Assembly: GCA_008632985.1 (NCBI GenBank)
Contig: QPGO01000081.1
Coordinates: 1-64,000, forward strand
Origin: Psammoneis japonica
Lineage: Eukaryota
Length of the DNA: 64,000 nucleotides
Direction: 5' to 3'
In this document: piece after piece, positions 1 through 64,000 of the stretch
Layout: every line of letters begins with the position of its first letter
How positions within the stretch are numbered: the stretch's first letter is position 1
Translations under genes and position numbers: made by a program
Notes under the pieces: generated by a model
Database searches by the model: none
What the model was told of the DNA's origin: nothing
What the model saw: the letters and a program-made list of their open reading frames with translations, nothing else

Positions 1-171
1 AAAACAGTGTTCCATCTTGAGGCATTGCTTGAATTGAGCTGCTTCCGCTTGGAAATCAATTCCAGCAGAACTCATGCATTTCATGCCTGCTCATGGAAGA
101 ATTTACAAAGGCATGTTAGTTAAAATTTTCATTTTCCGTGTTTTTACCTTCTGTGGTGTGTGTGCACAATG

Positions 172-520
172 CACTGTGCTCGAAGAACGAGCACAAACGA
201 AAGTAGAATCAAGCATGAAAAGTGAAAATTATGAGATTAAATTTTGCTCTGTGATTTTTGGTTTCTCCGAATGAGTTCTCAATGGCCCAAAGCTTCTGCA
301 CTGCTTCTACAGACAAAAGGCCTTTCGGAGAATGTGTTCGTGACAACAGATTGTCCAGATGCGATTGCCATTGACACGCAAGATGTCAACATTGTCAATC
401 GATCGTATTTGCAATTTTTGACATCTGATCAACTCTGTGTGATCGTTCTGTCCTTTGTGCGCATCCATGACTGTGGTGCGATTGACACACAAATGACATG
501 TAACCACAAATGTGCACATG
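172..520 (+). repeat. Terminal fragment of a dispersed repeat starting CACTG (possible CACTA-type end); second copy at 50242-50600
   Basis: Near-identical to 50242ff (cactgtgctcgaagaacgagcacaaacgaaagtagaatc...). Both copies start at CACTG with different left flanks. Confidence 0.6.
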
Positions 521-524
521 ACAG

Positions 525-3350
525 TCTCATGCTGCAGGAGGTCGTGTGGGTCGACCATCGTTGACTCGTGGCAGTTGCCGGCTCGTGGGTTGCAAGGGGG
601 CAGACGAGAATGCTCAAGGATGATCGCCTTGGAGGAATGGGGCAACGAACCCCAGATCCGTTGGTGGTCGGGAGGGGGATGTTTCCATTGGTTGCTGGCA
701 AGGCTGGGACCATGGGTGCAGGCAGCATTGGCCTGAAGGATGTCAATGTCACTGTCGATTTCACAGAACACATCATTGGATGGTTCCTTGGAGCAGACGT
801 CGTGTGCGTGTGTGGCGCGGCGGGGAGCTCAAGGTGTTGTCTTGGGTTGAAACGTGCTGTCGCACTGAGCCGCCGCTGAGAGGAGCAAGCCACAATGTTG
901 ATCGCATGTGAGGCTCTTGCCACTCTGCGTGCAATGTTGATCAGCTTGGTTCTTGATGGCGCAAAGTTCCTTGACAGGATGTGCGGCATTCTCAAGCATG
1001 ACGTGCTTCTGTCCTTCAGAGAAGTGGTCACTGGCCGGGATGAGGGCCTCGCACTTGCGCAACTGATCCTGCCAATGAAGGATGAACCCATGGGTCAGAC
1101 CTTTCCAAGTGCCATCACCAAGGCATGCAGTGGTGAGGTGCATGAGCAAGGTGGAGGACTCGACAGATGCACGGGTGGAGGCAAGCGCACACTCGGACAA
1201 GGCGCGGCAGATGGTCTGGGCGTCAGAAGACCCCACATTTTCGTGAATGAGAGCCTTGCCCTTGTCGGTGAGAAGGATGTGTTTGAAGAATGCGAACATG
1301 TGCTTTTGCTGTTCAGCAAAGAGCAGTTTGTCTTCAGGACTGGTCAGTTTGTACGTCGAGTCTAGAATGCACTCAACGTCTTGGGCACGGGCTTGCACCA
1401 CAAGTGAGGTGTGCCAAGTGTGCCACTGCTTGTCAGATTTGAGAGCCATGAAAGCAGTGGGGTCACGCTTGATGCCTCGCTTGAAGTCTCGCACTGGGTC
1501 GCGTGCCTTGGTGGGGCCAGTGATGTGCAGAGGTGCAAGAGGTGAGCTGCCGATGGACACAGAAGACATGCAGTTGATGGGTTCCAGTCCCAGGTGAGAC
1601 TTTTTGTGACATTGGGCCCACAGAATTCCATGTGCAAGCTCCGCAGTAAAATTGCCAAGCAATGAAAATGTGAATGATCACCAACAGAAAAAGAGGCAAT
1701 TTTGCGAACGCATCTCCTCCTCCACACTTGAAGTGCATTGTTGACAGCATGCCCGGGTACATTCTTCAGACATTCAAGAACATGCCCAGTGCATTTTTAT
1801 TGTCATAAATGCAGAAAACAGAAAGCCTTTGGCTTCGCAAAACAGGCAATGTGGAACAATTTTTTACAATGGAACACGTAGAAATGCACGTGCGAAACAT
1901 GCGACGGATGACAAAAAACAATTGTGTCACAGTCCAGCAGCACGAGGTCCCACCTGGAGCTGGAGCGCGTCAGTCGGGGCTGAGGCGGCAGGCAAGGAAC
2001 TCATCATGCATGAACAATGAAGAGTCATTGGCAACATCAAGGCCCTTGTGTGCTTTGACAATGCACAGACTGGCCAGAGCTGCCAACATGTTCTTGTGAC
2101 CTCAGGGCAATGGGACCACATTGGTGCCGTTGTCCCACTTGAGCGAGTCGCTTTGGGAAAGCATGAACGTGAGCAGTTCTTGGTGCAAGTCCATGTTGTC
2201 ATGGGCCAGAGCCAAATGAAGAGGACTTCCAGCACCTTGGGCAAGCACAGTTCCAACAACGTGTCTGAAACCATCGGTTTGTTGCTGACGAGTGAGAACC
2301 ATGGTGGGGACAAAAGCGGTGTCAGGGCAAGCGATTCTTGTTGTTGGGATGCAGAGGCAGACTTGAAACTTGGGTTGGAATGGACTTGACTTGAAACAGA
2401 CTTGACTTGAAATCTTGAACCATGTTAAAATCAGAAGTCGCCGGGCTGTGCTATCCCGTTTGTTGTCAAGTGCTAAACTTCCCATCCGGTCCGCAGAGTT
2501 GTGCCGGCACGTCCGAACCCACAGCCAGCGGCGCTTTGGGTTGCTTGCAAGTGGAGCAGCGGGTTGTAAACCCCTGCAGGCAAGCTGACTAGAGGTGGAC
2601 AAGACCCCTGAACCGTTCTTATTTTGTGTCAGTTGGATTTCCCGATCAGGCGCTGTGGACGAACGAACAAATGTGGGAAAACACCCTCGCCCCAACGCAG
2701 GCTGCAATCACAGCTGCTTGCTCTCACAGTTGTCCTCGTGGACCTGGCAGAACTTTAGAGCACCAGCAGTCCAGGGCAGATCAGGTGCAATGGACTCGGT
2801 GTGCTTGTAGAGTGGCAGCAAAGCCGGAGTCCAAAGAGTGGGTTCAAGTTCTTGGCCGTGAAGATGCACATGTGTCAAGTGACGAAGATCCTTGAACATG
2901 CAGGGTTCTTGACCGTCAACCGTTGAATGGGTGTGCAAGGCGATGAGGATCAAGAATGGATTTGAACACAACCGTTGAATGCATGTCTTCAGCAATGGAA
3001 GGCAGCACAATCAATCCAGATGTCCAGCGGCAAGGAGACTTGACGGTGACGTTAAATTCCTGCCGATGCTTGGCATTGAATGCGCGTTGACTTGCCGATG
3101 CACGCAGAACACATGCGGAGGTCCACGCAGAATTGAGGTGGCATCGTCGGTAAATCAACGACGATGGCGGTTGCTCAATGGGTTGACAATGAGCAAGACT
3201 GTTAATCTGACAGAAATTGAAGGGCAAATGGCAAGAATTCAAACAACAACTCCTTGCTGCTGTCTAAATGGCAGATGAGTCTCCTCTCAGGGAGCAGAGA
3301 CCGTTGCAGGAGCCGAAAGACGTGTGAGTCGGTGTGATTGGGCTGCTGTC
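525..3350 (-). mobile_element. Truncated Ty1/copia (CoDi-like, family A): partial 5' LTR 3208-~3350, leader, degenerate gag
   Basis: Gag motif RDFKRGIKRDPTAF..LKSDKQWHTW (ORF 829-1662); colinear with the copy at 18560-21231. Confidence 0.9.
1576..1971. mobile_element. MITE (~395 bp)
   Basis: TIR gatgggttccag..ggtgagac / gtcccacc..ctggagcgcgtc; flanks AGTT/AGTC; empty site gcAGTCgggg near 19610. Confidence 0.9.
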
Positions 3351-3351
3351 A

Positions 3352-4300
3352 TCAAGCGCGATTTCACGTTGACGATCTGCTGTCGAGTCACGTGAATCCC
3401 AAAGCAAATGACAAGTTTCTCAAGTGGTTGAACAGAGAATGCGGAAGCCATGGCAAGGTCATGGCAACAAGAGGAAAGAAACATGATTGCCTTGGCATGA
3501 CACTGGATTTCACCAAAAAAGGAAAACTCAAGGTGGACATGAGAAAATGCACAGGATCGATGATCGATGACTTCCCGGAAAAGATTAAAAGCACAGATTC
3601 TGCAATGACACCTCCAGGAGAGAACCTGTTTGAGGCAGGCGGCACAAGACTGAACCAAGAGAAAGCACAAACGTTCCATGTGTGGGTGGCCAAAGGACCA
3701 TTTTCATCCAAGAGGGGCCACATGGACATGCACCCTGCAACATCATTGCCATGCATGCGAATGAGGGAACCCACAGTTGAAGACTGGGCAAAGTTGGTCT
3801 GGTGTCTGAAACATTTGAATCAGACAAGGAACGAAGTGGCAACGCCAAGTGCCAAGAACCTCCGAGCAGTGAAGTGGTGCATGGACGCGTCATTCGCGGT
3901 GCACCCAGATTTCAAGAGCCACACCGGAGGAGCAATGTCTGTGGGCAATGGAGCCATGCAAGCTGAGCTGGTTGGAGTCGACAACGTGATGACTGTGATC
4001 CTGTGAACAAAGCCATTCATGGAGCACCAAGGACATCCCGTCAACAAGAACATGCCACACCAGGACAACAAGAGCGCAATCTTGTTGGAGACCAATGGTT
4101 GCCGCAGTGCCGGCAAATGTTCCAGGGCACTCAACACAAGACACTTTTTTGCATGCAACCAAGTCAAGAAGGGCAACCTGACAATTGAACACTGCCCTGC
4201 AGATGCAATGATTGGGGACTTTGTGACCAAGCCATTGCAAGGCAAGAAATTTTGCAAGTTTAAACGAGCCGCAATGGGGTGCCAAGGACCCAAAGGCAAC
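3352..4300 (+). pseudogene. Copia RT/RNase H fragment (third family)
   Basis: HVDDLL (=YVDD), DASFAVHPDFKSHTGG, QDNKSAILLE, MIGDFVTKPLQG; disrupted frames. Confidence 0.9.
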
Positions 4301-4399
4301 AGGAGTGGATTCCTGTTTTGTGACATCAGACAAGAATTCTGATGTGCATGGGTGAGAGAGCCCTGTGACCCAGAGAATGATGAATGAGTGTCTTCTTCC

Positions 4400-6740
4400 G
4401 GAACATCATGGTGCAAGAGACACCGAGCATGCAATTGAACAACCATGGATGGCAATGAAGCCGGAGGTGACAATGCAAATGTGGCAGCAACTGATGCTCA
4501 TGTGTTCAATGAATGCACAAACTGTGAGCTTGTCACCTTCAACGAGTGCAATGAGCTGGCAGACAGCTGGCCCAACAACTGTTTGCTTGAGATTGCAAAG
4601 ACATTTGACATGCCCACAAAAGACAAGGATCTGTTTGTTGAAAAAGGAGAGTTGGACGGGAGACGCTGACCCACAGATTGGTGGAATGGAAACAAGACCA
4701 TGACATTCGACCGACTCATGATCCTAACCAGATAGAAGGACCCAATGAAGGAAGACTGCCATCACCAAACCCTGTCCCAGCAAGAGACACATTGGATCAC
4801 ACACAGCTTGCAGTGGACCTGGATGACAAAGGCAGACGCAACTCTGAAGAAATGAGGATGGGATGGAAAGAAAAATGCTGCACAAGGCTCGAGGCAATGG
4901 TGACGGTGTTCGAAATGTGTGAGACATGGACACCGACAATGCAAGAATTTATTTCCGCCAACACCCCAATGATCTCTGTTCACAACAATGTGGAGACCAT
5001 CATTGACAGGACGAGGTGGGCAAGCGTTGGAGCACACACCACTGAATCCCATTGGAAATTCCTGGCAAAAAGGACAGAAGCACACAAAAAAAACAAGACC
5101 GCGCCATGTGCAAGTGCAAGGAAACCGTGACAAATTGGCTTTCAACAGGCTAGAGATTGATCGCATGGCAACGTTGTCAATTTTTCAAGGCATGCCAACA
5201 TGTGGCATGGACAGTCTTGAGGAATGCGGAGGACCAATGCATCCAGGCCGCAACAACACTGCCAAGAGACCAGATCATTGCAAGCTTGTCATGGACAAGA
5301 ATGGAGTCATGTTCGATGCACTTAAATTGTCAATGTTCTTCAGAAGAGAGATGAACTTCATGTCAGATTTACGGAAGCATTGCTGGGTGGCACACATGAT
5401 GAGCTTTCTTGCATTGACTCCAAACGCCGTGCACCAGTGGATCCGAGAACAGAGCGAACAGTCAAATGACCAAAATGACACGCTGAGTGATGTGCGGCAA
5501 GAACTGAAGAGACAAGATCTGATTGTCATGTTCGTTGACTGTGTGAAAGATGCAACCAATGCATTCAATGACATGCTGGACTGTTCAAGTGACAAACAAG
5601 ATGAGTGGTGTTTTGCCTTGGGGGTCGACATTCAAGGAGAAAGGTGGAACATTTTCTCTCGATGGTGATGCCAACCTGTGTCGTGGCCCAAGAATTGTTG
5701 GAAGAACAATTGGAGTGAGTGTCAGGAGTGTGTCGGAGCAAGTTACACCAGGGTGTCAGAGAACCCAGAAACAGTTGAAGTGTCAACATTTCATCAAACA
5801 ACCCCAGTGGTTCCCCATTTTCTTGCAAAACAGCACCCACAGGAAAACACAAATGGTTTTTCAAAATGAAGTTTAAATCAGGGCAAAATTTTCACACAGG
5901 CCAAGAAATGTTCAGCAATTTGTCATGCAATGCTCAGGTGGCTGGACACCCCAGTTGCTGCAAAATGCAGCTTTCATTGTTTTTGCACTTTTGCTGCAAA
6001 CAGTTTGCAAACCAAACATTGTTTTCACACCCACAATGTGACAAGGTGTCAAACTTCCTGCGTGTGGCTTGCAGAGATGTCAGTCACCAAGCTGACAGCT
6101 TCTGCCTGCACAGCAACCACTTTCTTCTTCCCTTTCTTTTTGTTCACTGTCCTGGCAAGAGCACCCTGGAAATTTGAGCAATCTGGGCATGCTTTGGCAT
6201 TGACACAGCGACTTTCATGATGCAGTGCTTGCTCTTGCTTCTCCTGATCCACCAGCTGATGGGGCCTTTCCAGCCCCTTTGTCAACCATCCTTCATGGCT
6301 CTGCCCTTTTCCTTTGTGATCATCCACACCGTCTTGCCCCAGCACTGGCATCACCAGCAATCTTGAACTTTTCTGGATCAGTCGCCTCCCCTTGACAATG
6401 CCATTTTCCAGTGTTGTCATGACCATCGCCATTTTCTGTGTGGCTGCATTTGTTGTGGAGCTTAATTTTGTTCGACATGAGCAAATCAAAGCTTTGTTCC
6501 TTGGAGAGTGTTTTCTCCAATGGCAGTGCAAAAGCTGCAAAGAAAGGCACAACCTCACAAAAATCCACATCGAAATCCCCACCTGGAGGTTTCTTCCAAG
6601 GGTTACAATGCCATGAAACAAAGTTGCGTCATGGTGGAAAAAGCTCATGTTTGTTGGAATGCTACAGAGTTTAAAACTAAGAAAGAACACGAAATAGAAA
6701 ACCATGGCATTGTGCTACACAAGACCAAGTTGCAGTGAGC
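4400..6740. other. TpA-depleted degenerate sequence, probably TE-derived ORF remnants
   Basis: Same TpA loss as neighbouring TEs; fragmentary protein-like frames at 4445-5668 (+) and 6049-6705 (-); family not recognised. Confidence 0.4.
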
Positions 6741-6847
6741 AGTGAGTGAAGGAAAAGGATTTCTTTTTATCATCCATTAAGCGAGCAAGAGCAATAAGTC
6801 AGGAAACATTGTGTGTACACCCTGGATGGCTGAAAATTTCTGGTCAA

Positions 6848-9191
6848 TCAAAGGTGGCCACTATGTGATCTTGGCACATTTTCTGAGATTATTGTAAGGC
6901 GCCCCTTTGTGGCTGAAGCAACTTTCTTTGCTGTCTTGGCTTCATCTTTTATGCCCATGGTCTCCAAACGAAGAGATTTAACCGCATCACTAATGGTCAG
7001 TTCAACTCGGCAGAGAGAAAAAGCCACTTTGAGAATATCGTGGCGGATCATATCGTTGTTTGCCTGTGCTTCGTTTATGAGGCTTGTGAAAGTGTCATAC
7101 CAACTCACACTTTCATGGTCTTTCACCATTGCCATTGCGGCACTGCAGCACGTCCACGCCAAGAGCAGACCCAAGCTGAATTGATCGTGCCATTTTGCGT
7201 AGGCCCGATCCGTTCTTTGACTTTTCCACGACCACCCATCGGTTCCAAATGGCACTCGCAATGGATCAAACTCATCAGCGTTCACAACGGCAAGGTTAAA
7301 ATCACAAAGAACGAAGCGCTCGTGTCCTTCGTCACTACGTCGCACCATAACAGCACTGTCTTTTATGTCGCAATGAGCAATGTTGAGCTCATGAAGGGTC
7401 TCAACAGCTTGTAAAAGATCCATGCAAGCTGCCAAAGCACGATATGGATTCGATTGCAGGCTCGTCCAATCAACCTCGTCCAGTTCCTCCAAGAAAATGA
7501 CTCGATCCGTAATACAGACGTCGATGGGCTTCACCAATGTGGCACACGACGGTGTCGCTGCTGTTTTCGTGAGGACGAATACTTCGGTGTCAAATGGATT
7601 CCAGTTAATCTCATCGTACTCCTTCCAGTCCAAACGCTCGCTTTTCCGCACACAACGACTCCTGCTACAACGATGTGTTGCCCAACCCACTTCAGACCAA
7701 CCCGTTCGCACAAAGAATTTCTTGTCATCAAACTCATAGTTGGCGCAACGGCAGTTGTTTTTTGAGGGCTTCTTTAGTTTCAAAGGAGTTTTCGCGTTCG
7801 TCGACCCCGACTCGAAACGCCCTCCGCCGGGAGCCCGTGGAACATCGCCATCATTGTTGTTGCCAGATGCATCACCCGGCGTATTCGGTAGATTGGAAAC
7901 GACTTTCTGCCTTTTCGCATTTCTGGACGCATCCCCGTGGCTCGGCCGAATAAGTAGGCATGCCTCGACAATGCGTTGGATACGGATGCACGCATCTTCA
8001 AATAATTTAGTTTTCCCGCTTTCGCTATTGGGATGACGAGCTTCATCATGTCGCGCATCGAAACTCTCACGTTGAATTGGGACATGTGCGGGGTCCGTGC
8101 CCAAGGTTCTTTTGCACATCGGTGCGGCAAAGACGTCCAAGGTTACCAAACAAATTTCACCCTCAACTTGAATCATCGTGTATACTTCAAAAATGCAAGT
8201 CTTGCTGTCCGTTCCTGAACTCACAAGAATACCAATGGGTGGAGCGTTGGAAGGGCGCTTCTCCCATACCCGATAAATCTCCATTGCGACCTTACCACGG
8301 TCCCTACTTATTTTATCACCCTCCCCATTCATTGCACTTTCGAGGGTAAGGATGGTTTGGTTGGAACTGCTAGCCATGAGATCATTTTTTCGTTCCGTCG
8401 TTGTTGATTCTTGTATTTTCTTCTCGCGTTGGAAGCAAGGGATCCCATTTGCTTCGAGACACTGCCGCAGGAGGTTGATGTAGAACCCATCAAAGTATCC
8501 TTCGCATTGACCTTGTACCAGATGTCGCAATTCTGAGTTGAGATCAACAAACAAAGAGGAACAGAACATTCTGTAGCGATCCGCAATGTTCTCCCAAAAA
8601 CTCTCCGAAACAGTTGTTTTTGGACTCTTTTGCATTGCCATCTCTAAGTTCAGGTTCTCCAAGGGTACTTTGAATTTAGAATAATTTTCCACCTCCTCCT
8701 TGCGTTTACCTTTGTAACATTTGATAAAGTCTTCGGGAATCGCACGAGGAGGCTCAGCACCCTCGTCCAAGTGGAAAATGCCGTGGCACAGGACGCAACC
8801 TTTGCCATCTTGCTTTTCACTCGATGGGCAAGTGTCAAGATGTTTCTTGAAAAATTCTTTGAGTGTATCAGAGTGAGTTTCCACATGCTGTTGTCGTGGC
8901 TTGTCTGTGAGAGTCACAAACGAAATACTGTAGTGAGAGCAGGTGGCAACATGAAACATACCGCGCAATACAGCAATTTGACAAAACCATGCCCGCACTG
9001 CATCCCGAAATCTCACTTGCGAGCCAACAACAACTCAACTTACCATTCTGCTGCTGTTCGTCGCGATAACTTTGCCGAAGATTCTTTCGTCGCTCAAAAT
9101 CAAAGCTGTTAAACTCTTCCTCTGAAATTGGGAATCTCGCTAGCCATGATCTGTAGTCCTCGTCAATCGATTGCCAATTTGTTGTCGCCAT
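6848..9191 (-). CDS. Two-exon gene (exon 1 9191-9044, intron 9043-8905, exon 2 8904-6848; 734 aa): PD-(D/E)XK-like nuclease plus C-terminal protein kinase, Crinkler-type architecture
   Basis: A GTAAGT donor and a ctcacAG acceptor join MATTNW..QQQN in frame to DKPRQQ. Kinase motifs IAHCDIK, LCDFNLA, GTDGW; REase-like RKNDL..TLESA..RDRGK. Normal TpA/Tyr content. Confidence 0.8.
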
Positions 9192-10330
9192 GTTGTTGTT
9201 GTTGCTTTCTGTTTGCTTGTGCTCGTCTTGGTTTTGCTGTTTCTGTTACTCTCTCTCTTCTCTCTTCTGTTGCTGTCAAATCGGCGAGACGGGCGACGCA
9301 CTCTACAGTAGGGCCCTAGGCCCTACCGGTAGAGACAATACATAGGAATCATTCGGCTCTCAGAGTCATTACGTAGAAATTGTGTAGAAGAGTACCAGAA
9401 ATATTTATACCCAGGCTATCCAGCAGTTCCTCCCAGCCAGAAGGAAGAAGAGAAAAGGAAAAGAAAGCAAAAAACAATCATTAATGAAGTTTTGATACGG
9501 CACTGTAGTGCCATAGTACGTAGTGCAGATGGACGTATGCAGGTACAGACGCGCCACGTGCCGGTGGTGAGGGCGCGCTCCGTCGTGCGACAAGCAGTGG
9601 AGGTGGGCCGTTGAGCAACACGTCGAATTTGGCATGAGGTGTCATGCGTTTATGTGCACAGAAGGATGGGGATCGTCAACGCCTGGAACACAGCACACAG
9701 CAGCAAGTGCACCGCCTCATCATCACGACTTCGTCGTTGTTGCTTTAGAAACAGCAGAATGGTGGAGGAGAACATCGTTCCGTCTGTCAAAGCAGAGGAC
9801 GTGACAGCTCCGGAAGTCGCAGCAGAACTCACGGGCGCCAAAGGCATGACTGCGGCGGCAGTGGCCATGACTGCACTCCGCGCTGCGGGAAGTGCCGTGG
9901 GTGTGTCTGCCGAGTCCAAACACAAAAGGATTTCAGAGAAGCCGGTGCAGCCCCAAAGTGAAAATGGGGAGAAAGCCGTGCCGCCAGAGCCAACCTTTCA
10001 AACATCATGTGGAAGCAACGGTCATGACCAGGGAGAATCCAACTGTCAAGGAGACAAAGGCAGCATGGGCGGCAGCACCACCACAGCCTGGGATGACTGG
10101 TGGGAGATTTTTCACTGAGGAGGAGCTGGAAGAAGTGGGAGCAACAGAGCAGGAGAAGGAGCAAGCAAGGATCCTACGGAACAAGTGCAGTGTGGACAGA
10201 AAAATGACAGAATGGGCGCAAGTTACAGCAGCTAACTATTTGGCAAAGACAACCATAAAAACACATAAATTTCGCACACTCAGACTTTCAAAATCCCAAA
10301 AAATTGAATCCAGATGAATGACCCTGCTTG

Positions 10331-10402
10331 TGCAGTGACCCCCCAAAACGAGGGTCACTGCCACCGCGTGTGCAGTGACCCCCCAAAACGAGGGTCACTG
10401 CA
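10331..10402. repeat. Two tandem 31-bp hairpins GCAGTGACCC-cccaaaacga-GGGTCACTGC
   Basis: Direct inspection; 40-bp period. Confidence 0.85.
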
Positions 10403-11925
10403 GCTGCATTAAATTCTACGTGTTTGTGCCAGGAAAATGCACCTCCAACCCATCCGGCAGGCGTGAGTGACATTTTGTGTGCGAGAAAGAGTTCGTTGGG
10501 GCAGGCGAACAACATCACTCTACGATGCGACTGGTGCAAAATCTTCGTAAATGCACAGACACGCTCTGGAGCATGTCTGTGCAAATTCGAGCTCGTAAAT
10601 GACAAGCAGGGACAAATCACAGTGGTTGTCAGTTCTACATGCAAGTGGCGTTAGCTTCGACTTGTGCGACTAAAATCTCAGTGAATGTTCTGGAGCTCGA
10701 TCGACCTCGAAAATTTTTAAAATTCCTTGCTCACATGCATGAAAGGCTGTTTCATGGAATCCCATTTAATGACACAGAGCTGCATGTTTCAAGATGTTGT
10801 TCCAACATCAAAACTGCTGTGGCATTTGGAGCACCTTCCACAGCCCTTCCCTTTGCTTGTTTGAGTGACCGTTCCTTAGATGTGCTCCAAATGGCAAGCT
10901 TGTTTTGACCTCTGGTGTGGAGATCGATGTTCTTTCCTGAACAAACGCTGATGTCCTGTCACGAATGCAGGCAGTCCATGTGCTGTTGGCGATTGATTGG
11001 TCCACTGTCGCTCATTTGGTGGCCACCGCAGCGTGACATCTCACAATTCTAGAACCTGTTGATGCTGTTGAACACTCTGTCTTGTCTTGCACCCAATTCT
11101 TGGCCATCATGGCAGCACTTGTTCACTTCATCAGAGCCAACACGCCATGATGTTCAACACCTGGAACGGGCATCGCGAACGGCATGACGGTGTCATTGCA
11201 ATGGATCGATTTTTGCGGCAAGCACCATGTTGGCCCCATGGTTGCTCATGCAATCGCTGAGTCTTTTGTGCACATCAATGTTCATGGACATGAACAACAT
11301 GCTCTTGGAGACCAGAGCTGTGATCTGCCAGACATGACGTCAGTGAACTGAATGTTTGATCACGTGGATGGAACATGTTGGCTGAGACACATTGACGTTT
11401 GTGAAATGTGCAACACAATGGTTCATGCATTGAGGTCTGCTCATTGTGTGCATTTGACACACCAAAATGCGTCATGAAACTGCTCAGACACTGCACATCA
11501 ACCTCGCCTGCTCACGGGTTTGCCAAGCAGAAACCGCCAAATCGGCGCGAGAACCAAACATTCTCTCACTTTTCTCCACTCACACAAGTGGATGCTCACG
11601 CATTGAAGTGCAAACAACAATTGACACACCATGGCCGCTGCCGCAGCCAACGCGTTCCAGCTTCAGGTGGGACCTCGCACTGCTGCACTGTGACATCAAT
11701 GGTTTTTTGGATCGCGTCGCATGTCGCGCACGTGCATTTCTGCGTGTGACATCATACGAAATTGTTTCATGCTCCCTGTTTTGCGAAGCCAAAGGCTTTC
11801 TATTTTCATCATTTGTGAGAATGAAAATGCGCTGGGCATGTTCTTCAATGTCTGAAGAACACACCCGGGCAAACTGTCAATGACAGAAATTGAAGGCAAA
11901 TGGCAAGAATTCAAACAACAACTCC

Positions 11926-13035
11926 TTGCTGCTGTCTAAATGGCAGATGAGTCTCCACTCAGAGACCATTGCAGGAGCCAAAGGACGTGCAAGTTGGCAT
12001 GATCGGGCTGCTGTTGTCATTCTTGTGAGCCTTGTGGCTTGAAAGAAAACTGCACCGTGCACAAACGCGCGGAACTAAAGCACACAAAACTGTGCGCGAC
12101 AAACTAAACAGCACGCGGCATTTCGCGCGCACCCAAATCCAGCTCAAATCCTGTCACTCCCCAGTTTGCTTGAGGAGTCACAGAAACAGATTCGACTTCA
12201 GATGGGATGAAGTTCCAGAACATGAGGGGGCGGAGAAGGTCCCAGACTTGGGAGCAACCCCAGTGCTTGCTGAGAATGTCAGCAGGGTTGCGGGAGCCTT
12301 CGATGAAGTGGAGCTCAAGGTGACCAGAGGCAATTGCCTCACGCACACAGTGGAACGACAGTGCGGTGTGTTGCTTGTGTAACTTGGAGTGCGGGATGGT
12401 GGCACTGTCCACAACTGACTTGTGGGTCAAAGCCAAACTAAGAGGGCTTCCAGCACCTTGGGCAAGCATGGTTCCAACAACGTGCTCGAAACCATCGGTT
12501 TGTGGCTGACGAGTGAGAACCATGGCAGACAAATGATGGTGTCTTGCTGCTGTCTAAATGGCAGATGAGTCTCCGCTCAGAGACCATTGCAGGAGCCAAA
12601 GGACGTGCAAGTTGGCATGATCGGGCTGCTGTTGTCATTCTTGTGAGCCTTGTGGCTTGAAAGAAAACTGCACCGTGCACAAACGCGCGGAACTAAAGCA
12701 CACAAAACTGTGCGCGACAAACTAAACAGCACGCGGCATTTCGCGCGCACCCAAATCCAGCTCAAATCCTGTCACTCCCCAGTTTGCTTGAGGAGTCACA
12801 GAAACAGATTCGACTTCAGATGGGATGAAGTTCCAGAACATGAGGGGGCGGAGAAGGTCCCAGACTTGGGAGCAACCCCAGTGCTTGCTGAGAATGTCAG
12901 CAGGGTTGCGGGAGCCTTCGATGAAGTGGAACTCAAGGTGACCAGAGGCAATTGCCTCACGCACACGGTGGAACGACAGTGCGGTGTGTCGCTTGTGTAA
13001 CTTGGAGTGCGGGATGGTGGCACTGTCTACAACTG
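11926..13035 (-). repeat. 618-bp period duplication of the LTR/RNase H end, with a leader fragment (12420-12545) at the junction
   Basis: ORFs 12032 and 12650 are near-identical and offset by 618 bp; the junction piece matches leader 19840-19960. Confidence 0.85.
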
Positions 13036-13395
13036 ACTTGTTGTCACCGAACATGCAACTGATGTCACGGATCGGGACGCCGAGGCAGCGCAGGGTGATG
13101 CGCAGGTCGATGATCTGCTCAACACAAGTCCTTGCGGCAACAAATTCAGACCCGCAGGTCGCAGTCTCCACGGTGGCTTGCTTCTCAGAGAACCAATCAG
13201 CCGGGAATTTGTTGAGGAAGTGGAGCATTCCCATGACAGAGCGTCCGGTGAGCATGCAATGACACAAGTTTGCATCGACGCAGTGGGCGGCAGTGACAAA
13301 CTTGCCAAGGGGCGGTGGTGCGTCCTTCGGGATCATCTCCTCTGCTTTGCCGTACACGGAGTGCATCCATTCACAGGCCGGTGCAGGGAGATCCT

Positions 13396-13785
13396 GACGC
13401 GTTCCAGCCCTGGTTGGGACTCCGTGTGACATTCGGCCCGCAGAATTCTACGTGCGAGCTCCGCAGTGCGAGAATTTAATTAACGGACATGTTTGTCTTC
13501 AACATCAAATGAACGGCCAAGTTTGTGGTGCAATTGTGCCACTCAACACTCGACGTTTTTGCAAAAGCACCTGCCCTGCGCGATTCTTAAGACATCATAG
13601 AATCGCGCTGTAACAAAAAATGTCAAAAGTTGCTGGACGGATCGCTCAACAAGTGTGCCGTAAAATGACACAAAATGTCGCAAAAATCATGCAGAAATCT
13701 ACGTGCGCGACATACAACGCGATTCAAAAAACTGTCGATGTCACAGTTCAGCAGTGCGAGGTCCCACCTAGACCTGGAACGCGTC
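13396..13785. mobile_element. MITE
   Basis: TIR gacgcgttccag / ctggaacgcgtc; TSD TCCT; empty site near 32420. Confidence 0.95.
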
Positions 13786-14840
13786 TCCTAACAGTCGGGC
13801 TCTTCCGTGCGAACGCGGAGAGCGCCGTGTCGCATCTTGGAGAGGTGCCCACAGACGCGTTTGGCGCAATCCAAGTGGCCTTGATGGGGTGCAGCTCGGA
13901 AGCTAGAGAGTGACATGACGGCCGTGGCAATGTCAATTCGATCAAGAGACACTGCCCATTGGAGGGAACCAACAAGAGACTGGAACTGTTGAATGCCGTC
14001 AGGCCCCAGCAGTTTGGAAGTGTCCAGTTCGGGGTGGTCACCCTTCTCCAGAGGGGACAGGGCGTTGGTGGTGGGTTTCTCCCCAAACAGTTGTGTGCAG
14101 CTGTCGACCATGCGTTCGATGCACTTGCGCGGAGACAGGCACAAGGTGCCATCAGGATCCCGGGAAAAGTCGCAGCCCAGATGGAACTCAATCGGTCCCG
14201 CACCCTTGAGCTTGAACTTGTGCTTTTCCGTGAGGGCATCGACAAAAGATTGAGGGTCCTTCATGGCAATGGCGAGGTCATCCACATGAACGGCAACACA
14301 TTCGCAGCAGTCACCATTCCTGCGCATCCAAATGTCGGGTTCGGCGCAGCAGGGGAAGAACCCTTCAGCTGGCAGGCAGTCGGCGAAGCGCTCGTGCCAG
14401 CGGAGGCCGGAGCTGCGCAGTCCATGCAGGGCCTTGTGGATGACAAGAATGTGGCCTTCGAGTTTGCCAAATTCGGGTCCAGCTGCAATGCACAGCTTCT
14501 CCTTGGTGGTGGCTTCAAGGCAGGCATTGCCAATGTCGGTGGCCCATGTCTCCAACTCGTTGAGTTTGGCCAGGAAAATCATCAGACGAAGGCCACGAAG
14601 GGAGACTGCTCCGGAGTGGACACTGTCGACAGGTGCGTCCATGAGGTGTCCATCGGCTGCGAGTCATGCCTTGTGGTGGCCGTCATGTTTCACGTCGCAC
14701 ACCAGGTGCACTCGGATCTTCTTGTGTCCCGCAGGAGGAGTGGAAGACTTGGAGGGCCCGCAGTCATGGAAGACTTCGCATTCATCGAGTTGGTCCATCT
14801 TGAGATTAGTTGCGTCTCCCCATTTGCGGTTGCCGTTGTG

Positions 14841-15231
14841 GACGCGTTCCAGGTCTAGGTGGGACCTCGCACTGCTGAACTGTGACATCGAGCGTGTTTT
14901 TTGAATCTCGTCGTGTGTCGCGCACGTAGAATTCTACGTGATTTTTTGACATTTTGTGTCATTTTGCGGTGCACTTGTTGAGCGATCCGTCCAAAAACTT
15001 TTGACATTTTGTGCCACAGCGCAATTCTACAATGTCTTAAGAATCACGCATGGCAGGTGCATTTGCAAAAACGTCGAGTGGCAAGAGGCTTAATTGTGCC
15101 ACAAACTTGGCAGTTTATTTGATGTTGAAGACAAATGCATCCATTGATTAAATTCTCGCACTGCGGAGCTCGCACGTAGAATTCTGCGGGCCCAATGTCA
15201 CACGGAGTCCCACCTGGGGCTGGAACGCGTC
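14841..15231. mobile_element. MITE
   Basis: Same TIRs; TSD TGTG. Confidence 0.95.
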
Positions 15232-15690
15232 TGTGTTCGTCTGGGGACATGGCGTGTTTGCAGTTCCGGGGAACTTTGCATCTGTGCTTGCAGCAAGGTG
15301 CAGTGCGGAAGGAGCGAAGCTTGGCTTGGTTGGCCATGCGGAACAGCTTCTTCTGGCACCTTGCGATGGTGCGGAACCGCTTCCAGCCATCAGTGTCGAG
15401 AAGTCTGTTCTCTCGTGCATGGATGGCACAGGTGACAGGGTCGTCCTTGGCGATGATGGCAAGAGGCTCAGACGTGATCTCCCCACTTTCCCATTCAAGC
15501 ACAATGTTGCAGCTTGAGCCTTTCCAGGTTGGGTCATGGGGCTTCAGAGGTCCTTCGTGTGACACAACACGTCGAAATTTCCACACAGCAGTGTCTTCGT
15601 CTTCTTGCTCAATGTGATTCATGATGTCGTTGCAGGCCAGGACTTCCTCGCATTCGTCATTGTTGACAGAGCAGACAAACTCAGTGAGCT

Positions 15691-16079
15691 GACGCGTTCC
15701 AGGTCTAGGTGGGACCTTGCACCACTGAACTGTGACATTGACAGTTTTTTGAATCGCGTCGCATGTCGCGCACGTACATTTCTGCGTGATTTTGGCAAAA
15801 TTTTGCATCATTTTGCAGTGCAATTGTCAGGCGATCCATTCAACAACTTTTAACATTTTTTTCTTCTACGCCATTCTCGAGTGTCTTAAGAATGGCGCAG
15901 GGCAGGCGCATTGTCAAAAACATCGAGTACGAACAGAGATGTGTGTGCTGCAAACTTGGCCGTTTATTTTATGTCGAAGACAAACACATCCATTGACCAG
16001 AGTACGAACTGCAGAGCTTGCACGTAGAATTCTGCGGGGCAAATGTCACAAAAAGTCCCACCTGGGACTGGAACCCGTC
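15691..16079. mobile_element. MITE
   Basis: Same TIRs; TSD AGCT. Confidence 0.95.
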
Positions 16080-17545
16080 AGCTCAGGGTTGCCGTTCACT
16101 TTCCATTTGTGATCTTCGATGGCCTTGACGATGCGAGCTCTGTGGCATTGTCCGTCCTCTTGTGGCTGCATGAGGAAGGTGCGTCCGATGATGTCTTGCG
16201 GGTCGAAAACTGGCATCTTGGGTGTCCTGATCTCCCCATCAGGTGAATCGACGGGGTTGTCTTCGTGGCGAGATTTGATGATGGGTTCAGGTGGCTCCCC
16301 ATCAGGAGGATCAAGACGCAGGTTTCGAACAGCAGGATCGGTGGCAGCGGAACGTACATTGGACCGGCAGAGGATCTTCTGAGTCTCGTCAGAGAGAATC
16401 TTGAAGGTCATCTGGTGGCCGACGTGCTCAGCAATCCCAACAAAACGTCCACGCAACTCACGGGATTCGGACGGCCAATCGGAGTCATCGAGGTGGAAGT
16501 GCACGGGTTCCCACCAGTGAAAGCCAAGCAATGGGCTGATGTCCGGGGTGGAGCCAGTGAGAGTCTCGAGGGGCGTGCGCCAGTGGAGACGTGGGGACGC
16601 TGTGTGGTTGAGTGTGAAGCACACATGCATGAGCGCCAGCAGCCATGTGTGGGCAGGCGAACCGAAACGGTCCATGACAGTGTTTGCCATGCGCTTCACG
16701 GTCTGGTGTCAACATTCGGCAAAGTTTTGGTGTTGCTGGAGACAAACAGGGCTCGTAGAATCCTGAGCACCTTGTTGCTGATCTCAACTTGAGCACGGTC
16801 GCCAATGAGCTTGGATGGAGCACCATGCTCACGGATCTGATCCTCGAGTGTGTTGACAAACTCTTTGTCCGTTTTGGTGCCGCAGACGTCAGTGACAGCA
16901 GACTCGGTGCCAACAAACAGTTGGGCGCTGGTGCAACCAGAGTCGACAGCCGGGGCATCGGCACATGCAGTGTCAGTGGCGACAGGCTCGTTGCGGCGGT
17001 GCACATCAAGGGCGGGGTTGGGCGATTTGCAGGCCTTCTTAAGGTGTGCACCGGCGGGCATGCGGGCGCACTGCGCATTGCAGTCGAAAGCATGACGAAC
17101 CGCATCGGTGGGTTGGAAACCAAAGCAGGGCCGAAGAGACTCGCAGGGGGGGTCCTTGGGCTGCACATTGCGCTCCGGGGGTGGAACGTCGTCGTCCTTG
17201 GGGTCAATTGCGTGCAGATGACACTCGCAGATCAGGTCGTCATTCGGAATGAGGTGGTCATCGAGGGCGGACGCGTGATCGGCAGACAAGGAGGCGGACA
17301 TGATGGCCTTGTTGACAACGACACGGTGATGGTGGTTGCCGCATTCATCAAATGGGTTGGCAGTGGGATCGTCCTGTGGGTCAGAGATCGCGTCGTGCCA
17401 CTGGTCGTCATCAGTGACAGAGTGATCGAGGACGGAAGGATCCCATGTGTCATCACCGGCAAGGATGACATGTGGCAGGGTGTCCCATTCGGCGTCAGTG
17501 TGGGGTTGCATGGCAACACAAGGCAGACCACCCTTGATGTCAATT

Positions 17546-17934
17546 GATGGGTTCCAGTCCCAGGTGGGACTTTTTGTGACATTTGCCCCGCAGAATTCTA
17601 CGTGCGAGCTCTGCAGTTCGTACTCTGGTCAATGGACATGTTTGTCTTCGACATAAAACAAACGGCCAAGTTTGCAGTGCATGCATCTCTGTTCATGCTC
17701 AAAGTTTTGGACAATGCGCCTGCCCCACGCCATTCTTAAGACACTCGAGAATGGTGTAGAAGAAAAAAACATTAAAAGTTGTTGAATGGATCGCCTGACA
17801 ATTGCACCATAAAATGACACAAAATTTCGCCAAAATCATGTAGAAATGCACGTGCGCGACATGCGACGCGATTCAAAAAACTGTCGATGTCACGGTTCAG
17901 CAGTGCAAGGTCCCACCCAGACCTGGAACACGTC
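17546..17934. mobile_element. MITE
   Basis: Same TIRs; TSD AATT; empty site cccAATTgac near 29434. Confidence 0.95.
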
Positions 17935-20900
17935 AATTGGGATGACACAGCCATCAGGGGTGGCGACACATTGCAAGCCATTGGGCACCTTGACAGAGCG
18001 ATCGTTGACATCATGTTTGCACCATTCGAGCTGGCCGCAGGAATGAATGGTCTTGCCTTTTCCCGTGCATGCATGCTGATGGAGGATGGCGATGACGGGA
18101 CCACGCTGTGTCTCAATGACAGCGCCAGCGGTGACAATGGGGATGTCCACCAATTGATGGTCGTCAATGCCCTGAACATCGACTTGGCAAGAGGTGCGTG
18201 CAATGACGCGAACGTCGTCGCCAGCAATGCCGCCGTTGGCTCCACGATTGACTGGAGCACCAGTGCGTGTGGAGCAATGAGCGGAGGCAGAGCAAATGAC
18301 ATTGTGGTTGTTGATGCAGCGGTGAGTGCGGCCGTTGAGTTCCATGTCATCTGGAGCAGCAGGCGAGGTGGAGGGAGCGGCGGATGGGCCCGGTCAACTG
18401 GCATTGGGGGCTTGGTTGGGAGACAACAGGTGTTGCAGATCACCGGGTGGCAGTGGCGTGCGCTTGGTGAGGTGCGCCAGAATGGGATCATCTGAAGTGG
18501 CACCCACATTTGGAGCGGGGTCACCAGAGTCAGCAGGAGTCGTGTTGGACAAGTTGACATCACCATCGCTCCCAAGTCATTGGTCGTGAAGGTTGACCGC
18601 AACGGACTCATGGCAGTTGCTGGCTCGCGGGTTTGCGGGGAGGCGGACGAGAATGCTCAAGGATGATCGCCTTGGAGGAATGGGGCAACAAATCCCAAAT
18701 CCGTTGGTGGTCGGGAGGGAGACGTTTCCATTGGTCACGGGTGAGGCTGGGACCGCGGGTGCAGGCAGCGTTGGCCTGAAGGACGTCAATGTCGCTGTCG
18801 ATGTCACAGAACACATCATCGGATGGTTCCTCGGAGCAGACGTCATGTGCGTGTGTGGCGCGTCGGGGAGCTGAGGTTCGTCTTGGGTTGTAACGTGCTG
18901 TCACATTGAGCCGCGGAGAGGAGCAAGCCACAACATTGATCACATGTGAGGCTCTTGCCACTCTGCGTGCGATGCTGATCAGCTTGGTTCTTGACGGCGC
19001 GGAGTTCCTCGACGGATGTGCGGCATTCTCGAGCATGATGCGCTTCTGTCCTTCAGAGAAGTGGTCACTGGCCGTGATGAGTGCCTTGCACTTGCACAAC
19101 GGATCCTGCCAATGAAGGATGAACCCGTGGGTTGGACCTTTCCAAGTGCCATCACCAAGACGTGCGGTGGTGAGGTGCGTGAGCAAGGTGGAGGACTCGA
19201 CAGATGCACGGGTGGAGGCAAGCGCACACTCGGACAAGGCACGGCAGACGGTCTGGGCATCAGAAGACCCCACATTTTCGCAAATGAGAGCCTTGCCCTT
19301 GTCGGTGAGAAGGATGCGTTCGAAGACGGCGAACATGTGCTTTTGCTGTTCAGCAAAGAGCAGTTTGTCTTCGGGGCTGGTCGGTTTGTACGACGAGTCT
19401 AGAATGCACTCGACGTCTTGGGCATGGGCTTGTGCCACAAGTGAGGTGTGCCAAGTGTGCCACTGCTTGTCGGATTTGAGAGCCGTGAAAGCAGTGGGGT
19501 CACGCTTGACACCTCGCTTGAAGTCTCGCACCCGGTCGCGTGCCTTGGTCGGGTTGGTGACATGCGGAGGTGCGAGAGGCGGATCTGCCAACAGACACAG
19601 ACGACATGCAGTCGGGGCTGAGGCGGCAGGCAAGGAACTCCTCATGCGTGAACAACAAGGAGTCATTGGCAACATCAAGACCTTCATGTGCTTTGACAAT
19701 GTACAGACTGACTAGAGCTGCTAACATGTTCTTATGACCGCGGGGCAATGGGACCACATTGGTGCCGTCATCGCACTCGAGCGAGTCGATTTGGGACGGT
19801 GTGAACATGAACAGTTCTTGATGCGAGTCCGTGCCGTCATGGGTCAAAGCCAAACAAAGAGGGCTTCCAGCACCTTGGACAAGCACGGTTCCAACAACGT
19901 GCTCGAAACCATCGGTTTGTTGCTGACGAGTGAGAACCATGGCAGACAAAAGCGGTGTCAGGACAGGCGATTCTTGTTGGGACGCGAAGGCAGACTTGAA
20001 ACTTGGGTGACAATGGACTTGACTTGAAACAGACTTGACTTGAAATCTTGAACTGTCTTAAAATCAGAAGTCGCCGGGTTGTGTTGTCCCATTCGTTGTT
20101 GAGTGCCAAACTTCCCCGGTCGCAGAGTTGTGCCGGCACGTCCGAACCCGCAGCTGGCGGTGCTTTGGGTTGCTTGCGAGTGGAGCAGCGGGTTGTAAAC
20201 CCCTGCAGGCAAGCTGACTGGAGGTGGACAAGATCCCCGAACCGTTCTCATTTTACATTGGTTGGATTTCCCGATCAGGCAGGCCAGTTGACGCAGGTGT
20301 TGGGCGCTGTGGACGAACGAACAAACGTGGGAAAAACACCCTCGCCCCAACGTGGGCTGCAATCACGGCTGCTTTCTCTCACAGTCATCCTCGTGGACCT
20401 GGTGGAACTGTGGAGCACCAGCAGTCCGGGGCAGACAAGGTGCAACAGACTCGGCGTGCTTGTAGAGTGGCAGCAAAGCCGCAGTCCAAAGAGTGGGTTC
20501 AAGTCCTTGGCCATGGCAGATCAGGTGCAATGGACTCGGCGTGCTTGTAGAGTGGCAGCTGAGCCGCAGTCCAAAGAGTGGGTTCAAGTCCTTGGCCGTG
20601 AAGATGTGTGTGCACATGTCTTCAGCGACAAAGATCCTTGGATGTGCAGTGTTCTTGACCGTTGACCGATGAGCGGGCATGTCAAGGGATGAAGATCAAG
20701 GACAGACTTGGGTGTGACCGTTGAATGCATGTCTTCAGTGACAAAAGGCAGTGTGATCAATCCAGATGTCCAGCGGTGAGGAGACTTGACATTGACGTTA
20801 AATTCCTGCCGATGCCTGGCATTGAATGCGTGCAGACTTGCCGATGTGCGCAGGATGCATGCGGAGGTCCACGCAGAATTAAAACAGCATCGTCGGTAAA

Positions 20901-23818
20901 TCAACAACGATGATGGCGGTTGCTCAATGGGTTGACAATGAGCAAGACTGTTGATCTGACAGAAATTGAAGGCAAACGGCAAGAATTCAAACAACAACTC
21001 CTCACTGCTGTCTAAACAGCAGATGAGTCTCCGCTCAGAGACCATTGCAGGAGCCAAAGGACGTGCAAGTCGGTGTGATGGGCCACTGTTGTTGTTCTTG
21101 TGAGCCTTGTGGCTCGAAAGCAAACTGCATCGCGCGCGTGTGCGTGGAACTAAAGCACACAAAACTGTGCGCGGTGAACTGAACAGCGCGCGACATTTCG
21201 CGTGCACCCAAATCCTGTTCAAATCCTGTCAGTCAATGATGTGTGTCAAGTGTGAAGGAGGAGACACATTCGTAAAATTGCCTCTTTTTCTGTTGGCGAT
21301 CATTCACATTTTCATTGCAGCGCAAATTTGCTGCGGAGCTTGCACGCAGAAATCTACAGGCCCAATGTCACACGGAGTCCCACCTGGGACTGGAACCCGT
21401 CAGCCTTTGCCGCCTGTCTCACGCACTGTGGATGCAATGCACAGACACGTGCCTGCATGGCCGGTCAAGGCTTTCCTGCTGTTGAGGACCTGGAACAGGT
21501 CCCTTTGGCTGAAATCACCACCATGACCAAGGGTGTCATGAAGGGCATGGATGCCGCTGCCAACCCTCAAGTCCGTTTCCCACACCTGGCGAATCGCAAG
21601 TTCAAGGCTCTGCGTGCGTGGGTTGACTGCCGCAGAGCCTAAAACCAAGCCAATCACAGTCGTGATGGTCGCACTGCCTTCTTTGCTCTTGAGAGGCAAG
21701 CTGAAGGATTGGTTGCCGCCAACACCTGCAAGAACCATGCTCCTGCACAGATTGCCACCGCAAAGCACACCGGACGGGGTCGTTTTTCATTTGATCAGCA
21801 CATTCAATGCCATCAGAAAGCCCACAATGACTTGTTGGAGCTGGACGAGCCGGTGGCCGAGACCAAGAAGGTCTCTGATTTCCTCAAAGGTGTCTCCAAC
21901 CCAAAGTTGGAGACTGGAAAGAGTGCAATGGAGGGAGATGCAGCCAAACTCACAGATTTGAAGCATGCCAGCAGCACATGAAAACTTTGGTCGAAAATGC
22001 TAAGAACCGCAATGCTGACACCCGCGGTGTTGCATCAGTCCAATGCCGCAACAACCGGCGTGGATGCCCCGGTGGCAAGCACCAACCTGAGAAGGACAAG
22101 CCCAGGATTCGGGCAGGCCATTGTCCCATTGATGATTGGAACGCTCTTGATGACCCGGAAAAGGAGCAAGTCAAGAAACTCCGTGAAGCAAAACAAGCCG
22201 CAGCGCCCACAAGAAACCTCAGAAGGAGGAATGAACAGTTGTGCCAGCACTGAAAGGTGTGGAACCAACTGTTCCTGCACCTGCTGGCACCATGCATTTA
22301 ACTGGACAATTCCTGAATGACACGCACGTCTCCTTGTCATCTGCTGGACATGCAGATGGCAAAGCAACCAATGGCTTGGACTCGCATGCCGACACGTGTG
22401 CCGTCAGGTCCAACTTCATTGTGCACTCTGATGTTGACCGCACTGTTGCAGCACATCCTCTCTCCAAAGAGCACGAACCACTGAAAAACATTCCTGTTTG
22501 CATGGCTGCTGCCGTGTGGGTTGATCCAACCAATGGACAACCGCATCCATCACTGGTCCACGAGGCTGTGTTTTTTGGGGACAGAATGACAAACACTCTG
22601 CTGTGCCCCAACCAACTGCGAGCAAACGGACTGACTGTCCATGACCCTCCTTGCCAGTTTGATCCAAACAACACACTCTCTGTTGCTTTCCCTGACTTGA
22701 AGATCAGGATGCCTTTGCACGTGCAAGGTGTTGCTTTGGTCTTTGACTCGCACAAGCCGACTCAGGAGGATCTGGAGAACCTTCCCCGGCTGGAACTCAC
22801 ATTGCCCCTGAAGTGGGAACCTTCTGCTGATGCCATGGTGCAAAAGGAGGAGGAGTGTGCATGTGCCAGTGTGCGCCAAGGATCAAGGAAGTCTGATGGA
22901 CAGGCAATGGTGATGAACGCGACCAGGTGTGTTGCTTCAATTCACTTGCACCAAACGTCTCACCACGACGAGAATGTCATTGTGGATGCTGATGATGATG
23001 ACTCTCTGCATCACTGCTTGGTTGCCCAGGTTAATGTCTCCCACAATGACATCAAGGGAGACGGGCCACATGACCGGCATGACCCAGAGGTCCATCCGGA
23101 TTGTGCTGAGCGGAAACGGGCACATGCACTGTTGACCTCGAGTTGTGCATCGACTGTCACACCCGAGACACTGTCCAAGAGGTGGAACATTGGTCTGATG
23201 GCCACTGAGAACACACTCAGAGTTACAACCCAGGCAGGGGTCCGCAATGTCTGCACACCATCCGAACGGAAAGTCCAGAAGAAAGCCCCATGGCTTGAGT
23301 TCCCTGCTGTCAAGGGACTGTTCCACTCTGACCAAATGTTTTCCAAGGTTAAATCGACACATGGCGAGATGGGAGGAAGTGCATTTGCCAACAGAAAAGA
23401 GGGTGTGACAGGTTCTGTCCTTGGAAGAGGACACAGGACCACCCTGATGCTGTCATGTCATTCATGCATGATGTTGGCGCACCTCAAGTTCTTGTGTTGG
23501 ATGGTGCACTGGAAATGGCGGAAGGCCGGACCAAGGACATTTGCAAGGAGAGCACAGGATGCACCAGGAAGTGTCCACCCCGCACAACCTGTGGCAGAAC
23601 CCAGCCAAGGCATCCATTTGTGAGTTGAACAAAAGGGTCCGAGTGACTCTGTGCCAGACTGGTGCTCACAGGCAACCATGGTCCCATGGTGCCAAGTGGA
23701 CATGTGACATCTGGCACATGATTGCGAACAGCACATCGGACGTGGGAGGATGAGTTCCAGAGGAGGAGGTGAAAGGTTCAACACCTGACATCTCATCTCT
23801 CTCTTTGATTGGCATCAA

Positions 23819-24208
23819 GATGCGTTCCAGCCCCAGGTGGGACTCCGTGTGACATTGGGCCCACAGAATTCTACGTGCGAGCTCCGCAGTGCGAGAATTT
23901 AATCAATGCATGTGTTTGTCTTCAACATCAAATGAACGGCCAAGTTTGTGGTGCAATTGTGCCTCTTGCCACTCGACGTTTTTGCAAATGCACCTGCCCT
24001 GTGCGATTCTTAAGACATTGTAGAATCGCGCTGTAACAAAAAATGTCAAAAGTTGTTGGACAGATCGCTCAACAAGTGCACCGTAAAATGACACAAAACA
24101 TCGAAAAAATCACGTAGAAATCTACGTGCGCGACATGCGACGTGATTCAAAAAACTGTCGATGTCACAGTTCAGTGGTGCGAGGTCCCACCTGGACCTGG
24201 AATGCGTC
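23819..24208. mobile_element. MITE
   Basis: Same TIRs; TSD TCAA. Confidence 0.95.
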
Positions 24209-26706
24209 TCAACCTGTTCACTGCTGCACGCCTGTGGCAGAGTTCCCACATGAAAAGAAGTGCATCGGAGTTGGCTTGGAGCAGCCGACAATTGCACTGA
24301 TGACATGGCATTTGTCATTCTGCCTGAACCAGGCAAACCCATCATTCGGAAGGATGCACGGGCCATGCCGGAGGATGATCTTAAAACCTTGGTGATCCAG
24401 ATGGATCTTGCATCAGCCAATCAAGCTCTGGTTGAGCGACTCACCATCCTGGAACAGGAGACAAAGGCTGACTTCCCTGAACTCCCTGATGACTTCATGG
24501 ATGAGTGGGACAATGCTGTTGAACCCGTGGAACCTGACGCTTCCAAGCCCAAGGCTGATGAGTGCACCCTGGAGGGGCTTGACGAGCACCTCACAGCTCA
24601 AGTTGTGCTGCTGCGTGGAGACGAATTGACCCATGCTGGGGTCATTGCGTGGAAGCGGGGTGGCAATGGGGTTCCCATTGGTGCTGGGAACAACAACCCT
24701 GTCCTTGATTTTCTGGGACATGTGACGTGGAGTTCCCGGACGGATCCACTGACTCCCATGCTGCTGCCAATGTAATTGCGGAGGACCCATTTGCCCAGAC
24801 AGATTCTGAAGGCAATGCCTGCCAGATCTTGAAGGAAATGGTCAATCACCAAAGTGATGCTCGTGCCGTTGGGGCTGATGACGGGCGCACAATGACTGAG
24901 ATTGGCAGGCGTGCTCCTCGGATGACAACCGCAGGCATCCTGGGGCCCCCTCAAGGATTTGAAGGAATCCAATCCAGTCAAGGTTGCTGAGTGTGCTGTG
25001 GCAAATGAGGAAGCCAGTGAACCAGCTTTTAACTGGTGGGTCCGTGACATCTTGCGTCGCAGGTTGACAGGATTTGAACAGGATTCAGGTGCGAGCGAAA
25101 TGTCGCGCGCTGTTCAGTTTACCGCGCACAGTTTTGTGTGCTTTAGTTCCGCGTGCACGCGCACGATGCAGTTTGCTTTCGAGCCACAAGGCTCACATGA
25201 ACAACAACAGCAGCCCGATTGCACCGACTTGCACGTCTTTCGGCTCCTGTGACGGTCTCTGAGCGGAGACTCATCTGCTGTGCAGACAGCAGCAAGGAGT
25301 TGTTGTTTGAATTCTTGCCACTTGCCTTCAACTTCTGTCAGATCAACAGTCTTGCTCATTGTCAACCCATTGAGCAACCGCCATCGTCGTCGTTGATTTA
25401 CCGACGACGCTGTTTCAATTCTGCGTGGACCTCCGCATGTGTTCTACGCACATTGGCAAGTCCACGCGCAATCAATGCCAGGCATCGGCAGGAATTTAAC
25501 GTCACCGTCAAGTGTCTGGATTGATTGCACTGCCTTTTGCCGCTGAAGACATGCACTCAACGGTTGCATCCAAGTCTGTCCTTGATCCTCATCCCTTGAC
25601 ATGCCCATTCAACGGTTGACGGTCAAGAACCCCACACATTCAAGGATCTTTGTCGCTGAAGACATGTGCACACACATCTTCACGGCCAAGGACTTGAACC
25701 CACTCTTTGGACTGTGGCTTGGCTGCCACTCTACAAGCACGCCGAGTCCATTGCACCTGATCTGCCCCGGACTGCTGGTGCTCCACAGTTCTGCCAGGTC
25801 CACGAGGACGACTGTGAGAGCAAGCAGCCATGATTGCAGCCTGCGTTGGGGCGAGGGTGTTTTCCCGCGTTTGTTCGTTCGTCCACAGTGCCTGACGCCT
25901 GCGTCAACTGGCCAGCCTGATCGGGAAATCCAACAGATGCAAAATGAGAATGGTTCGGGGGTCTTGTCCACCTCCAGTCAGCTCACCTGCAGGGGTTTAC
26001 AACCCGCTGCTCTGCTCGCAAGCAACCCAAAGCGCTGCTGGCTGCGGGTTCAGACGTGCCGGCACAACTCTACGGACCGGATGGGAAGTTTCGCACTTGA
26101 CAACGAACGGGATGCCACAGCCTGGTGACTTCTGATTTTAAGACAGTTCATGACCTCAAGTCAAGTCCATTTCAAGTCAAGTCCATTTTCACTCAAGTTT
26201 CAAGTCCACCTCCACGTCCCAACAAGAATCGCTTGCTGACAGGATTTGAACAGGATTTGGGTGCGCGCGAAATGTCACGCGCTGTTTGGTTTACCGTGCA
26301 CAGTTTTGTGTGTTTCAGTTCCGCGCGTTCGCGCGTGATGCAGTTTGCTTTCGAGCCACAAGGCTCACAAGAACAACAACAGCAGCCCAATCACACCGAC
26401 TTGCACGTCTTTCAGCTCCTGCAATGGTCTCTGAGTGGAGACTCATCTGCTGTTTAGACAGCAGCAAGGAGTTGTTGTTTGAATTCTTGCCATTTTCCTT
26501 CAATTTCTGTCAGATTGACAGTCTTGCTCATTGTCAACCCATTGAGCAACCGCCATCGTCGTCGTTGATTCACCGACGACGCTGTTTCAGTTCTGCGTGG
26601 ACCTCCGCATGTGTTCTACATACATCGGCAAGTCTGTGCGCGTTCAACACCAGGCATCGGCAGGAATTTAACGTCACCGTCAAGTCTCCTCACCGCTGGA
26701 CATCTT

Positions 26707-27889
26707 GAAAGAACTTTGGAGTCAAAGCACCCAAAACATGAGGAGACAAGAAAGGATCAAGATCCTGGAGCAACGTTGCATTCTCCAAGTGGGTCATCTT
26801 GAGATGAGCTGCGCCTCCCCAATTGCAGATGCCGTTGTGCTTTTCAAAGCTCAAGGCACACTTGGGATCTTGTGGGATTCCACATCCGCACTTGCAATGG
26901 AAGGAGCAAAGCTTGGTCTGGTTGACAATGTTGAACGGCGGGGCAACATTGCAGGACAATGCAAACAAGTTGACATCGCCTTCACTTCCTGAGCGAAGGT
27001 CGTAAAGACTGACAGCCGTCTGTTGGTTCTTGGAACGGTTGCCACACTGGGCTGCTGCTGGAAAAACAGAGCAGCGCTCAAGCAGGGTGGCATGGCGTTT
27101 GCACGACTCGGGGAACAGAGCAAGCATGAGTTCAAAGGCACAAGCGGTGGCCTTGTGTTCCACCAATCCGATTGCAAGCTCAGCTGCATCTCATGAGAGA
27201 CTGATCCAATTGGAGAAACGAGTCTCAAGGTGCAAGCCTTCGGGGATCGGATTGGAGCAAGACATCTTGCGGTGCAAGACTGCAGATGTCTGATTGGGGC
27301 AACCAGTCCCGTGCTGCAAGACTTCTGGGATCCAAAAGGACTTGCCAGTCTTGTGACACGAGTCTTTGGGGGTCCAATCAGGAGGCCAAGTCTTGAGGTG
27401 CGAGACTTGGGGGATCCAATCAGGAGGCCGAGTCTCGTGGCGCAAGACTTGAGGGATCCAATCAGGAGGCCGAGTCTCGTGGCGCAAGACTTGAGGGATC
27501 CAATCCGGAGGCCGAGTCTTGAGGTACGAGACGTGGAGGATCCAATTGGGAGGCCCGGTCTCGAGGCACGAGACGTGGAGAGTCCAGTTGGGAGGCCTGG
27601 TCTCAAGGCACGAGACTTGGGGCATCCAATCAGGAGGCCCAATCTCGATGCACGAGACTTGAGGCATCCAATCAGGAGGCCCAGTCTCGAGGTGCGAGAC
27701 TTGAGGCATCCAATCAGGAGGCCTAGTCTCAACGTGCGGCATCCGATCAGGAGGCCTGGTCTCGAGGCACGAGACTTGAGGCATCCAATCAGGAGGCCCA
27801 GTCTCGATGTACGACACTTGAGGCATCCGATCAGGAGGCCCAGTCTCGAGGCACAAGACTTGAGGCATCCAATCAGGAGGCCCAGTCTC
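26707..27889 (-). pseudogene. Foreign gene fragment with 14-aa repeats replacing the leader/gag 5' end of A2
   Basis: ORFs 27191-27919 and 26690-27166 are in the same frame, separated by one TGA; the segment is absent from A1. Confidence 0.5.
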
Positions 27890-27890
27890 G
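27372..27890. repeat. 42-bp minisatellite (~12 units, degenerate units back to ~27200)
   Basis: Unit catccaatcaggaggcccagtctcgaggtgcgagacttgagg with internal stem AGTCTCG/CGAGACT. Confidence 0.95.
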
Positions 27891-30800
27891 AATCCGACAA
27901 GCAGTGGCACACTTGGCACACCTCACTTGTGGCACAAGCTCGTGCCCAAGACGTTGAGTGCATTCTAGACTCGTCGTACAAACCGACCAGCCCGGAAGAC
28001 AAACTGCTCTTTGCTGAACAGCAAAAGCACATGTTCGCCGTCTTCGAACGCATCCTTCTCACCGACAAGGGCAAAGCTCTCATTCGCGAAAATGTGGGGT
28101 CTTCTGACGCCCAGACCGTCTGCTGCACCTTGTCTGAGCACGTGCTTGCCTCCACCCATGCATCTGTCGAGTCCTCCACCTTGCTCACACACCTCACCAC
28201 CGCACGCCTTGGCGATGGCACTTGGAAAGGTCCAACCCATGGGTTCATCCTTCATTGGCAGGATCAGTTGCGCAAGTGCGAAGCACTCATCCCGGCCAGT
28301 GTCCACTTCTCTGAAGGACAGAAGCGCATCATGCTCGAGAATGCCGCACATCCTGTCGAGGAACTCCGCGCCGTCAAGAACCAAGCTGATCAACATCGCA
28401 CGCAGAGTGGCAAGAGCCTCACATGCGATCAATGTTGTGGCTTGCTCCTCTCCGCGGCGGCTCAATGCAACAGCACGTTTCAACCCAAGACGACACCTCG
28501 AGCTCCCCGCCGCACCACACACACACACGACGTCTGCTCCAAGGAACCATTTGATGATGTGTTCCATGACATCAATGGCAACATTGACGTCCTCCAGGCC
28601 AACGCTGCCTGCACCCGCGGTCCCAGCCTCACCGGCAACCAATGGAAACGTCTCCCTCCCGACCACCAACGGATTTGGGATTCATTGCCCCATTCCTCCA
28701 AGGCGATCATCCTTGAGCATTCTCGATTGCCTCCTTGCAACCCACGAACCGGCAACTGGCATGAGTCCGTTGCGGTCAACCTTCATGACCAACAACTTGG
28801 GAGTGACGGTGATGTCAACTTGTCCGCCACGACCCCCACTGACTCCAACGATCCCGCTCCGACTGGGGATGCCACTTCAGACAATCCCATTCTGGCGCAT
28901 CTCACCAAGCACAGGCCACTGCCACCCAGTGATCTGCAGCGTCTGTTGCCCCCCAACCAAGCCCCCAAAGCTGGTCGACCGGGCCCATCCGCCACTCCCT
29001 CTGCCTTGCCTGCTCCTCCAGATGACACAGAACTCAATGGCCGCACTTGCCGCTGTGTCAATGACCACAATGTCATGTGTTCTGCCTCCGCTCATCGCTC
29101 CACACGCACTGGTGCTCTAGTCGATCGTGGAGCCAACGGCGGCATTGCTGGCGACGACGTTCGCGTCATTGCACGCACCTCTTGCCAAGTCGACGTTCAG
29201 GGCATTGACGACCATCAATTGGTGGACATCCCCATTGTCACCGCTGGTGCCGTCATTGAGACACAGCATGGCCCCATCATCGCCATCCTCCATCAGCACG
29301 CATGCACGGGAAAGGGCAAGACCATTCACTCCTGCAGCCAGCTCGAATGGTGCAAACATGATGTCAACAATCGCTCTGTCAAAGTGCCCAACGGCTTGCA
29401 GTGCATCGCCACCCCTGATGGCCATGTCGTCCCAATTGACATCAAGGGTGGTCTGCCTTGTGTTGCCATGCGGCCCTGCACTGACGCTGAATGGGACACC
29501 CTGCCACATGTCATCCTTGCTGGTGATGACACATGGGACCCTTCTGTCCTCGATCACTCTGTCACTGACGACGACCAGTGGTGTGACGCAATCTCTGACC
29601 CACAGGACGATTCCACTGCCAACCTGTTTGACGAATGCGGCAACTGCCGTCACCGTGTCGTTGTCAACAAGGCCATCATGTCCGCCTCCTTGTCTGCCGA
29701 TCACGCATCCGCCCTCGATGACCACCTCATTCCGAATGACAACGTGTTCTGCGAGTGTCATCTGCACGCGATTGACCCCAAGGATGACGACATTCCACCT
29801 CCGGAGCGCAATGTACAGCCCAAGGACCCCCCTGCGAGTCTCTTCGGCCCCACTTTGGTTTCCAACCCACCGACTTGGTTCATCGTGCTTTCGACTGCAC
29901 CACGCAATGCGCCCGCATGCCCGCCAGTGCACACCTTAAGAAGGCCTGCAAATCGCCCAACCCCGCCCTTAATGTGCACCGCCGCAACGAGCCTGTCGCT
30001 GCTGACACCGTGTGTGCCGACACCCCGGCCGTCGACTCTGGTTGCACCAGTGCCCAACTGTTTGTTGGCACCGAGTCTGCTGTCACTGACGTCTGCGGCA
30101 CCAAAACCGACAAAGAGTTTGTCGACACACTCGAGGATCAGATCCATGAGCGTGGTGCTCCATCCAAACTCATCAGCGACCGTGCTCAAGTTGAGATCAG
30201 CAACAAGGTGCTCGGGATTCTACGAGCCCTCTTCATCTCCAGCTGGCAGAGCGAGCCTCACCAGCAACACCAAAACTTTGCCAAACGCCGCCACCAGACC
30301 GTGAAGCACATGGCGAACACCGTCATGGACCGTTTCGGTTTGCCTGCCCACACATGGCTGCTGGCGCTCATGTGCATTTGCTTCACACTCAACCACACAG
30401 CGTCCCCACGTCTCCACTGGCACCCCTCGAGACTCTCACTGGCTTCACCCCGGACATCAGCCCATTGCTTCGCTTTCACTGGTGGGAACCCATGCACTTC
30501 CACCTCGATGACTCCGATTGGCCATCCGAATCCCGTGAGTTGCGTGGACACTTTGTTGGGATTGCTGAGCACATCGGCCACCAGATGACCTTTAAGATTC
30601 TTTCTGATGACACTCAGAAGATCCTCTGCCGGTCCAATGTACGTTCCGCTGCTGCCGATCCTTCCGCTTGAAACCTGCGTCTTGATCCTCCTGATGGGGA
30701 GCCACCTGATCCCATCATCGAATCTCGCCATGACGACAACCCCGTCGATTCACCTGATGGGGAGATCAGGACACCCAAGATGCCAGTTTTCGATCCGCAA

Positions 30801-32999
30801 GACATCGTCGTACGCACCTTCCTCATGCAGCCACAAGAGGACGGACAACGCCACAGAGCTCGCATCGTCAAGGCCGTCGAAGATCACGACTGGAAAGTGA
30901 ACGGCAACCCCGAGATCACTGAGTTTGTCTGCTCTGTCAACAACGACGAATGCGAGGAAGTCCTGGCCCACAATGACATCATGAATCACATTGAGCAAGA
31001 AGACGAAGACACCACTGTTTGGAAATTTTGACGCATTGTGTCACACGAAGGACCTCTGAAGCCTCATGACCCAACCTGGAAAGGCTCAAGCTACAACATC
31101 ATGCTTGAGTGGGAAAGTGGGGAGATCACGTCCGAGCCTCTTGCCATCATCGCCAAGGACGACCCTGTCACCTGCGCCATCTGTGCACGAGAGAACGGAC
31201 TTCTCGACACTGATGGCTTGAAGCGGTTCCGCGCCATTGCGAGGCGCCAGAAGAAGCCATTCCGCGTGGCCAACCAAGCCAAGCTTCACTCCTTCCGCAC
31301 TGCACCTTGCTGCAAGTGCGGAAACGAAGTTCCCTGGAACCACAAACATGCCATGTCCCTGGACAAACGCAATGGCAACCGCAAATGGGGAGACGCAACC
31401 AATCTTGAGATGGACCAACTCAATGAATACGAAGTCTTTCATGACTGTGGGCCCTCCGAGTCTTCCACACCTCCTGCGGGACACAAGAAGATCCGAGTGC
31501 ACCCAGCGCACGACGTGAAACACGACGGCCGCCACAAGGCATGACTTGCAGCCGATGGACACCTCACGGACGTACCTGTCGACAGTGTCCACTCCGGAGC
31601 AGTCTCCCTTCGTGGCCTTCGGCTGATGATTTTCCTGGCCAAACTCAACGAGTTGGAGACATGGGCCACCGACATTGGCAATGCCCACCTTGAAGCCACC
31701 ACCAAGGAGAAGCTGCACATTGCAGCTGGACCCGAATTTGGCAAACTCGAAGGCCACATTCTCGTCATCCACAAGGCCCTGTGTGGACTGCGCAGCTCCG
31801 GCCTCCGCTGGCACGAGCGCTTCGCCGACTGCCTGCGAGCTGAAGGTTTCTTCCCCTGCTGCGCCGAACCTGACATTTGGATGCGCAGGAATGGTGACTG
31901 CTGCGAATGTGTTGCCGTTCATGTGGATGACCTCGCCATTGCCATGAAGGACCCTCAATCTTTCGTCGATGCCCTCACGGAAAAGCACAAGTTCAAGCTC
32001 AAGGGTGCGGGACCGATTGAGTTCCATCTGGGCTGCGACTTTTCCCGGGATCCTGACGGCACCTTGTGCCTGTCTCCGCGCAAGTGCATCGAACGCATGG
32101 TCGACAGCTGCACACGACTGTTTGGGGAGAAACCTGCCACCAACGCCCTGTCCCCTCTGGAGAAGGGTGACCACCCCGAACTGGACACTTCCGAACTGCC
32201 GGGGCCCGATGGCATTCAACAGTTCCAGTCTCTTGTTGGTTCCCTCCAATGGGCAGTGTCCCTTGGTCGAATTGACATTGCCACGGCCGTCATGTCACTC
32301 TCTAGCTTCTGAGCTGCACCCTGTCAAGGCCACTTGGATCATGCCAAACGTGTCTGTGGGCACCTCTCCAAGATGCGACACGGCTCTCTCCGCGTTCGCA
32401 CGGAAGAGCCCGATTGCTCGGATCTCCCTGCACCGGCCTGTGAATGGATGCATTCCGTGTGCGGCGAAGCAGAGGAGATGATCCCAAAGGACGCTCCACC
32501 GCCCCTTGGCAAGTTTGTCACTGCCACCCACTGCGTTGATGCAAACTTGTGTCATTGCATGCTCACCGGACGCTCTGTCATGGGAATGCTCCACTTCCTC
32601 AACAAATTCCCGGCTGATTGGTTCTCTGAGAAGCAAGCCACCGTGGAGACTGCGACCTGCGGGTCTGAATTTGTTGCCGCAAGGACTTGTGTCGAGCAGA
32701 TCATCGACCTGCGCATCACCCTGCACCACCTCGGCGTCCCGATCCGTGACATCAGTTGCATGTTCGGTGACAACAAGTCGGTTGTAGACAGTGCCACCAT
32801 CCCGCACTCCAAGTTACACAAGCGACACACCGCACTGTCGTTCCACCGTGTGCGTGAGGCAATTGCCTCTGGTCACCTTGAGCTCCACTTCATCGAAGGC
32901 TCCCGCAACCCTGCTGACATTCTCAGCAAGCATTGGGGTTGCTCCCAAGTCTGGGACCTTCTCCGCCCCCTCATGTTCTGGAACTTCATTCCATCCGAA

Positions 33000-33139
33000 N
33001 NNNNNNNNNNNNNNNNNNNNNNNNNNNNNNNNNNNNNNNNNNNNNNNNNNNNNNNNNNNNNNNNNNNNNNNNNNNNNNNNNNNNNNNNNNNNNNNNNNNN
33101 NNNNNNNNNNNNNNNNNNNNNNNNNNNNNNNNNNNNNNN
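33000..33139. other. Assembly gap
   Basis: Run of 140 N. Confidence 1.
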
Positions 33140-35949
33140 GATGTAGTTTGCTTTCGAGCCACAAGGCTCACAAGAATGACAACAGCAGCCCGATTGTGCT
33201 GACTTACACGTCTTTTGGCTCCTGCAATTGTTCTTGTGAGCCTTGTGGCTCGAAAGCAAACTACATCGTGCGTGCACACGCGGAACTAAAGCACACAAAA
33301 CTGTGCGCGGTAAACTGAACAGCGCGCGACATGTTTGTCGGGGTCATCGAATCTCTGAGCGGAGACTCATCTGCTGTTTAGACAGCAGCAAGGAGTTGTT
33401 GTTTGAATTCTTGCCATTTGCCTTCAATTTCTGTCACAGGTCAAGGATGTTGAAGAAGGTCAATTCGCATTGCTGGAAACATGCGCACAAGTTTAGAATT
33501 GAACTCCCGAAATCTGTCAAGGCAAAGCCATGGAGATGGACAACAGAACGGGGACTGACTTCTGGTTCAAGGCTGTCGAGAAGGAAATGCACAACATCAT
33601 GCCTGCGTTCGAATTCCGCGATGATGTTGCTGTGCCGGTCGGGTGCAAACACATTGATTGTCATGTGATTTTTGACATTGAGAGCACCCTCCAACGTGAA
33701 CCGAGGTTTGTGGCCGGAGGCCATCACACCAATCCACCCAAGGAGTTGACTCATTCCAGTGTGGTGTTGCATGACAGTGTCAGGACAGCGTTCACGACAG
33801 TGGCTCTCAACGACCTGGAGGTCCTGAGTGCTGATGTTCAGAATGCCTGCCTGAATGCACACACTGAAGAAAAGTGCCATGCTGCTGCTGGACTGGAATT
33901 TGGGAAGCATGACGAGGGAAGGCAGGCAGTCATTGTCCGAGCCTTGTGTGGTCTCAAATCTTCAGGTGCAAGATTTAGGGAGCATGTGGCAGCCACTTTG
34001 TGTGACGCTGGTTTCAAGTCTTGCAAGGCCAACCCGGAAGTTTGGATGCAAGCTGCAGTTAAGCCAGATGGCTTCAAGTGCTGGGAGCATGTGCCAGTTT
34101 ACGTGGACGACTTGTTGTGTGTCTCCCATGAACCTCAGAAAAGGTCATGGATTGCATGAGCTCTGGGTGCACGCTCAAGGACAGAAGTGTCTGGGAGCTG
34201 GAAGAGTGCTCAGGCACCCAGATCAGAAAGTGCCAGTTGTCTGACTTGGACAGTGAGACACACTGGGCCATGTCCTCTGACATTCATGTCAAAAGGGCAT
34301 TGGCTGATGTTGAGTTGGAGCTTGAGAAAACTGACAGGTGCCTTCCGACAAAGGCATTGATGCCCTTGAGCTTGGGACACAGGCCTGAACTGGATGGTTC
34401 ACCTGAGTTGAATGCCAAAATGGCCAACTGCTGTCAAGGCCTTGTTGGTGTGCTCCGATGGGCAGTTGAACCAGGGCAAGTGGACATTTTTGTTGCTGTC
34501 TTGCTCATGCCCTCCTTCTTGGTGGAACCACGAGTTGGACACCTGGACGAGGTGCTCCACATCTTTGCACACTTGAAGGCTCACTCCAAGTCTGCACCAG
34601 TGTTCAATGACACTGAGCCCACCTGCGATGCCGCCAAACATGCTGGAAGCACGCGGGAACAGAGTGACCACCACTTGTTTTGTCAACGCCGATCACGCTG
34701 GATGCAGTGTGACGAGCAGGTCCCACACTGGGATCCTGACATTCATCCAACGAGTGCCCATCTTGCATTGCTCTAAGCGGCAGAATGCCACAGAGTCCTC
34801 TGCTTTTGGGTTGGAGTTTGTGGTGATGAAGACTGCAGTGGAGCAAATTGAAGCCTTGCATTGCAAGTTTTGGATGCTCGGAATCCCCATGGATGGGGCC
34901 ACTGATGTCTTTTGTGACAATGAAGCTGTCTTCAAGAACTCAAGAACTAAACCTGTGTCTTCTTTGAAGAAGAATCACAATGCAATTGCCTGTCACAGGA
35001 CTCGTGAGGCACAAGCTGCTGGAACAGTGTGCATTGCTTGGGAAGACGGGTGCACGAATCTGGCGGATGTGCCAACTGAGTTGTTGCCTGGACCAAGCTC
35101 CAGGAAATTGTGAGTCACATCTTGTGGTGAGTCCCAAAAGGGGACAAACCCAAGGGGTTTGCCGTGTGGGTGTGGCTTTTCCCACCCCCAAAATCAAAAT
35201 GCCACCCTGGAATGGGACAGCATCAGGCTGCATTTGTCTGTTGATCTGGCCCAAGCGGAGCCAGTGTCAGTTCTTTGAGGGGACTGAATGAATGCTGACA
35301 TGCTGTCACGAATGCAGGCAGTCCATGTGCCATTGGCGATTGGTCCACTGTTGCTTGTCAAGTGGCAACTGCAGCACAACATCTCACAATTCTAGAACCT
35401 GTTGATGCTGTTCAACACTCTGTCTTGTCTCGCACTTTCTCTTGTGACTCTGTCAAGATTCATTTGCTTTGTCAGAGCCGTTGACGAAACGCTGAACAAA
35501 ACGGTTGCAAATGCAACTCATCATTGACGGTTGATTGTTGTGATTGTGTGCATGGAACGTGCAGCTACAGAAAATGCACTGAATCATGTGCACAGCGCCA
35601 AACTTGGGTTGTTGCACACAAACAACTGTTCTGCATTGCATGTTTCAACCAATGGAACAGCTTGCAATGGAAAATGCTTGCACAATGGTCACCATCCTTG
35701 TGTTGCATGACGGGTGTGAGGGGACTGCAGCATTGGGTGGCATGCCCGAGCATGTGCTCATGCGACAAAGCGGCACGGGACTGATCGCCCCGATTGGCCA
35801 CTGGTGAACCCGTTGTCACAGCACCAGCTGGTGTGCCTCCGAGACCATGCACACTCACACTGCATTGCAACCCATTGCACGGGATTTTTGCCTCATTTTT
35901 TCCTTTGATGCAGGATGGCCGCAGCGGCTGATGTGGATTCAGTGCTGCA

Positions 35950-37365
35950 GGTTTGTGGTGTTGTTGACCAGAGTGCCAGGGCAAGGTTTGTCTTTTAAGA
36001 AGGATTTGCCACCCTTGAGAACTTTGCAGTGATGGAGAATGATCATGACACTGAAGATTTGGTGCAGAGGGCTGCTCGCCACACTGCAGCAGATGGTCGC
36101 ATGATTTTGGGAACAATTCAGATTAAGAATTTACAGGCATTGGTGTGGTGGCTGCAACACTTGCAAAAAAAAAACAACCATTGGCGGTGGCGGATTTCAA
36201 CAATGCAGCTGTGACCATGGCGAGGGACGGCAGGTGCATTGAAAAGGAATTTTTTGGAATCTGCAGCAGTGGTCAGCGATCTTCCCAAGTTCAAGACAGA
36301 GGACTTTGATGTGTGTGAAGATGCCTTCTTGAATCTGTTGGCGCAGAAACTTGGCATGTCAAAAGAGCTGTTGAGACATGTTGTGAGGGAGATGCCTGCT
36401 CCAGCTGCATTTGTGGATGCCAAGAGGAGTGCATGTGTCAGCTGCCGCTTGCTGGCAATGCCTTTGATGTGGACAATTGCCATGTTTGTCGCATGTTGAA
36501 AGAATGTTTGATTGATGCAGCCGGATGGGCGTGGATTGAACCACACAACGCAACGGAGAATGGGCGCACAGCATTCATGGAATGGGTCAATCATTGCAAT
36601 GGAGAAGGACAATTGAGCAAGCACATTCACTTGGCTGAGGCCAACATTGAAATGTCACTCTGTGAGAAAGAGGCGGCACTCACGTTTGAAAGGTTTGCAG
36701 AGAAACTCACCAGTGCTTTTGCCACTCTAGACAAGGATCCCGACAAATGCAACTCTGCTCAGCAGAAGGTTGAGGTCTGCTCAAGGGCATCAAGACAGAT
36801 GACCCTCGTCTCATGGCGGCTGCGGCCGTTTTGCGAGGGCGTGTGCATGTTTCTCATCCGAAGTCTCTCGTTCACATGCAGGTGCTCAGTTAGAAGCTTG
36901 ACATCACACAAAGCGCAGGATTTCTGAAATCAGTTGTGGCGGTGGCCGTGGCCATGGATTCTGGCATGATTGCGGTTGTGGACGTGGATGCGGCCGAGGT
37001 GGAGGCCATGGTGGACGCCATGGCAGGGGTGGTGACCACACAACCATGATTGACGGGGTCGACGTGTCAGATCCCACAAGGAACTTTGCACTTCAGGAAT
37101 GGGAGAGGTTGCACTTCAATGGGGGCATCAACCATGTCTTCCAAGCTCGTGAAAGGATGCAGGGGCATGGTGGCCATGGAGGTCCCACCGGAAGAGGTGG
37201 ACGCAATGGAGGTGGACGCGATGGAGCCGGCAGGCATGCAGCCAAGGCTCAGGTTCAAGATCGCCAGGTCCAGGACCAGCAGCAAGATCAAGCACAAAGA
37301 CAAGAAGGCGGTCGTGGTCACGGAGCCGATCGTGATCATGGTGGAAGGAATGGGCGTGGAAGAGG
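35950..37365 (+). pseudogene. Degenerate copia gag of another element, truncated
   Basis: LGTIQIKNLQALVWW, LRHVVRE, AGWAWI..NGRTAF..HCNGEG, followed by a G/R-rich tail. Confidence 0.8.
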
Positions 37366-37636
37366 GCGAAAACCGAACAAAAAAAATCTTCAGAAGCGAG
37401 CATTTCGGACCAAGAGCGAGAATCCTTTTGCGGAGTATTCGTTCGACCCGTGAGTAGAATTTCTCGGTTTTTTGATCTGCACGAACTTTTTTTGAACGCG
37501 TTGATGTGCTCACTCTCTTTCGCTTCATCTAATACATTCAGGAAGGTACCCTATATTTCAGGCTGCCACAAAAAGCCAAGGGGAGCATATTCAACAAGAG
37601 GCACCCTCCGTTATCCCTCCCGGCACGTTTGAATCA

Positions 37637-38416
37637 TTGCGGGCCGCTCACCAAACTCCGCAGTACCGACACTCGAGCGCCCCCTATGGGGCATCGGGAA
37701 GGGTGTTTAATCGCGCATTCAACACCGGACACCGCAAGAGAAAGGGAACAGGCCCGCGAATTCCAGAGACGGAGCTACTTCATATGAAAGCCTCGGAGCA
37801 AGAGAGACATGCACGAGAGCAACTTCAAAATAGCAGCCGGCGCCATGACTCTCAGCAGTCAGGCATCTTTTTAAAGATGAGGAACGCCAGGCCCAGTGTC
37901 TTTCCTCAAAACCATCCGTTCCACGACAATGTCTGCGTTGGTTCTAACATGATGGAAGAGTCGCTTGCTTCACCACCTCGATACAATGACAGCTTGGGAG
38001 GGTCTATGGTTGCTGATGAGTGGGGTCCGCCGGAGCCAAGCTATCGGAACGCACAAGGAAACTTTCAAGACGAAAGAGGTGCAATGCCCTGGTATGGATA
38101 TTCTCTTGGTGCAGAGCCACCCAAGTACGGAGGAAACATAGCTAACGAGCCCGTATACACTGGCGATTCCTCGACATGGGATACTTTCGAGACCCAAGGC
38201 GATACATTCGTCGGCCAAGAAAACCGACCAACCGGTTCGCAAGATGAATGGCATCAGTCTCAACCAGTGGTGTACAGAGTACCAGTAGAAACTTCCAGGA
38301 CCCCAAGAGGCGTAGTAGAGCCCACCCGAAGGTCCAGCTTTATTGAGCAGCAACCGAATTCACAACGTTCAACGAGAAATTTGGAGGAAGAGAAGCTGCT
38401 CGAAGCTTTTTTCTAG
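37637..38416 (+). CDS. Hypothetical protein (5' end uncertain), convergent with VPS15
   Basis: 259-aa frame with normal TpA/Tyr content; no recognised domain. Confidence 0.45.
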   Translation: MRAAHQTPQYRHSSAPYGASGRVFNRAFNTGHRKRKGTGPRIPETELLHMKASEQERHAREQLQNSSRRHDSQQSGIFLKMRNARPSVFPQNHPFHDNVCVGSNMMEESLASPPRYNDSLGGSMVADEWGPPEPSYRNAQGNFQDERGAMPWYGYSLGAEPPKYGGNIANEPVYTGDSSTWDTFETQGDTFVGQENRPTGSQDEWHQSQPVVYRVPVETSRTPRGVVEPTRRSSFIEQQPNSQRSTRNLEEEKLLEAFF

Positions 38417-38502
38417 GGAGAAAAGACAGCTCAGGCCGGGTGTTGGCTTCGGTCTTTACGTTTCTTTCTCTGTAACTATATAACAACAGCATTCTCCAAA
38501 AA

Positions 38503-41500
38503 CTATCGCCACAACTTGATTGCCCCATCATATGAGCAACTGAGTAGGGTTCTCATGGGATACGAGATCATTTTCAAATCTGTAATAGAGTCATGATGTT
38601 TCGTTTCAGGTTTGGAAAGACCCCGCTGAAGCTTTCGCGGAATTTTTGAACTCTCAATTTCGCCCACACCCAAAGGCTCATTTTCCCTACAAGAAATGAG
38701 TCGGCCGTAGTCAAAGTCGACACGAGCAAAGGTAGGCCTCTGTTGCCCCCCACTAATCGTATAACATTTCGTCGGAGACAAGAAATCAAAGTAACGAATA
38801 TGGCAGTCGCTGCCTCCTGTTATGAGGTAGTCCCTCTTTTCGTGGCCACCAACGCTACCAACCATTCCCGTCATGCGACCTTTCGAGGCCGTGGATGCAA
38901 AATTAAAGCCATCAGGTAGACGGATATGCTTTCTCATCGATCGACTGTGGTAATTCGTTGTGATTGGCACCTCGCGAAGAGACGGCAATGTTGTTGCTGG
39001 TGGATCCATGTATCCAGTACCAGGCTCAATGACGCGGAAGCATTGGCAACAGCTACTGCTTGCAATATCAAACATGGAGCACTCGTTGGGGCCGCATGCT
39101 GCAAACATGTACGGGCGTGCGTCGTTACTCGAGACATTGTGCCCATGAGGTAGTGCTGAATAGGATGTCGCAAGACGGTTCACAGGAGAAGCGCTGCTAT
39201 GCTGCCACAGCTTTACCATTTGCTGAAACCGTATATCCCACAAGGCAAGGAACCCACGACTTGTACCAGTCACCATCCAATGACGATCGTTACCAAGTGA
39301 CATGCTCGTCAGATACCCAATGTCAGGTCGGTGTTTAAAGACAAAAGGCTCTCTTGCGCTTCTCAAGTCCCATGAATGAACCAAACCTTTTTGAGTGGCA
39401 AAGGATAGGATGGACGCCGAAGGGGTATTGAAATGAGAAACAGCAAGCACTTCTCCTTCCACTGGATCGATTTTGCGAATTAGACTACTTCCTGAAACCC
39501 TTGACATTTCGTACGTGTCACCGGTCCCTGTAGCAAACTTTTCCGCGATTTTCTTACTCGTTGTCACTGCGTCAACACGCCACACGTGCACAGACCCGTC
39601 ACTGGCACCAGAAACTACAGAATGACTATTCTCGACAATTGCAACATCATTGATTCGGGGATAGGCATGGCCTGCATCCTCAGTGTGACCAGAATAAGTC
39701 AGACTGCTCTCGAGAATCCCGACAGAGTCTTCTGCTTGTCGAAGCTCCCAAACACGACATGTACCATCGTGACTTGCTGATACAAAAAAGCCTTGATCTT
39801 TTGTAACCGCCAGTCGAGATACAGGAGCAGAATGGCCACTTTTCAAAGAGCTACTGGCTAAAAGGGCATCAGATTTTGGTCTCCATTCTCTAGATGACGT
39901 ATCCTTGGGAGAAGCGGACGATGGGCGCTGAGATGTCACGGCTTGTCGACTACGTTCGCGTAGCACACCAAGGTTTGGAGGGAGTGGCGGCACGCTAAGG
40001 CCTTTCAACTTGGATGTGAGTAACATGGTATCGACATCGGACGGGTCCAATCGCGCTTCTGCGCCCCATTCACCAGTCGACGCAGAATCGATAACTTTCG
40101 ATTCCGATGATGTCAGGATTTGCTTGGCATCGGCTTCTGTCAGACGCTTGTCATCCGGAAACACGTCACCCTCTGAAGTCATGGCAGCGTCTAGCAAAGC
40201 TTTGTCCTCTTCTGCTGGAGTTGACAGAGGCATGAGGGAGAGACCATAGACCTTGCTCAGTGTAGCAACAGAGCGAATTCCGCATGTCTCTGAGCAATAC
40301 GACTCATTGCTCTGAGAAAAGTCTCTCAAATCACTATACCACATTGGCAGGTGAGCCGATCTCTGACCAGTGTATCTTTGGCTTGGAAACTTGACCTGTT
40401 GAGCCAGTTTCGGGTTACCTTCGATTGCATTTGCAAGTTTACTCTGGAGAAATTCCTTCCGAGAAAGCGGGTCAAATACAAGTTTTCGGCTTCTCGACAA
40501 CATCCGTAGGTAGCTCGTGACTTGGCTAGAGTTTGATCCCACAAGAGGCGGAGAGCGAGAATCAATGCCTGCGGTGTGCATGTGGCTTGGCCCGTTGCCT
40601 CCATCGTTACCATCCTGTACGTCAATACCAATTGATGTCCACTTGCCCGAAGTCGGCGAGAAGGATTGCAGCTTGTCCAAGTTGTCCAGCTCCTCTCTAA
40701 GCCTTTCTTTTGTCCAAGGAGGGGATAGGCAAGCTCTTAGTCCTTCTGAAGTGGTCAAATGGCGTTCCGTCGGTTCAAACCTTAGATATGGTCGAAGAAG
40801 AGGCACCAGAAACACATCTCGATCTGGAAATCCCATGGCCACAGAAGCTGCATTGACCAACTTGATGGCCCCGTTGCGAACATAAGCTGACGGGTACAAC
40901 AAGAGTGGTGAGTACCTTTCAAACAAACCAATGTTCTTCCCGTTGCTTCTCGAACGACCCGTGGCATCAGCTTCTGAAGAGTACGCCGGCGTCCCGACAA
41001 GAGCGGAACGTGAAAGCAATCCCAATTCAACCAACGCAGCCAAGCATAGTAATGCCTGACTCATGACTAGGTCCTCACCGTCCACGAGTGCAGTCTCCAA
41101 ACAGGGCAATACAAAATGCTCCGTGGCAGCCCTACCGACAATGAAACAGAGCGAGGGTAAATGTTCAAAGAGCGACGCCCGCAATTGCCAATCTCGTCGG
41201 TCATTGAGAAAAGCAAGAATCTGAGGCAAAATAAATGCAATGACTCCGTCACGACCAAAAAAGTTGCACAACCGCGGCAAATCATGGAGCAAGCCCAACT
41301 TGGGTGGAGACGATTGCTCCGACTGATCGGTGGCAATATGCATGACCCACCGCGACACCATTTCATGCAGACCGGCAAGTTCAACATTGTACGTGTTGCT
41401 AATGAGCGTCTTGTCACCGGTCGATGATGTAATCTTTTGGTTTTCCAAAGGAGTTGACGACCCTGACGATGCCTTTGCATGGTCCAAGCCCGTCGAACCG

Positions 41501-43698
41501 CTGTCGTGCGGACTCTTTTTGCTACTGCTATTGTCGTCTCCCAAGAGATTTGCAACATCATCGGCAAAAACATTATCCTTTGTTTCGTTCTTTGCTTCCT
41601 TGGTTTCATGGGCATGACTTGCACCACCACCCACGGCTTCGTAGAGTCGTACAGCATGTGATATATCCAAAAATCTCAAAGACGTTTCCGCCAAGAGCGG
41701 AATGCATTCGGAAAATGCAATTCTCACGACAAGCGATTGATCCGTCAAGAGATGAGCGACACGTTTAAATATATATTGCGGAAACACTTTGGAATCCGAC
41801 GGCGCAAAGCTCTCGACCCGTGCCAAGGTACTCGTGAGTACACGAATGGCACCGGCTCTCACAAGGGCGTCTTGATCGTGCAACAAATCAATCGTGGTGG
41901 GTACAATGCGTTGTAGACGGGCATCGTCGGTACAAGCATGGCGACCAAGCCGCTGCAAGAGTTGCAATCCAACAAATTTGCTAGACGGCCGTTGGACGTG
42001 ACGAATCGTGACGAGAATCAATTGCAAAAAGAGCAAAAGGGAACTCTTGCAAGCTGGAGACCGGGACTCGTTCTTGTCAGTCACGTCGGTAGGAGGCTTT
42101 GATTCATCATGATGCTCTGGCTTCAAGCGGCCTGCCGCATCAGGTTCCGCTGCGACGACATTATCAATGGTTAGAGAATCTAGCTTGTCTAGTAATTCTT
42201 GGGTTTCCTTCATCAACTTGTCCAGGTCATTCTCTTGTGGATGGTTATCTTTGTCCCCGCCTATATCTTGTTGTTGTTGTAGATCCGTCTCCTTGATATC
42301 GTCGCCGTCGTTCTCATTCTTGTCCAGCTTGATAATGGTTTCACCCAAGATTTGATCAAAATAGGCTTGTCCATTCTCATCATGAATACCAAGACAGGCA
42401 AACAATACTCTATCATAGTAGGAAGCCGCCATGGCAATACGAGCATCGGGTGTAATGACTGTTTGGTTCTTGGGAGCACAAATCACCTTTTGAAACAGCT
42501 CGGTAAACAAATCAAATGTCTCCGGCATGACAGGTGACCAAGAAGTGGATGGCTGTGACGTTGTTGTGTTTTTTGCGTCCGAGGTTGAAGTACTCCTGTC
42601 AACGTCTCTTCCACTACTGCTCCCTTGTTGTTGTTGTTGTTGTTCGAGTCGTTGCAGATACTCCTTTGCTGACAGTCGCTCTTTGGGATTCAAGTGCAAC
42701 ATGTGTCGACAGGCAGCACGGGTCGAAGACGATTCAATCTTGTGTAGATTGGATAAAAGTGCCGCCGTCAAGGTGCCCTGTCGACGATATTCCATCAAAT
42801 CGCCCAAATCCATGGCACGTTCACCGTTCAAAAAGAGTTCCATCATGCAACAACCGACACTAAAAATGTCACTGGCCGGTGTCAATCGTGTCAAGCGTGT
42901 GTTGTTTGTTTCTGTTGGAGCCGTAATAGTAGATGTTCTCGAGGGAGTATAGAAACGTTCCGGTGCCAAATAACAACGCTTTTCAGCACGCGGTGACGTT
43001 GTTTTTGTTGTGGAAGAATGTTGTTGTAATTGTTCTTGAAAATAATACAAATACATGGACGGATCATCATCGGGTAAGGCCGTCACGTTGTGTTTATAGG
43101 ATGAAACATCCAACAGAATGACATGATTCCAACTCGTCAAACCGATATTTTCCGTTGTGAGGAAACCATGCACCACTTTTTTGTCGTGCAAGTGTTGTAC
43201 CGCACGCAACAATTGTCGCAAGACCCATTGTTTTTCCACAACGTGCAAAAAGGGCCGACACGCTAATCGATCCGACAGTGTCGTGTACACGTGACTTCGC
43301 ATGACATAAATCGGAATCACATTCGGATTGGCAGCAGCAGCAGCAGCAGAAGTAGGAGTCCCCACTTTCCAATACAAAAAAGGTGCCACATTTACCGAAG
43401 CATCATCTCGTAGTGCTTGTTTGATGCGACGTAATTCGGCCTCTTGTTGTTCCAACGATTCCTCCAATTGCTTTGCAGGTACATACATGGATTTGACGAC
43501 TACCAAATTACCAAGGGATGAATTCTTGAGCAAAAAGGTTTTGGACATGCGTCCCGAACCGGGAACCAAACGTTGCTCCACACTGTAGTTGGGAAAATTC
43601 CCAGCCAAGTCCAACTCTTCGTCCTGTATGGAGATTGTTGTTGCTGCACTTGTTGTTGTACTCGGAGGAGTGGATGACGACGAGTGATGAGCGCCCAT
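38503..43698 (-). CDS. VPS15: Phosphoinositide 3-kinase regulatory subunit 4 (Vps15), 1731 aa, apparently intronless
   Basis: Gly2 myristoylation site; kinase region TLSDRL..RPFL..EKQW, LP.DDPS..YYF, RCYLAPERF; HEAT region LAFLNDRRDWQLR; C-terminal WD40 repeats. Confidence 0.95.
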   Translation of the reverse strand: MGAHHSSSSTPPSTTTSAATTISIQDEELDLAGNFPNYSVEQRLVPGSGRMSKTFLLKNSSLGNLVVVKSMYVPAKQLEESLEQQEAELRRIKQALRDDASVNVAPFLYWKVGTPTSAAAAAANPNVIPIYVMRSHVYTTLSDRLACRPFLHVVEKQWVLRQLLRAVQHLHDKKVVHGFLTTENIGLTSWNHVILLDVSSYKHNVTALPDDDPSMYLYYFQEQLQQHSSTTKTTSPRAEKRCYLAPERFYTPSRTSTITAPTETNNTRLTRLTPASDIFSVGCCMMELFLNGERAMDLGDLMEYRRQGTLTAALLSNLHKIESSSTRAACRHMLHLNPKERLSAKEYLQRLEQQQQQQGSSSGRDVDRSTSTSDAKNTTTSQPSTSWSPVMPETFDLFTELFQKVICAPKNQTVITPDARIAMAASYYDRVLFACLGIHDENGQAYFDQILGETIIKLDKNENDGDDIKETDLQQQQDIGGDKDNHPQENDLDKLMKETQELLDKLDSLTIDNVVAAEPDAAGRLKPEHHDESKPPTDVTDKNESRSPACKSSLLLFLQLILVTIRHVQRPSSKFVGLQLLQRLGRHACTDDARLQRIVPTTIDLLHDQDALVRAGAIRVLTSTLARVESFAPSDSKVFPQYIFKRVAHLLTDQSLVVRIAFSECIPLLAETSLRFLDISHAVRLYEAVGGGASHAHETKEAKNETKDNVFADDVANLLGDDNSSSKKSPHDSGSTGLDHAKASSGSSTPLENQKITSSTGDKTLISNTYNVELAGLHEMVSRWVMHIATDQSEQSSPPKLGLLHDLPRLCNFFGRDGVIAFILPQILAFLNDRRDWQLRASLFEHLPSLCFIVGRAATEHFVLPCLETALVDGEDLVMSQALLCLAALVELGLLSRSALVGTPAYSSEADATGRSRSNGKNIGLFERYSPLLLYPSAYVRNGAIKLVNAASVAMGFPDRDVFLVPLLRPYLRFEPTERHLTTSEGLRACLSPPWTKERLREELDNLDKLQSFSPTSGKWTSIGIDVQDGNDGGNGPSHMHTAGIDSRSPPLVGSNSSQVTSYLRMLSRSRKLVFDPLSRKEFLQSKLANAIEGNPKLAQQVKFPSQRYTGQRSAHLPMWYSDLRDFSQSNESYCSETCGIRSVATLSKVYGLSLMPLSTPAEEDKALLDAAMTSEGDVFPDDKRLTEADAKQILTSSESKVIDSASTGEWGAEARLDPSDVDTMLLTSKLKGLSVPPLPPNLGVLRERSRQAVTSQRPSSASPKDTSSREWRPKSDALLASSSLKSGHSAPVSRLAVTKDQGFFVSASHDGTCRVWELRQAEDSVGILESSLTYSGHTEDAGHAYPRINDVAIVENSHSVVSGASDGSVHVWRVDAVTTSKKIAEKFATGTGDTYEMSRVSGSSLIRKIDPVEGEVLAVSHFNTPSASILSFATQKGLVHSWDLRSAREPFVFKHRPDIGYLTSMSLGNDRHWMVTGTSRGFLALWDIRFQQMVKLWQHSSASPVNRLATSYSALPHGHNVSSNDARPYMFAACGPNECSMFDIASSSCCQCFRVIEPGTGYMDPPATTLPSLREVPITTNYHSRSMRKHIRLPDGFNFASTASKGRMTGMVGSVGGHEKRDYLITGGSDCHIRYFDFLSPTKCYTISGGQQRPTFARVDFDYGRLISCRENEPLGVGEIESSKIPRKLQRGLSKPETKHHDSITDLKMISYPMRTLLSCSYDGAIKLWR

Positions 43699-44067
43699 GA
43701 CTGAACAAAGAAAAGAGTTATAGAGTATAGCAATATAAAGTGGCTGTGTTGTAAAGGATGATAAAATATGTCAGAGCATTCAGAGTGATAAAGTAACTTG
43801 GCTGTCCGATTCAATCTTGTGATGTTTGTCAGTATGATTGGGTGATTGGTGCCCACAGATATTGAGCCCCAAAAGACCGTTTTGCACGGAAGATAACCCT
43901 TTGACACATGGCCACTATTGTTTGGGGCCTGGCCCCAAATAATGCGCCATTCTGATTGGTCTAAATAAATAAATCCATAAGTAAATTTTGGCGGGAAAAT
44001 AATGGCTAAATCGCTTGGGGCCTGGCCCCAAATAAGCCATGTGCAGGGGTTGTGAGTCCCGAAAAAC

Positions 44068-44477
44068 AGGGTTTGGGCCGATTTCTGGTACAAAACTCAC
44101 GTAGAAAATTCGCGTAGAATATCTTGTTCGTCGTGCTTTTCCCGTGCTTTGCGAAAAATAGGCCACGACCTCAAGGAATCGATTTCAGTCATAACGGTTG
44201 ACACTTTGCGTACTTACTTTTTGATGACAAACACGACGATGTCCACCGTTCGGCAAAATTCCATCATTGGAAAATGTTTGCCGTGGTGGGACCGTGGTGA
44301 AGTGTTGATCGAATTTCTGAAAATGGAATTTTGAAGTGTTCACTCACAGAATCGTGTCACCCATGTAAAAGTCATCATGTAAAGTGTCAATGGTTTCAGG
44401 GGGAAACGATTCCTTGAGGCGTCGGTGGAGCAGAGAAGCACGGTAGAAGCACGCTAAAAAAATCGGCCCAAACCCTA
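44068..44477. mobile_element. Fold-back element with long degenerate inverted repeats (MULE/MITE-like)
   Basis: agggtttgggccgattt / aaatcggcccaaaccct; cctcaaggaatcg / cgattccttgagg; ttgacacttt / aaagtgtcaa. No TSD identified. Confidence 0.6.
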
Positions 44478-46014
44478 ATTTTTGTAATTTTTTCTACGTG
44501 GAATTTCTGCGTGATTTTTGCACCAGTGCACATGGCTTGTGCACAAGGTTCGAGTGACGAATGTGCTCGAGGCATTGAAAGATTTTCATGGCTGTTTATG
44601 TCGATTGTTGCACTGGTGTGTCAAGCGATCACACGCAAAAACCCAGACGAGAAAACGAGATTTTTTGCCTCCGCAACAGCATCCACAGATGGCGACTCGA
44701 CCGCCATTTCGGCGGCCGGAGAAAATGGCAGGAAAGCTGCAACCGTCACATGCAGGAATCTCAGATTTCAGAACCATTTGTTGGTGGAAACAAAAAATGA
44801 AAAGGAGTGGTTGAAAGTGCCGCATGGCAACAAACATCAAACCACCATGAGTTCGATTCTTGTTCTTGCTTGTTGACGCAAAGTCAAATCTTACGGTGCC
44901 AAAATGACCAACAATCAAAATGAAAGTTATGATGTAGATTAAATCAAGCATGGTTGTTTTGATCGTGTTGTTTTCATTTGTCTCAGACAACGATGAGGTG
45001 GTCGCCGTGTCGCGAACCTGACATTGTCGACTTCCCCCTGATTTGCCGTGTTGTTTGCTCTTCTGTGATTGACACACCATTGATTCGGATGGAAAACAAC
45101 CATGTGGCCAAAGTGACAACTAAATGGACACACACAAACACACAGAGTTCATGCTGTGAAGACCTGTCAGAACAGAGAGCAAATGGGGTCTCGCATCCTG
45201 AAACCGCCATTGTCGAGTCGTCGTGGTTCCCGTTTGCAAGAGCAGGCATTGTGCTCAAATTGTGGTTGTCAAGATTCCGTCAGACAAAATGTCTGACCAT
45301 TAAATTCTCATTTGGGGCCTGGCCCCAAACAAGCAATTTCATGTGTCAAAGGGACAACAGACGGAAAATCTGAAAAATGCACGCATGCATGAAAAGTGGG
45401 GGATGAGCACGCAGGCAACACTTTGTGAACTGTGCACGAAATGTGCCAGGGTTTGTGTGGAATTTGACAATGACACAATTCCATTTTGATGGCGACAAGC
45501 AGAAACACACATGGTTTTCCAGTGCAAATTTGACAGCGATGCCACAGACGGAATCATTGTCAACACGCCAAAAACTGCATCAGGTTTTCGATCACAGGGA
45601 ATTCCTTGTTTGGAGATTGACTTCCCCAGACAAGGAAAGACAAGGAACCAAGAAAAGGAAAAATTAATTGGTCATTCAATGTGCAGTTGCAACCATCATG
45701 ATCCTTTCATCTGGCTAGAAGTTGATTTGTCCAGAGCCTCTGGCTGCCAAAACACCTCTTTTTGTGCAATGCACTCAATGGGTGAGGCAGACACCACTGG
45801 GGGGCACTTTCTCAAGGACAAAAAGATGTGCTTCCATGGGGTTTCTTCAAGTGCAATCTGCTTGAAGCAAGCCCACAAAAGCTCAAGTTGGTGTGGCAAA
45901 TCTGGTGCACATTGTGCAACAAAACAAAAGAGGAAAGCCTCTTTGTTTCCTTCATTCAACAAGCCAATGAGGGGGGAATCAAGATGTCCCGTGAGCATGA
46001 GTGGGGTTTTGGGT

Positions 46015-48998
46015 TGACAGAAATTGAAGGGCAAATGGCAAGAATTCAAACAACAACTCCTCACTGCTGTCTAAATGGCAGATGAGTCTCCACTCAGAGA
46101 CCGTCACAGGAGCCGAAAGACGTGCAAGTCGGCACAATCGGGCTGCTGTTGTCATTCTTGTGAGCTGTGTGGCTCAAAAGCAAACTGCATCGCACGCGCA
46201 CGTGTGGAACTAAAGAGCACACAAAACTGTGTGCGGTGAACTAAATGACACGCGACATTTTGTGCGCACCCAAATCTTGTTCAAATCCTGTCACTCCCCA
46301 GTTTGCTTGAGGAGTCACAGAAACAGATTCGAAGCCAGATTGGTTGAAAGCCTTGGGATCGAAGTTCCAAAACATTAGAGGATGAAGGAGGTTCCAGATT
46401 TGGGAGTGACCCCAATGCTTGCTGAGGATGTCAGCCGGGTTGCGGGAGCCTTCGACAAAATGAAACTCGAGGAAACCGGAGGCAATCGCCTCACGCACAT
46501 GATGGAATGAGAGGGCGGTGTGTCACTTGTGTAACTTGGAGTGCGGGATGGCAGCACTGTCCACAACCGACTTGTTGTTTTCAGGAAGATCATCATTTGC
46601 AGGCCACGGAGAGACACTGCTCTGGAACAGACACTGTCAACGGGCACATCTGTGAGGTGTCCATCAGCAACAAGCCTTGCTTTGTGCTGTCCATCATGTT
46701 TGACGTCACAGATGAGATGCGCCCGGATCTTCTTGTGTCCTGATGGAGCACTAGAATCGTTGTGGTGTCCGCAGTTGTGGAAGACCTTGCACTCATCAAG
46801 CTGAGTCAGACAATGCCACAGAGCCCGCATCGTCAAAGCCGTTGCATCTCCCCACTTGCGGTTGCCGTTGTGCTCATCAAGGGCCATGGCATGCTTGCAG
46901 TCCCGTGGCACTTCATGCCCTGCTTGCATCACGGCGCAGTGCAAAAGGAGCACAACTTGGCTTGGTTGGCCATGCGGAACAGCTTCTTCTGATTGACAGG
47001 ATTTGGGCAAACTGTCAATGACAGAAATTGAAGGCAAATGGCAAGAATTCAAACAACAACTCCTCACTGCTGTCTAAATGGCAGATGAGTCTCCGCTCAG
47101 AGACCGTCACAGGAGCCGAAAGACGTGCAAGTCGGCACAATCGGGCTGCTGTTGTCATTCTTGTGAGCTGTGTGGCTCAAAAGCAAACTGCACTGCGCGT
47201 GCGCGTGGAACTGAAGAGCACACAAAACTGTGTGCGGTGAACTAAATGGCGCGTGACATTTCGCGCGCACCCAAATCTTGTTCAAATCCTGTCACTCCAC
47301 AGTTTGCGTGAGGAGTCACAGAAACAGATTCAAAGTCGCATTGGTTGAAAGCCTTGGGATCGAAGTTCCAAAACATTAGAGGATGAAGGAGGTTCCAGAT
47401 TTGGGAGTGACCCCAATGCTTGCTGAGGATGTCAGCCAGGTTGTGGGAGCCTTCGACAAAATGAAACTCGAGGAAACCGGAGGCAATCGCCTCACGCACA
47501 CGATGGAATGAGAGGGTGGTGTGTCACTTGTGTAACTTGGAGTGCGGGATGGCAGCACTGTCCACAACCGACTTGTTGTTTTCAGGAAGATCATCATTTG
47601 CAGGCCACGGAGAGACACTGCTCCGGAACAGACGCTGTCAACGGGCACATCTGTGAGGTGTCCATCAGCAACAAGCCTTGCTTTGTGCCGTCCGTCATGT
47701 TTGATGTCACATGTGAGATGCGCCCGGATCTTCTTGTGTCCTGATGGAGCACTGGAATCGTTGTGGTGTCCGCATGTTGTGGAAGACCTTGCACTCATCA
47801 AGCTGAGTCAGACAATGCCACAGAGCCCGCATCGTCAAAGCCGTTGCATCTCCCCACTTGCGGTTGCCGTTGTGCTCATCAAGGGCCATGGCATGCTTGC
47901 AGTCCCGTGGCACTTCATGCCCATGCTTGCATCATGGCACAGTGCAAAAGGAGCACAACTTGGCTTGGTTGGCCATGCGGAACAGCTTCTTCTGATTGAC
48001 AGGATTTGGGCAAACTGTCAATGACAGAAATTGAAGGCAAATGGCAAGAATTCAAACAACAACTCCTCACTGCTGTCTAAATGGCAGATGAGTCTCTGCT
48101 CAGAGACCGTCACAGGAGCTGAAAGACGTGCAAGTCAGCACAATCAGGCTGCTGTTGTCATTCTTGTGAGCTGTGTGGCTCAAAAGCAAACTGCATTGCG
48201 CGTGCGCGTGGAACTGAAGAGCACACAAAACTGTGTGCGGTGAACTAAATGGCGCACGACATTTCGCGCGCACCCAAATCTTGTTCAAATCCTGTCACTC
48301 CACAGTTTGCTTGAGGAGTCACAGAAACAGATTCGAGGTCACATTGGTTGAAAGCCTTGGGATCGAAGTTCCAAAACATTAGAGGATGAAGGAGGTTCCA
48401 GATTTGGGAGTGACCCCAATGCTTGCTGAGGATGTCAGCTGGGTTGTGGGAGCCTTCGACAAAATGAAACTCGAGGAAACCGGAGGCAATTGCCTCACGC
48501 ACACGATGGAATGAGAGGGTGGTGTGTCACTTGTGTGACTTGGAGTGCGGGATGGCAGCACTGTCCACAACCGACTTGTTGTTTTCAGGAAGATCATCAT
48601 TTGCAGGCCACGGAGAGACACTGCTCCGGAACAGACACTGTCAACGGGCACATCTGTGAGGTGTCCATCAGCAACAAGCCTTGCTTTGTGCCGTCCGTCA
48701 TGTTTGATGTCACAGATGAGATGCGCCCAGATCTTCTTGTGTCCTGATGGAGCACTGGAATCGTTGTGGTGTCCGCAGTTGTGGAAGACCTTGCACTCAT
48801 CAAGCTGAGTCAGACAACACCACAGAGCCCGCATCGTCAAAGCCGTTGCGTCTCCCCACTTGCGGTTGCCGTTGTGCTCATCAAGGGCCATGGCATGCTT
48901 GCAGTCCCATGGCACTTCATGCCCGTGCTTGCATCACGGCGCAGTGCAAAAGGAGCGTAACTTGGCTTGGTTGGCCATGCGGAACAGCTTCTTCTGAT
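46015..48998 (-). repeat. Three ~1003-bp tandem units of an internally deleted family-A-related copia (LTR, RNase H end, RT start)
   Basis: ORFs 46241/47242/48245 are near-identical; each unit has PPT+LTR. Confidence 0.9.
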
Positions 48999-49278
48999 TG
49001 ACAGGATTTGAATGGGATTCAGGTGCGCGCAAAACATCGCGCGCCATTTAGTTTGCCGTGCACAGTTTTGTGTGCTCTTTAGTTCCGCGCGTGCGTGCGC
49101 GATGCAGTTTGCTTTCGAGCCACAAGTGCTCACAAGAACAATGACAGCATCCTGATTGTGCTGACTTGCATGTCTTTCGGCTCCTGCAACGGTCTCTGAG
49201 CGGAGACTCATCTGCCATTTAGACAGCAGCAAGGAGTCATTGTTTGAATTCTTGCCATTTGCCATTCAATTTCTGTCA
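48999..49278 (+). mobile_element. Solo family-A LTR
   Basis: TGACAGGATTTG..TTTCTGTCA; flanks CTGAT/CTGAG (imperfect TSD); interrupts a copia pol segment. Confidence 0.85.
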
Positions 49279-50241
49279 CTGAGGAAGGGTCATCTTGCAA
49301 AAGCATCTCCATCCTTTGGTTTCTAGAAGGCTGTGCTCACGCATGCAGACAGCACAGGTGACGGGGTTGTCCTTGGCAATGATGGCAAGGGGTTCGGACG
49401 TGATCTCCCCATTCTCCCACTCAAGCATGACATTGCAGCTCAAGCCTTTCCAAGAGGGATCATGGGGTTGCAATGGTCCCTCGTGTGGCACGATGTGTCG
49501 GAACTTCCAGAGGGTGGTGTCCTCGTCTTCTTGCTCAATGTGGTGCATGATGTCATTGCAGGCTAGGACTTCCTCACATTCGTCATTGTTGATGGAACAA
49601 ATGAACTTGACCAGTTCAGGATTGTCTCCGATTTTCCAGTCATGGTCCTCAATGGCTTTGACGATGCGGGCTCTGTGGCAATGTCCATCCTCTTGTGGCT
49701 TCATGAGGAAGGTGTGTCCTGTGATGTCCTTGGGGTCAAAGACCGGCATTTTGGGCATCCTGATTGCCTCCCCATCTGGTGAATCTGGCAAATCCTTGGA
49801 GTCGTGGCGGATTTAATGACAGGTTCAGCAGATTTCTTGTCAGGAGGATCAAGACACAGGTTTGGAGCAGAGATGGATCACGGGCGGGGCGCACGTTGGA
49901 ACGGCAGGGAATCTTCTGAGTGTCGTCAGAAAGAATCTTGACCATCATTTGGTGACCAATGTGCTTGGCGATGCCAACGTCAGTGTCACTGGGCTTCACG
50001 TCGGAGCGGGCGGAAGGTGCAAATCCGGGTGGTTTCTCACCTGAACGGGCAGAAGGAGGCCGTTCAGGTGCCAGGAAACATTGCAAGTCACCAGGTGGCA
50101 GGGGCTTGTGCCTGGTGAGATGAGCCAGAATGGGGTTAGCATCGGCTGCATTGGCTGTGGCGTCGGATGGCGCGAGTTCCGATGCAAGATCATGGGTGCT
50201 GGCGGACAAGTTGACGTCGCCGTCGCTGCCAAGACGGAGCA
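49279..50241 (-). pseudogene. Copia gag / integrase C-terminal fragments
   Basis: LEWENGEITSEPL..IAKDNPVTCA; NPILAHLTRHKPLPPGDLQ. Confidence 0.85.
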
Positions 50242-50600
50242 CACTGTGCTCGAAGAACGAGCACAAACGAAAGTAGAATCAAGCATGAAAAGTGAAAATT
50301 GTGAGATTAAATTTTGCTCTGTGATTTTTGGTTTCTCCGAATGAGTTCTCAATGGCCCAAAGCTTCTGCACTGCTTCTACAGACAAAGCTTCTGCACTGC
50401 TTCTACAGACAAAAGGCCTTTCGGAGAATGTGTTCGTGACAACAGGTTGTCCGGATACGATTGCCATTGACACGTAAGATGTCAACATCGTCAATCGATT
50501 GCATTTGCAATTTTCGACATCCGATCAACTCTGTGTGATCATTCCGTCCTTTGTGCGCATCCACGACTGTGGTGCGATTGACGTGCAAACAATGTGCAAC
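50242..50600 (+). repeat. Second copy of the CACTG-initial repeat; the element probably extends further right
   Basis: Match to 172-520, with a 24-bp internal duplication. Confidence 0.6.
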
Positions 50601-53073
50601 AACAATTGTGTGTGCAACAGTCGCACACTGCATTCTCCTCCCTAATTGTGCATTGGAGTCATTCGTCAAGTGGAACAATTTGATGGACATTGACGCTGTC
50701 AATGATGTCTCCACGTTGACTGCATTGTGCCATTGGCAATGGCTGTTGTTGTTTTACATTGTGGGCCAGCATGGGGCCGTTTCACTTTCCAAATGTCTTT
50801 TGAGAGTGTCATGGTTTGTCTCACGCTCTGTGTGCACATGCAACGCTGCATGTGCACATGCACACAAATGTGCTGCAGTGTTGCGTCGAGCATTTTCTCT
50901 GACATTGTGCATTTTGTTCATGTGGACAGAAGGAGCAATTGTCCTGCTGTTCTTTCATGGTGTCGATTGCACACACCCTGGCATTCTGCCCAGTGCTTGA
51001 TGCACAGTGCGCTCTTAAGGCGGGCCATCGGCTTGTTTTTTTCGCACGTCTTTTCCGGGTTTTTACGCGTTTTTGATGGGTCGCGACAGAAAATGGCACG
51101 ACAAAAGCATGAGCGACAATGATGATGTTCGCGATGAGCGGTGAGTTGCAAAGCATCACCTCACAAGGGATGCTCATTGGTTTTGTTGTCGTCATGCAGT
51201 TCAGATTGATTTGTGTGCTTTCGTCCCTCGTGCCACTGGGCCAATTTTGAGAGACAGCGTAATTGCCGTCATCGTCATGCTTCGATCGCGGTGCCTGATG
51301 TTCTTGTTTTCGTGGGCGATTGAACAATTCTTGCATTTAAAGTCAACAATTGCAAACAAACGCATTCAAACACATTGCCAATTTTAGGATAAACGCGGAA
51401 AAAACAGGTCGGCGGTCCCACTTAATTGGCACTCACTTGCTTTACTTGCTTGTGGATTTCGTGCAGTTTGGCGGGCTCACTTCATGTGCCACATTGCTCC
51501 ATTGCACTGCCACGTTTCACAAGAAGTGGCAATTGACGATGGTCAAGGATGTGACCATTTCGTCTTGACATTCAATCCTGTGATGGTTGTGAATTCCATT
51601 GTGGATTTTTTGTGCTTCAACCATCTGTCAGTTGGATTTAAATCGTCATTTGGACGTTTCTTTTGGACACACCGGTGTCATTTTGTCTTTCCGAAGGCAC
51701 TGCTTTCGTGCACCAAGTGGACAATGTGTCCATTTTTCTTTTCTTTTTCTGAATCTTTGGCACATCTCGTGTGTCGACATGATGAGTTGTTTGTGTCTTG
51801 CCTCGTACATTGTACAATGCAACCGCACGGCCGGGTGTTGTGAGATTGTCTTTTGCCAGTGTGAAGTGGACACTACAGTCGTACACCAATCTGTCACAGA
51901 GTTTTTTTTTCTAACCATCCTTTGTGTGGAGGCGATTTTGTCCTTGTGACATGAGCATTTTTCGATTTTCGATCTCGCTCGCCTCCACGAAAAGTGTTCG
52001 TATGATGTGTCGCGTCCGACAATTTGGAGGGAAATGTCTTTATCCTGTTTTAACGGTGGGACATTGTCGCAGGATTCAATTTTCTATGGTGAGTCGGCTG
52101 ATCGCGTTTGTCGCGACGATGTTCGCCTTGCCCTCGATGTGTTTTAATTCGGGACTGAATTTTTCTGTTGCAAGTCGTCAATGCATGACTTTGTCCGTTG
52201 TGTCAATTTTACAAGTGTTTTCACTGTGGACAACAGTTCTTTTTTCCATTGTGACGCACAACATTGAAATGCGTGCATGACAACAACACAGTTTTTGATT
52301 TGATGTGCTCCACATTTTTGGAGACTTTTCATTCTGTATTTGCACTTTTGCCGTTTGACCTTCATTGAGGTGAATTTGGCTGGCATTGTGCAGGAGATCG
52401 TTGAGACTGCATGTCTCGACAGTGGCAACGTATGCCGACGAGATGTTGCAGTGTTCTTTGCGTTTTTTCAGTGTCGCGATTGTCTGAATCACCTCCATTT
52501 CTTTTGCAATCGAATGCATGTCGTTGCGCATGGAAGTCTTGATAGTTTGTCTCAAGTCAAACAGTGAAGGACTTTTGTTGTCAACCTTCTAAGCGACTGT
52601 TCCAGTCGCATGATTGCCGCATCAAGCTTTTCTTGCACAGGTGACATTTTTGAAGTCACTTTTTGTCAGGTGCAGACGATCACATGCAGTCGTTCTGACA
52701 GCTTCAAACCTGTTGTGAGTTCACTCATGTTTTGTGTAAAAATGTCTGGGGCTCTGCAGCTTCTCACAGGAAGTCCACAGCACTTGTTTTCTCCCCACGG
52801 CATGATTTTCGTGTTGGCACGACGTGTGCTTTTTTAAAATTTGACGCGACATTGTCCGTGTTCAAATTGCATGGTCGCACACACGAAACTTTCTAGTTTC
52901 TAAAGCATGTCCTGAACATTTGGCAGAGGATGCGGCGCACGTGCTGCTCTCTCATTCAGTTCACGAAAGTCGGACAGAACCCAAGATTCGACCATTTTTC
53001 TGTTTTTTAAAGGTTGGAGCTGTCCATTCAGAACAGTTTGTTTTTCTTTAGGACTTTTAGCTTGCAGAGCCTT

Positions 53074-53600
53074 TCAATCTCCTTGCAAGTTGCCTCCAAG
53101 GCTTGTGGAAACAGGAAACCTTTTGCGTGATGCGGTTTCAAGCCAGATTTCACTGCGGTGAGGTTTTCCGGTCCACTCGCCTGGAGAACCATCGAAAAGA
53201 GATTTGAATCTTTTCAAAGAGAAGATCAATTGCTTCTGCTCCTCTGGAGTCAGACAAGTTGCCGCAGCTGTCACATCATTGAGATTAGAAGCGTGACAAT
53301 GTGAGTCGAGGACCATTGGCTCCGTTGCTGACTCTGTTCACTGCGTCATTTTTTTTCAATGTGATCGGCACTCAGCTGGAAACATCGGCTTCGAAGAGTG
53401 GATCAACATTCTTCATAGATGCAGTTGCTTCTTCCTCTTTGATTTCTTCATTTGCGTGGTCCAATGTGATTTCAAGACTGGACATTAAGTCGCGTCTCAT
53501 GATCACATCATGTTGACCTGAAGAAGATTTTGTGACATCGACATGTGCTGTTTGAATGTCAGCATGTCTTAAATTTGCACAGTGAGAAACTGAATTGGTG
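53074..53600 (-). pseudogene. Ty3/Gypsy pol fragment (protease end and linker)
   Basis: HDVIMRRDLM..LEITLD (YD.IIGRDL-like); LTPEEQKQL..LKRFKSLFDGSPGEW. Confidence 0.65.
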
Positions 53601-53679
53601 TTTGCTGTCAGTCGTAAAGAGCTCACCCTTGGTTTCCCAAGTTTTTGGTGGCGGATTCTTGTGTTCTCACTTTCGCACG

Positions 53680-55530
53680 AATTTGCGCAAAATTGTGGTT
53701 GACGATGTTCCGCTGTCGATGGGAACACGTAAATTCTTGTTTTTCTCCTTCCCAGCAAGGCCGCTGCAAAGGAGAGCATCGAGCAACGTGAGCGGGAACT
53801 GGCAGGGAAGATCGCCAAATTGGACCTAGACAGCACAGCTGCCACCCGTAAATCGGCAAAAATCATTCGGAACATGCAGAAGTCAGAAGAAACTGCCCGG
53901 TTGTTTCGCAAGATCAACGTGCAAGGCAAAACACAATGCAGGAGTCAATGGCGCACAGGTCCCTCGCAACCCGGCTGCCAATCCTAAAGAGTGCAAAGAT
54001 TGGATCACGATTGATGCCCCAGATGACGTTTCAGCAGCATTGTGTTCTTGGAATCAGCGACACTTTGGACAGGCACACGGCACACCTCCCACAGTTCCTC
54101 CCCTGTCTGTGGATCTCGGGTGCGAAGGTGACACGGTTGTGGCTGACCTGATCTTAGATGGAGAATGCGACACATCCTCTCTCAACAGCACCACTGCTCT
54201 GTTCATCCAACATCTCCGACGGCGTTCACCAGTGTCGGTGTCTAACTTCCTGACTGAATCGGATCTCAAAGGGAAACTCAAGGTGTGGAAAGAAACTGCA
54301 TCTGCTTCTGTTCTCGGGCCTTCATTTGGGACACTGGAAAGCAATGCAGCATCTCATTCTCATTCAGGCTCTGCTGCCCCCGAAGGTGACCCCACGCCTG
54401 AGTGCCAGCATTTGAATGAAGTTCAACAATGGCTGATTCGGATTCGTTTGAATTTGTTAAACCATGCTCTACGTTGGGGATGCTCGTTCAACAGGTGGAA
54501 GGACATTGTCAACGTCATGATTTTCAAAGAGCCGGGTGACAACAAGACACATGTCTCCGAGTTGTCCACATCTGCGAGGCAGATTTCCAGTTGATGTCCA
54601 GTGTGAAATGGAGAGTCTTGGCGCAGAACATGGAACACCGTCCCCTGCACAATCCAGGCATCTAGGACGTGTCCCTTTTTGAATGCTCACACACCGGTGT
54701 GCCTTGAGGAACTCATGCTTGAGATCAGCAGAGTCTCCCGGAAAACTGCGATTCACAGTGATGGAGATTGCACCTCATGCTGTGATCGCAACATTCCTGC
54801 TTTAACAGCACTCGAAAGCCGCAGCAACGGCATGCCCAAATCAGCAACTCAGACGGCAAACGCTGCTTTGCACGATGCAAGACACTGGCCAAAGACTGTT
54901 CTTGGCCTGTCAACATCATCTTGCTCCCACTCGGACGATTTCCCTGTCTGCGGCACTGGCCAGGGCAGCGGAAACTCACCCTTTTATTGGAGTCAAATTT
55001 GCAACAGCTCATTTTGGCTGTTTGACAGTCAAGCTCATGGGGCCTGCTTTGAAACTCCTGACAGGACTGTCTCAATGCGGATTCACACCAGAGGGCATGT
55101 TGACGACACTTCAAATCAAGTGAGTGCCTTTTGTGCTGATCCCCAACCAGATGCGCTGGACCTTGTCCCTCGAATGCAGCAAGACAATCAGTTGTGGTGC
55201 GACCTCCTGGACGCAGCAGGACATGAGCTGGAGCTTCCAAAGTGCTCGTTTCATGCTGTTGAATGGCATTTTGCTGCTGATGGCGAGCCGCACCTTCGGG
55301 CGTACAATGACGAGATTGACATTGAAGTGCACTCCGCCGACAGATCCACCAAAAGATCCAGCACCCAACTTTCTGCTTGCTCCTCCCACAAGACACTGGG
55401 CCACTGCAAATCTCCTGCAGGCACTCAGAAGACTCAGTGCAAAGCACTGAAAACAAAAGGGATGACATTTCTCTGTTTCTCCGGTCGTGTCCATTGGAAG
55501 ACTGTCATGAGGCATGGACTCACCATCAGA
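53680..55530 (+). pseudogene. Non-LTR retrotransposon RT fragment (Ambal-like)
   Basis: RWKDIVNVMIFKEPG, GTGQGSGNSP, GHVDD (=GYVDD), GHELELPKC, KTLG. Confidence 0.85.
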
Positions 55531-56565
55531 GTGCACGACATCGTAATGTCTGCATGCATGATAAAATTACATTGCTGTGTTGTGAAATTTAGTTGTCTGC
55601 ACATGACGGTTTTTGTTGTTTGGTTGATTGTCAATCTTCTGCTGTTCTTCATGTTTGAACACAGATGTTTTTTTAAAATTTTTGTGCTCTGCCTTTTTCA
55701 CAACAACTCACAATCTTTAACGACAAGCCAAACATTGCAATCACATGCAATGAAATTTTCATCATGTAAAGTGTGCACCAATTGTCCAATCAACAACTGT
55801 GCTCCAATTTGCCCAGTCGTCCGCATCATCCTCTTCATTCCACATGTCTTGTCCGCTCTCTTGCAAGAATTTCAAATGTGCCACTGCCGCATTGGATGTT
55901 TCCTCGTCACCGTTCCAAAAAAGCCACACTGCATTTTTTGCATTTGGGTGAACATCATCGAGAGGAAGAGGTCCCTCGAAACGCTGAATCGCATTGCTGC
56001 TCCCCTCTTGACGTCGTGTTGTTGGCTTCTTTTTCTCTTTCTTCATTTTGCCCGTCCTATTTTTCTCTTCCTTCCTCGTCTTGGCGCCGCCTGTTTTCAC
56101 CGTCTCCGCGTCCATCCATCCAAATCCTTCTTTTTCATCGATCCCGTTGCCGTCGCCTTCATCTCTTGTTGTTGTTGTTGTTTTTTCTGTTGGGTGTCAC
56201 TTTGTTTTGGATCCATGTTTCTGACTTCTCTCTGTGCTGTCTCCATTTTCGAATGTTTCTTTGTGATTGTTCGCATGCATCACTTGAAGGCACCCACGTG
56301 TTCTTCACGCACCTTAATGCGCATGTAGAAATCCATGTTCTTTTCCAGCACACACACCCTTTCTCCTGATGCTGTTCCACACAACATTTTCTTCCATCAA
56401 TTCTACACTCCACATTGCCCTTTCCCGGCACAATCTCACGTTGGATTTCCCTGGGAGAAGTCACACACGCGTCTGGTGGGTTTTTGTGTTTAAAACTCCA
56501 AATCCCACCACTCTGGCATGTTTCTGCAGAAACCAGAATTTTGTGACTGATGCACGACCAATCTG

Positions 56566-57585
56566 GTGAATGCAATGGTGGACCCACGACCACAACAATC
56601 AGAGCATCAGAAGAAAACCATGTCCGATGAACTCCTTCCATCCGCTGATGAGGATTTCCATCGCCGGATGATGGAGACAGTTGATGGTTTTGTTCACGCT
56701 GATGCTGCTCGTTGTTCGGAGGAACAGACAGCAAAGGATGCAAAGGCTGCTGTGTCAAGATCGGCAGAAGCAATGGCAGAAGCCCGTCGTGCCGTTGTGG
56801 CTGCAATGACCGCACTTGAGATTGCTTTGTTAAATCAAGCAACAACCACTCACGAATTTAAGCACATCTGTGCGCAGTGCATTAAGTCATCAATCGAGAC
56901 ACACTGTTCAGACAATGACTGCGTTGTTGCAGTGGAAAATTACAGCGAAGCAGAAATGAGTTTCCAACGCTTTCTTCACGGCAACGCATTTGACGCAAAA
57001 GAGCTGGGGCTCCCAATCTCCATTGCGGGACATCAAAAATCAGAGTTGAGGCTGCACATGCTGCACAGCTATGACTCGACGTTGCTTCTGAGAAGCCTCA
57101 GGGCAAATTCTGACCCAGATGCCACAAGAGCAGAGAGGAAGCAATCTGCGATTAACAGCATTGACAAATCCATCCACCGCCGTGCCGCGCAACTCCTTCA
57201 AAGGCGACATCTGTCACAGCCGCTGCGCATCCTGAAGGATGCAATCAAGTTGCTCCACTTGGCCCTCGAGGATTTGAGAAGGAAAGACGTTGCCTTGCAG
57301 CGACAGTGGCAAGCTTTGTGTGATCTGACGCTGGGCACAGATCAAATGCATGGAGGGATGTGGACCGCAATCCGGGCTGTGGACGAAGAAGCCGTGGCAA
57401 GAGAAAGGGTCCTGCAGTTTGCATTGCAAATCGAGGCACAATTGGTGGCTGTCAACCAGCCTGACCACAGCGCCATGTTTCAGCAGGCAATTGTGGAGGC
57501 CAGGGAACATTTCATCGTGCAGGATGACCAAATGGACCGTGCAAGTGGACACTGCATGGAATCTGTGAGGAAGCAATTGCTCTAA
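56566..57585 (+). pseudogene. Unknown helical ORF, TpA-depleted; probably an accessory ORF of the adjacent DNA transposon
   Basis: 339-aa frame convergent with the Plavaka-like transposase; no recognised domain. Confidence 0.35.
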
Positions 57586-57679
57586 AACTACACACATCTG
57601 ATGCATCGAGAGTTTCCTGTCGTGTCGGTCATCATGTTCGCAAGAAAGAGTTGGGAAATCACTGTGAGTGAATGTCAGA

Positions 57680-60600
57680 TTGATGCGCGCACCCCATTTT
57701 AGAAACAAACCTGACCAACACTTCCTTCTGTCCTGTGTGGCCCAAACAAATTGGGCCTTTTCTTGCGCTTCTGCTGCTCCTGGACATTCTTCACAAACCA
57801 AAACATTGTCCCCAATTGCTTCGACAGGGACAACACGTAACTTGGGTGAGTGCTGAGTCTTCTCAGGCGTTGAAATCCAGTTGTTTCGTTTGTGATCAAG
57901 CTGCCAGCGACTGACCAAGTCTGTGTGCTGATGCCGTTGCCTCACAGTTCTCTGGTCAGCTTGACAAGCAGTTGGGTGCACCACTGCAAAAATTGATCCT
58001 GTGTGTTCCTGTTTGAAGAAACATGGCAAACGGGAGGGAAACTGTTGATCGCCCTTTCGTGCGCCAAAGGTCACACAGGCAAAGTCATGCCATGGTCCTT
58101 CGCTTTTGCAGTCGGGGTGCGCACGGCACGTGTCCCTCCCGTTTGCATTGCAAAACTCTGTCTTACAAGTCAGGTGTGTATTTTCACTGTCTTCACCAAC
58201 ACAATCCTCCCACTTTTCCGACATGAAGTTCAGTGACACAGGGTGAACTTGGCAATGAGTGTGCAAGCTGTTCCACTCAAACGTCACAGCGCCGATCCCT
58301 CGGTTGCAGGTGAGAGTGAACGCACTTCCTCCCAGCGTGTCATTGTCCATCCTGACTCTTGATGATTCCTTTTTCCCAGTTGGCAAAATCCAACTGTCAG
58401 CTGAAATTGCGGCGTTGAGCCTCATTTGGTCCTCCATGCGTGACACGACCTGCTTCAGAAAACTGTCGAGGTTGCGTTGTTGTGCGGCAGATGAGGGCAG
58501 CTTGAAAAAGTCTTTCAAGAGACATTCCCCCAAGCCTGCGTCAAAGTTCATCGCATGTCAGTGACAACAAAGAAACACTGGGAGATGGAGTTTTCATGAA
58601 GCTTTTGAAGCTTCCACCCGCATCCTTCTGTTGCGGGACAAATTGCACTGTCTGGTCAATGAGGAGACGGATTTTCTTGTTTGTTTTCTGAATGGATGAA
58701 CTGGGAGTTGTGCTTGTGATGGGTGGATTGCCTGGCCTGTGCCATGCGTGGAAGACAAGAAGGTCCTCGAGCAATTGAATGAATTGCCGGACGCTGCAGC
58801 CAAGTCTTTTTCCCTTGTGTTTTTTCTTGTTTTGGTTGTCGTCACCATCCTCAGCCTCACTCTCCTCTTTCTCATCCTCATTGTTGTCCCAGCCACCCTC
58901 TTCGGACTCCTCCGACCTTTCATCGTCAGAGTCCAAGCACTCGCTAGGTTGGCAGCAACTCTCAAAGTTTGCTTTGGGTGTCTTGCGATTCTCTGGAACA
59001 ATGGGTTCGTCTGCGTCCTCGTCAAGGAAGCATGACTCACATGCGTTTCGTCCCTCGCTGGCCAAAAAGAGAAGGTAGAAAACAAAAGCCATTCCAGCCC
59101 AGTGGTGAGAGTTGAGGAAGGCAAGCAACATTGCTCCTCCTTTGAAGTTTGTTCGCAAAAAGGAGGCTTTGCAAGTTGACCGGTGATTGCTGAAAATCCT
59201 TTCCACTGTGCTGTCCACCTCACTTGCGACCACAGGTGTCATGCTGTCTACAAATGAATTGATTGCCCTTTTCAAGGTGCCGTTTTCAAAGAGATGCATC
59301 ATGTCGCTTGCTGTTGCAAGGGCAACGCCGCATGGTTGTGCGCCAAAGTCTGCCTCAAAAAGACAGTTGGCAGGTGCGTTGTGTTGCTTGAGGCAATGCA
59401 AGATGCCCAACCAGTGCTTCCTTTCTTGGTCTGATCTGTTGTCGTCGTTGGCCTTAGTTTGCACTTGGTGGAGATCCAGTCCTCGGACAAACTCGCATTC
59501 AATCCATGGGTCGTCGAGTTTGTTGAAGCCAGTGAGGCAAAAACGACAGCAACGTTGACGACAGTTGTGGACGCGTTCCAGACGTAGGTGGGAATCCGTG
59601 TGACATTGGGCCCGTAGAATTCTACGTGCGAGCTCCGTAGTAAAATTATACGGTAATTAGAATGTCAATGTTCGCCAACAGAAAATGAGGCAATTTTGCG
59701 AACGCACAAACTCGCACATGATTGAAGTACATCGATTTTTACTTAGCCAGTTACATTCTTCAGACATTGAAGAATGTAACTGGTGCATCATTGTTTCTAT
59801 AAATGCGTCATGTAAAACGTCTGGGGCTTCGCAAAACAGCAAGTCTGGACAATTTTTTTAAACATCACACGTAGAAATGTACGTGCGAAACACAAGACGG
59901 ATGATAAAAATTATTTGTGTCACACGTCAGTGCTGCGAGCTCCCACCTGTGGGGCTGGAACGCGTCTGTGACCTCCGCATCGTCCGACGAGACAGTTGCC
60001 GCTTTTTGCGTCTCCTGTGATCAGAACGATCAGTGGGATTACGTGGAGGTGTTGCATCTCATCCCCTCGTCGCACGCATGTTTTCATGCCTCCTTTTCTC
60101 ATGACTTCCAAAAGTGGCTCCAAAATGACACGCAAGCAAGTGTGGCAGTCTCTCAACGAGCATCCCTTCTCCGCCTTGCGATTGTTTGAGAGATTCTTTG
60201 CCGCAGATGACGACATCTTTTCCAAATCCGGGAGACAACCAAGTGGTTTCCAGACACTCTTGTCCGCCATTTGTTGAAGGCAACATGCGCAGAGGTCATG
60301 ATCACTGGTTCTCCGCAACATGATCCCATCCCTTGTGTCCCACCAGTCTTGTTGAGGTGAATGACATTGCACTCCAGAAATTGTTTCTCTGGGTCAGTCA
60401 TCCGTTCTTCGCAACTGCGCCTGTGCCACTCACCCGCCAAAAGGCATTTGTCATCCAGTCCCTTCGCTTTGCACTTCCCAAAAGGATTGTCTGGATCGGC
60501 CACATTCTCTCTGCTGCACCACAGGTGAGGATCAAGCAAAAACTGTTCCCAAACCTTTGCGAAATCCCATCTTGGCACTGACACTCGTTTTGGCATGCCG

Positions 60601-60680
60601 GTTTTGAAATTTTTGGTTTCTAGAGTGACAGGAATGGACTCGCTGGGTGGAAGAGGGAAATGCTTGGTTGAGGTGCGCAT
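57680..60680 (-). pseudogene. Plavaka/CACTA-related transposase remnant
   Basis: VIHLNKTG, PLIVLITGDAKSG..L, DMMHLFENG, GPWHDFACV; frameshifted and interrupted by a MITE. Confidence 0.65.
59570..59966. mobile_element. MITE, TpA-rich (little edited) copy
   Basis: TIR gacgcgttccag / ctggaacgcgtc; TSD TGTG. Confidence 0.95.
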
Positions 60681-60859
60681 CAACTCTTTTCTCCTTGGCA
60701 GAACTGCACCAAGCTCAATGTTGCTGTCACCAAAACAAAACCCAATGTCTGTGTTTTAAGTGCTGCTGCGCTTCCACCCTGCAACTCCAGCAACAAGCTA
60801 ACCCACACTCCCAGCACACAATGTGCGGCAGGAGTGTACAACAATTGGCCATCATCGGC

Positions 60860-63800
60860 ATTGCCTGAAGGCGATGCCGACCCAAAGCAGCTGGCAATGG
60901 AGCATGTGCCTTGCACGGCAAGCCGTTTGGCTTCCCACAGACTAGACTTGAACATGGGCTTTGCCATGGCCAACCAATTTCGCATCCGATGGGTGGAATG
61001 GGTCAAATGCTCTTCAACCGAATCAAGCAGTTGGAGCTTGTCTCTTGCCAAGCACTCATCCACTCTGGAATGTGTTTCTTGGACTTCGGCCTCCGCGTCA
61101 CGTCGTTGAGCAGATTTCTTTGTTTCAGAATCGTGTCCATGCACGGCATCATTGTGCATGTCCCACAATTCCCACCACTGTGACCAGATGAAACTGCCAA
61201 CAGTCGCCGCCCAATCAAGACGTTTCTCCCTGTTGGATGAAGTGTGACACACACCAGCAGCCAACAGGTGCGACCGCTGGGCCACATTCCACAAAGTGGA
61301 AAACCTGCCACTGAAAATGTGTTGCCATCCAATGCTTTCTTGGGACCAAAAAGTTGCATGTGTGCCACAATGAAATTCCTCAATGTGTGGCATTTCTTCA
61401 CGAAACCACCCTTCCAGAGAACACAAGAGCATGTCCCGCAAAGCCGGGGAGGCATTTGTGTCGTCGCATTTCTTTTGAAGACCTTGAAGAAATTTGCATC
61501 TCCATGCCTCATTGTGAGGGCAACGAAGGATGTGATCGCGGTCCTCCATCGGATGTTGACAATGGATGCAACAGTCGGGACGAGTGGGGTTGCACCTGTG
61601 CACGATTTTGTTTGTTGGAAGGAGATCTTGGACCAATTTGACAGTGCTCACCTTGCGCCGGATGTTCCTCGACACCAGTTTTGAATGCACTTGCCAATCG
61701 ATCAACTGAAACACAACGTCGGACCACCCACACTTCTCTTTCATGTGTTGCACAAGAGCTGGACTGGATGCCTCATGCCGAAGGATGGTCTTGAAATTTG
61801 AAGTCAAGGTGCCCGCTGGAATGTCAAGCAATGCAGAGCAATTGGGCATGCGGGGCACAATGGAGGCATCACCATCATGCTGGCCCTGGAATCCGGCAGC
61901 TGGCGTGTCTGCTCGAACATTCAATTTAGCGGGGAGAGATGAGTGTTGATGTGGAATGGAGTCGTCTTGGTGCCCTTTCACCCAGGAAAGCATCACTGGA
62001 GTGCCCTGCACGCCCTCACTCTGTGTGCTTGTAACTTTTGCAAAGAAATAAAAATTTCGTGAATGACACCCCAATCAGGAGCCAGGGTGTTGGAGACATG
62101 GTGCCTCAGGCGAAAATCCCGTTCACGGTGAGTCTCGTCCGCATCGTCGGGGTGTGGGGGCAGTGCCTCAAGTTCTGAACATTGCGGACAAAGGAAGAGT
62201 TGTCGCAGCGACACTCCATCCCAAGTGGAAAAGTCCAATTGCAAAATTTCATAACACAAAGAAGGAACAGCACCACTGAAAGGCAACCACAAGCCTCTGT
62301 GCGACACGAGAAGGACGAAATCCAAAGACTGGGCCTGCACAATCCGCCAGAAAAACTCCACCAACAGACAACGTCCAGCCAAAGGCACCATTGCACTGCA
62401 CCACCGAGCCATCGCTGCCAACCATTGCACGAGAGTCAGCCAATGTTTCCGCTAGTTCAAACACTGACACGTGCAGCGTCAAGTCTTGAAACAGGGCCGA
62501 TTCCCATTTGGGCAAAGAACGGACCCAAGCAACAAAATCACCCGGGACAGGGAGACACGGAGGAATGGATGCTTTAGAGAAAGATGATTGAAGATGCCAC
62601 TTTCCATCATTGGTGGTGTCGATCAAAACAGGAGATGCCGAAGGCGACAAGTCCGGAACAGTCTCTGGGTGCCTCAAAGATTCTGCGCATCCGTCTCGGA
62701 CGGGATGCACATTGCATCCGATGTCAGACCGGATGTGCAAAAACTGTTCGCTCGGTTCAAAGCAGGCCGGGAATTGCACGCGCATGTCGGCAGCAGCAAC
62801 AATCCATTGTCCCAATGGATGTTTCAGCGAACAAGTGTCATCCCTGCAAAACATGGTGCACGCTCGACACCACTGCTTCCAAGCTCTGGGAGACGGAGAC
62901 GGCTGCTCCACTGGGTTGTTCAATGAAAAACTGCTGAGGAGGGAGCGATCACCTGCCAATTTAAATGCATCAATGGATCGACCATCTGGAAGAGCAATGT
63001 CAGAAACCGTGAGCACATTGAGATGCAATCAACAGCAATTGATCCAGCGGATCTCTTTGTCAGAGAATTCACCAGACTCAAGTGCAACATAGAATTCACC
63101 AGACTCAAGTGCAACATCCATGATGCGCTGATCGTTGTCCCACTGAAGGGGCAACACACCCGCATCGTCCAAGTCGAGAGAGGCATTGGTCCGAGCCAGA
63201 AAAGATCGCAGAGACATGAACCATTTAGATTCGGAATGAGGCAGTTTGGAATGGACATCCACTGAAAAGCTGATGCCAGTGCCCAATTGAAACTGTGTCC
63301 AAGCCACCGTAATGCGTGACAAAACATTGGGTTGACCACTGCCGCACCAGTGCCGAACAAACTGCATGCATTGGGACATGCCTTGTTCCACGTCTAACGA
63401 CCGAAAACTGCCTCCACCAAGGGTACACGGACCAAAAAGCACGTCTCGTTTTGTGTTTCGGTTGTACCCGCACTTTGCAAAAATCGTCCGCATCGCTTTC
63501 CGCTGAACCTCCAACAATTCCTTTGGCAAGAAGTGAGCATTTGGGAGATTGTGAGACACAGACGACAAGCAGCAGACGAAGTGATGCATCCAAGCTTCGT
63601 GTCTGTCAAGAGGACACGCTCTAAGGAACAAAGCAATGTCATCGCTCTTCCTCTTTGACGCCAAGCATTGCATTTTCTGAGCACCAGCGGGAAACTTGCA
63701 GTGCCCTAAGGTCTTGTGAGATGAGTGAGCCGAAAGCTGGGTGCTGGACCTCTTGGCAGCACGGTCGGCGGAGAAAATTTCAATGTCAATTTCGTCATTA

Positions 63801-64000
63801 AAGGGGTGCAAGCAAGGTTCGCCATCCTCCGTGAAAATCCATTCGACAGCATGAAATGAGCATTTGGGAAGCTCCAGTTCGTGGCCAGCAGCATTGAGAA
63901 GGTCGCACCACATTTGGTTGTTGTTGCTGTTGCCATTGTGCCTCTCAATGAAATCAACAATGCAATCGCACAATTCCAGGGGAGCACCACGTGTGTCCAT
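60860..64000 (-). pseudogene. Non-LTR retrotransposon 3' part: RT end, RNase H, CCHC finger (Ambal-like)
   Basis: GHELELPKC (homologous to 55200ff), SDGSV..GAFGW, WVKGHQD, LNVRAD, CIHC..EDRDHILRC. Confidence 0.85.

Follow-up and report, generated by a model that had tools for sequence, protein, structure and literature searches.

We report a very strong and confirmed loss of TpA dinucleotides from the repeats of a diatom chromosome, and consider it likely that the loss is the work of a targeted, enzymatic process, probably carried out by an adenine deaminase, which converts TpA to TpG or CpA on the duplex DNA of the repeats. The evidence consists of fixed differences in a single 64-kb window of one assembly (the window being the whole stretch of DNA analysed here). 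Across this window there are 718 TpA, against about 3840 expected, an observed/expected ratio (O/E) of 0.187, with TG and CA at 1.51 and 1.52 and CpG at 0.72.

The loss falls on the repeats, where TpA O/E is 0.12 (51,363 bp) and TG and CA each stand at 1.57, compared to a TpA O/E of 0.48 in two host genes (7,456 bp). Amongst the 16 dinucleotides, depletion in the repeats is limited to TpA and, to a lesser extent, CpG; ApA, ApT and TpT are untouched. The values for ApA (1.18 in repeats, 1.19 in genes) speak against one mechanism suggested in the original prediction, Pol eta-type synthesis, since the motif of that polymerase, WA, would lower ApA also. When the window is divided into 500-bp bins, TpA O/E lies below 0.3 in 103 of 126, the remaining 23 lying in the two gene regions or on two copies of a MITE. 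The totals of TG and CA are nearly equal (6075 vs 5980) and no skew between them, whether long-range or tied to element orientation, was found in the window. The TpA counts of the original prediction are exact (2 in 3301-4320, or 2.0/kb, and 13 in 38521-38820, or 43/kb), as is its report of a reverse transcriptase (RT) open reading frame without Tyr: that at 13788-14642 on the minus strand contains 13 His and 15 Cys but 0 Tyr.

Both host genes are spared. One is a minus-strand ORF of 728 amino acids (6848-9034) with a weak protein-kinase domain (Pfam Pkinase, E 9.7e-9), in which TpA O/E is 0.30-0.48 across the three codon phases and CpG about 1. The unique non-coding DNA beside it (9150-9600) has normal TpA, with an O/E of 0.83-1.22 that falls to 0.00-0.15 by 9600-10049; the sharp borders of this gene region lie at about 6500 and 9650. 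The other is VPS15, the PI3K regulatory subunit 4, an intron-free frame of 1755 amino acids (38503-43770, minus strand) with the Pfam domains Pkinase, VPS15-like_hel, HEAT and WD40, whose best named relatives are those of diatoms; here TpA O/E is 0.41-0.58 across codon phases and the TpA borders lie near 37350 and 44500. These borders between gene and repeat are narrower than 300 bp. At codon phases 2-3 and 3-1 TpA O/E is 0.46-0.58 in the two host genes, compared to 0.17 and 0.05 in the copia copy that we call A2. The original proposal that repeats are the target and genes are left alone is borne out by the overall ratios of 0.12 and 0.48, by the sparing of the synonymous phases and by the sharpness of the borders. 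The rather low TpA of the host genes themselves (0.48) may be due to leakage or to a genome-wide bias.

The direction of the change can be read from the Tyr codons of the mobile elements. Taking as conserved those columns with at least 80% agreement among 45 related copia polyproteins, we find that Tyr is retained in 4 of the 119 conserved-Tyr cells of the window's copia copies, its place being taken by Cys in 56, His in 43 and other residues in 16; the codons at these cells are TGC (39), CAC (32), TGT (17), CAT (11) and TAC (4). All other conserved residues are retained at 0.64-0.93. The LINE family retains Tyr in 0 of 7 conserved columns (H 4, C 2, S 1), or 1 of 21 when the threshold is relaxed to 50%. 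Among 80 copia RT relatives from metagenomes, by comparison, the median TpA O/E is 0.74 and the minimum 0.35, His or Cys occupies 3 of 1036 conserved-Tyr cells, and the TpA-loss signature was seen at 0 of these 80 related loci from other sources. Judged by these relatives, the copia family is not intrinsically TpA-poor. On the strength of the replacement of Tyr by Cys and His in copia, with which the LINE family and a TIR element with an unmutated copy agree, we regard the direction, TpA to TpG or CpA, as settled. This is the direction given in the original prediction, which had also claimed that Tyr codons are destroyed; Cys or His now stands at 99 of the 119 copia cells.

A more specific claim, that YVDD had become HVDD in two copia families and the LINE, survives in part. 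YVDD is present in 45 of 45 copia homologues and HVDD in both copies of copia family A (14277-14288 and 31920-31931), so that for this family the claim stands. The LINE carries HVDD at 55096 and its nearest relative YVDD, yet 31 of 35 relatives have F at that position. The change is shown for this one copia family: family B retains YVDD at 34100, and a further HVDD, at 3365, could be assigned to no TE family, the ORF around it (3338-4003) having 0 Pfam matches and no match in the window or among the 45 copia homologues.

The affected DNA comprises several kinds of element. A TpA-poor block at 1-6500 (O/E 0.06-0.15 in 1-kb bins) holds a fragment of copia family A (505-1710, minus strand; tblastn with the copia homologue P0111), a mutated MITE copy recognised by alignment to the MITE (1576-1971) and the ORF with HVDD at 3365. 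Copia copy A1 (12200-19621, minus strand; tblastn with P0111, residues 113-1848 in pieces) is hypermutated, carries four MITE insertions and has H 15, C 19 and Y 1 at conserved-Tyr columns. Copy A2 (27863-32996, plus strand; P0111 residues 148-1848) is near complete, similarly hypermutated (C 19, H 14, Y 2; TpA O/E 0.04, 0.17 and 0.05 by codon phase), and reaches a scaffolding gap of 140 N at 33000-33139; its RT-RNase H part is 67% identical to P0111 by tblastn, and the copy matches Pfam RVT_2 with E 5.7e-17. On the 5' side of A2 Tandem Repeats Finder detects an array of 13 copies of a 42-bp unit (27345-27891), where the surrounding 1-kb bins have TpA O/E of 0.13 and 0.00. Family B is represented by a hypermutated fragment at 33527-35071 (plus strand; 34-40% tblastn identity to P0111, RVT_2 E 5.8e-8; C 4, H 3, Y 1). 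Three hypermutated tandem units, each about 1003 bp long and 96% alike, occupy 46015-49010 on the plus strand; self-BLAST and tblastn show them to be built of copia A fragments with internal deletions (C 12, H 8, Y 0). The LINE family comprises the fragment that contains the HVDD at 55096 (53878-55479, plus strand; tblastn with P0231, residues 496-1029), of the APE endonuclease and RT type, with relatives that carry Pfam Exo_endo_phos or RVT_1, and a hypermutated copy running from the RT to the C-terminus (60884-63916, minus strand; P0231 residues 933-1929). A Pfam search at E 0.01 of the 178 repeat-region ORFs of at least 110 amino acids (there are 196 such ORFs in the window) yielded three RVT_2 matches, a CD20 match at chance level and nothing else, and the elements were therefore annotated by tblastn with homologues. 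For annotators this means that profile-based TE detection fails here (a TE match for 3 of 178 repeat ORFs) and that ORF length is here no sign of a gene.

A family of MITE-like elements with terminal inverted repeats provides an unmutated copy for comparison. This element, of 397 bp with a perfect 12-bp TIR (59570-59966, plus strand; arms 59570-59581 and 59955-59966), has 22 TpA, an O/E of 0.70 and CpG at 1.33; every TpA between 59456 and 60039 lies at 59585-59912, so that the element forms an island of normal TpA amid TpA-poor DNA. Its termini are common to a copy nested in A1 (13396-13785, plus strand) and to further copies at 14841-15231 and 15691-16079 (minus) and 17546-17934 and 23819-24208 (plus); these five copies are partly mutated, with TpA O/E of 0.29-0.39 and CpG at 0.94-1.31. 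The 22 TpA of the unmutated element are represented in a sister copy by CA at 10, TG at 4 and TA at 4, and the conversion of 14 of the 22 upholds the claim that DNA transposons are hit as well. Furthermore, four MITEs nested in A1 are missing from A2; since they were inserted after the split of A1 and A2, their TpA O/E of 0.29-0.39 points to depletion in place.

Comparison of the copies themselves demonstrates, at the level of sequence, that the change arises in place after duplication. A1 and A2 both cover 38 conserved-Tyr columns, of which 11 are C/C, 10 H/H and 8 C/H or H/C, with Tyr in one copy at 3 and other combinations at 6. The 8 discordant columns confirm the alternative fates of one Tyr codon noted in the original prediction, yet some Cys/His alternations do not descend from Tyr, as H/C alternation is also seen at 2 of 56 conserved-Arg columns. 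This discordance, together with the occurrence of both Cys (56) and His (43) products, supports a change made in place on both strands of duplex DNA, as the original prediction had it. TpA is retained in both A1 and A2 at 8 sites, far above the prediction for a single rate, which implies that sites differ in their rate of TpA loss. In the three tandem units CA/TG discordance is confined to 2-4 columns per 1 kb, which suggests that outcomes are inherited and not redrawn in each copy.

A part of the Cys/His alternations has another source, which the original prediction had missed: CpG decays in these repeats too, though more slowly than TpA is lost. CpG O/E is 0.69 in the repeats and the conserved Arg of copia is retained at 0.64, with replacement by H (14), C (12), Q (11) and stop (7). 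Differences between copies number 451 for CA/CG and 437 for CG/TG, compared to 99 for TA/CA and 95 for TA/TG, and where a multi-copy column contains both CA and TG, a third state of CG (15 columns) is commoner than one of TA (7). TpA and CpG depletion are correlated over the bins (rho 0.56 for all bins, 0.43 for depleted bins); CpG is normal at certain TpA-poor places, among them 44500-45100 and 50-53 kb. Arithmetic on the A1/A2 counts puts TpA loss at about ten times the speed of CpG decay in the same elements.

The loss of TpA depends on the neighbouring base. Survival across the ten NTAN tetramers, measured against 364 kb of unmutated relatives, ranges from 0 (ATAT) to 0.72 (TTAA) and is described by a four-parameter additive model (rms residual 0.089 ln units) with fitted hits, by flank base, of 2.44 for T, 1.19 for C, 0.78 for G and 0.19 for A. 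The rule is additive and reads one flank, loss being greatest at TAT, then at TAC, then at TAG, and least at TAA; we infer an equivalent complementary reading in which the base before TA ranks A > G > C >> T. With 51 polarised Tyr records the log-likelihoods of the two flank readings, H1 and H2, are -37.6 and -42.0, a difference of 4.4 units, and a 50:50 null fits best at -35.4; the tetramer products (ACAB vs ATGB) gave no strand assignment for the rule. The rule offers a fingerprint for the in vitro testing of candidate enzymes.

The mechanism we propose would act on LTR/copia, LINE and TIR/MITE-like elements and on tandem arrays in the diatom chromosome, changing A:T to G:C in place at the A of TA, on either strand of double-stranded DNA. 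Old copies would be near saturation, younger copies partially affected and one recent insertion untouched; the rate, by a rough indirect estimate from the A1/A2 counts, would be some two orders of magnitude above background substitution, and the process would halt within less than 300 bp of host genes and unique flanks. The enzyme would edit the strands singly and read the trinucleotide TA + T > C > G >> A. The likeliest candidate is an adenine deaminase that makes hypoxanthine, which would then pair with C, and its recruitment is probably through the silent-chromatin state of the repeats. In our view the TpA hypermutation of Bigelowiella natans is a process of this kind too. A bolder proposal, which we advance tentatively and with rather more doubt than confidence, is that diatoms and chlorarachniophytes share an inherited, chromatin-guided defence by DNA base editing, widespread in the SAR supergroup, whose natural enzyme would act on the A (or T) of duplex TpA, a single strand at a time, by the rule TA[T>C>G>>A]. 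If so, Tyr codons, TAA and TAG stops and TATA-like signals would be erased from all kinds of mobile element, and the shared defence, the mirror image of fungal RIP, would supply a natural DNA adenine editor.

The closest competitor keeps the targeting and alters the chemistry: a TET/JBP-type dioxygenase would oxidise the T of TpA to 5-hydroxymethyl- or 5-formyluracil, which mispairs with G and so leads from T to C. 5-Formyluracil does mispair with G, and the 5-hydroxymethyluracil of dinoflagellates is enriched at TpA. Moreover, A to G on one strand is indistinguishable by sequence from T to C on the other, and the flank rule fits T equally well. We nevertheless hold this route to be unlikely, as it finds no specific support in the window, and the authors of the Bigelowiella natans study, in the main text of their preprint, prefer an ADAT2-like deaminase, as an untested proposal (bioRxiv 10.64898/2026.01.13.699255). 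It is less probable again that no dedicated enzyme is involved and that a strong passive mutation bias at TpA, an unstable step, in silent, late-replicating or poorly repaired chromatin has simply had time to act. The joint rise of TpA and CpG depletion (rho 0.56; 0.43 in depleted bins) would fit age or chromatin state, as would the grading of depletion with apparent insertion age; a passive bias, however, is at odds with a loss strictly at TpA under a clean, additive trinucleotide rule, with the intact ApA, ApT and TpT, with the roughly estimated hundredfold excess over background and borders of less than 300 bp, and with the unmutated 397-bp element amid depleted DNA. We know of no passive bias of such size.

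The remaining explanations fare worse than either of these. Modified TpA in heterochromatin might be miscalled as TG or CA in sequencing or assembly; such an artefact would also follow the borders of TEs and could yield either product, and the records of the runs name no platform. Over a TpA-poor stretch at 35885-37414 (5 TpA in 1530 bp, O/E 0.056), though, three k-mer contigs from the public run X1, at a depth of 69-84, show 0 differing letters and one gap, a result for which accurate reads are needed, and on this basis a base-calling artefact is unlikely. Run X2 covers the gene region alone, at a depth of 5-35, and run X3 about 100 bp; these runs are of one sample, probably the source of the assembly, and are not an independent confirmation. 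The public runs listed include no RNA run that carries the window. When we consider too that the assembly has a 140-N scaffolding gap, that tandem units differ at just 2-4 CA/TG columns per kb, so that the outcomes are inherited, and that an unmutated element lies within the same TpA-poor block, the artefact becomes very improbable. Slightly less credit still is due to ADAR-like A-to-I editing of TE RNA, fixed through reverse transcription and re-insertion. The affected elements are mostly retrotransposons, and a 5' U is favoured by ADAR as well as by A-to-I editing in fungi; against this, sense and antisense changes are about equal (Cys 56 vs His 43; TG 6075 vs CA 5980), a TIR/MITE-like element and the 42-bp tandem array (bins at 0.13 and 0.00) are affected, and sister copies have diverged at TpA in place after duplication. 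Finally, ordinary CpG decay acting on intrinsically TpA-poor TEs, without any mutation of TpA, is refuted. CpG decay is certainly real, with 451 + 437 CpG-type compared to 99 + 95 TpA-type copy differences and a retention of conserved Arg of just 0.64 (replaced by H, C, Q and stop), but Tyr survives in 4 of 119 conserved cells, copia relatives have a median TpA O/E of 0.74, and the CpG deficit (O/E 0.72) is far below that needed for the excess of TG and CA.

So far a single preprint, on a single organism, has reported targeted A:T to G:C editing of a genome; the present case, from a distant lineage, shows that the process is not peculiar to one alga. Our search of the literature found no report of the same process in diatoms, and a broader search found the Bigelowiella natans preprint as the sole report. 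In the window the process is saturated over LTR, LINE and TIR elements, so it can shape a whole repeat complement: with the erasure of TpA the GC content goes up, Tyr codons are lost along with two of the three stops, and dead DNA becomes full of long but spurious ORFs. A route to the enzyme is the comparison of diatom genomes with and without the signature for a gene family that tracks it, and a natural enzyme editing adenine in duplex DNA would be of interest for base-editor engineering.

Amongst known systems, ADAR and fungal A-to-I editing and the TadA-derived base editors likewise change A to G with a preference for a 5' T or U. ADAR, however, acts on RNA and the TadA editors are engineered, whereas here both strands of duplex genomic DNA are affected; the 3' preference of ADAR is for G and TadA prefers TAC, so that the flank order TA + T > C > G >> A resembles neither. 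Deamination of 5-methylcytosine, that is CpG decay, gives the same products, TpG and CpA, but is unable to remove TpA. In fungal RIP C is changed to T, chiefly where CpA becomes TpA, so that TpA rises. Like the process described here, it works by transitions in the DNA itself, ruins repeats where they lie but leaves single-copy genes alone, and can be recognised by a dinucleotide signature. Its polarity is the opposite, as here TpA is removed and GC rises; the repeats of the window, with TpA O/E at 0.12 and CpA/TpG at 1.57, do not bear the mark of C:G to T:A change at CpA with a gain of TpA. RIP in fungi is described in PMC2621366 and PMC7296669.

The nearest likeness is with Bigelowiella natans, and it answers the remark in the original prediction that no described process of this kind was known, since a 2026 preprint has measured the exact signature in lines of this organism. 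According to its main text, integrated viral DNA undergoes TpA-specific hypermutation (Mettrop et al., bioRxiv 10.64898/2026.01.13.699255): in mutation-accumulation lines two integrated viral regions gathered 231 mutations, of which 230 are A>G or T>C and all of these 230 are stated to be at TpA, the de novo rate is about 1000 times background with only some lines active, host genes mutate at the normal rate, coding sequences with RT and DDE domains are TpA-depleted, and an ADAT2-like deaminase is proposed. The two systems have in common the TpA target, the TpG and CpA products, the aim at mobile or foreign DNA with genes spared and long-term low TpA with high CpA+TpG. They differ in host, a diatom (stramenopile) here and a chlorarachniophyte (rhizarian), on a different branch of the supergroup, there; in depth, with O/E 0.12 over 51 kb compared to a Rho of 0.45 (the NCLDV region) and a cut-off of 0.43 for the cluster in the preprint's text; and in evidence, live mutations having been measured in Bigelowiella natans and fixed differences alone here. 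Unlike that case, all TE classes in our window are affected and CpG decay runs alongside. In the preprint's main text the words 'context' and 'trinucleotide' occur 0 times and its 4 'motif' passages carry no wider flank context; the flank rule derived here is an addition to that text.

The original prediction, that repeats in this DNA undergo hypermutation of TpA to TpG or CpA, describes an effect that is real and strong, and it is right in its essentials. Its hand counts of two TpA in 3301-4320 and 13 in 38521-38820 were exact on recount, and the absence of tyrosine from the ORF at 13788-14642 was reproduced. Across the window TpA occurs 718 times, an observed/expected ratio (O/E) of 0.187, with TG at 1.51, CA at 1.52 and CpG at 0.72. 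The repeats (51,363 bp) have a TpA O/E of 0.12, CpG of 0.69 and equal TG and CA values of 1.57; the corresponding TpA and CpG values in two host frames (7,456 bp) are 0.48 and 0.97, and the remaining dinucleotides differ little between repeats and host frames. The distribution is bimodal: TpA O/E is below 0.3 in 103 of 126 bins of 500 bp, and the other 23 coincide with either gene region or with copies of a TIR/MITE-like element.

Loss of the TAA and TAG stops has left the dead repeat DNA packed with long open reading frames. The window has 109 stop-to-stop frames of at least 150 aa, one of them 1035 aa long, and Pfam matches were obtained for just three of the 178 repeat-region frames scanned (at least 110 aa). 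For this genome, a long ORF is no evidence of a gene and profile-based annotation of transposable elements mostly fails.

Outside the two host frames the window is almost all repeats. The largest frame of the window, at 38503-43770 on the minus strand, is an intron-free VPS15 frame of 1755 codons with kinase, VPS15-helical, HEAT and WD40 domains (Pfam), whose best named relatives all come from diatoms (Nitzschia, Cylindrotheca, Fragilariopsis, Pseudo-nitzschia, Fistulifera and Thalassiosira) and reach 49% identity at most, which places the window in a diatom without a near relative among the named genomes of the library searched. Within this uninterrupted frame lie long low-complexity inserts (Ser/Thr/Gln runs). 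A weak kinase domain marks the second host frame, at 6848-9034 on the minus strand. Adjoining the 3' end of VPS15 is a 303-aa frame (37505-38413, plus strand) with normal TpA, 10 Tyr and no Pfam match, which could be a host gene lacking annotation, or only untranslated flank.

A genome-wide pressure opposed by selection in genes predicts that synonymous positions of genes should be depleted, and this is not borne out. At codon phases 2-3 and 3-1 the TpA O/E is 0.51 and 0.58 in VPS15, 0.46 and 0.48 in the kinase frame, and 0.17 and 0.05 in A2, a copy of copia family A; unique non-coding DNA at 9150-9600 has values of 0.83-1.22. The borders are abrupt, with values shifting between below 0.1 and above 0.4 in one 300-bp step near 6500, 9650, 37350 and 44500. 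Depletion of TpA and CpG correlates across bins (rho 0.56 overall, 0.43 in depleted bins) and the two losses are separable, with 44500-45100 and 50-53 kb being TpA-poor at a CpG O/E near 1. Seven T>C differences separate the VPS15 region from sequencing-run contigs, four of them at TpA (39531, 42193, 42264 and 43264); these differences are probably allelic, and the TpA share may hint at a slight spill-over of the process into genes or be due to chance.

The unpolarised differences in 112 alignments between repeat copies (CA/TG 509, CA/CG 451, CG/TG 437, TA/CA 99, TA/TG 95) point at first sight to CpG. TpA is the least conserved dinucleotide, being the same in the partner copy at a frequency of 0.568; CpG reaches 0.694 and all others 0.75-0.86. 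Multi-copy columns in which CA and TG occur together show CG as a third state in 15 cases and TA in seven, and never both, implying two classes of hot YpR sites. The changes were polarised with relatives of the RT frame (up to 73% identity), many of them full-length metagenome copia polyproteins of ~1850-1990 aa; the window copies were mapped onto one such relative, and columns with at least 80% agreement among 45 full-length relatives were taken as conserved. Tyr is kept in only 4 of 119 conserved-Tyr cells, with Cys in 56 and His in 43, and the codons at these sites are TGC (39), CAC (32), TGT (17), CAT (11) and TAC (4). For conserved Phe, Trp, His, Cys, Gly, Pro, Ala and Leu the retained fraction is 0.88-0.93. 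For Arg it is only 0.64, and the replacements, with His at 14, Cys at 12, Gln at 11 and stop at 7, are the mark of CpG decay. The frame at 63032-64000 (minus strand) is assigned to a LINE because its relatives carry an APE endonuclease and RT. With conservation set at 70% or more of 35 relatives, Tyr survives at none of seven columns (His 4, Cys 2, Ser 1), and at a 50% threshold at one of 21; a second family, unrelated to copia, shows the same direction of change.

That such elements might be free of TpA and Tyr by nature, which the original prediction had named as grounds for its refutation, does not agree with their relatives. In the best 80 of 413 confirmed metagenome copia loci the median TpA O/E is 0.74 (minimum 0.35, maximum 1.07), and His or Cys occupies 3 of 1036 cells in 13 conserved-Tyr RT columns; in A2 it occupies 8 of the 9 covered. 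Six metagenome copia relatives (L019, L047, L063, L067, L069 and L073) have a CpG O/E of 0.10-0.24 with TpA at 0.46-0.71, so that CpG decay is common elsewhere without the TpA process.

The TIR/MITE-like elements provide a DNA-level test of direction that involves no reverse transcriptase. The element at 59570-59966 (397 bp, perfect 12-bp terminal inverted repeats) has 22 TpA, a TpA O/E of 0.70 and a CpG O/E of 1.33, and contains every TpA within 59456-60039, standing out from the TpA-poor DNA around it. In the sister copy at 1576-1971 six TpA are present; the 22 sites of the unmutated copy are there CA in 10, TG in 4, still TA in 4 and in other states in 4. This foldback/TIR family of ~390 bp, with termini GACGCGTTCCAG...CTGGAACGCGTC, has further copies at 23819-24208 and, four in number, in 13396-17934. 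These four are nested in A1, the other family A copy, with none in A2, which may reflect insertion preference or a local burst. They are half depleted (TpA O/E 0.29-0.39, CpG still ~1), and a gradation thus runs from the untouched element (0.70) through the nested copies (0.3-0.4) and the copy at 1576 (0.21) to old copia (~0.05). The untouched element shows either that the process acts slowly or in episodes compared with the arrival of new insertions, or that short new insertions temporarily escape it.

A1 (12200-19621, minus strand) and A2 (27863-32996, plus strand) differ at 3.6% of non-YpR sites (93/2560). Their 38 shared conserved-Tyr columns read Cys in both copies in 11, His in both in 10, discordantly Cys/His in 8, Tyr in one copy in 3 and otherwise in 6, a mixture implying that part of the Tyr loss preceded the duplication and part came later, independently in each copy. 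By rough arithmetic on site counts, survival since the split is ~0.77 per lineage for CpG and ~0.05 for TpA, after removal of the CA/TG discordances expected from CpG (~11/51). This corresponds to ~2.9 hits per TpA, 0.26 per CpG and 0.018 per ordinary site, so that the TpA process outpaces CpG decay roughly tenfold and background by some two orders of magnitude. A single rate would leave fewer TpA intact in both copies than the eight seen, and the rate therefore varies among sites. The 3' end of A1 contains a 499-bp direct duplication of 99% identity (11925-12423 and 12543-13041), far younger than the A1/A2 split. On the 5' side of A2, a 42-bp tandem array (27345-27891; 13 copies, 83% matches) would translate into a peptide repeat within a long frame on the minus strand.

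Both strands are affected nearly equally: Cys and His outcomes at Tyr columns are similar in number, and the window holds 6075 TG and 5980 CA with no consistent bias by element orientation. Together with the change in the TIR element, this upholds the view that the change is made in duplex DNA. RNA editing followed by reverse transcription was rejected, as it predicts changes on one strand only and could not affect the TIR element. A sequencing or assembly artefact is unlikely. Two public runs, both from one sample, contain the stretch; for run X1 no platform is recorded, and the material sequenced was probably the same as for the assembly. However, three X1 contigs (depth 69-84) match the TpA-poor stretch 35885-37414 (5 TpA in 1530 bp) with no other letters and one gap, and the k-mer depth of X1 contigs is ~111 over VPS15 and thousands over repeats; such depth in exact 31-mers requires accurate reads. 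Also against an artefact, the assembly contains a 140-N scaffolding gap, and three tandem units at 46015-49010 have only 2-4 CA/TG-discordant columns, so each copy has inherited its outcomes and did not draw them anew. The units (~1003 bp each, 96% alike) each derive from an internally deleted piece of copia family A, with parts that match residues 1266-1404 and 1773-1850 of the homologue P0111: a transposon fragment amplified into a satellite.

Survival of TpA depends on its flanks. Comparing NTAN tetramers in the window repeats with 364 kb of unmutated relatives, survival is 0 for ATAT (none found; O/E 0.98 in the relatives), 0.027 for ATAC, 0.039 for ATAG, 0.072 for ATAA, 0.105 for GTAC, 0.116 for CTAC, 0.235 for both CTAG and GTAA, 0.36 for CTAA and 0.72 for TTAA. 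An additive model of independent strands, with one flanking base each (four parameters, nine values, ATAT omitted), leaves an rms residual of 0.089 ln units and predicts 0.008 for ATAT. The fitted hits by base after TA are T 2.44, C 1.19, G 0.78 and A 0.19; symmetry allows the equivalent reading A > G > C >> T before TA, and neither product tetramers nor 51 polarised Tyr records favour one reading decisively. The additivity suggests an agent that acts on the strands singly and recognises three bases. Pol eta has the motif WA; synthesis of this type, one of the agents originally suggested, fits poorly, as ApA, which that motif would include, is untouched in the repeats. We propose that an enzyme is directed at TpA in repeats and edits it in the duplex DNA; deamination of adenine to hypoxanthine would be the most likely chemistry and thymine oxidation the main rival. 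Recruitment would probably be via a silent chromatin state, with duplication, foreignness and chromatin marks as candidate triggers.

The statement that no such process had been described is outdated, although the process had barely reached print. According to a preprint on mutation-accumulation lines of the chlorarachniophyte Bigelowiella natans, two integrated viral regions accounted for 231 of the 302 nuclear single-nucleotide mutations, and 230 of those 231 were A>G or T>C, all on TpA as stated, at ~1000 times the background rate and in some lines only (Mettrop et al., bioRxiv 10.64898/2026.01.13.699255). The preprint also reports TpA-depleted coding sequences enriched in RT and DDE domains, and its authors propose an ADAT2-like deaminase as a hypothesis; in its main text the words 'context' and 'trinucleotide' do not occur, and four passages on a 'motif' give no wider flank context. 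General full-text searching yielded this preprint only, and no literature on a TpA process in diatoms was found. Fungal RIP is alike in its working and opposite in polarity, while CpG decay runs in the window as a separate process beside the loss of TpA. The window is a second, much more extreme instance of a once-reported process, in a distant lineage.

Follow-up and report, generated by a model that had tools for sequence, protein, structure and literature searches.

Repeat copies in this window (the whole 64-kb stretch of DNA that was analysed) differ at many dinucleotides that read CA in one copy and TG in another, and the question is whether such sites descend from TA or from CG. A sequence-only reading of this DNA had pointed to one position just past LTR A, where the ancestral state TA and both derived states were claimed to survive in different copies. 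All four of the sites named are present, and across the four copies the position reads TA, CA, CA and TG:

3197..3207 (-): site just past LTR A in the third Copia copy, TA; reverse complement of GATTAACAGTC
20946..20956 (-): site just past LTR A in Copia copy A1, CA; reverse complement of GATCAACAGTC
25341..25351 (+): site just past the extra upstream LTR A, CA; GATCAACAGTC
26513..26523 (+): site just past the 5' LTR of Copia copy A2, TG; GATTGACAGTC
26237..26512 (+): LTR A as 5' LTR of copy A2, ends TGACAG...CTGTCA
25065-25340 (+): LTR A, extra upstream copy
20957-21231, 11881-12156 and 12543-12774 (-): LTR A, further copies
3208-3349 (-): LTR A, partial copy
46015-46293, 47019-47294 and 48022-48297 (-): LTR A, further copies
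48999-49278 (+): LTR A, further copy

In the alignment all four sites lie 3-4 bases past the LTR A end CTGTCA; two putative site copies at 47016 and 48019 aligned only with a 2-base gap and were hence left out. This is a true three-state TA site, at which one copy has kept TA in the most protected context (T-TA-A). The A1 LTRs show no pair-like resemblance when aligned, and the 3' LTR of A2 lies partly inside a gap of N.

The elements and gene islands that surround these LTRs are the following:

27863..32996 (+): Copia (Ty1/copia, RVT_2) polyprotein remnant A2, TA o/e 0.00-0.13 per kb
12818..19621 (-): Copia polyprotein remnant A1, inverted partner of A2, 91-97% identical
505..1710 (-): third Copia copy, partial (gag end)
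33527..35071 (+): different Copia remnant (RVT_2)
59570..59967 (+): inverted-repeat element of ~391 bases, least-mutated copy, 22 TA, o/e 0.69 (flanks 0.05)
1575-1971, 13394-13787, 14841-15232, 15690-16081, 17545-17935 and 23818-24208: other copies of the ~391-base inverted-repeat element
46015..49010 (-): three tandem units of ~1 kb, 96-97% identical, with LTR A and Copia coding-end fragments
37400..44600 (-): spared gene island around a VPS15 homologue, TA o/e 0.3-0.9 per 200 bases
38506-43770 (-): VPS15 homologue ORF
6600..9600 (-): spared gene island, protein-kinase ORF 6851-9034

Remnant A2 runs into a gap of N (33000-33139), A1 is split by four of the inverted-repeat elements, and the 5' region and LTR A fragment of the third copy extend to 3349. 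The Copia copies have the features of Ty1/copia elements, namely RVT_2 in a long polyprotein (Pfam matches of 6e-16 and 6e-17) and LTRs with TG...CA ends, and their tblastn alignment spans residues 148-1848 of a 1859-residue relative; Pfam searches of their ORFs of at least 100 residues gave no integrase or protease match. In run X1 the family of the different remnant at 33527..35071 reaches 20-55 times the depth of single-copy DNA.

Across the whole window the o/e is 0.19 for TA, 1.52 for CA, 1.51 for TG and 0.72 for CG. Per kb, TA ranges from 0.00 to 0.26 in silent DNA versus 0.38-0.67 in gene-island cores, and CG from 0.25 to 0.9 in silent DNA versus about 0.85-1.2 in genes. At 200-base resolution TA changes abruptly at its borders near 6600, 37400 and 44600, with which the borders of CG decay do not always coincide.

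Conserved codons give the direction of change. With 46 full-length intact Copia relatives as protein outgroup, 2623 codons had at least 15 relatives and a consensus of at least 70%. Tyrosine was retained at 3% of its sites versus 65-95% for every other residue: the 125 conserved Tyr codons now read TGY (58), CAY (47), TAC (4), Phe (9), Trp (4) or other (3), and none reads Arg. At the 202 conserved Arg codons we found CGN at 120, AGR at 14, TGY, CAY, CAR, TGA or TGG at 49 and other codons at 19, so that decay has reached 49 of the 169 Arg codons of CGN type. Transitions from A:T to G:C are thus confined to TpA, with no CGY at the 125 Tyr codons and the other residues kept. In 78 unedited loci, out of 80 related Copia loci from metagenome contigs, Tyr-site codons begin with TA at 2010 of 2315, with CA or TG at 35 and with CG at 7. 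Change ran from TA to CA or TG, and the earlier claim of a TA ancestor at conserved Tyr stands, with Cys or His at 105 of the 125 codons.

Could these changes exist only in the reads? A modified base at TpA of silent chromatin, misread as C or G, would give strand-symmetric changes limited to silent tracts, which is what we see, and no record names the sequencing platform. Miscalls on two strands should, however, also turn TA into CG, and none of the 125 Tyr sites shows this. In stretch 35885-37414, which has a TA o/e of about 0.06 at single-copy depth in X1 and may be an old diverged repeat, X1 contigs agree with the assembly (0 other letters, one 1-letter gap), these contigs representing one sample, from which the assembly itself may have been made; X1 contig variants in repeat stretches are paralogue differences and uninformative on polarity. 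Two metagenome contigs with a different Copia element (~72% DNA identity) carry the same Tyr-to-His/Cys pattern, and in mutation-accumulation lines of the alga Bigelowiella natans such changes arose de novo, according to the available text of a preprint (Mettrop et al., bioRxiv 10.64898/2026.01.13.699255). We regard a sequencing artefact as very unlikely.

A second possibility is that all CA/TG polymorphism is decay of methylated CpG to TpG or CpA, the TA alleles being rare second hits. In another diatom, transposons are methylated by DNMT5a, according to the available text (PMC9998398), and the lost Arg codons and the lower CG o/e of silent DNA speak for the same decay here. CA and TG occur together in 234 of 8692 homologous dinucleotide columns, against 5 to 47 for each of the seven other double-transition pairs (AC/GT 47, AT/GC 30, AA/GG 22, CC/TT 13, CT/TC 12, AG/GA 10 and CG/TA 5). 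There are 538 polymorphic Y-R columns, of which 323 hold CG (288 two-state, 35 with CA, TG and CG) and 64 hold TA; CA, TG and TA only are found in 10, {CA,TA} in 31 and {TA,TG} in 23, and the two-state TA columns are unpolarised when taken alone. The sequence-only reading would be contradicted if most CA/TG columns traced to CG in unedited copies, and literally the three-state columns do so, by 35 to 10. This naive tally points the wrong way, since CG sites persist far more often than TA sites: TA has been lost at ~96% of testable sites and CG at ~29%, so that TA seldom remains.

With unequal survival taken into account, the count reverses. The protein outgroup calls TA at 19 and CG at 5 of the CA/TG-only columns for which it gives a call, with no conflicts, and it agrees with the retained state in 31/31 CG-holding and 5/5 TA-holding columns, the latter as expected from the claim that TA is ancestral where a TA allele is seen. 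Capture-recapture from CG retention, over 14 copy pairs, assigns 26.1 of 129 CA-versus-TG columns to CG. By these two methods about 80% of CA/TG-only columns trace to TA. Only 2 of ~325 CG-holding columns also hold TA, so second hits are rare. CpG decay can neither bring TA to an o/e of 0.19 nor make Cys or His from 105 of 125 conserved Tyr codons with Arg at none, and unedited relatives have TA, not CG, at those codons. As sole cause it is refuted by the Tyr codons, the TA loss and the unedited relatives, and we hold it to be highly improbable; as co-cause it accounts for about one fifth of CA/TG discordances. Both processes have thus acted on this DNA: 82 of 217 polarised changes in coding DNA are from CG, and "TA and not CG" as a general rule is too strong in view of the CG-decayed columns and the decayed Arg codons.

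Two further repeats had been cited for the same polarity, and in each the reported differences are in the sequence:

10937..11092 (+): LTR B copy, start ctgaaCAaaCg at 10937
35284..35435 (+): LTR B copy, start ctgaaTGaaTg at 35284
11126-11138 (+): site downstream of the first LTR B copy, CTTCATCAGAGCC
35467-35479 (+): site downstream of the second LTR B copy, CTTTGTCAGAGCC
172..536 (+): repeat paired with 50242-50632, 85% identical

For LTR B this holds for both the start and the downstream site (CTTCATCAGAGCC versus CTTTGTCAGAGCC); 2.0 of its 5 discordances are expected from CG, and two copies alone give no ancestor assignment. The motif YRTCAGAGC past LTR B, were it a primer-binding site for initiator tRNA-Met, would favour a TA ancestor there; it occurs 3 times in the window against 2.96 expected, i.e., it is not rarer than chance, and a tRNA gene search of the 64-kb window found no tRNA. 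The 172/50242 pair differs reciprocally as described, either copy retaining TA where its partner reads CA or TG: its 32 mismatches include 2 TA-versus-TG, 3 TA-versus-CA, 9 CG-versus-CA/TG and 7 CA-versus-TG columns.

The changes at TpA followed insertion. Inverted-repeat elements inserted into A1 have a TA o/e of 0.29-0.39 versus 0.04-0.09 in their flanks, and the copy at 59570..59967 sits within a TA-erased tract. At 39 Tyr sites compared between A2 and A1, 10 are discordant, 3 have one TA kept and 26 are concordant. The view that copies were mutated independently after insertion is therefore borne out at 13/39 Tyr sites of these two large Copia copies and ambiguous at 26/39. Concordant sites make up 26 of the 36 that are doubly mutated (P=0.006 versus 50:50) and may be shared or parallel hits; much of the erasure may thus predate the A1/A2 split, or there may be a per-site strand preference.

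Loss also depends on the flanking bases. On its 3' side the A is followed by T at 0/36 TA kept in all copies and 7/76 kept in some, versus 60/212 at discordant columns (Fisher 2.9e-5 and 4.6e-4); among 379 surviving TA, TTAA occurs 74 times and ATAT never, the baseline for this preference being a uniform expectation or the same repeats rather than a measured spectrum. Runs tests for same-strand clustering in 5 regions found none (P 0.31-1.0), so a slow site-by-site process fits better than bursts of a processive single-strand enzyme.

RNA-editing deaminases prefer a 5' U, and Copia has an RNA stage, so A-to-I editing of retrotransposon transcripts, fixed by reverse transcription before integration, might be invoked. 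In element orientation, however, both strands are hit about equally at Tyr codons (Cys 58, His 47), DNA-type inverted-repeat elements and single-copy-depth DNA are likewise affected, tract borders track gene islands rather than element ends, and copies diverge after duplication, all of which make editing before integration scarcely credible. We give as little credit to native composition or selection, in which the family is naturally TA-poor or GC-biased gene conversion removes AT. Partial TA depletion is common in genomes and the gene islands here stand at 0.4-0.67, yet in the 80 related Copia loci on metagenome contigs the median TA o/e is 0.74, conserved Tyr codons have been destroyed in a dead element, and only the TA context is affected, the other residues being 65-95% kept; for the Copia family this account is refuted by the TA-rich related loci and their TA Tyr codons. 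The reverse, RIP-like direction, with CA/TG ancestral and TA the product of C-to-T change at CpA as in Neurospora, could draw on the two-state {CA,TA} and {TA,TG} columns and is refuted by the conserved Tyr codons and unedited relatives, TA being depleted rather than enriched, the outgroup giving a TA ancestor in 5/5 TA-holding columns and 23 of 26 TA in coding DNA fitting the family consensus, which leaves it next to no chance.

We consider it very probable that TpA-specific transitions after arrival and a slower CG decay, ending alike in CA/TG, produced the differences among these copies. In the process we propose for this diatom-like genome, Ty1/copia elements, small inverted-repeat elements and other silent DNA, some four fifths of the window, would undergo A:T-to-G:C change at TpA after arrival. 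Each TA would become CA or TG with no CG afterwards, because CA/TG would no longer be a target. The strand would be picked seemingly at random, site by site, ATA/TAT-flanked TA being lost first and TTAA last, and the process would halt sharply at expressed gene islands; it has come near saturation, with about 96% of testable TA gone. Ordinary CG-to-TG/CA decay, as expected of methylated transposons, has removed about 29% of testable CG. Since both yield CA/TG, about four in five CA/TG differences between copies stem from TA and about one in five from CG.

These data show the direction of change, its timing after insertion, the admixture of CG decay and the preference for certain flanks. There is, in our judgement, an even chance that the process is enzyme-driven or mark-driven, its chemistry being something we only infer; possible agents are an enzyme or a DNA mark that targets 5'-TA-3' where chromatin is silenced, for example adenine deamination to inosine or thymine oxidation to a mispairing base. 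Tentatively, and with slightly less than even confidence, we propose that diatoms have chromatin-directed marking or editing of palindromic 5'-TA-3' in silenced DNA, possibly by a DNA adenine deaminase or by a heritable thymine/adenine modification with A:T-to-G:C change as by-product. Such a system would be to TpA what methylation decay is to CpG, and would mirror fungal RIP; since a rhizarian alga shows this signature too, the SAR lineage may have long possessed such a genome defence.

In Neurospora and other ascomycetes, RIP converts CpA to TpA and raises TA. The process described here shares with RIP the dinucleotide-specific transitions, the transposon copies riddled with missense changes, the spared genes and the different mutation of paralogues; unlike RIP, it destroys TpA (TA o/e 0.19, CA/TG 1.5), so that chemistry and product are opposite. 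RIP acts only on duplicated sequence; the DNA erased here includes a stretch at single-copy depth, which may itself be an old diverged repeat. CpG methylation-deamination decay is present in the same DNA with the same CA/TG products, and CG is lower in silent DNA than in genes, as such decay gives; the TA process differs in acting on TA, with CG slower here (29% versus 96%), and CpG decay alone, predicting 26 of 129 discordant columns, does not explain the CA/TG excess and TA loss.

Literature searches found a TpA-erasing process only in one 2026 preprint, judged by its available text, on an unrelated alga; on TpA loss or RIP-like mutation in diatoms, nothing relevant was among the matches listed. 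According to that text, giant-virus and virophage DNA integrated in B. natans is hypermutated at TpA, de novo TpA-to-TpG/CpA mutations were seen in only some mutation-accumulation lines, and an enzyme is proposed (bioRxiv 10.64898/2026.01.13.699255). As described there, A-to-G and T-to-C changes occur only at TpA and give TpG or CpA, clustered 1-kb windows show TpA depletion together with CpA+TpG enrichment, and non-host DNA is targeted while ordinary genes have a normal spectrum, all as in our window. Under the preprint's definition (at least 3 consecutive 1-kb windows with TpA at most 0.43 and CpA+TpG at least 1.52), 1-6000 and 45001-51000, for example, qualify here, with TA at 0.06-0.15 and a CA/TG mean of at least about 1.6, our o/e being per strand versus a pooled Rho there. 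The restriction to foreign DNA is likewise seen, gene islands being spared, the targets here being transposons and silent DNA instead of viral inserts. By the same text, the two cases differ in host (a diatom here, a chlorarachniophyte there), in targets (Copia, small inverted-repeat elements and silent DNA versus integrated viruses) and in depth, TA o/e being about 0.1 here versus 0.45 in the B. natans virus region, a far deeper loss. CpG decay runs alongside here, and the available text of the preprint contains neither "CpG" nor "diatom"; de novo events were seen in the B. natans lines, whereas the diatom process is read from assembled sequence.

A process of this kind would strip one dinucleotide from most of a genome's non-genic DNA, against the usual GC-to-AT bias. 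If our reading is true, transposon ages, GC content and pseudogenes would have to be interpreted differently in diatoms; the process would also point to a DNA-editing or DNA-marking activity with 5'-TA-3' specificity, and would offer a second lineage in which to seek the enzyme proposed for Bigelowiella. The window adds a clean polarity test, two environmental contigs with the same signature, a split of about 4 to 1 between TA- and CG-derived CA/TG among discordant columns, and a flank preference in which TAT is most mutable and TAA least, on which the mutation-context tables of the preprint may bear.

The dinucleotide composition of the window is extreme, with observed/expected ratios (o/e) across all 64 kb of 0.19 for TA, 1.52 for CA, 1.51 for TG and 0.72 for CG. 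Per kilobase, TA o/e is 0.00-0.26 in most of the window against 0.38-0.67 in the cores of two gene islands, with 0.23-0.34 in the kilobase windows straddling the island borders, and, at a resolution of 200 bases, TA has abrupt borders near 6600, 37400 and 44600. For CG the o/e is about 0.85-1.2 in the islands, compared with 0.25-0.9 in silent DNA. A homologue of VPS15 (PI3-kinase regulatory subunit 4; ORF 38506-43770, minus strand) is the longest real gene, and pennate diatoms supply its best named relatives at 45-53% identity. Within the left island, a 600-base patch (9601-10200) contains three TA in total, has CG near expectation over most of its length, and forms a small TA-poor tract adjoining normal sequence.

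Features of the window
7001-10000: gene-island core, TA o/e 0.38-0.67 per kb
38001-44000: gene-island core, TA o/e 0.38-0.67 per kb
27863-32996, plus strand: Copia copy A2, almost full-length (tblastn)
19621-12818, minus strand: Copia copy A1, inverted partner of A2, broken by four inverted-repeat elements of ~391 bases (tblastn)
13394-13787, 14841-15232, 15690-16081 and 17545-17935: these ~391-base inverted-repeat elements in A1, absent from A2, with ends GACGCGTTCC...GGAACGCGTC
1710-505, minus strand: third Copia copy, partial (tblastn)
33527-35071: separate, different Copia remnant (tblastn)
46015-49010: 1-kb tandem array with Copia fragments (tblastn)
13791-14663, minus strand; 31545-32309, plus strand; 33503-34156, plus strand: RVT_2, Ty1/copia reverse transcriptase (Pfam)
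3197-3207: site beside LTR A, TA state
20946-20956 and 25341-25351: site beside LTR A, CA state
26513-26523: site beside LTR A, TG state

The Copia copies were mapped by tblastn with polyprotein relatives; a search for longer relatives returned 120 polyproteins, with about 70% identity across the reverse transcriptase region, and 46 of them have at least 1690 residues. As a protein outgroup we used the 2623 window codons at which at least 15 of 46 relatives were aligned with at least 70% consensus. At codons for conserved Tyr (n=125) the window has TGY 58 times, CAY 47, TAC 4, Phe 9, Trp 4 and others 3, with Arg never seen; at codons for conserved Arg (n=202) it has CGN 120 times, AGR 14, the CG-decay products TGY/CAY/CAR/TGA/TGG 49 and other codons 19. 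Loss to CA or TG thus amounts to about 96% of testable TA (105/109) against about 29% of testable CG (49/169), and Tyr is retained at 3% of its sites, compared with 65-95% for each other residue. To represent unedited copies, metagenome contigs supplied 80 related Copia loci (median TA o/e 0.74); in 78 of these, 2010 of 2315 Tyr-site codons start with TA, 35 with CA or TG and 7 with CG, so TA, and neither CG nor CA/TG, is the ancestral state at conserved Tyr sites.

The sequence-only reading had derived the CA/TG differences between repeat copies from TA, and on this direction the protein outgroup and the unedited relatives agree with it. Its named sites are also as described: the site beside LTR A, which alignment of the LTR A copies places 3-4 bases past the LTR end CTGTCA, occurs in four copies as TA, CA, CA and TG, and the examples from LTR B (a second LTR) and from the repeat pair at 172 and 50242 match its wording. 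LTR A itself belongs to the A1/A2 Copia family as its LTR. The observation in the window is confirmed; the interpretation was right in direction and partly right on independence, and erred in excluding CG.

The contribution of CG emerges from self-matches of the window, which gave 8692 homologous dinucleotide columns with each position used once. Of these, 234 contain both CA and TG, against 5-47 columns for the seven other dinucleotide pairs differing by two transitions, our test of excess over chance. In 16 copy pairs, Y-R changes account for 62-94% of the mismatches.

Polymorphic columns composed only of TA, CA, TG and CG (538 in total)
{CA,CG}: 154
{CG,TG}: 134
{CA,TG}: 149
{CA,CG,TG}: 35
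{CA,TA}: 31
{TA,TG}: 23
{CA,TA,TG}: 10
mixed: 2

Among three-state columns 35 indicate CG and 10 indicate TA, a ratio that favours CG because TA hardly ever survives, whereas CG usually does. For the 149 columns holding only CA and TG, the protein outgroup made 19 calls of TA and 5 of CG without conflict, and it agreed with the retained state in 31/31 CG-holding and 5/5 TA-holding columns; a capture-recapture estimate, based on how often 14 copy pairs retain CG, predicted that 26.1 of 129 CA<>TG columns came from CG. By these two independent estimates, which agree, about 80% of CA/TG-only columns derive from TA. For the LTR B pair, 2.0 of 5 discordances are expected from CG, and two copies alone cannot decide. 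CG and TA share only 2 columns, so second hits faking a TA allele are rare. Polarised non-synonymous changes over all coding contexts number 135 from TA and 82 from CG.

Strand choice per site appears random (Cys 58 vs His 47), and runs tests in five regions found no same-strand clustering (P 0.31-1.0). No TA->CG change was found, and therefore a single hit leaves the other strand without a target, which is what reading of 5'-TA-3' on one strand would predict; candidate chemistries are adenine deamination and an oxidised thymine that mispairs. The 379 TA surviving in silent DNA include TTAA 74 times, CTAA 74 and GTAA 66, with ATAT 0, ATAC 12 and ATAG 13. In repeats, with both strands pooled, T follows the A in 0/36 TA kept in all copies, 7/76 kept in some and 60/212 discordant columns (Fisher tests, 2.9e-5 and 4.6e-4), and CG columns show no flank trend like that at TA. 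This suggests a mutability order by flank of the targeted A of TAT > TAC/TAG > TAA; the surviving TA beside LTR A lies in the most protected context, T-TA-A. At 35885-37414, which has single-copy depth in sequencing run X1, TA is as scarce as in repeats, so targeting may track chromatin state rather than copy number, though old diverged repeats would look identical.

The TA-erased signature was also found in 2 of the 80 metagenome Copia loci, where conserved Tyr codons are mostly CAY or TGY. In L070 (the whole locus, 2766 bases) TA o/e is 0.02, with TA at 1, CA at 10 and TG at 8 of 26 Tyr sites; in L058 (1884 bases) it is 0.27, with TA at 2, CA at 7 and TG at 7 of 18. The DNA of L070 shares only about 72% identity with the window copies, and the process therefore acts in another element as well, and possibly in another organism.

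These contigs, with their different Copia element, make it unlikely that a modified base was miscalled in sequencing, as does the absence of TA->CG; apart from one 1-letter gap, contigs of X1 agree with a TA-poor stretch at every letter, although X1 may be the assembly's own source. CpG decay alone cannot explain the pattern, being unable to remove TA or to convert Tyr to Cys/His. The two-strand pattern, the involvement of DNA-type elements and borders that track genes exclude editing of RNA prior to integration, and the outgroups rule out the RIP direction, which is opposite to that of the window process.

The signature matches the TpA->TpG/CpA hypermutation reported for viral DNA integrated in Bigelowiella natans, seen in mutation-accumulation lines, for which adenine deamination is the proposed mechanism; neither diatoms nor CpG come up in that text (bioRxiv 10.64898/2026.01.13.699255). 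Ours is a further case of a process known from that single preprint, to which the window adds the TA:CG split, a flank preference and the contigs from the environment. A literature search for TpA-type hypermutation in diatoms gave nothing relevant among the matches listed. Diatom transposons carry cytosine methylation, and the same source describes RID-like DNMT4 genes of unknown function (PMC9998398).

Copies were also said to have mutated independently after insertion. At the Tyr sites common to A2 and A1, 10 are discordant (CA in one, TG in the other) and 3 have TA in one copy, so that hits after the separation of A1 and A2 are proven at 13/39; the other 26 are concordant. Concordance exceeds expectation (P=0.006), which means that either a large part of the erasure predates this separation or each site has a preferred strand. 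The four inverted-repeat elements within A1 have TA o/e of 0.29-0.39 against 0.04-0.09 in their flanks, a three- to nine-fold difference, and a further copy at 59570-59967 has 0.69 in a surrounding tract of 0.05, which fits TA loss building up with time since insertion.

Other repeats show additional structure. The array at 46015-49010 comprises three tandem units of ~1 kb, 96-97% identical, each consisting of LTR A and short Copia coding-end fragments, with an inverted LTR A at 48999-49278. Just upstream of the A2 gag region, 27345-27891 holds 13 units of a 42-base tandem repeat (83% matches) that vary at Y-R steps, with all four states in one column. At the expected start of the A2 3' LTR lies a 140-base N run (33000-33139), directly followed by 128 bases (33140-33267) that match their own reverse complement at 78%, and because of these two features the assembly around 33000-33267 may be unreliable. 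At 33440-35534 and 43915-46000, word depth in X1 exceeds the single-copy value (about 111) by a factor of about 10 to 55, so the genome contains many copies of the second Copia family and of the repeat lying to the right of VPS15.
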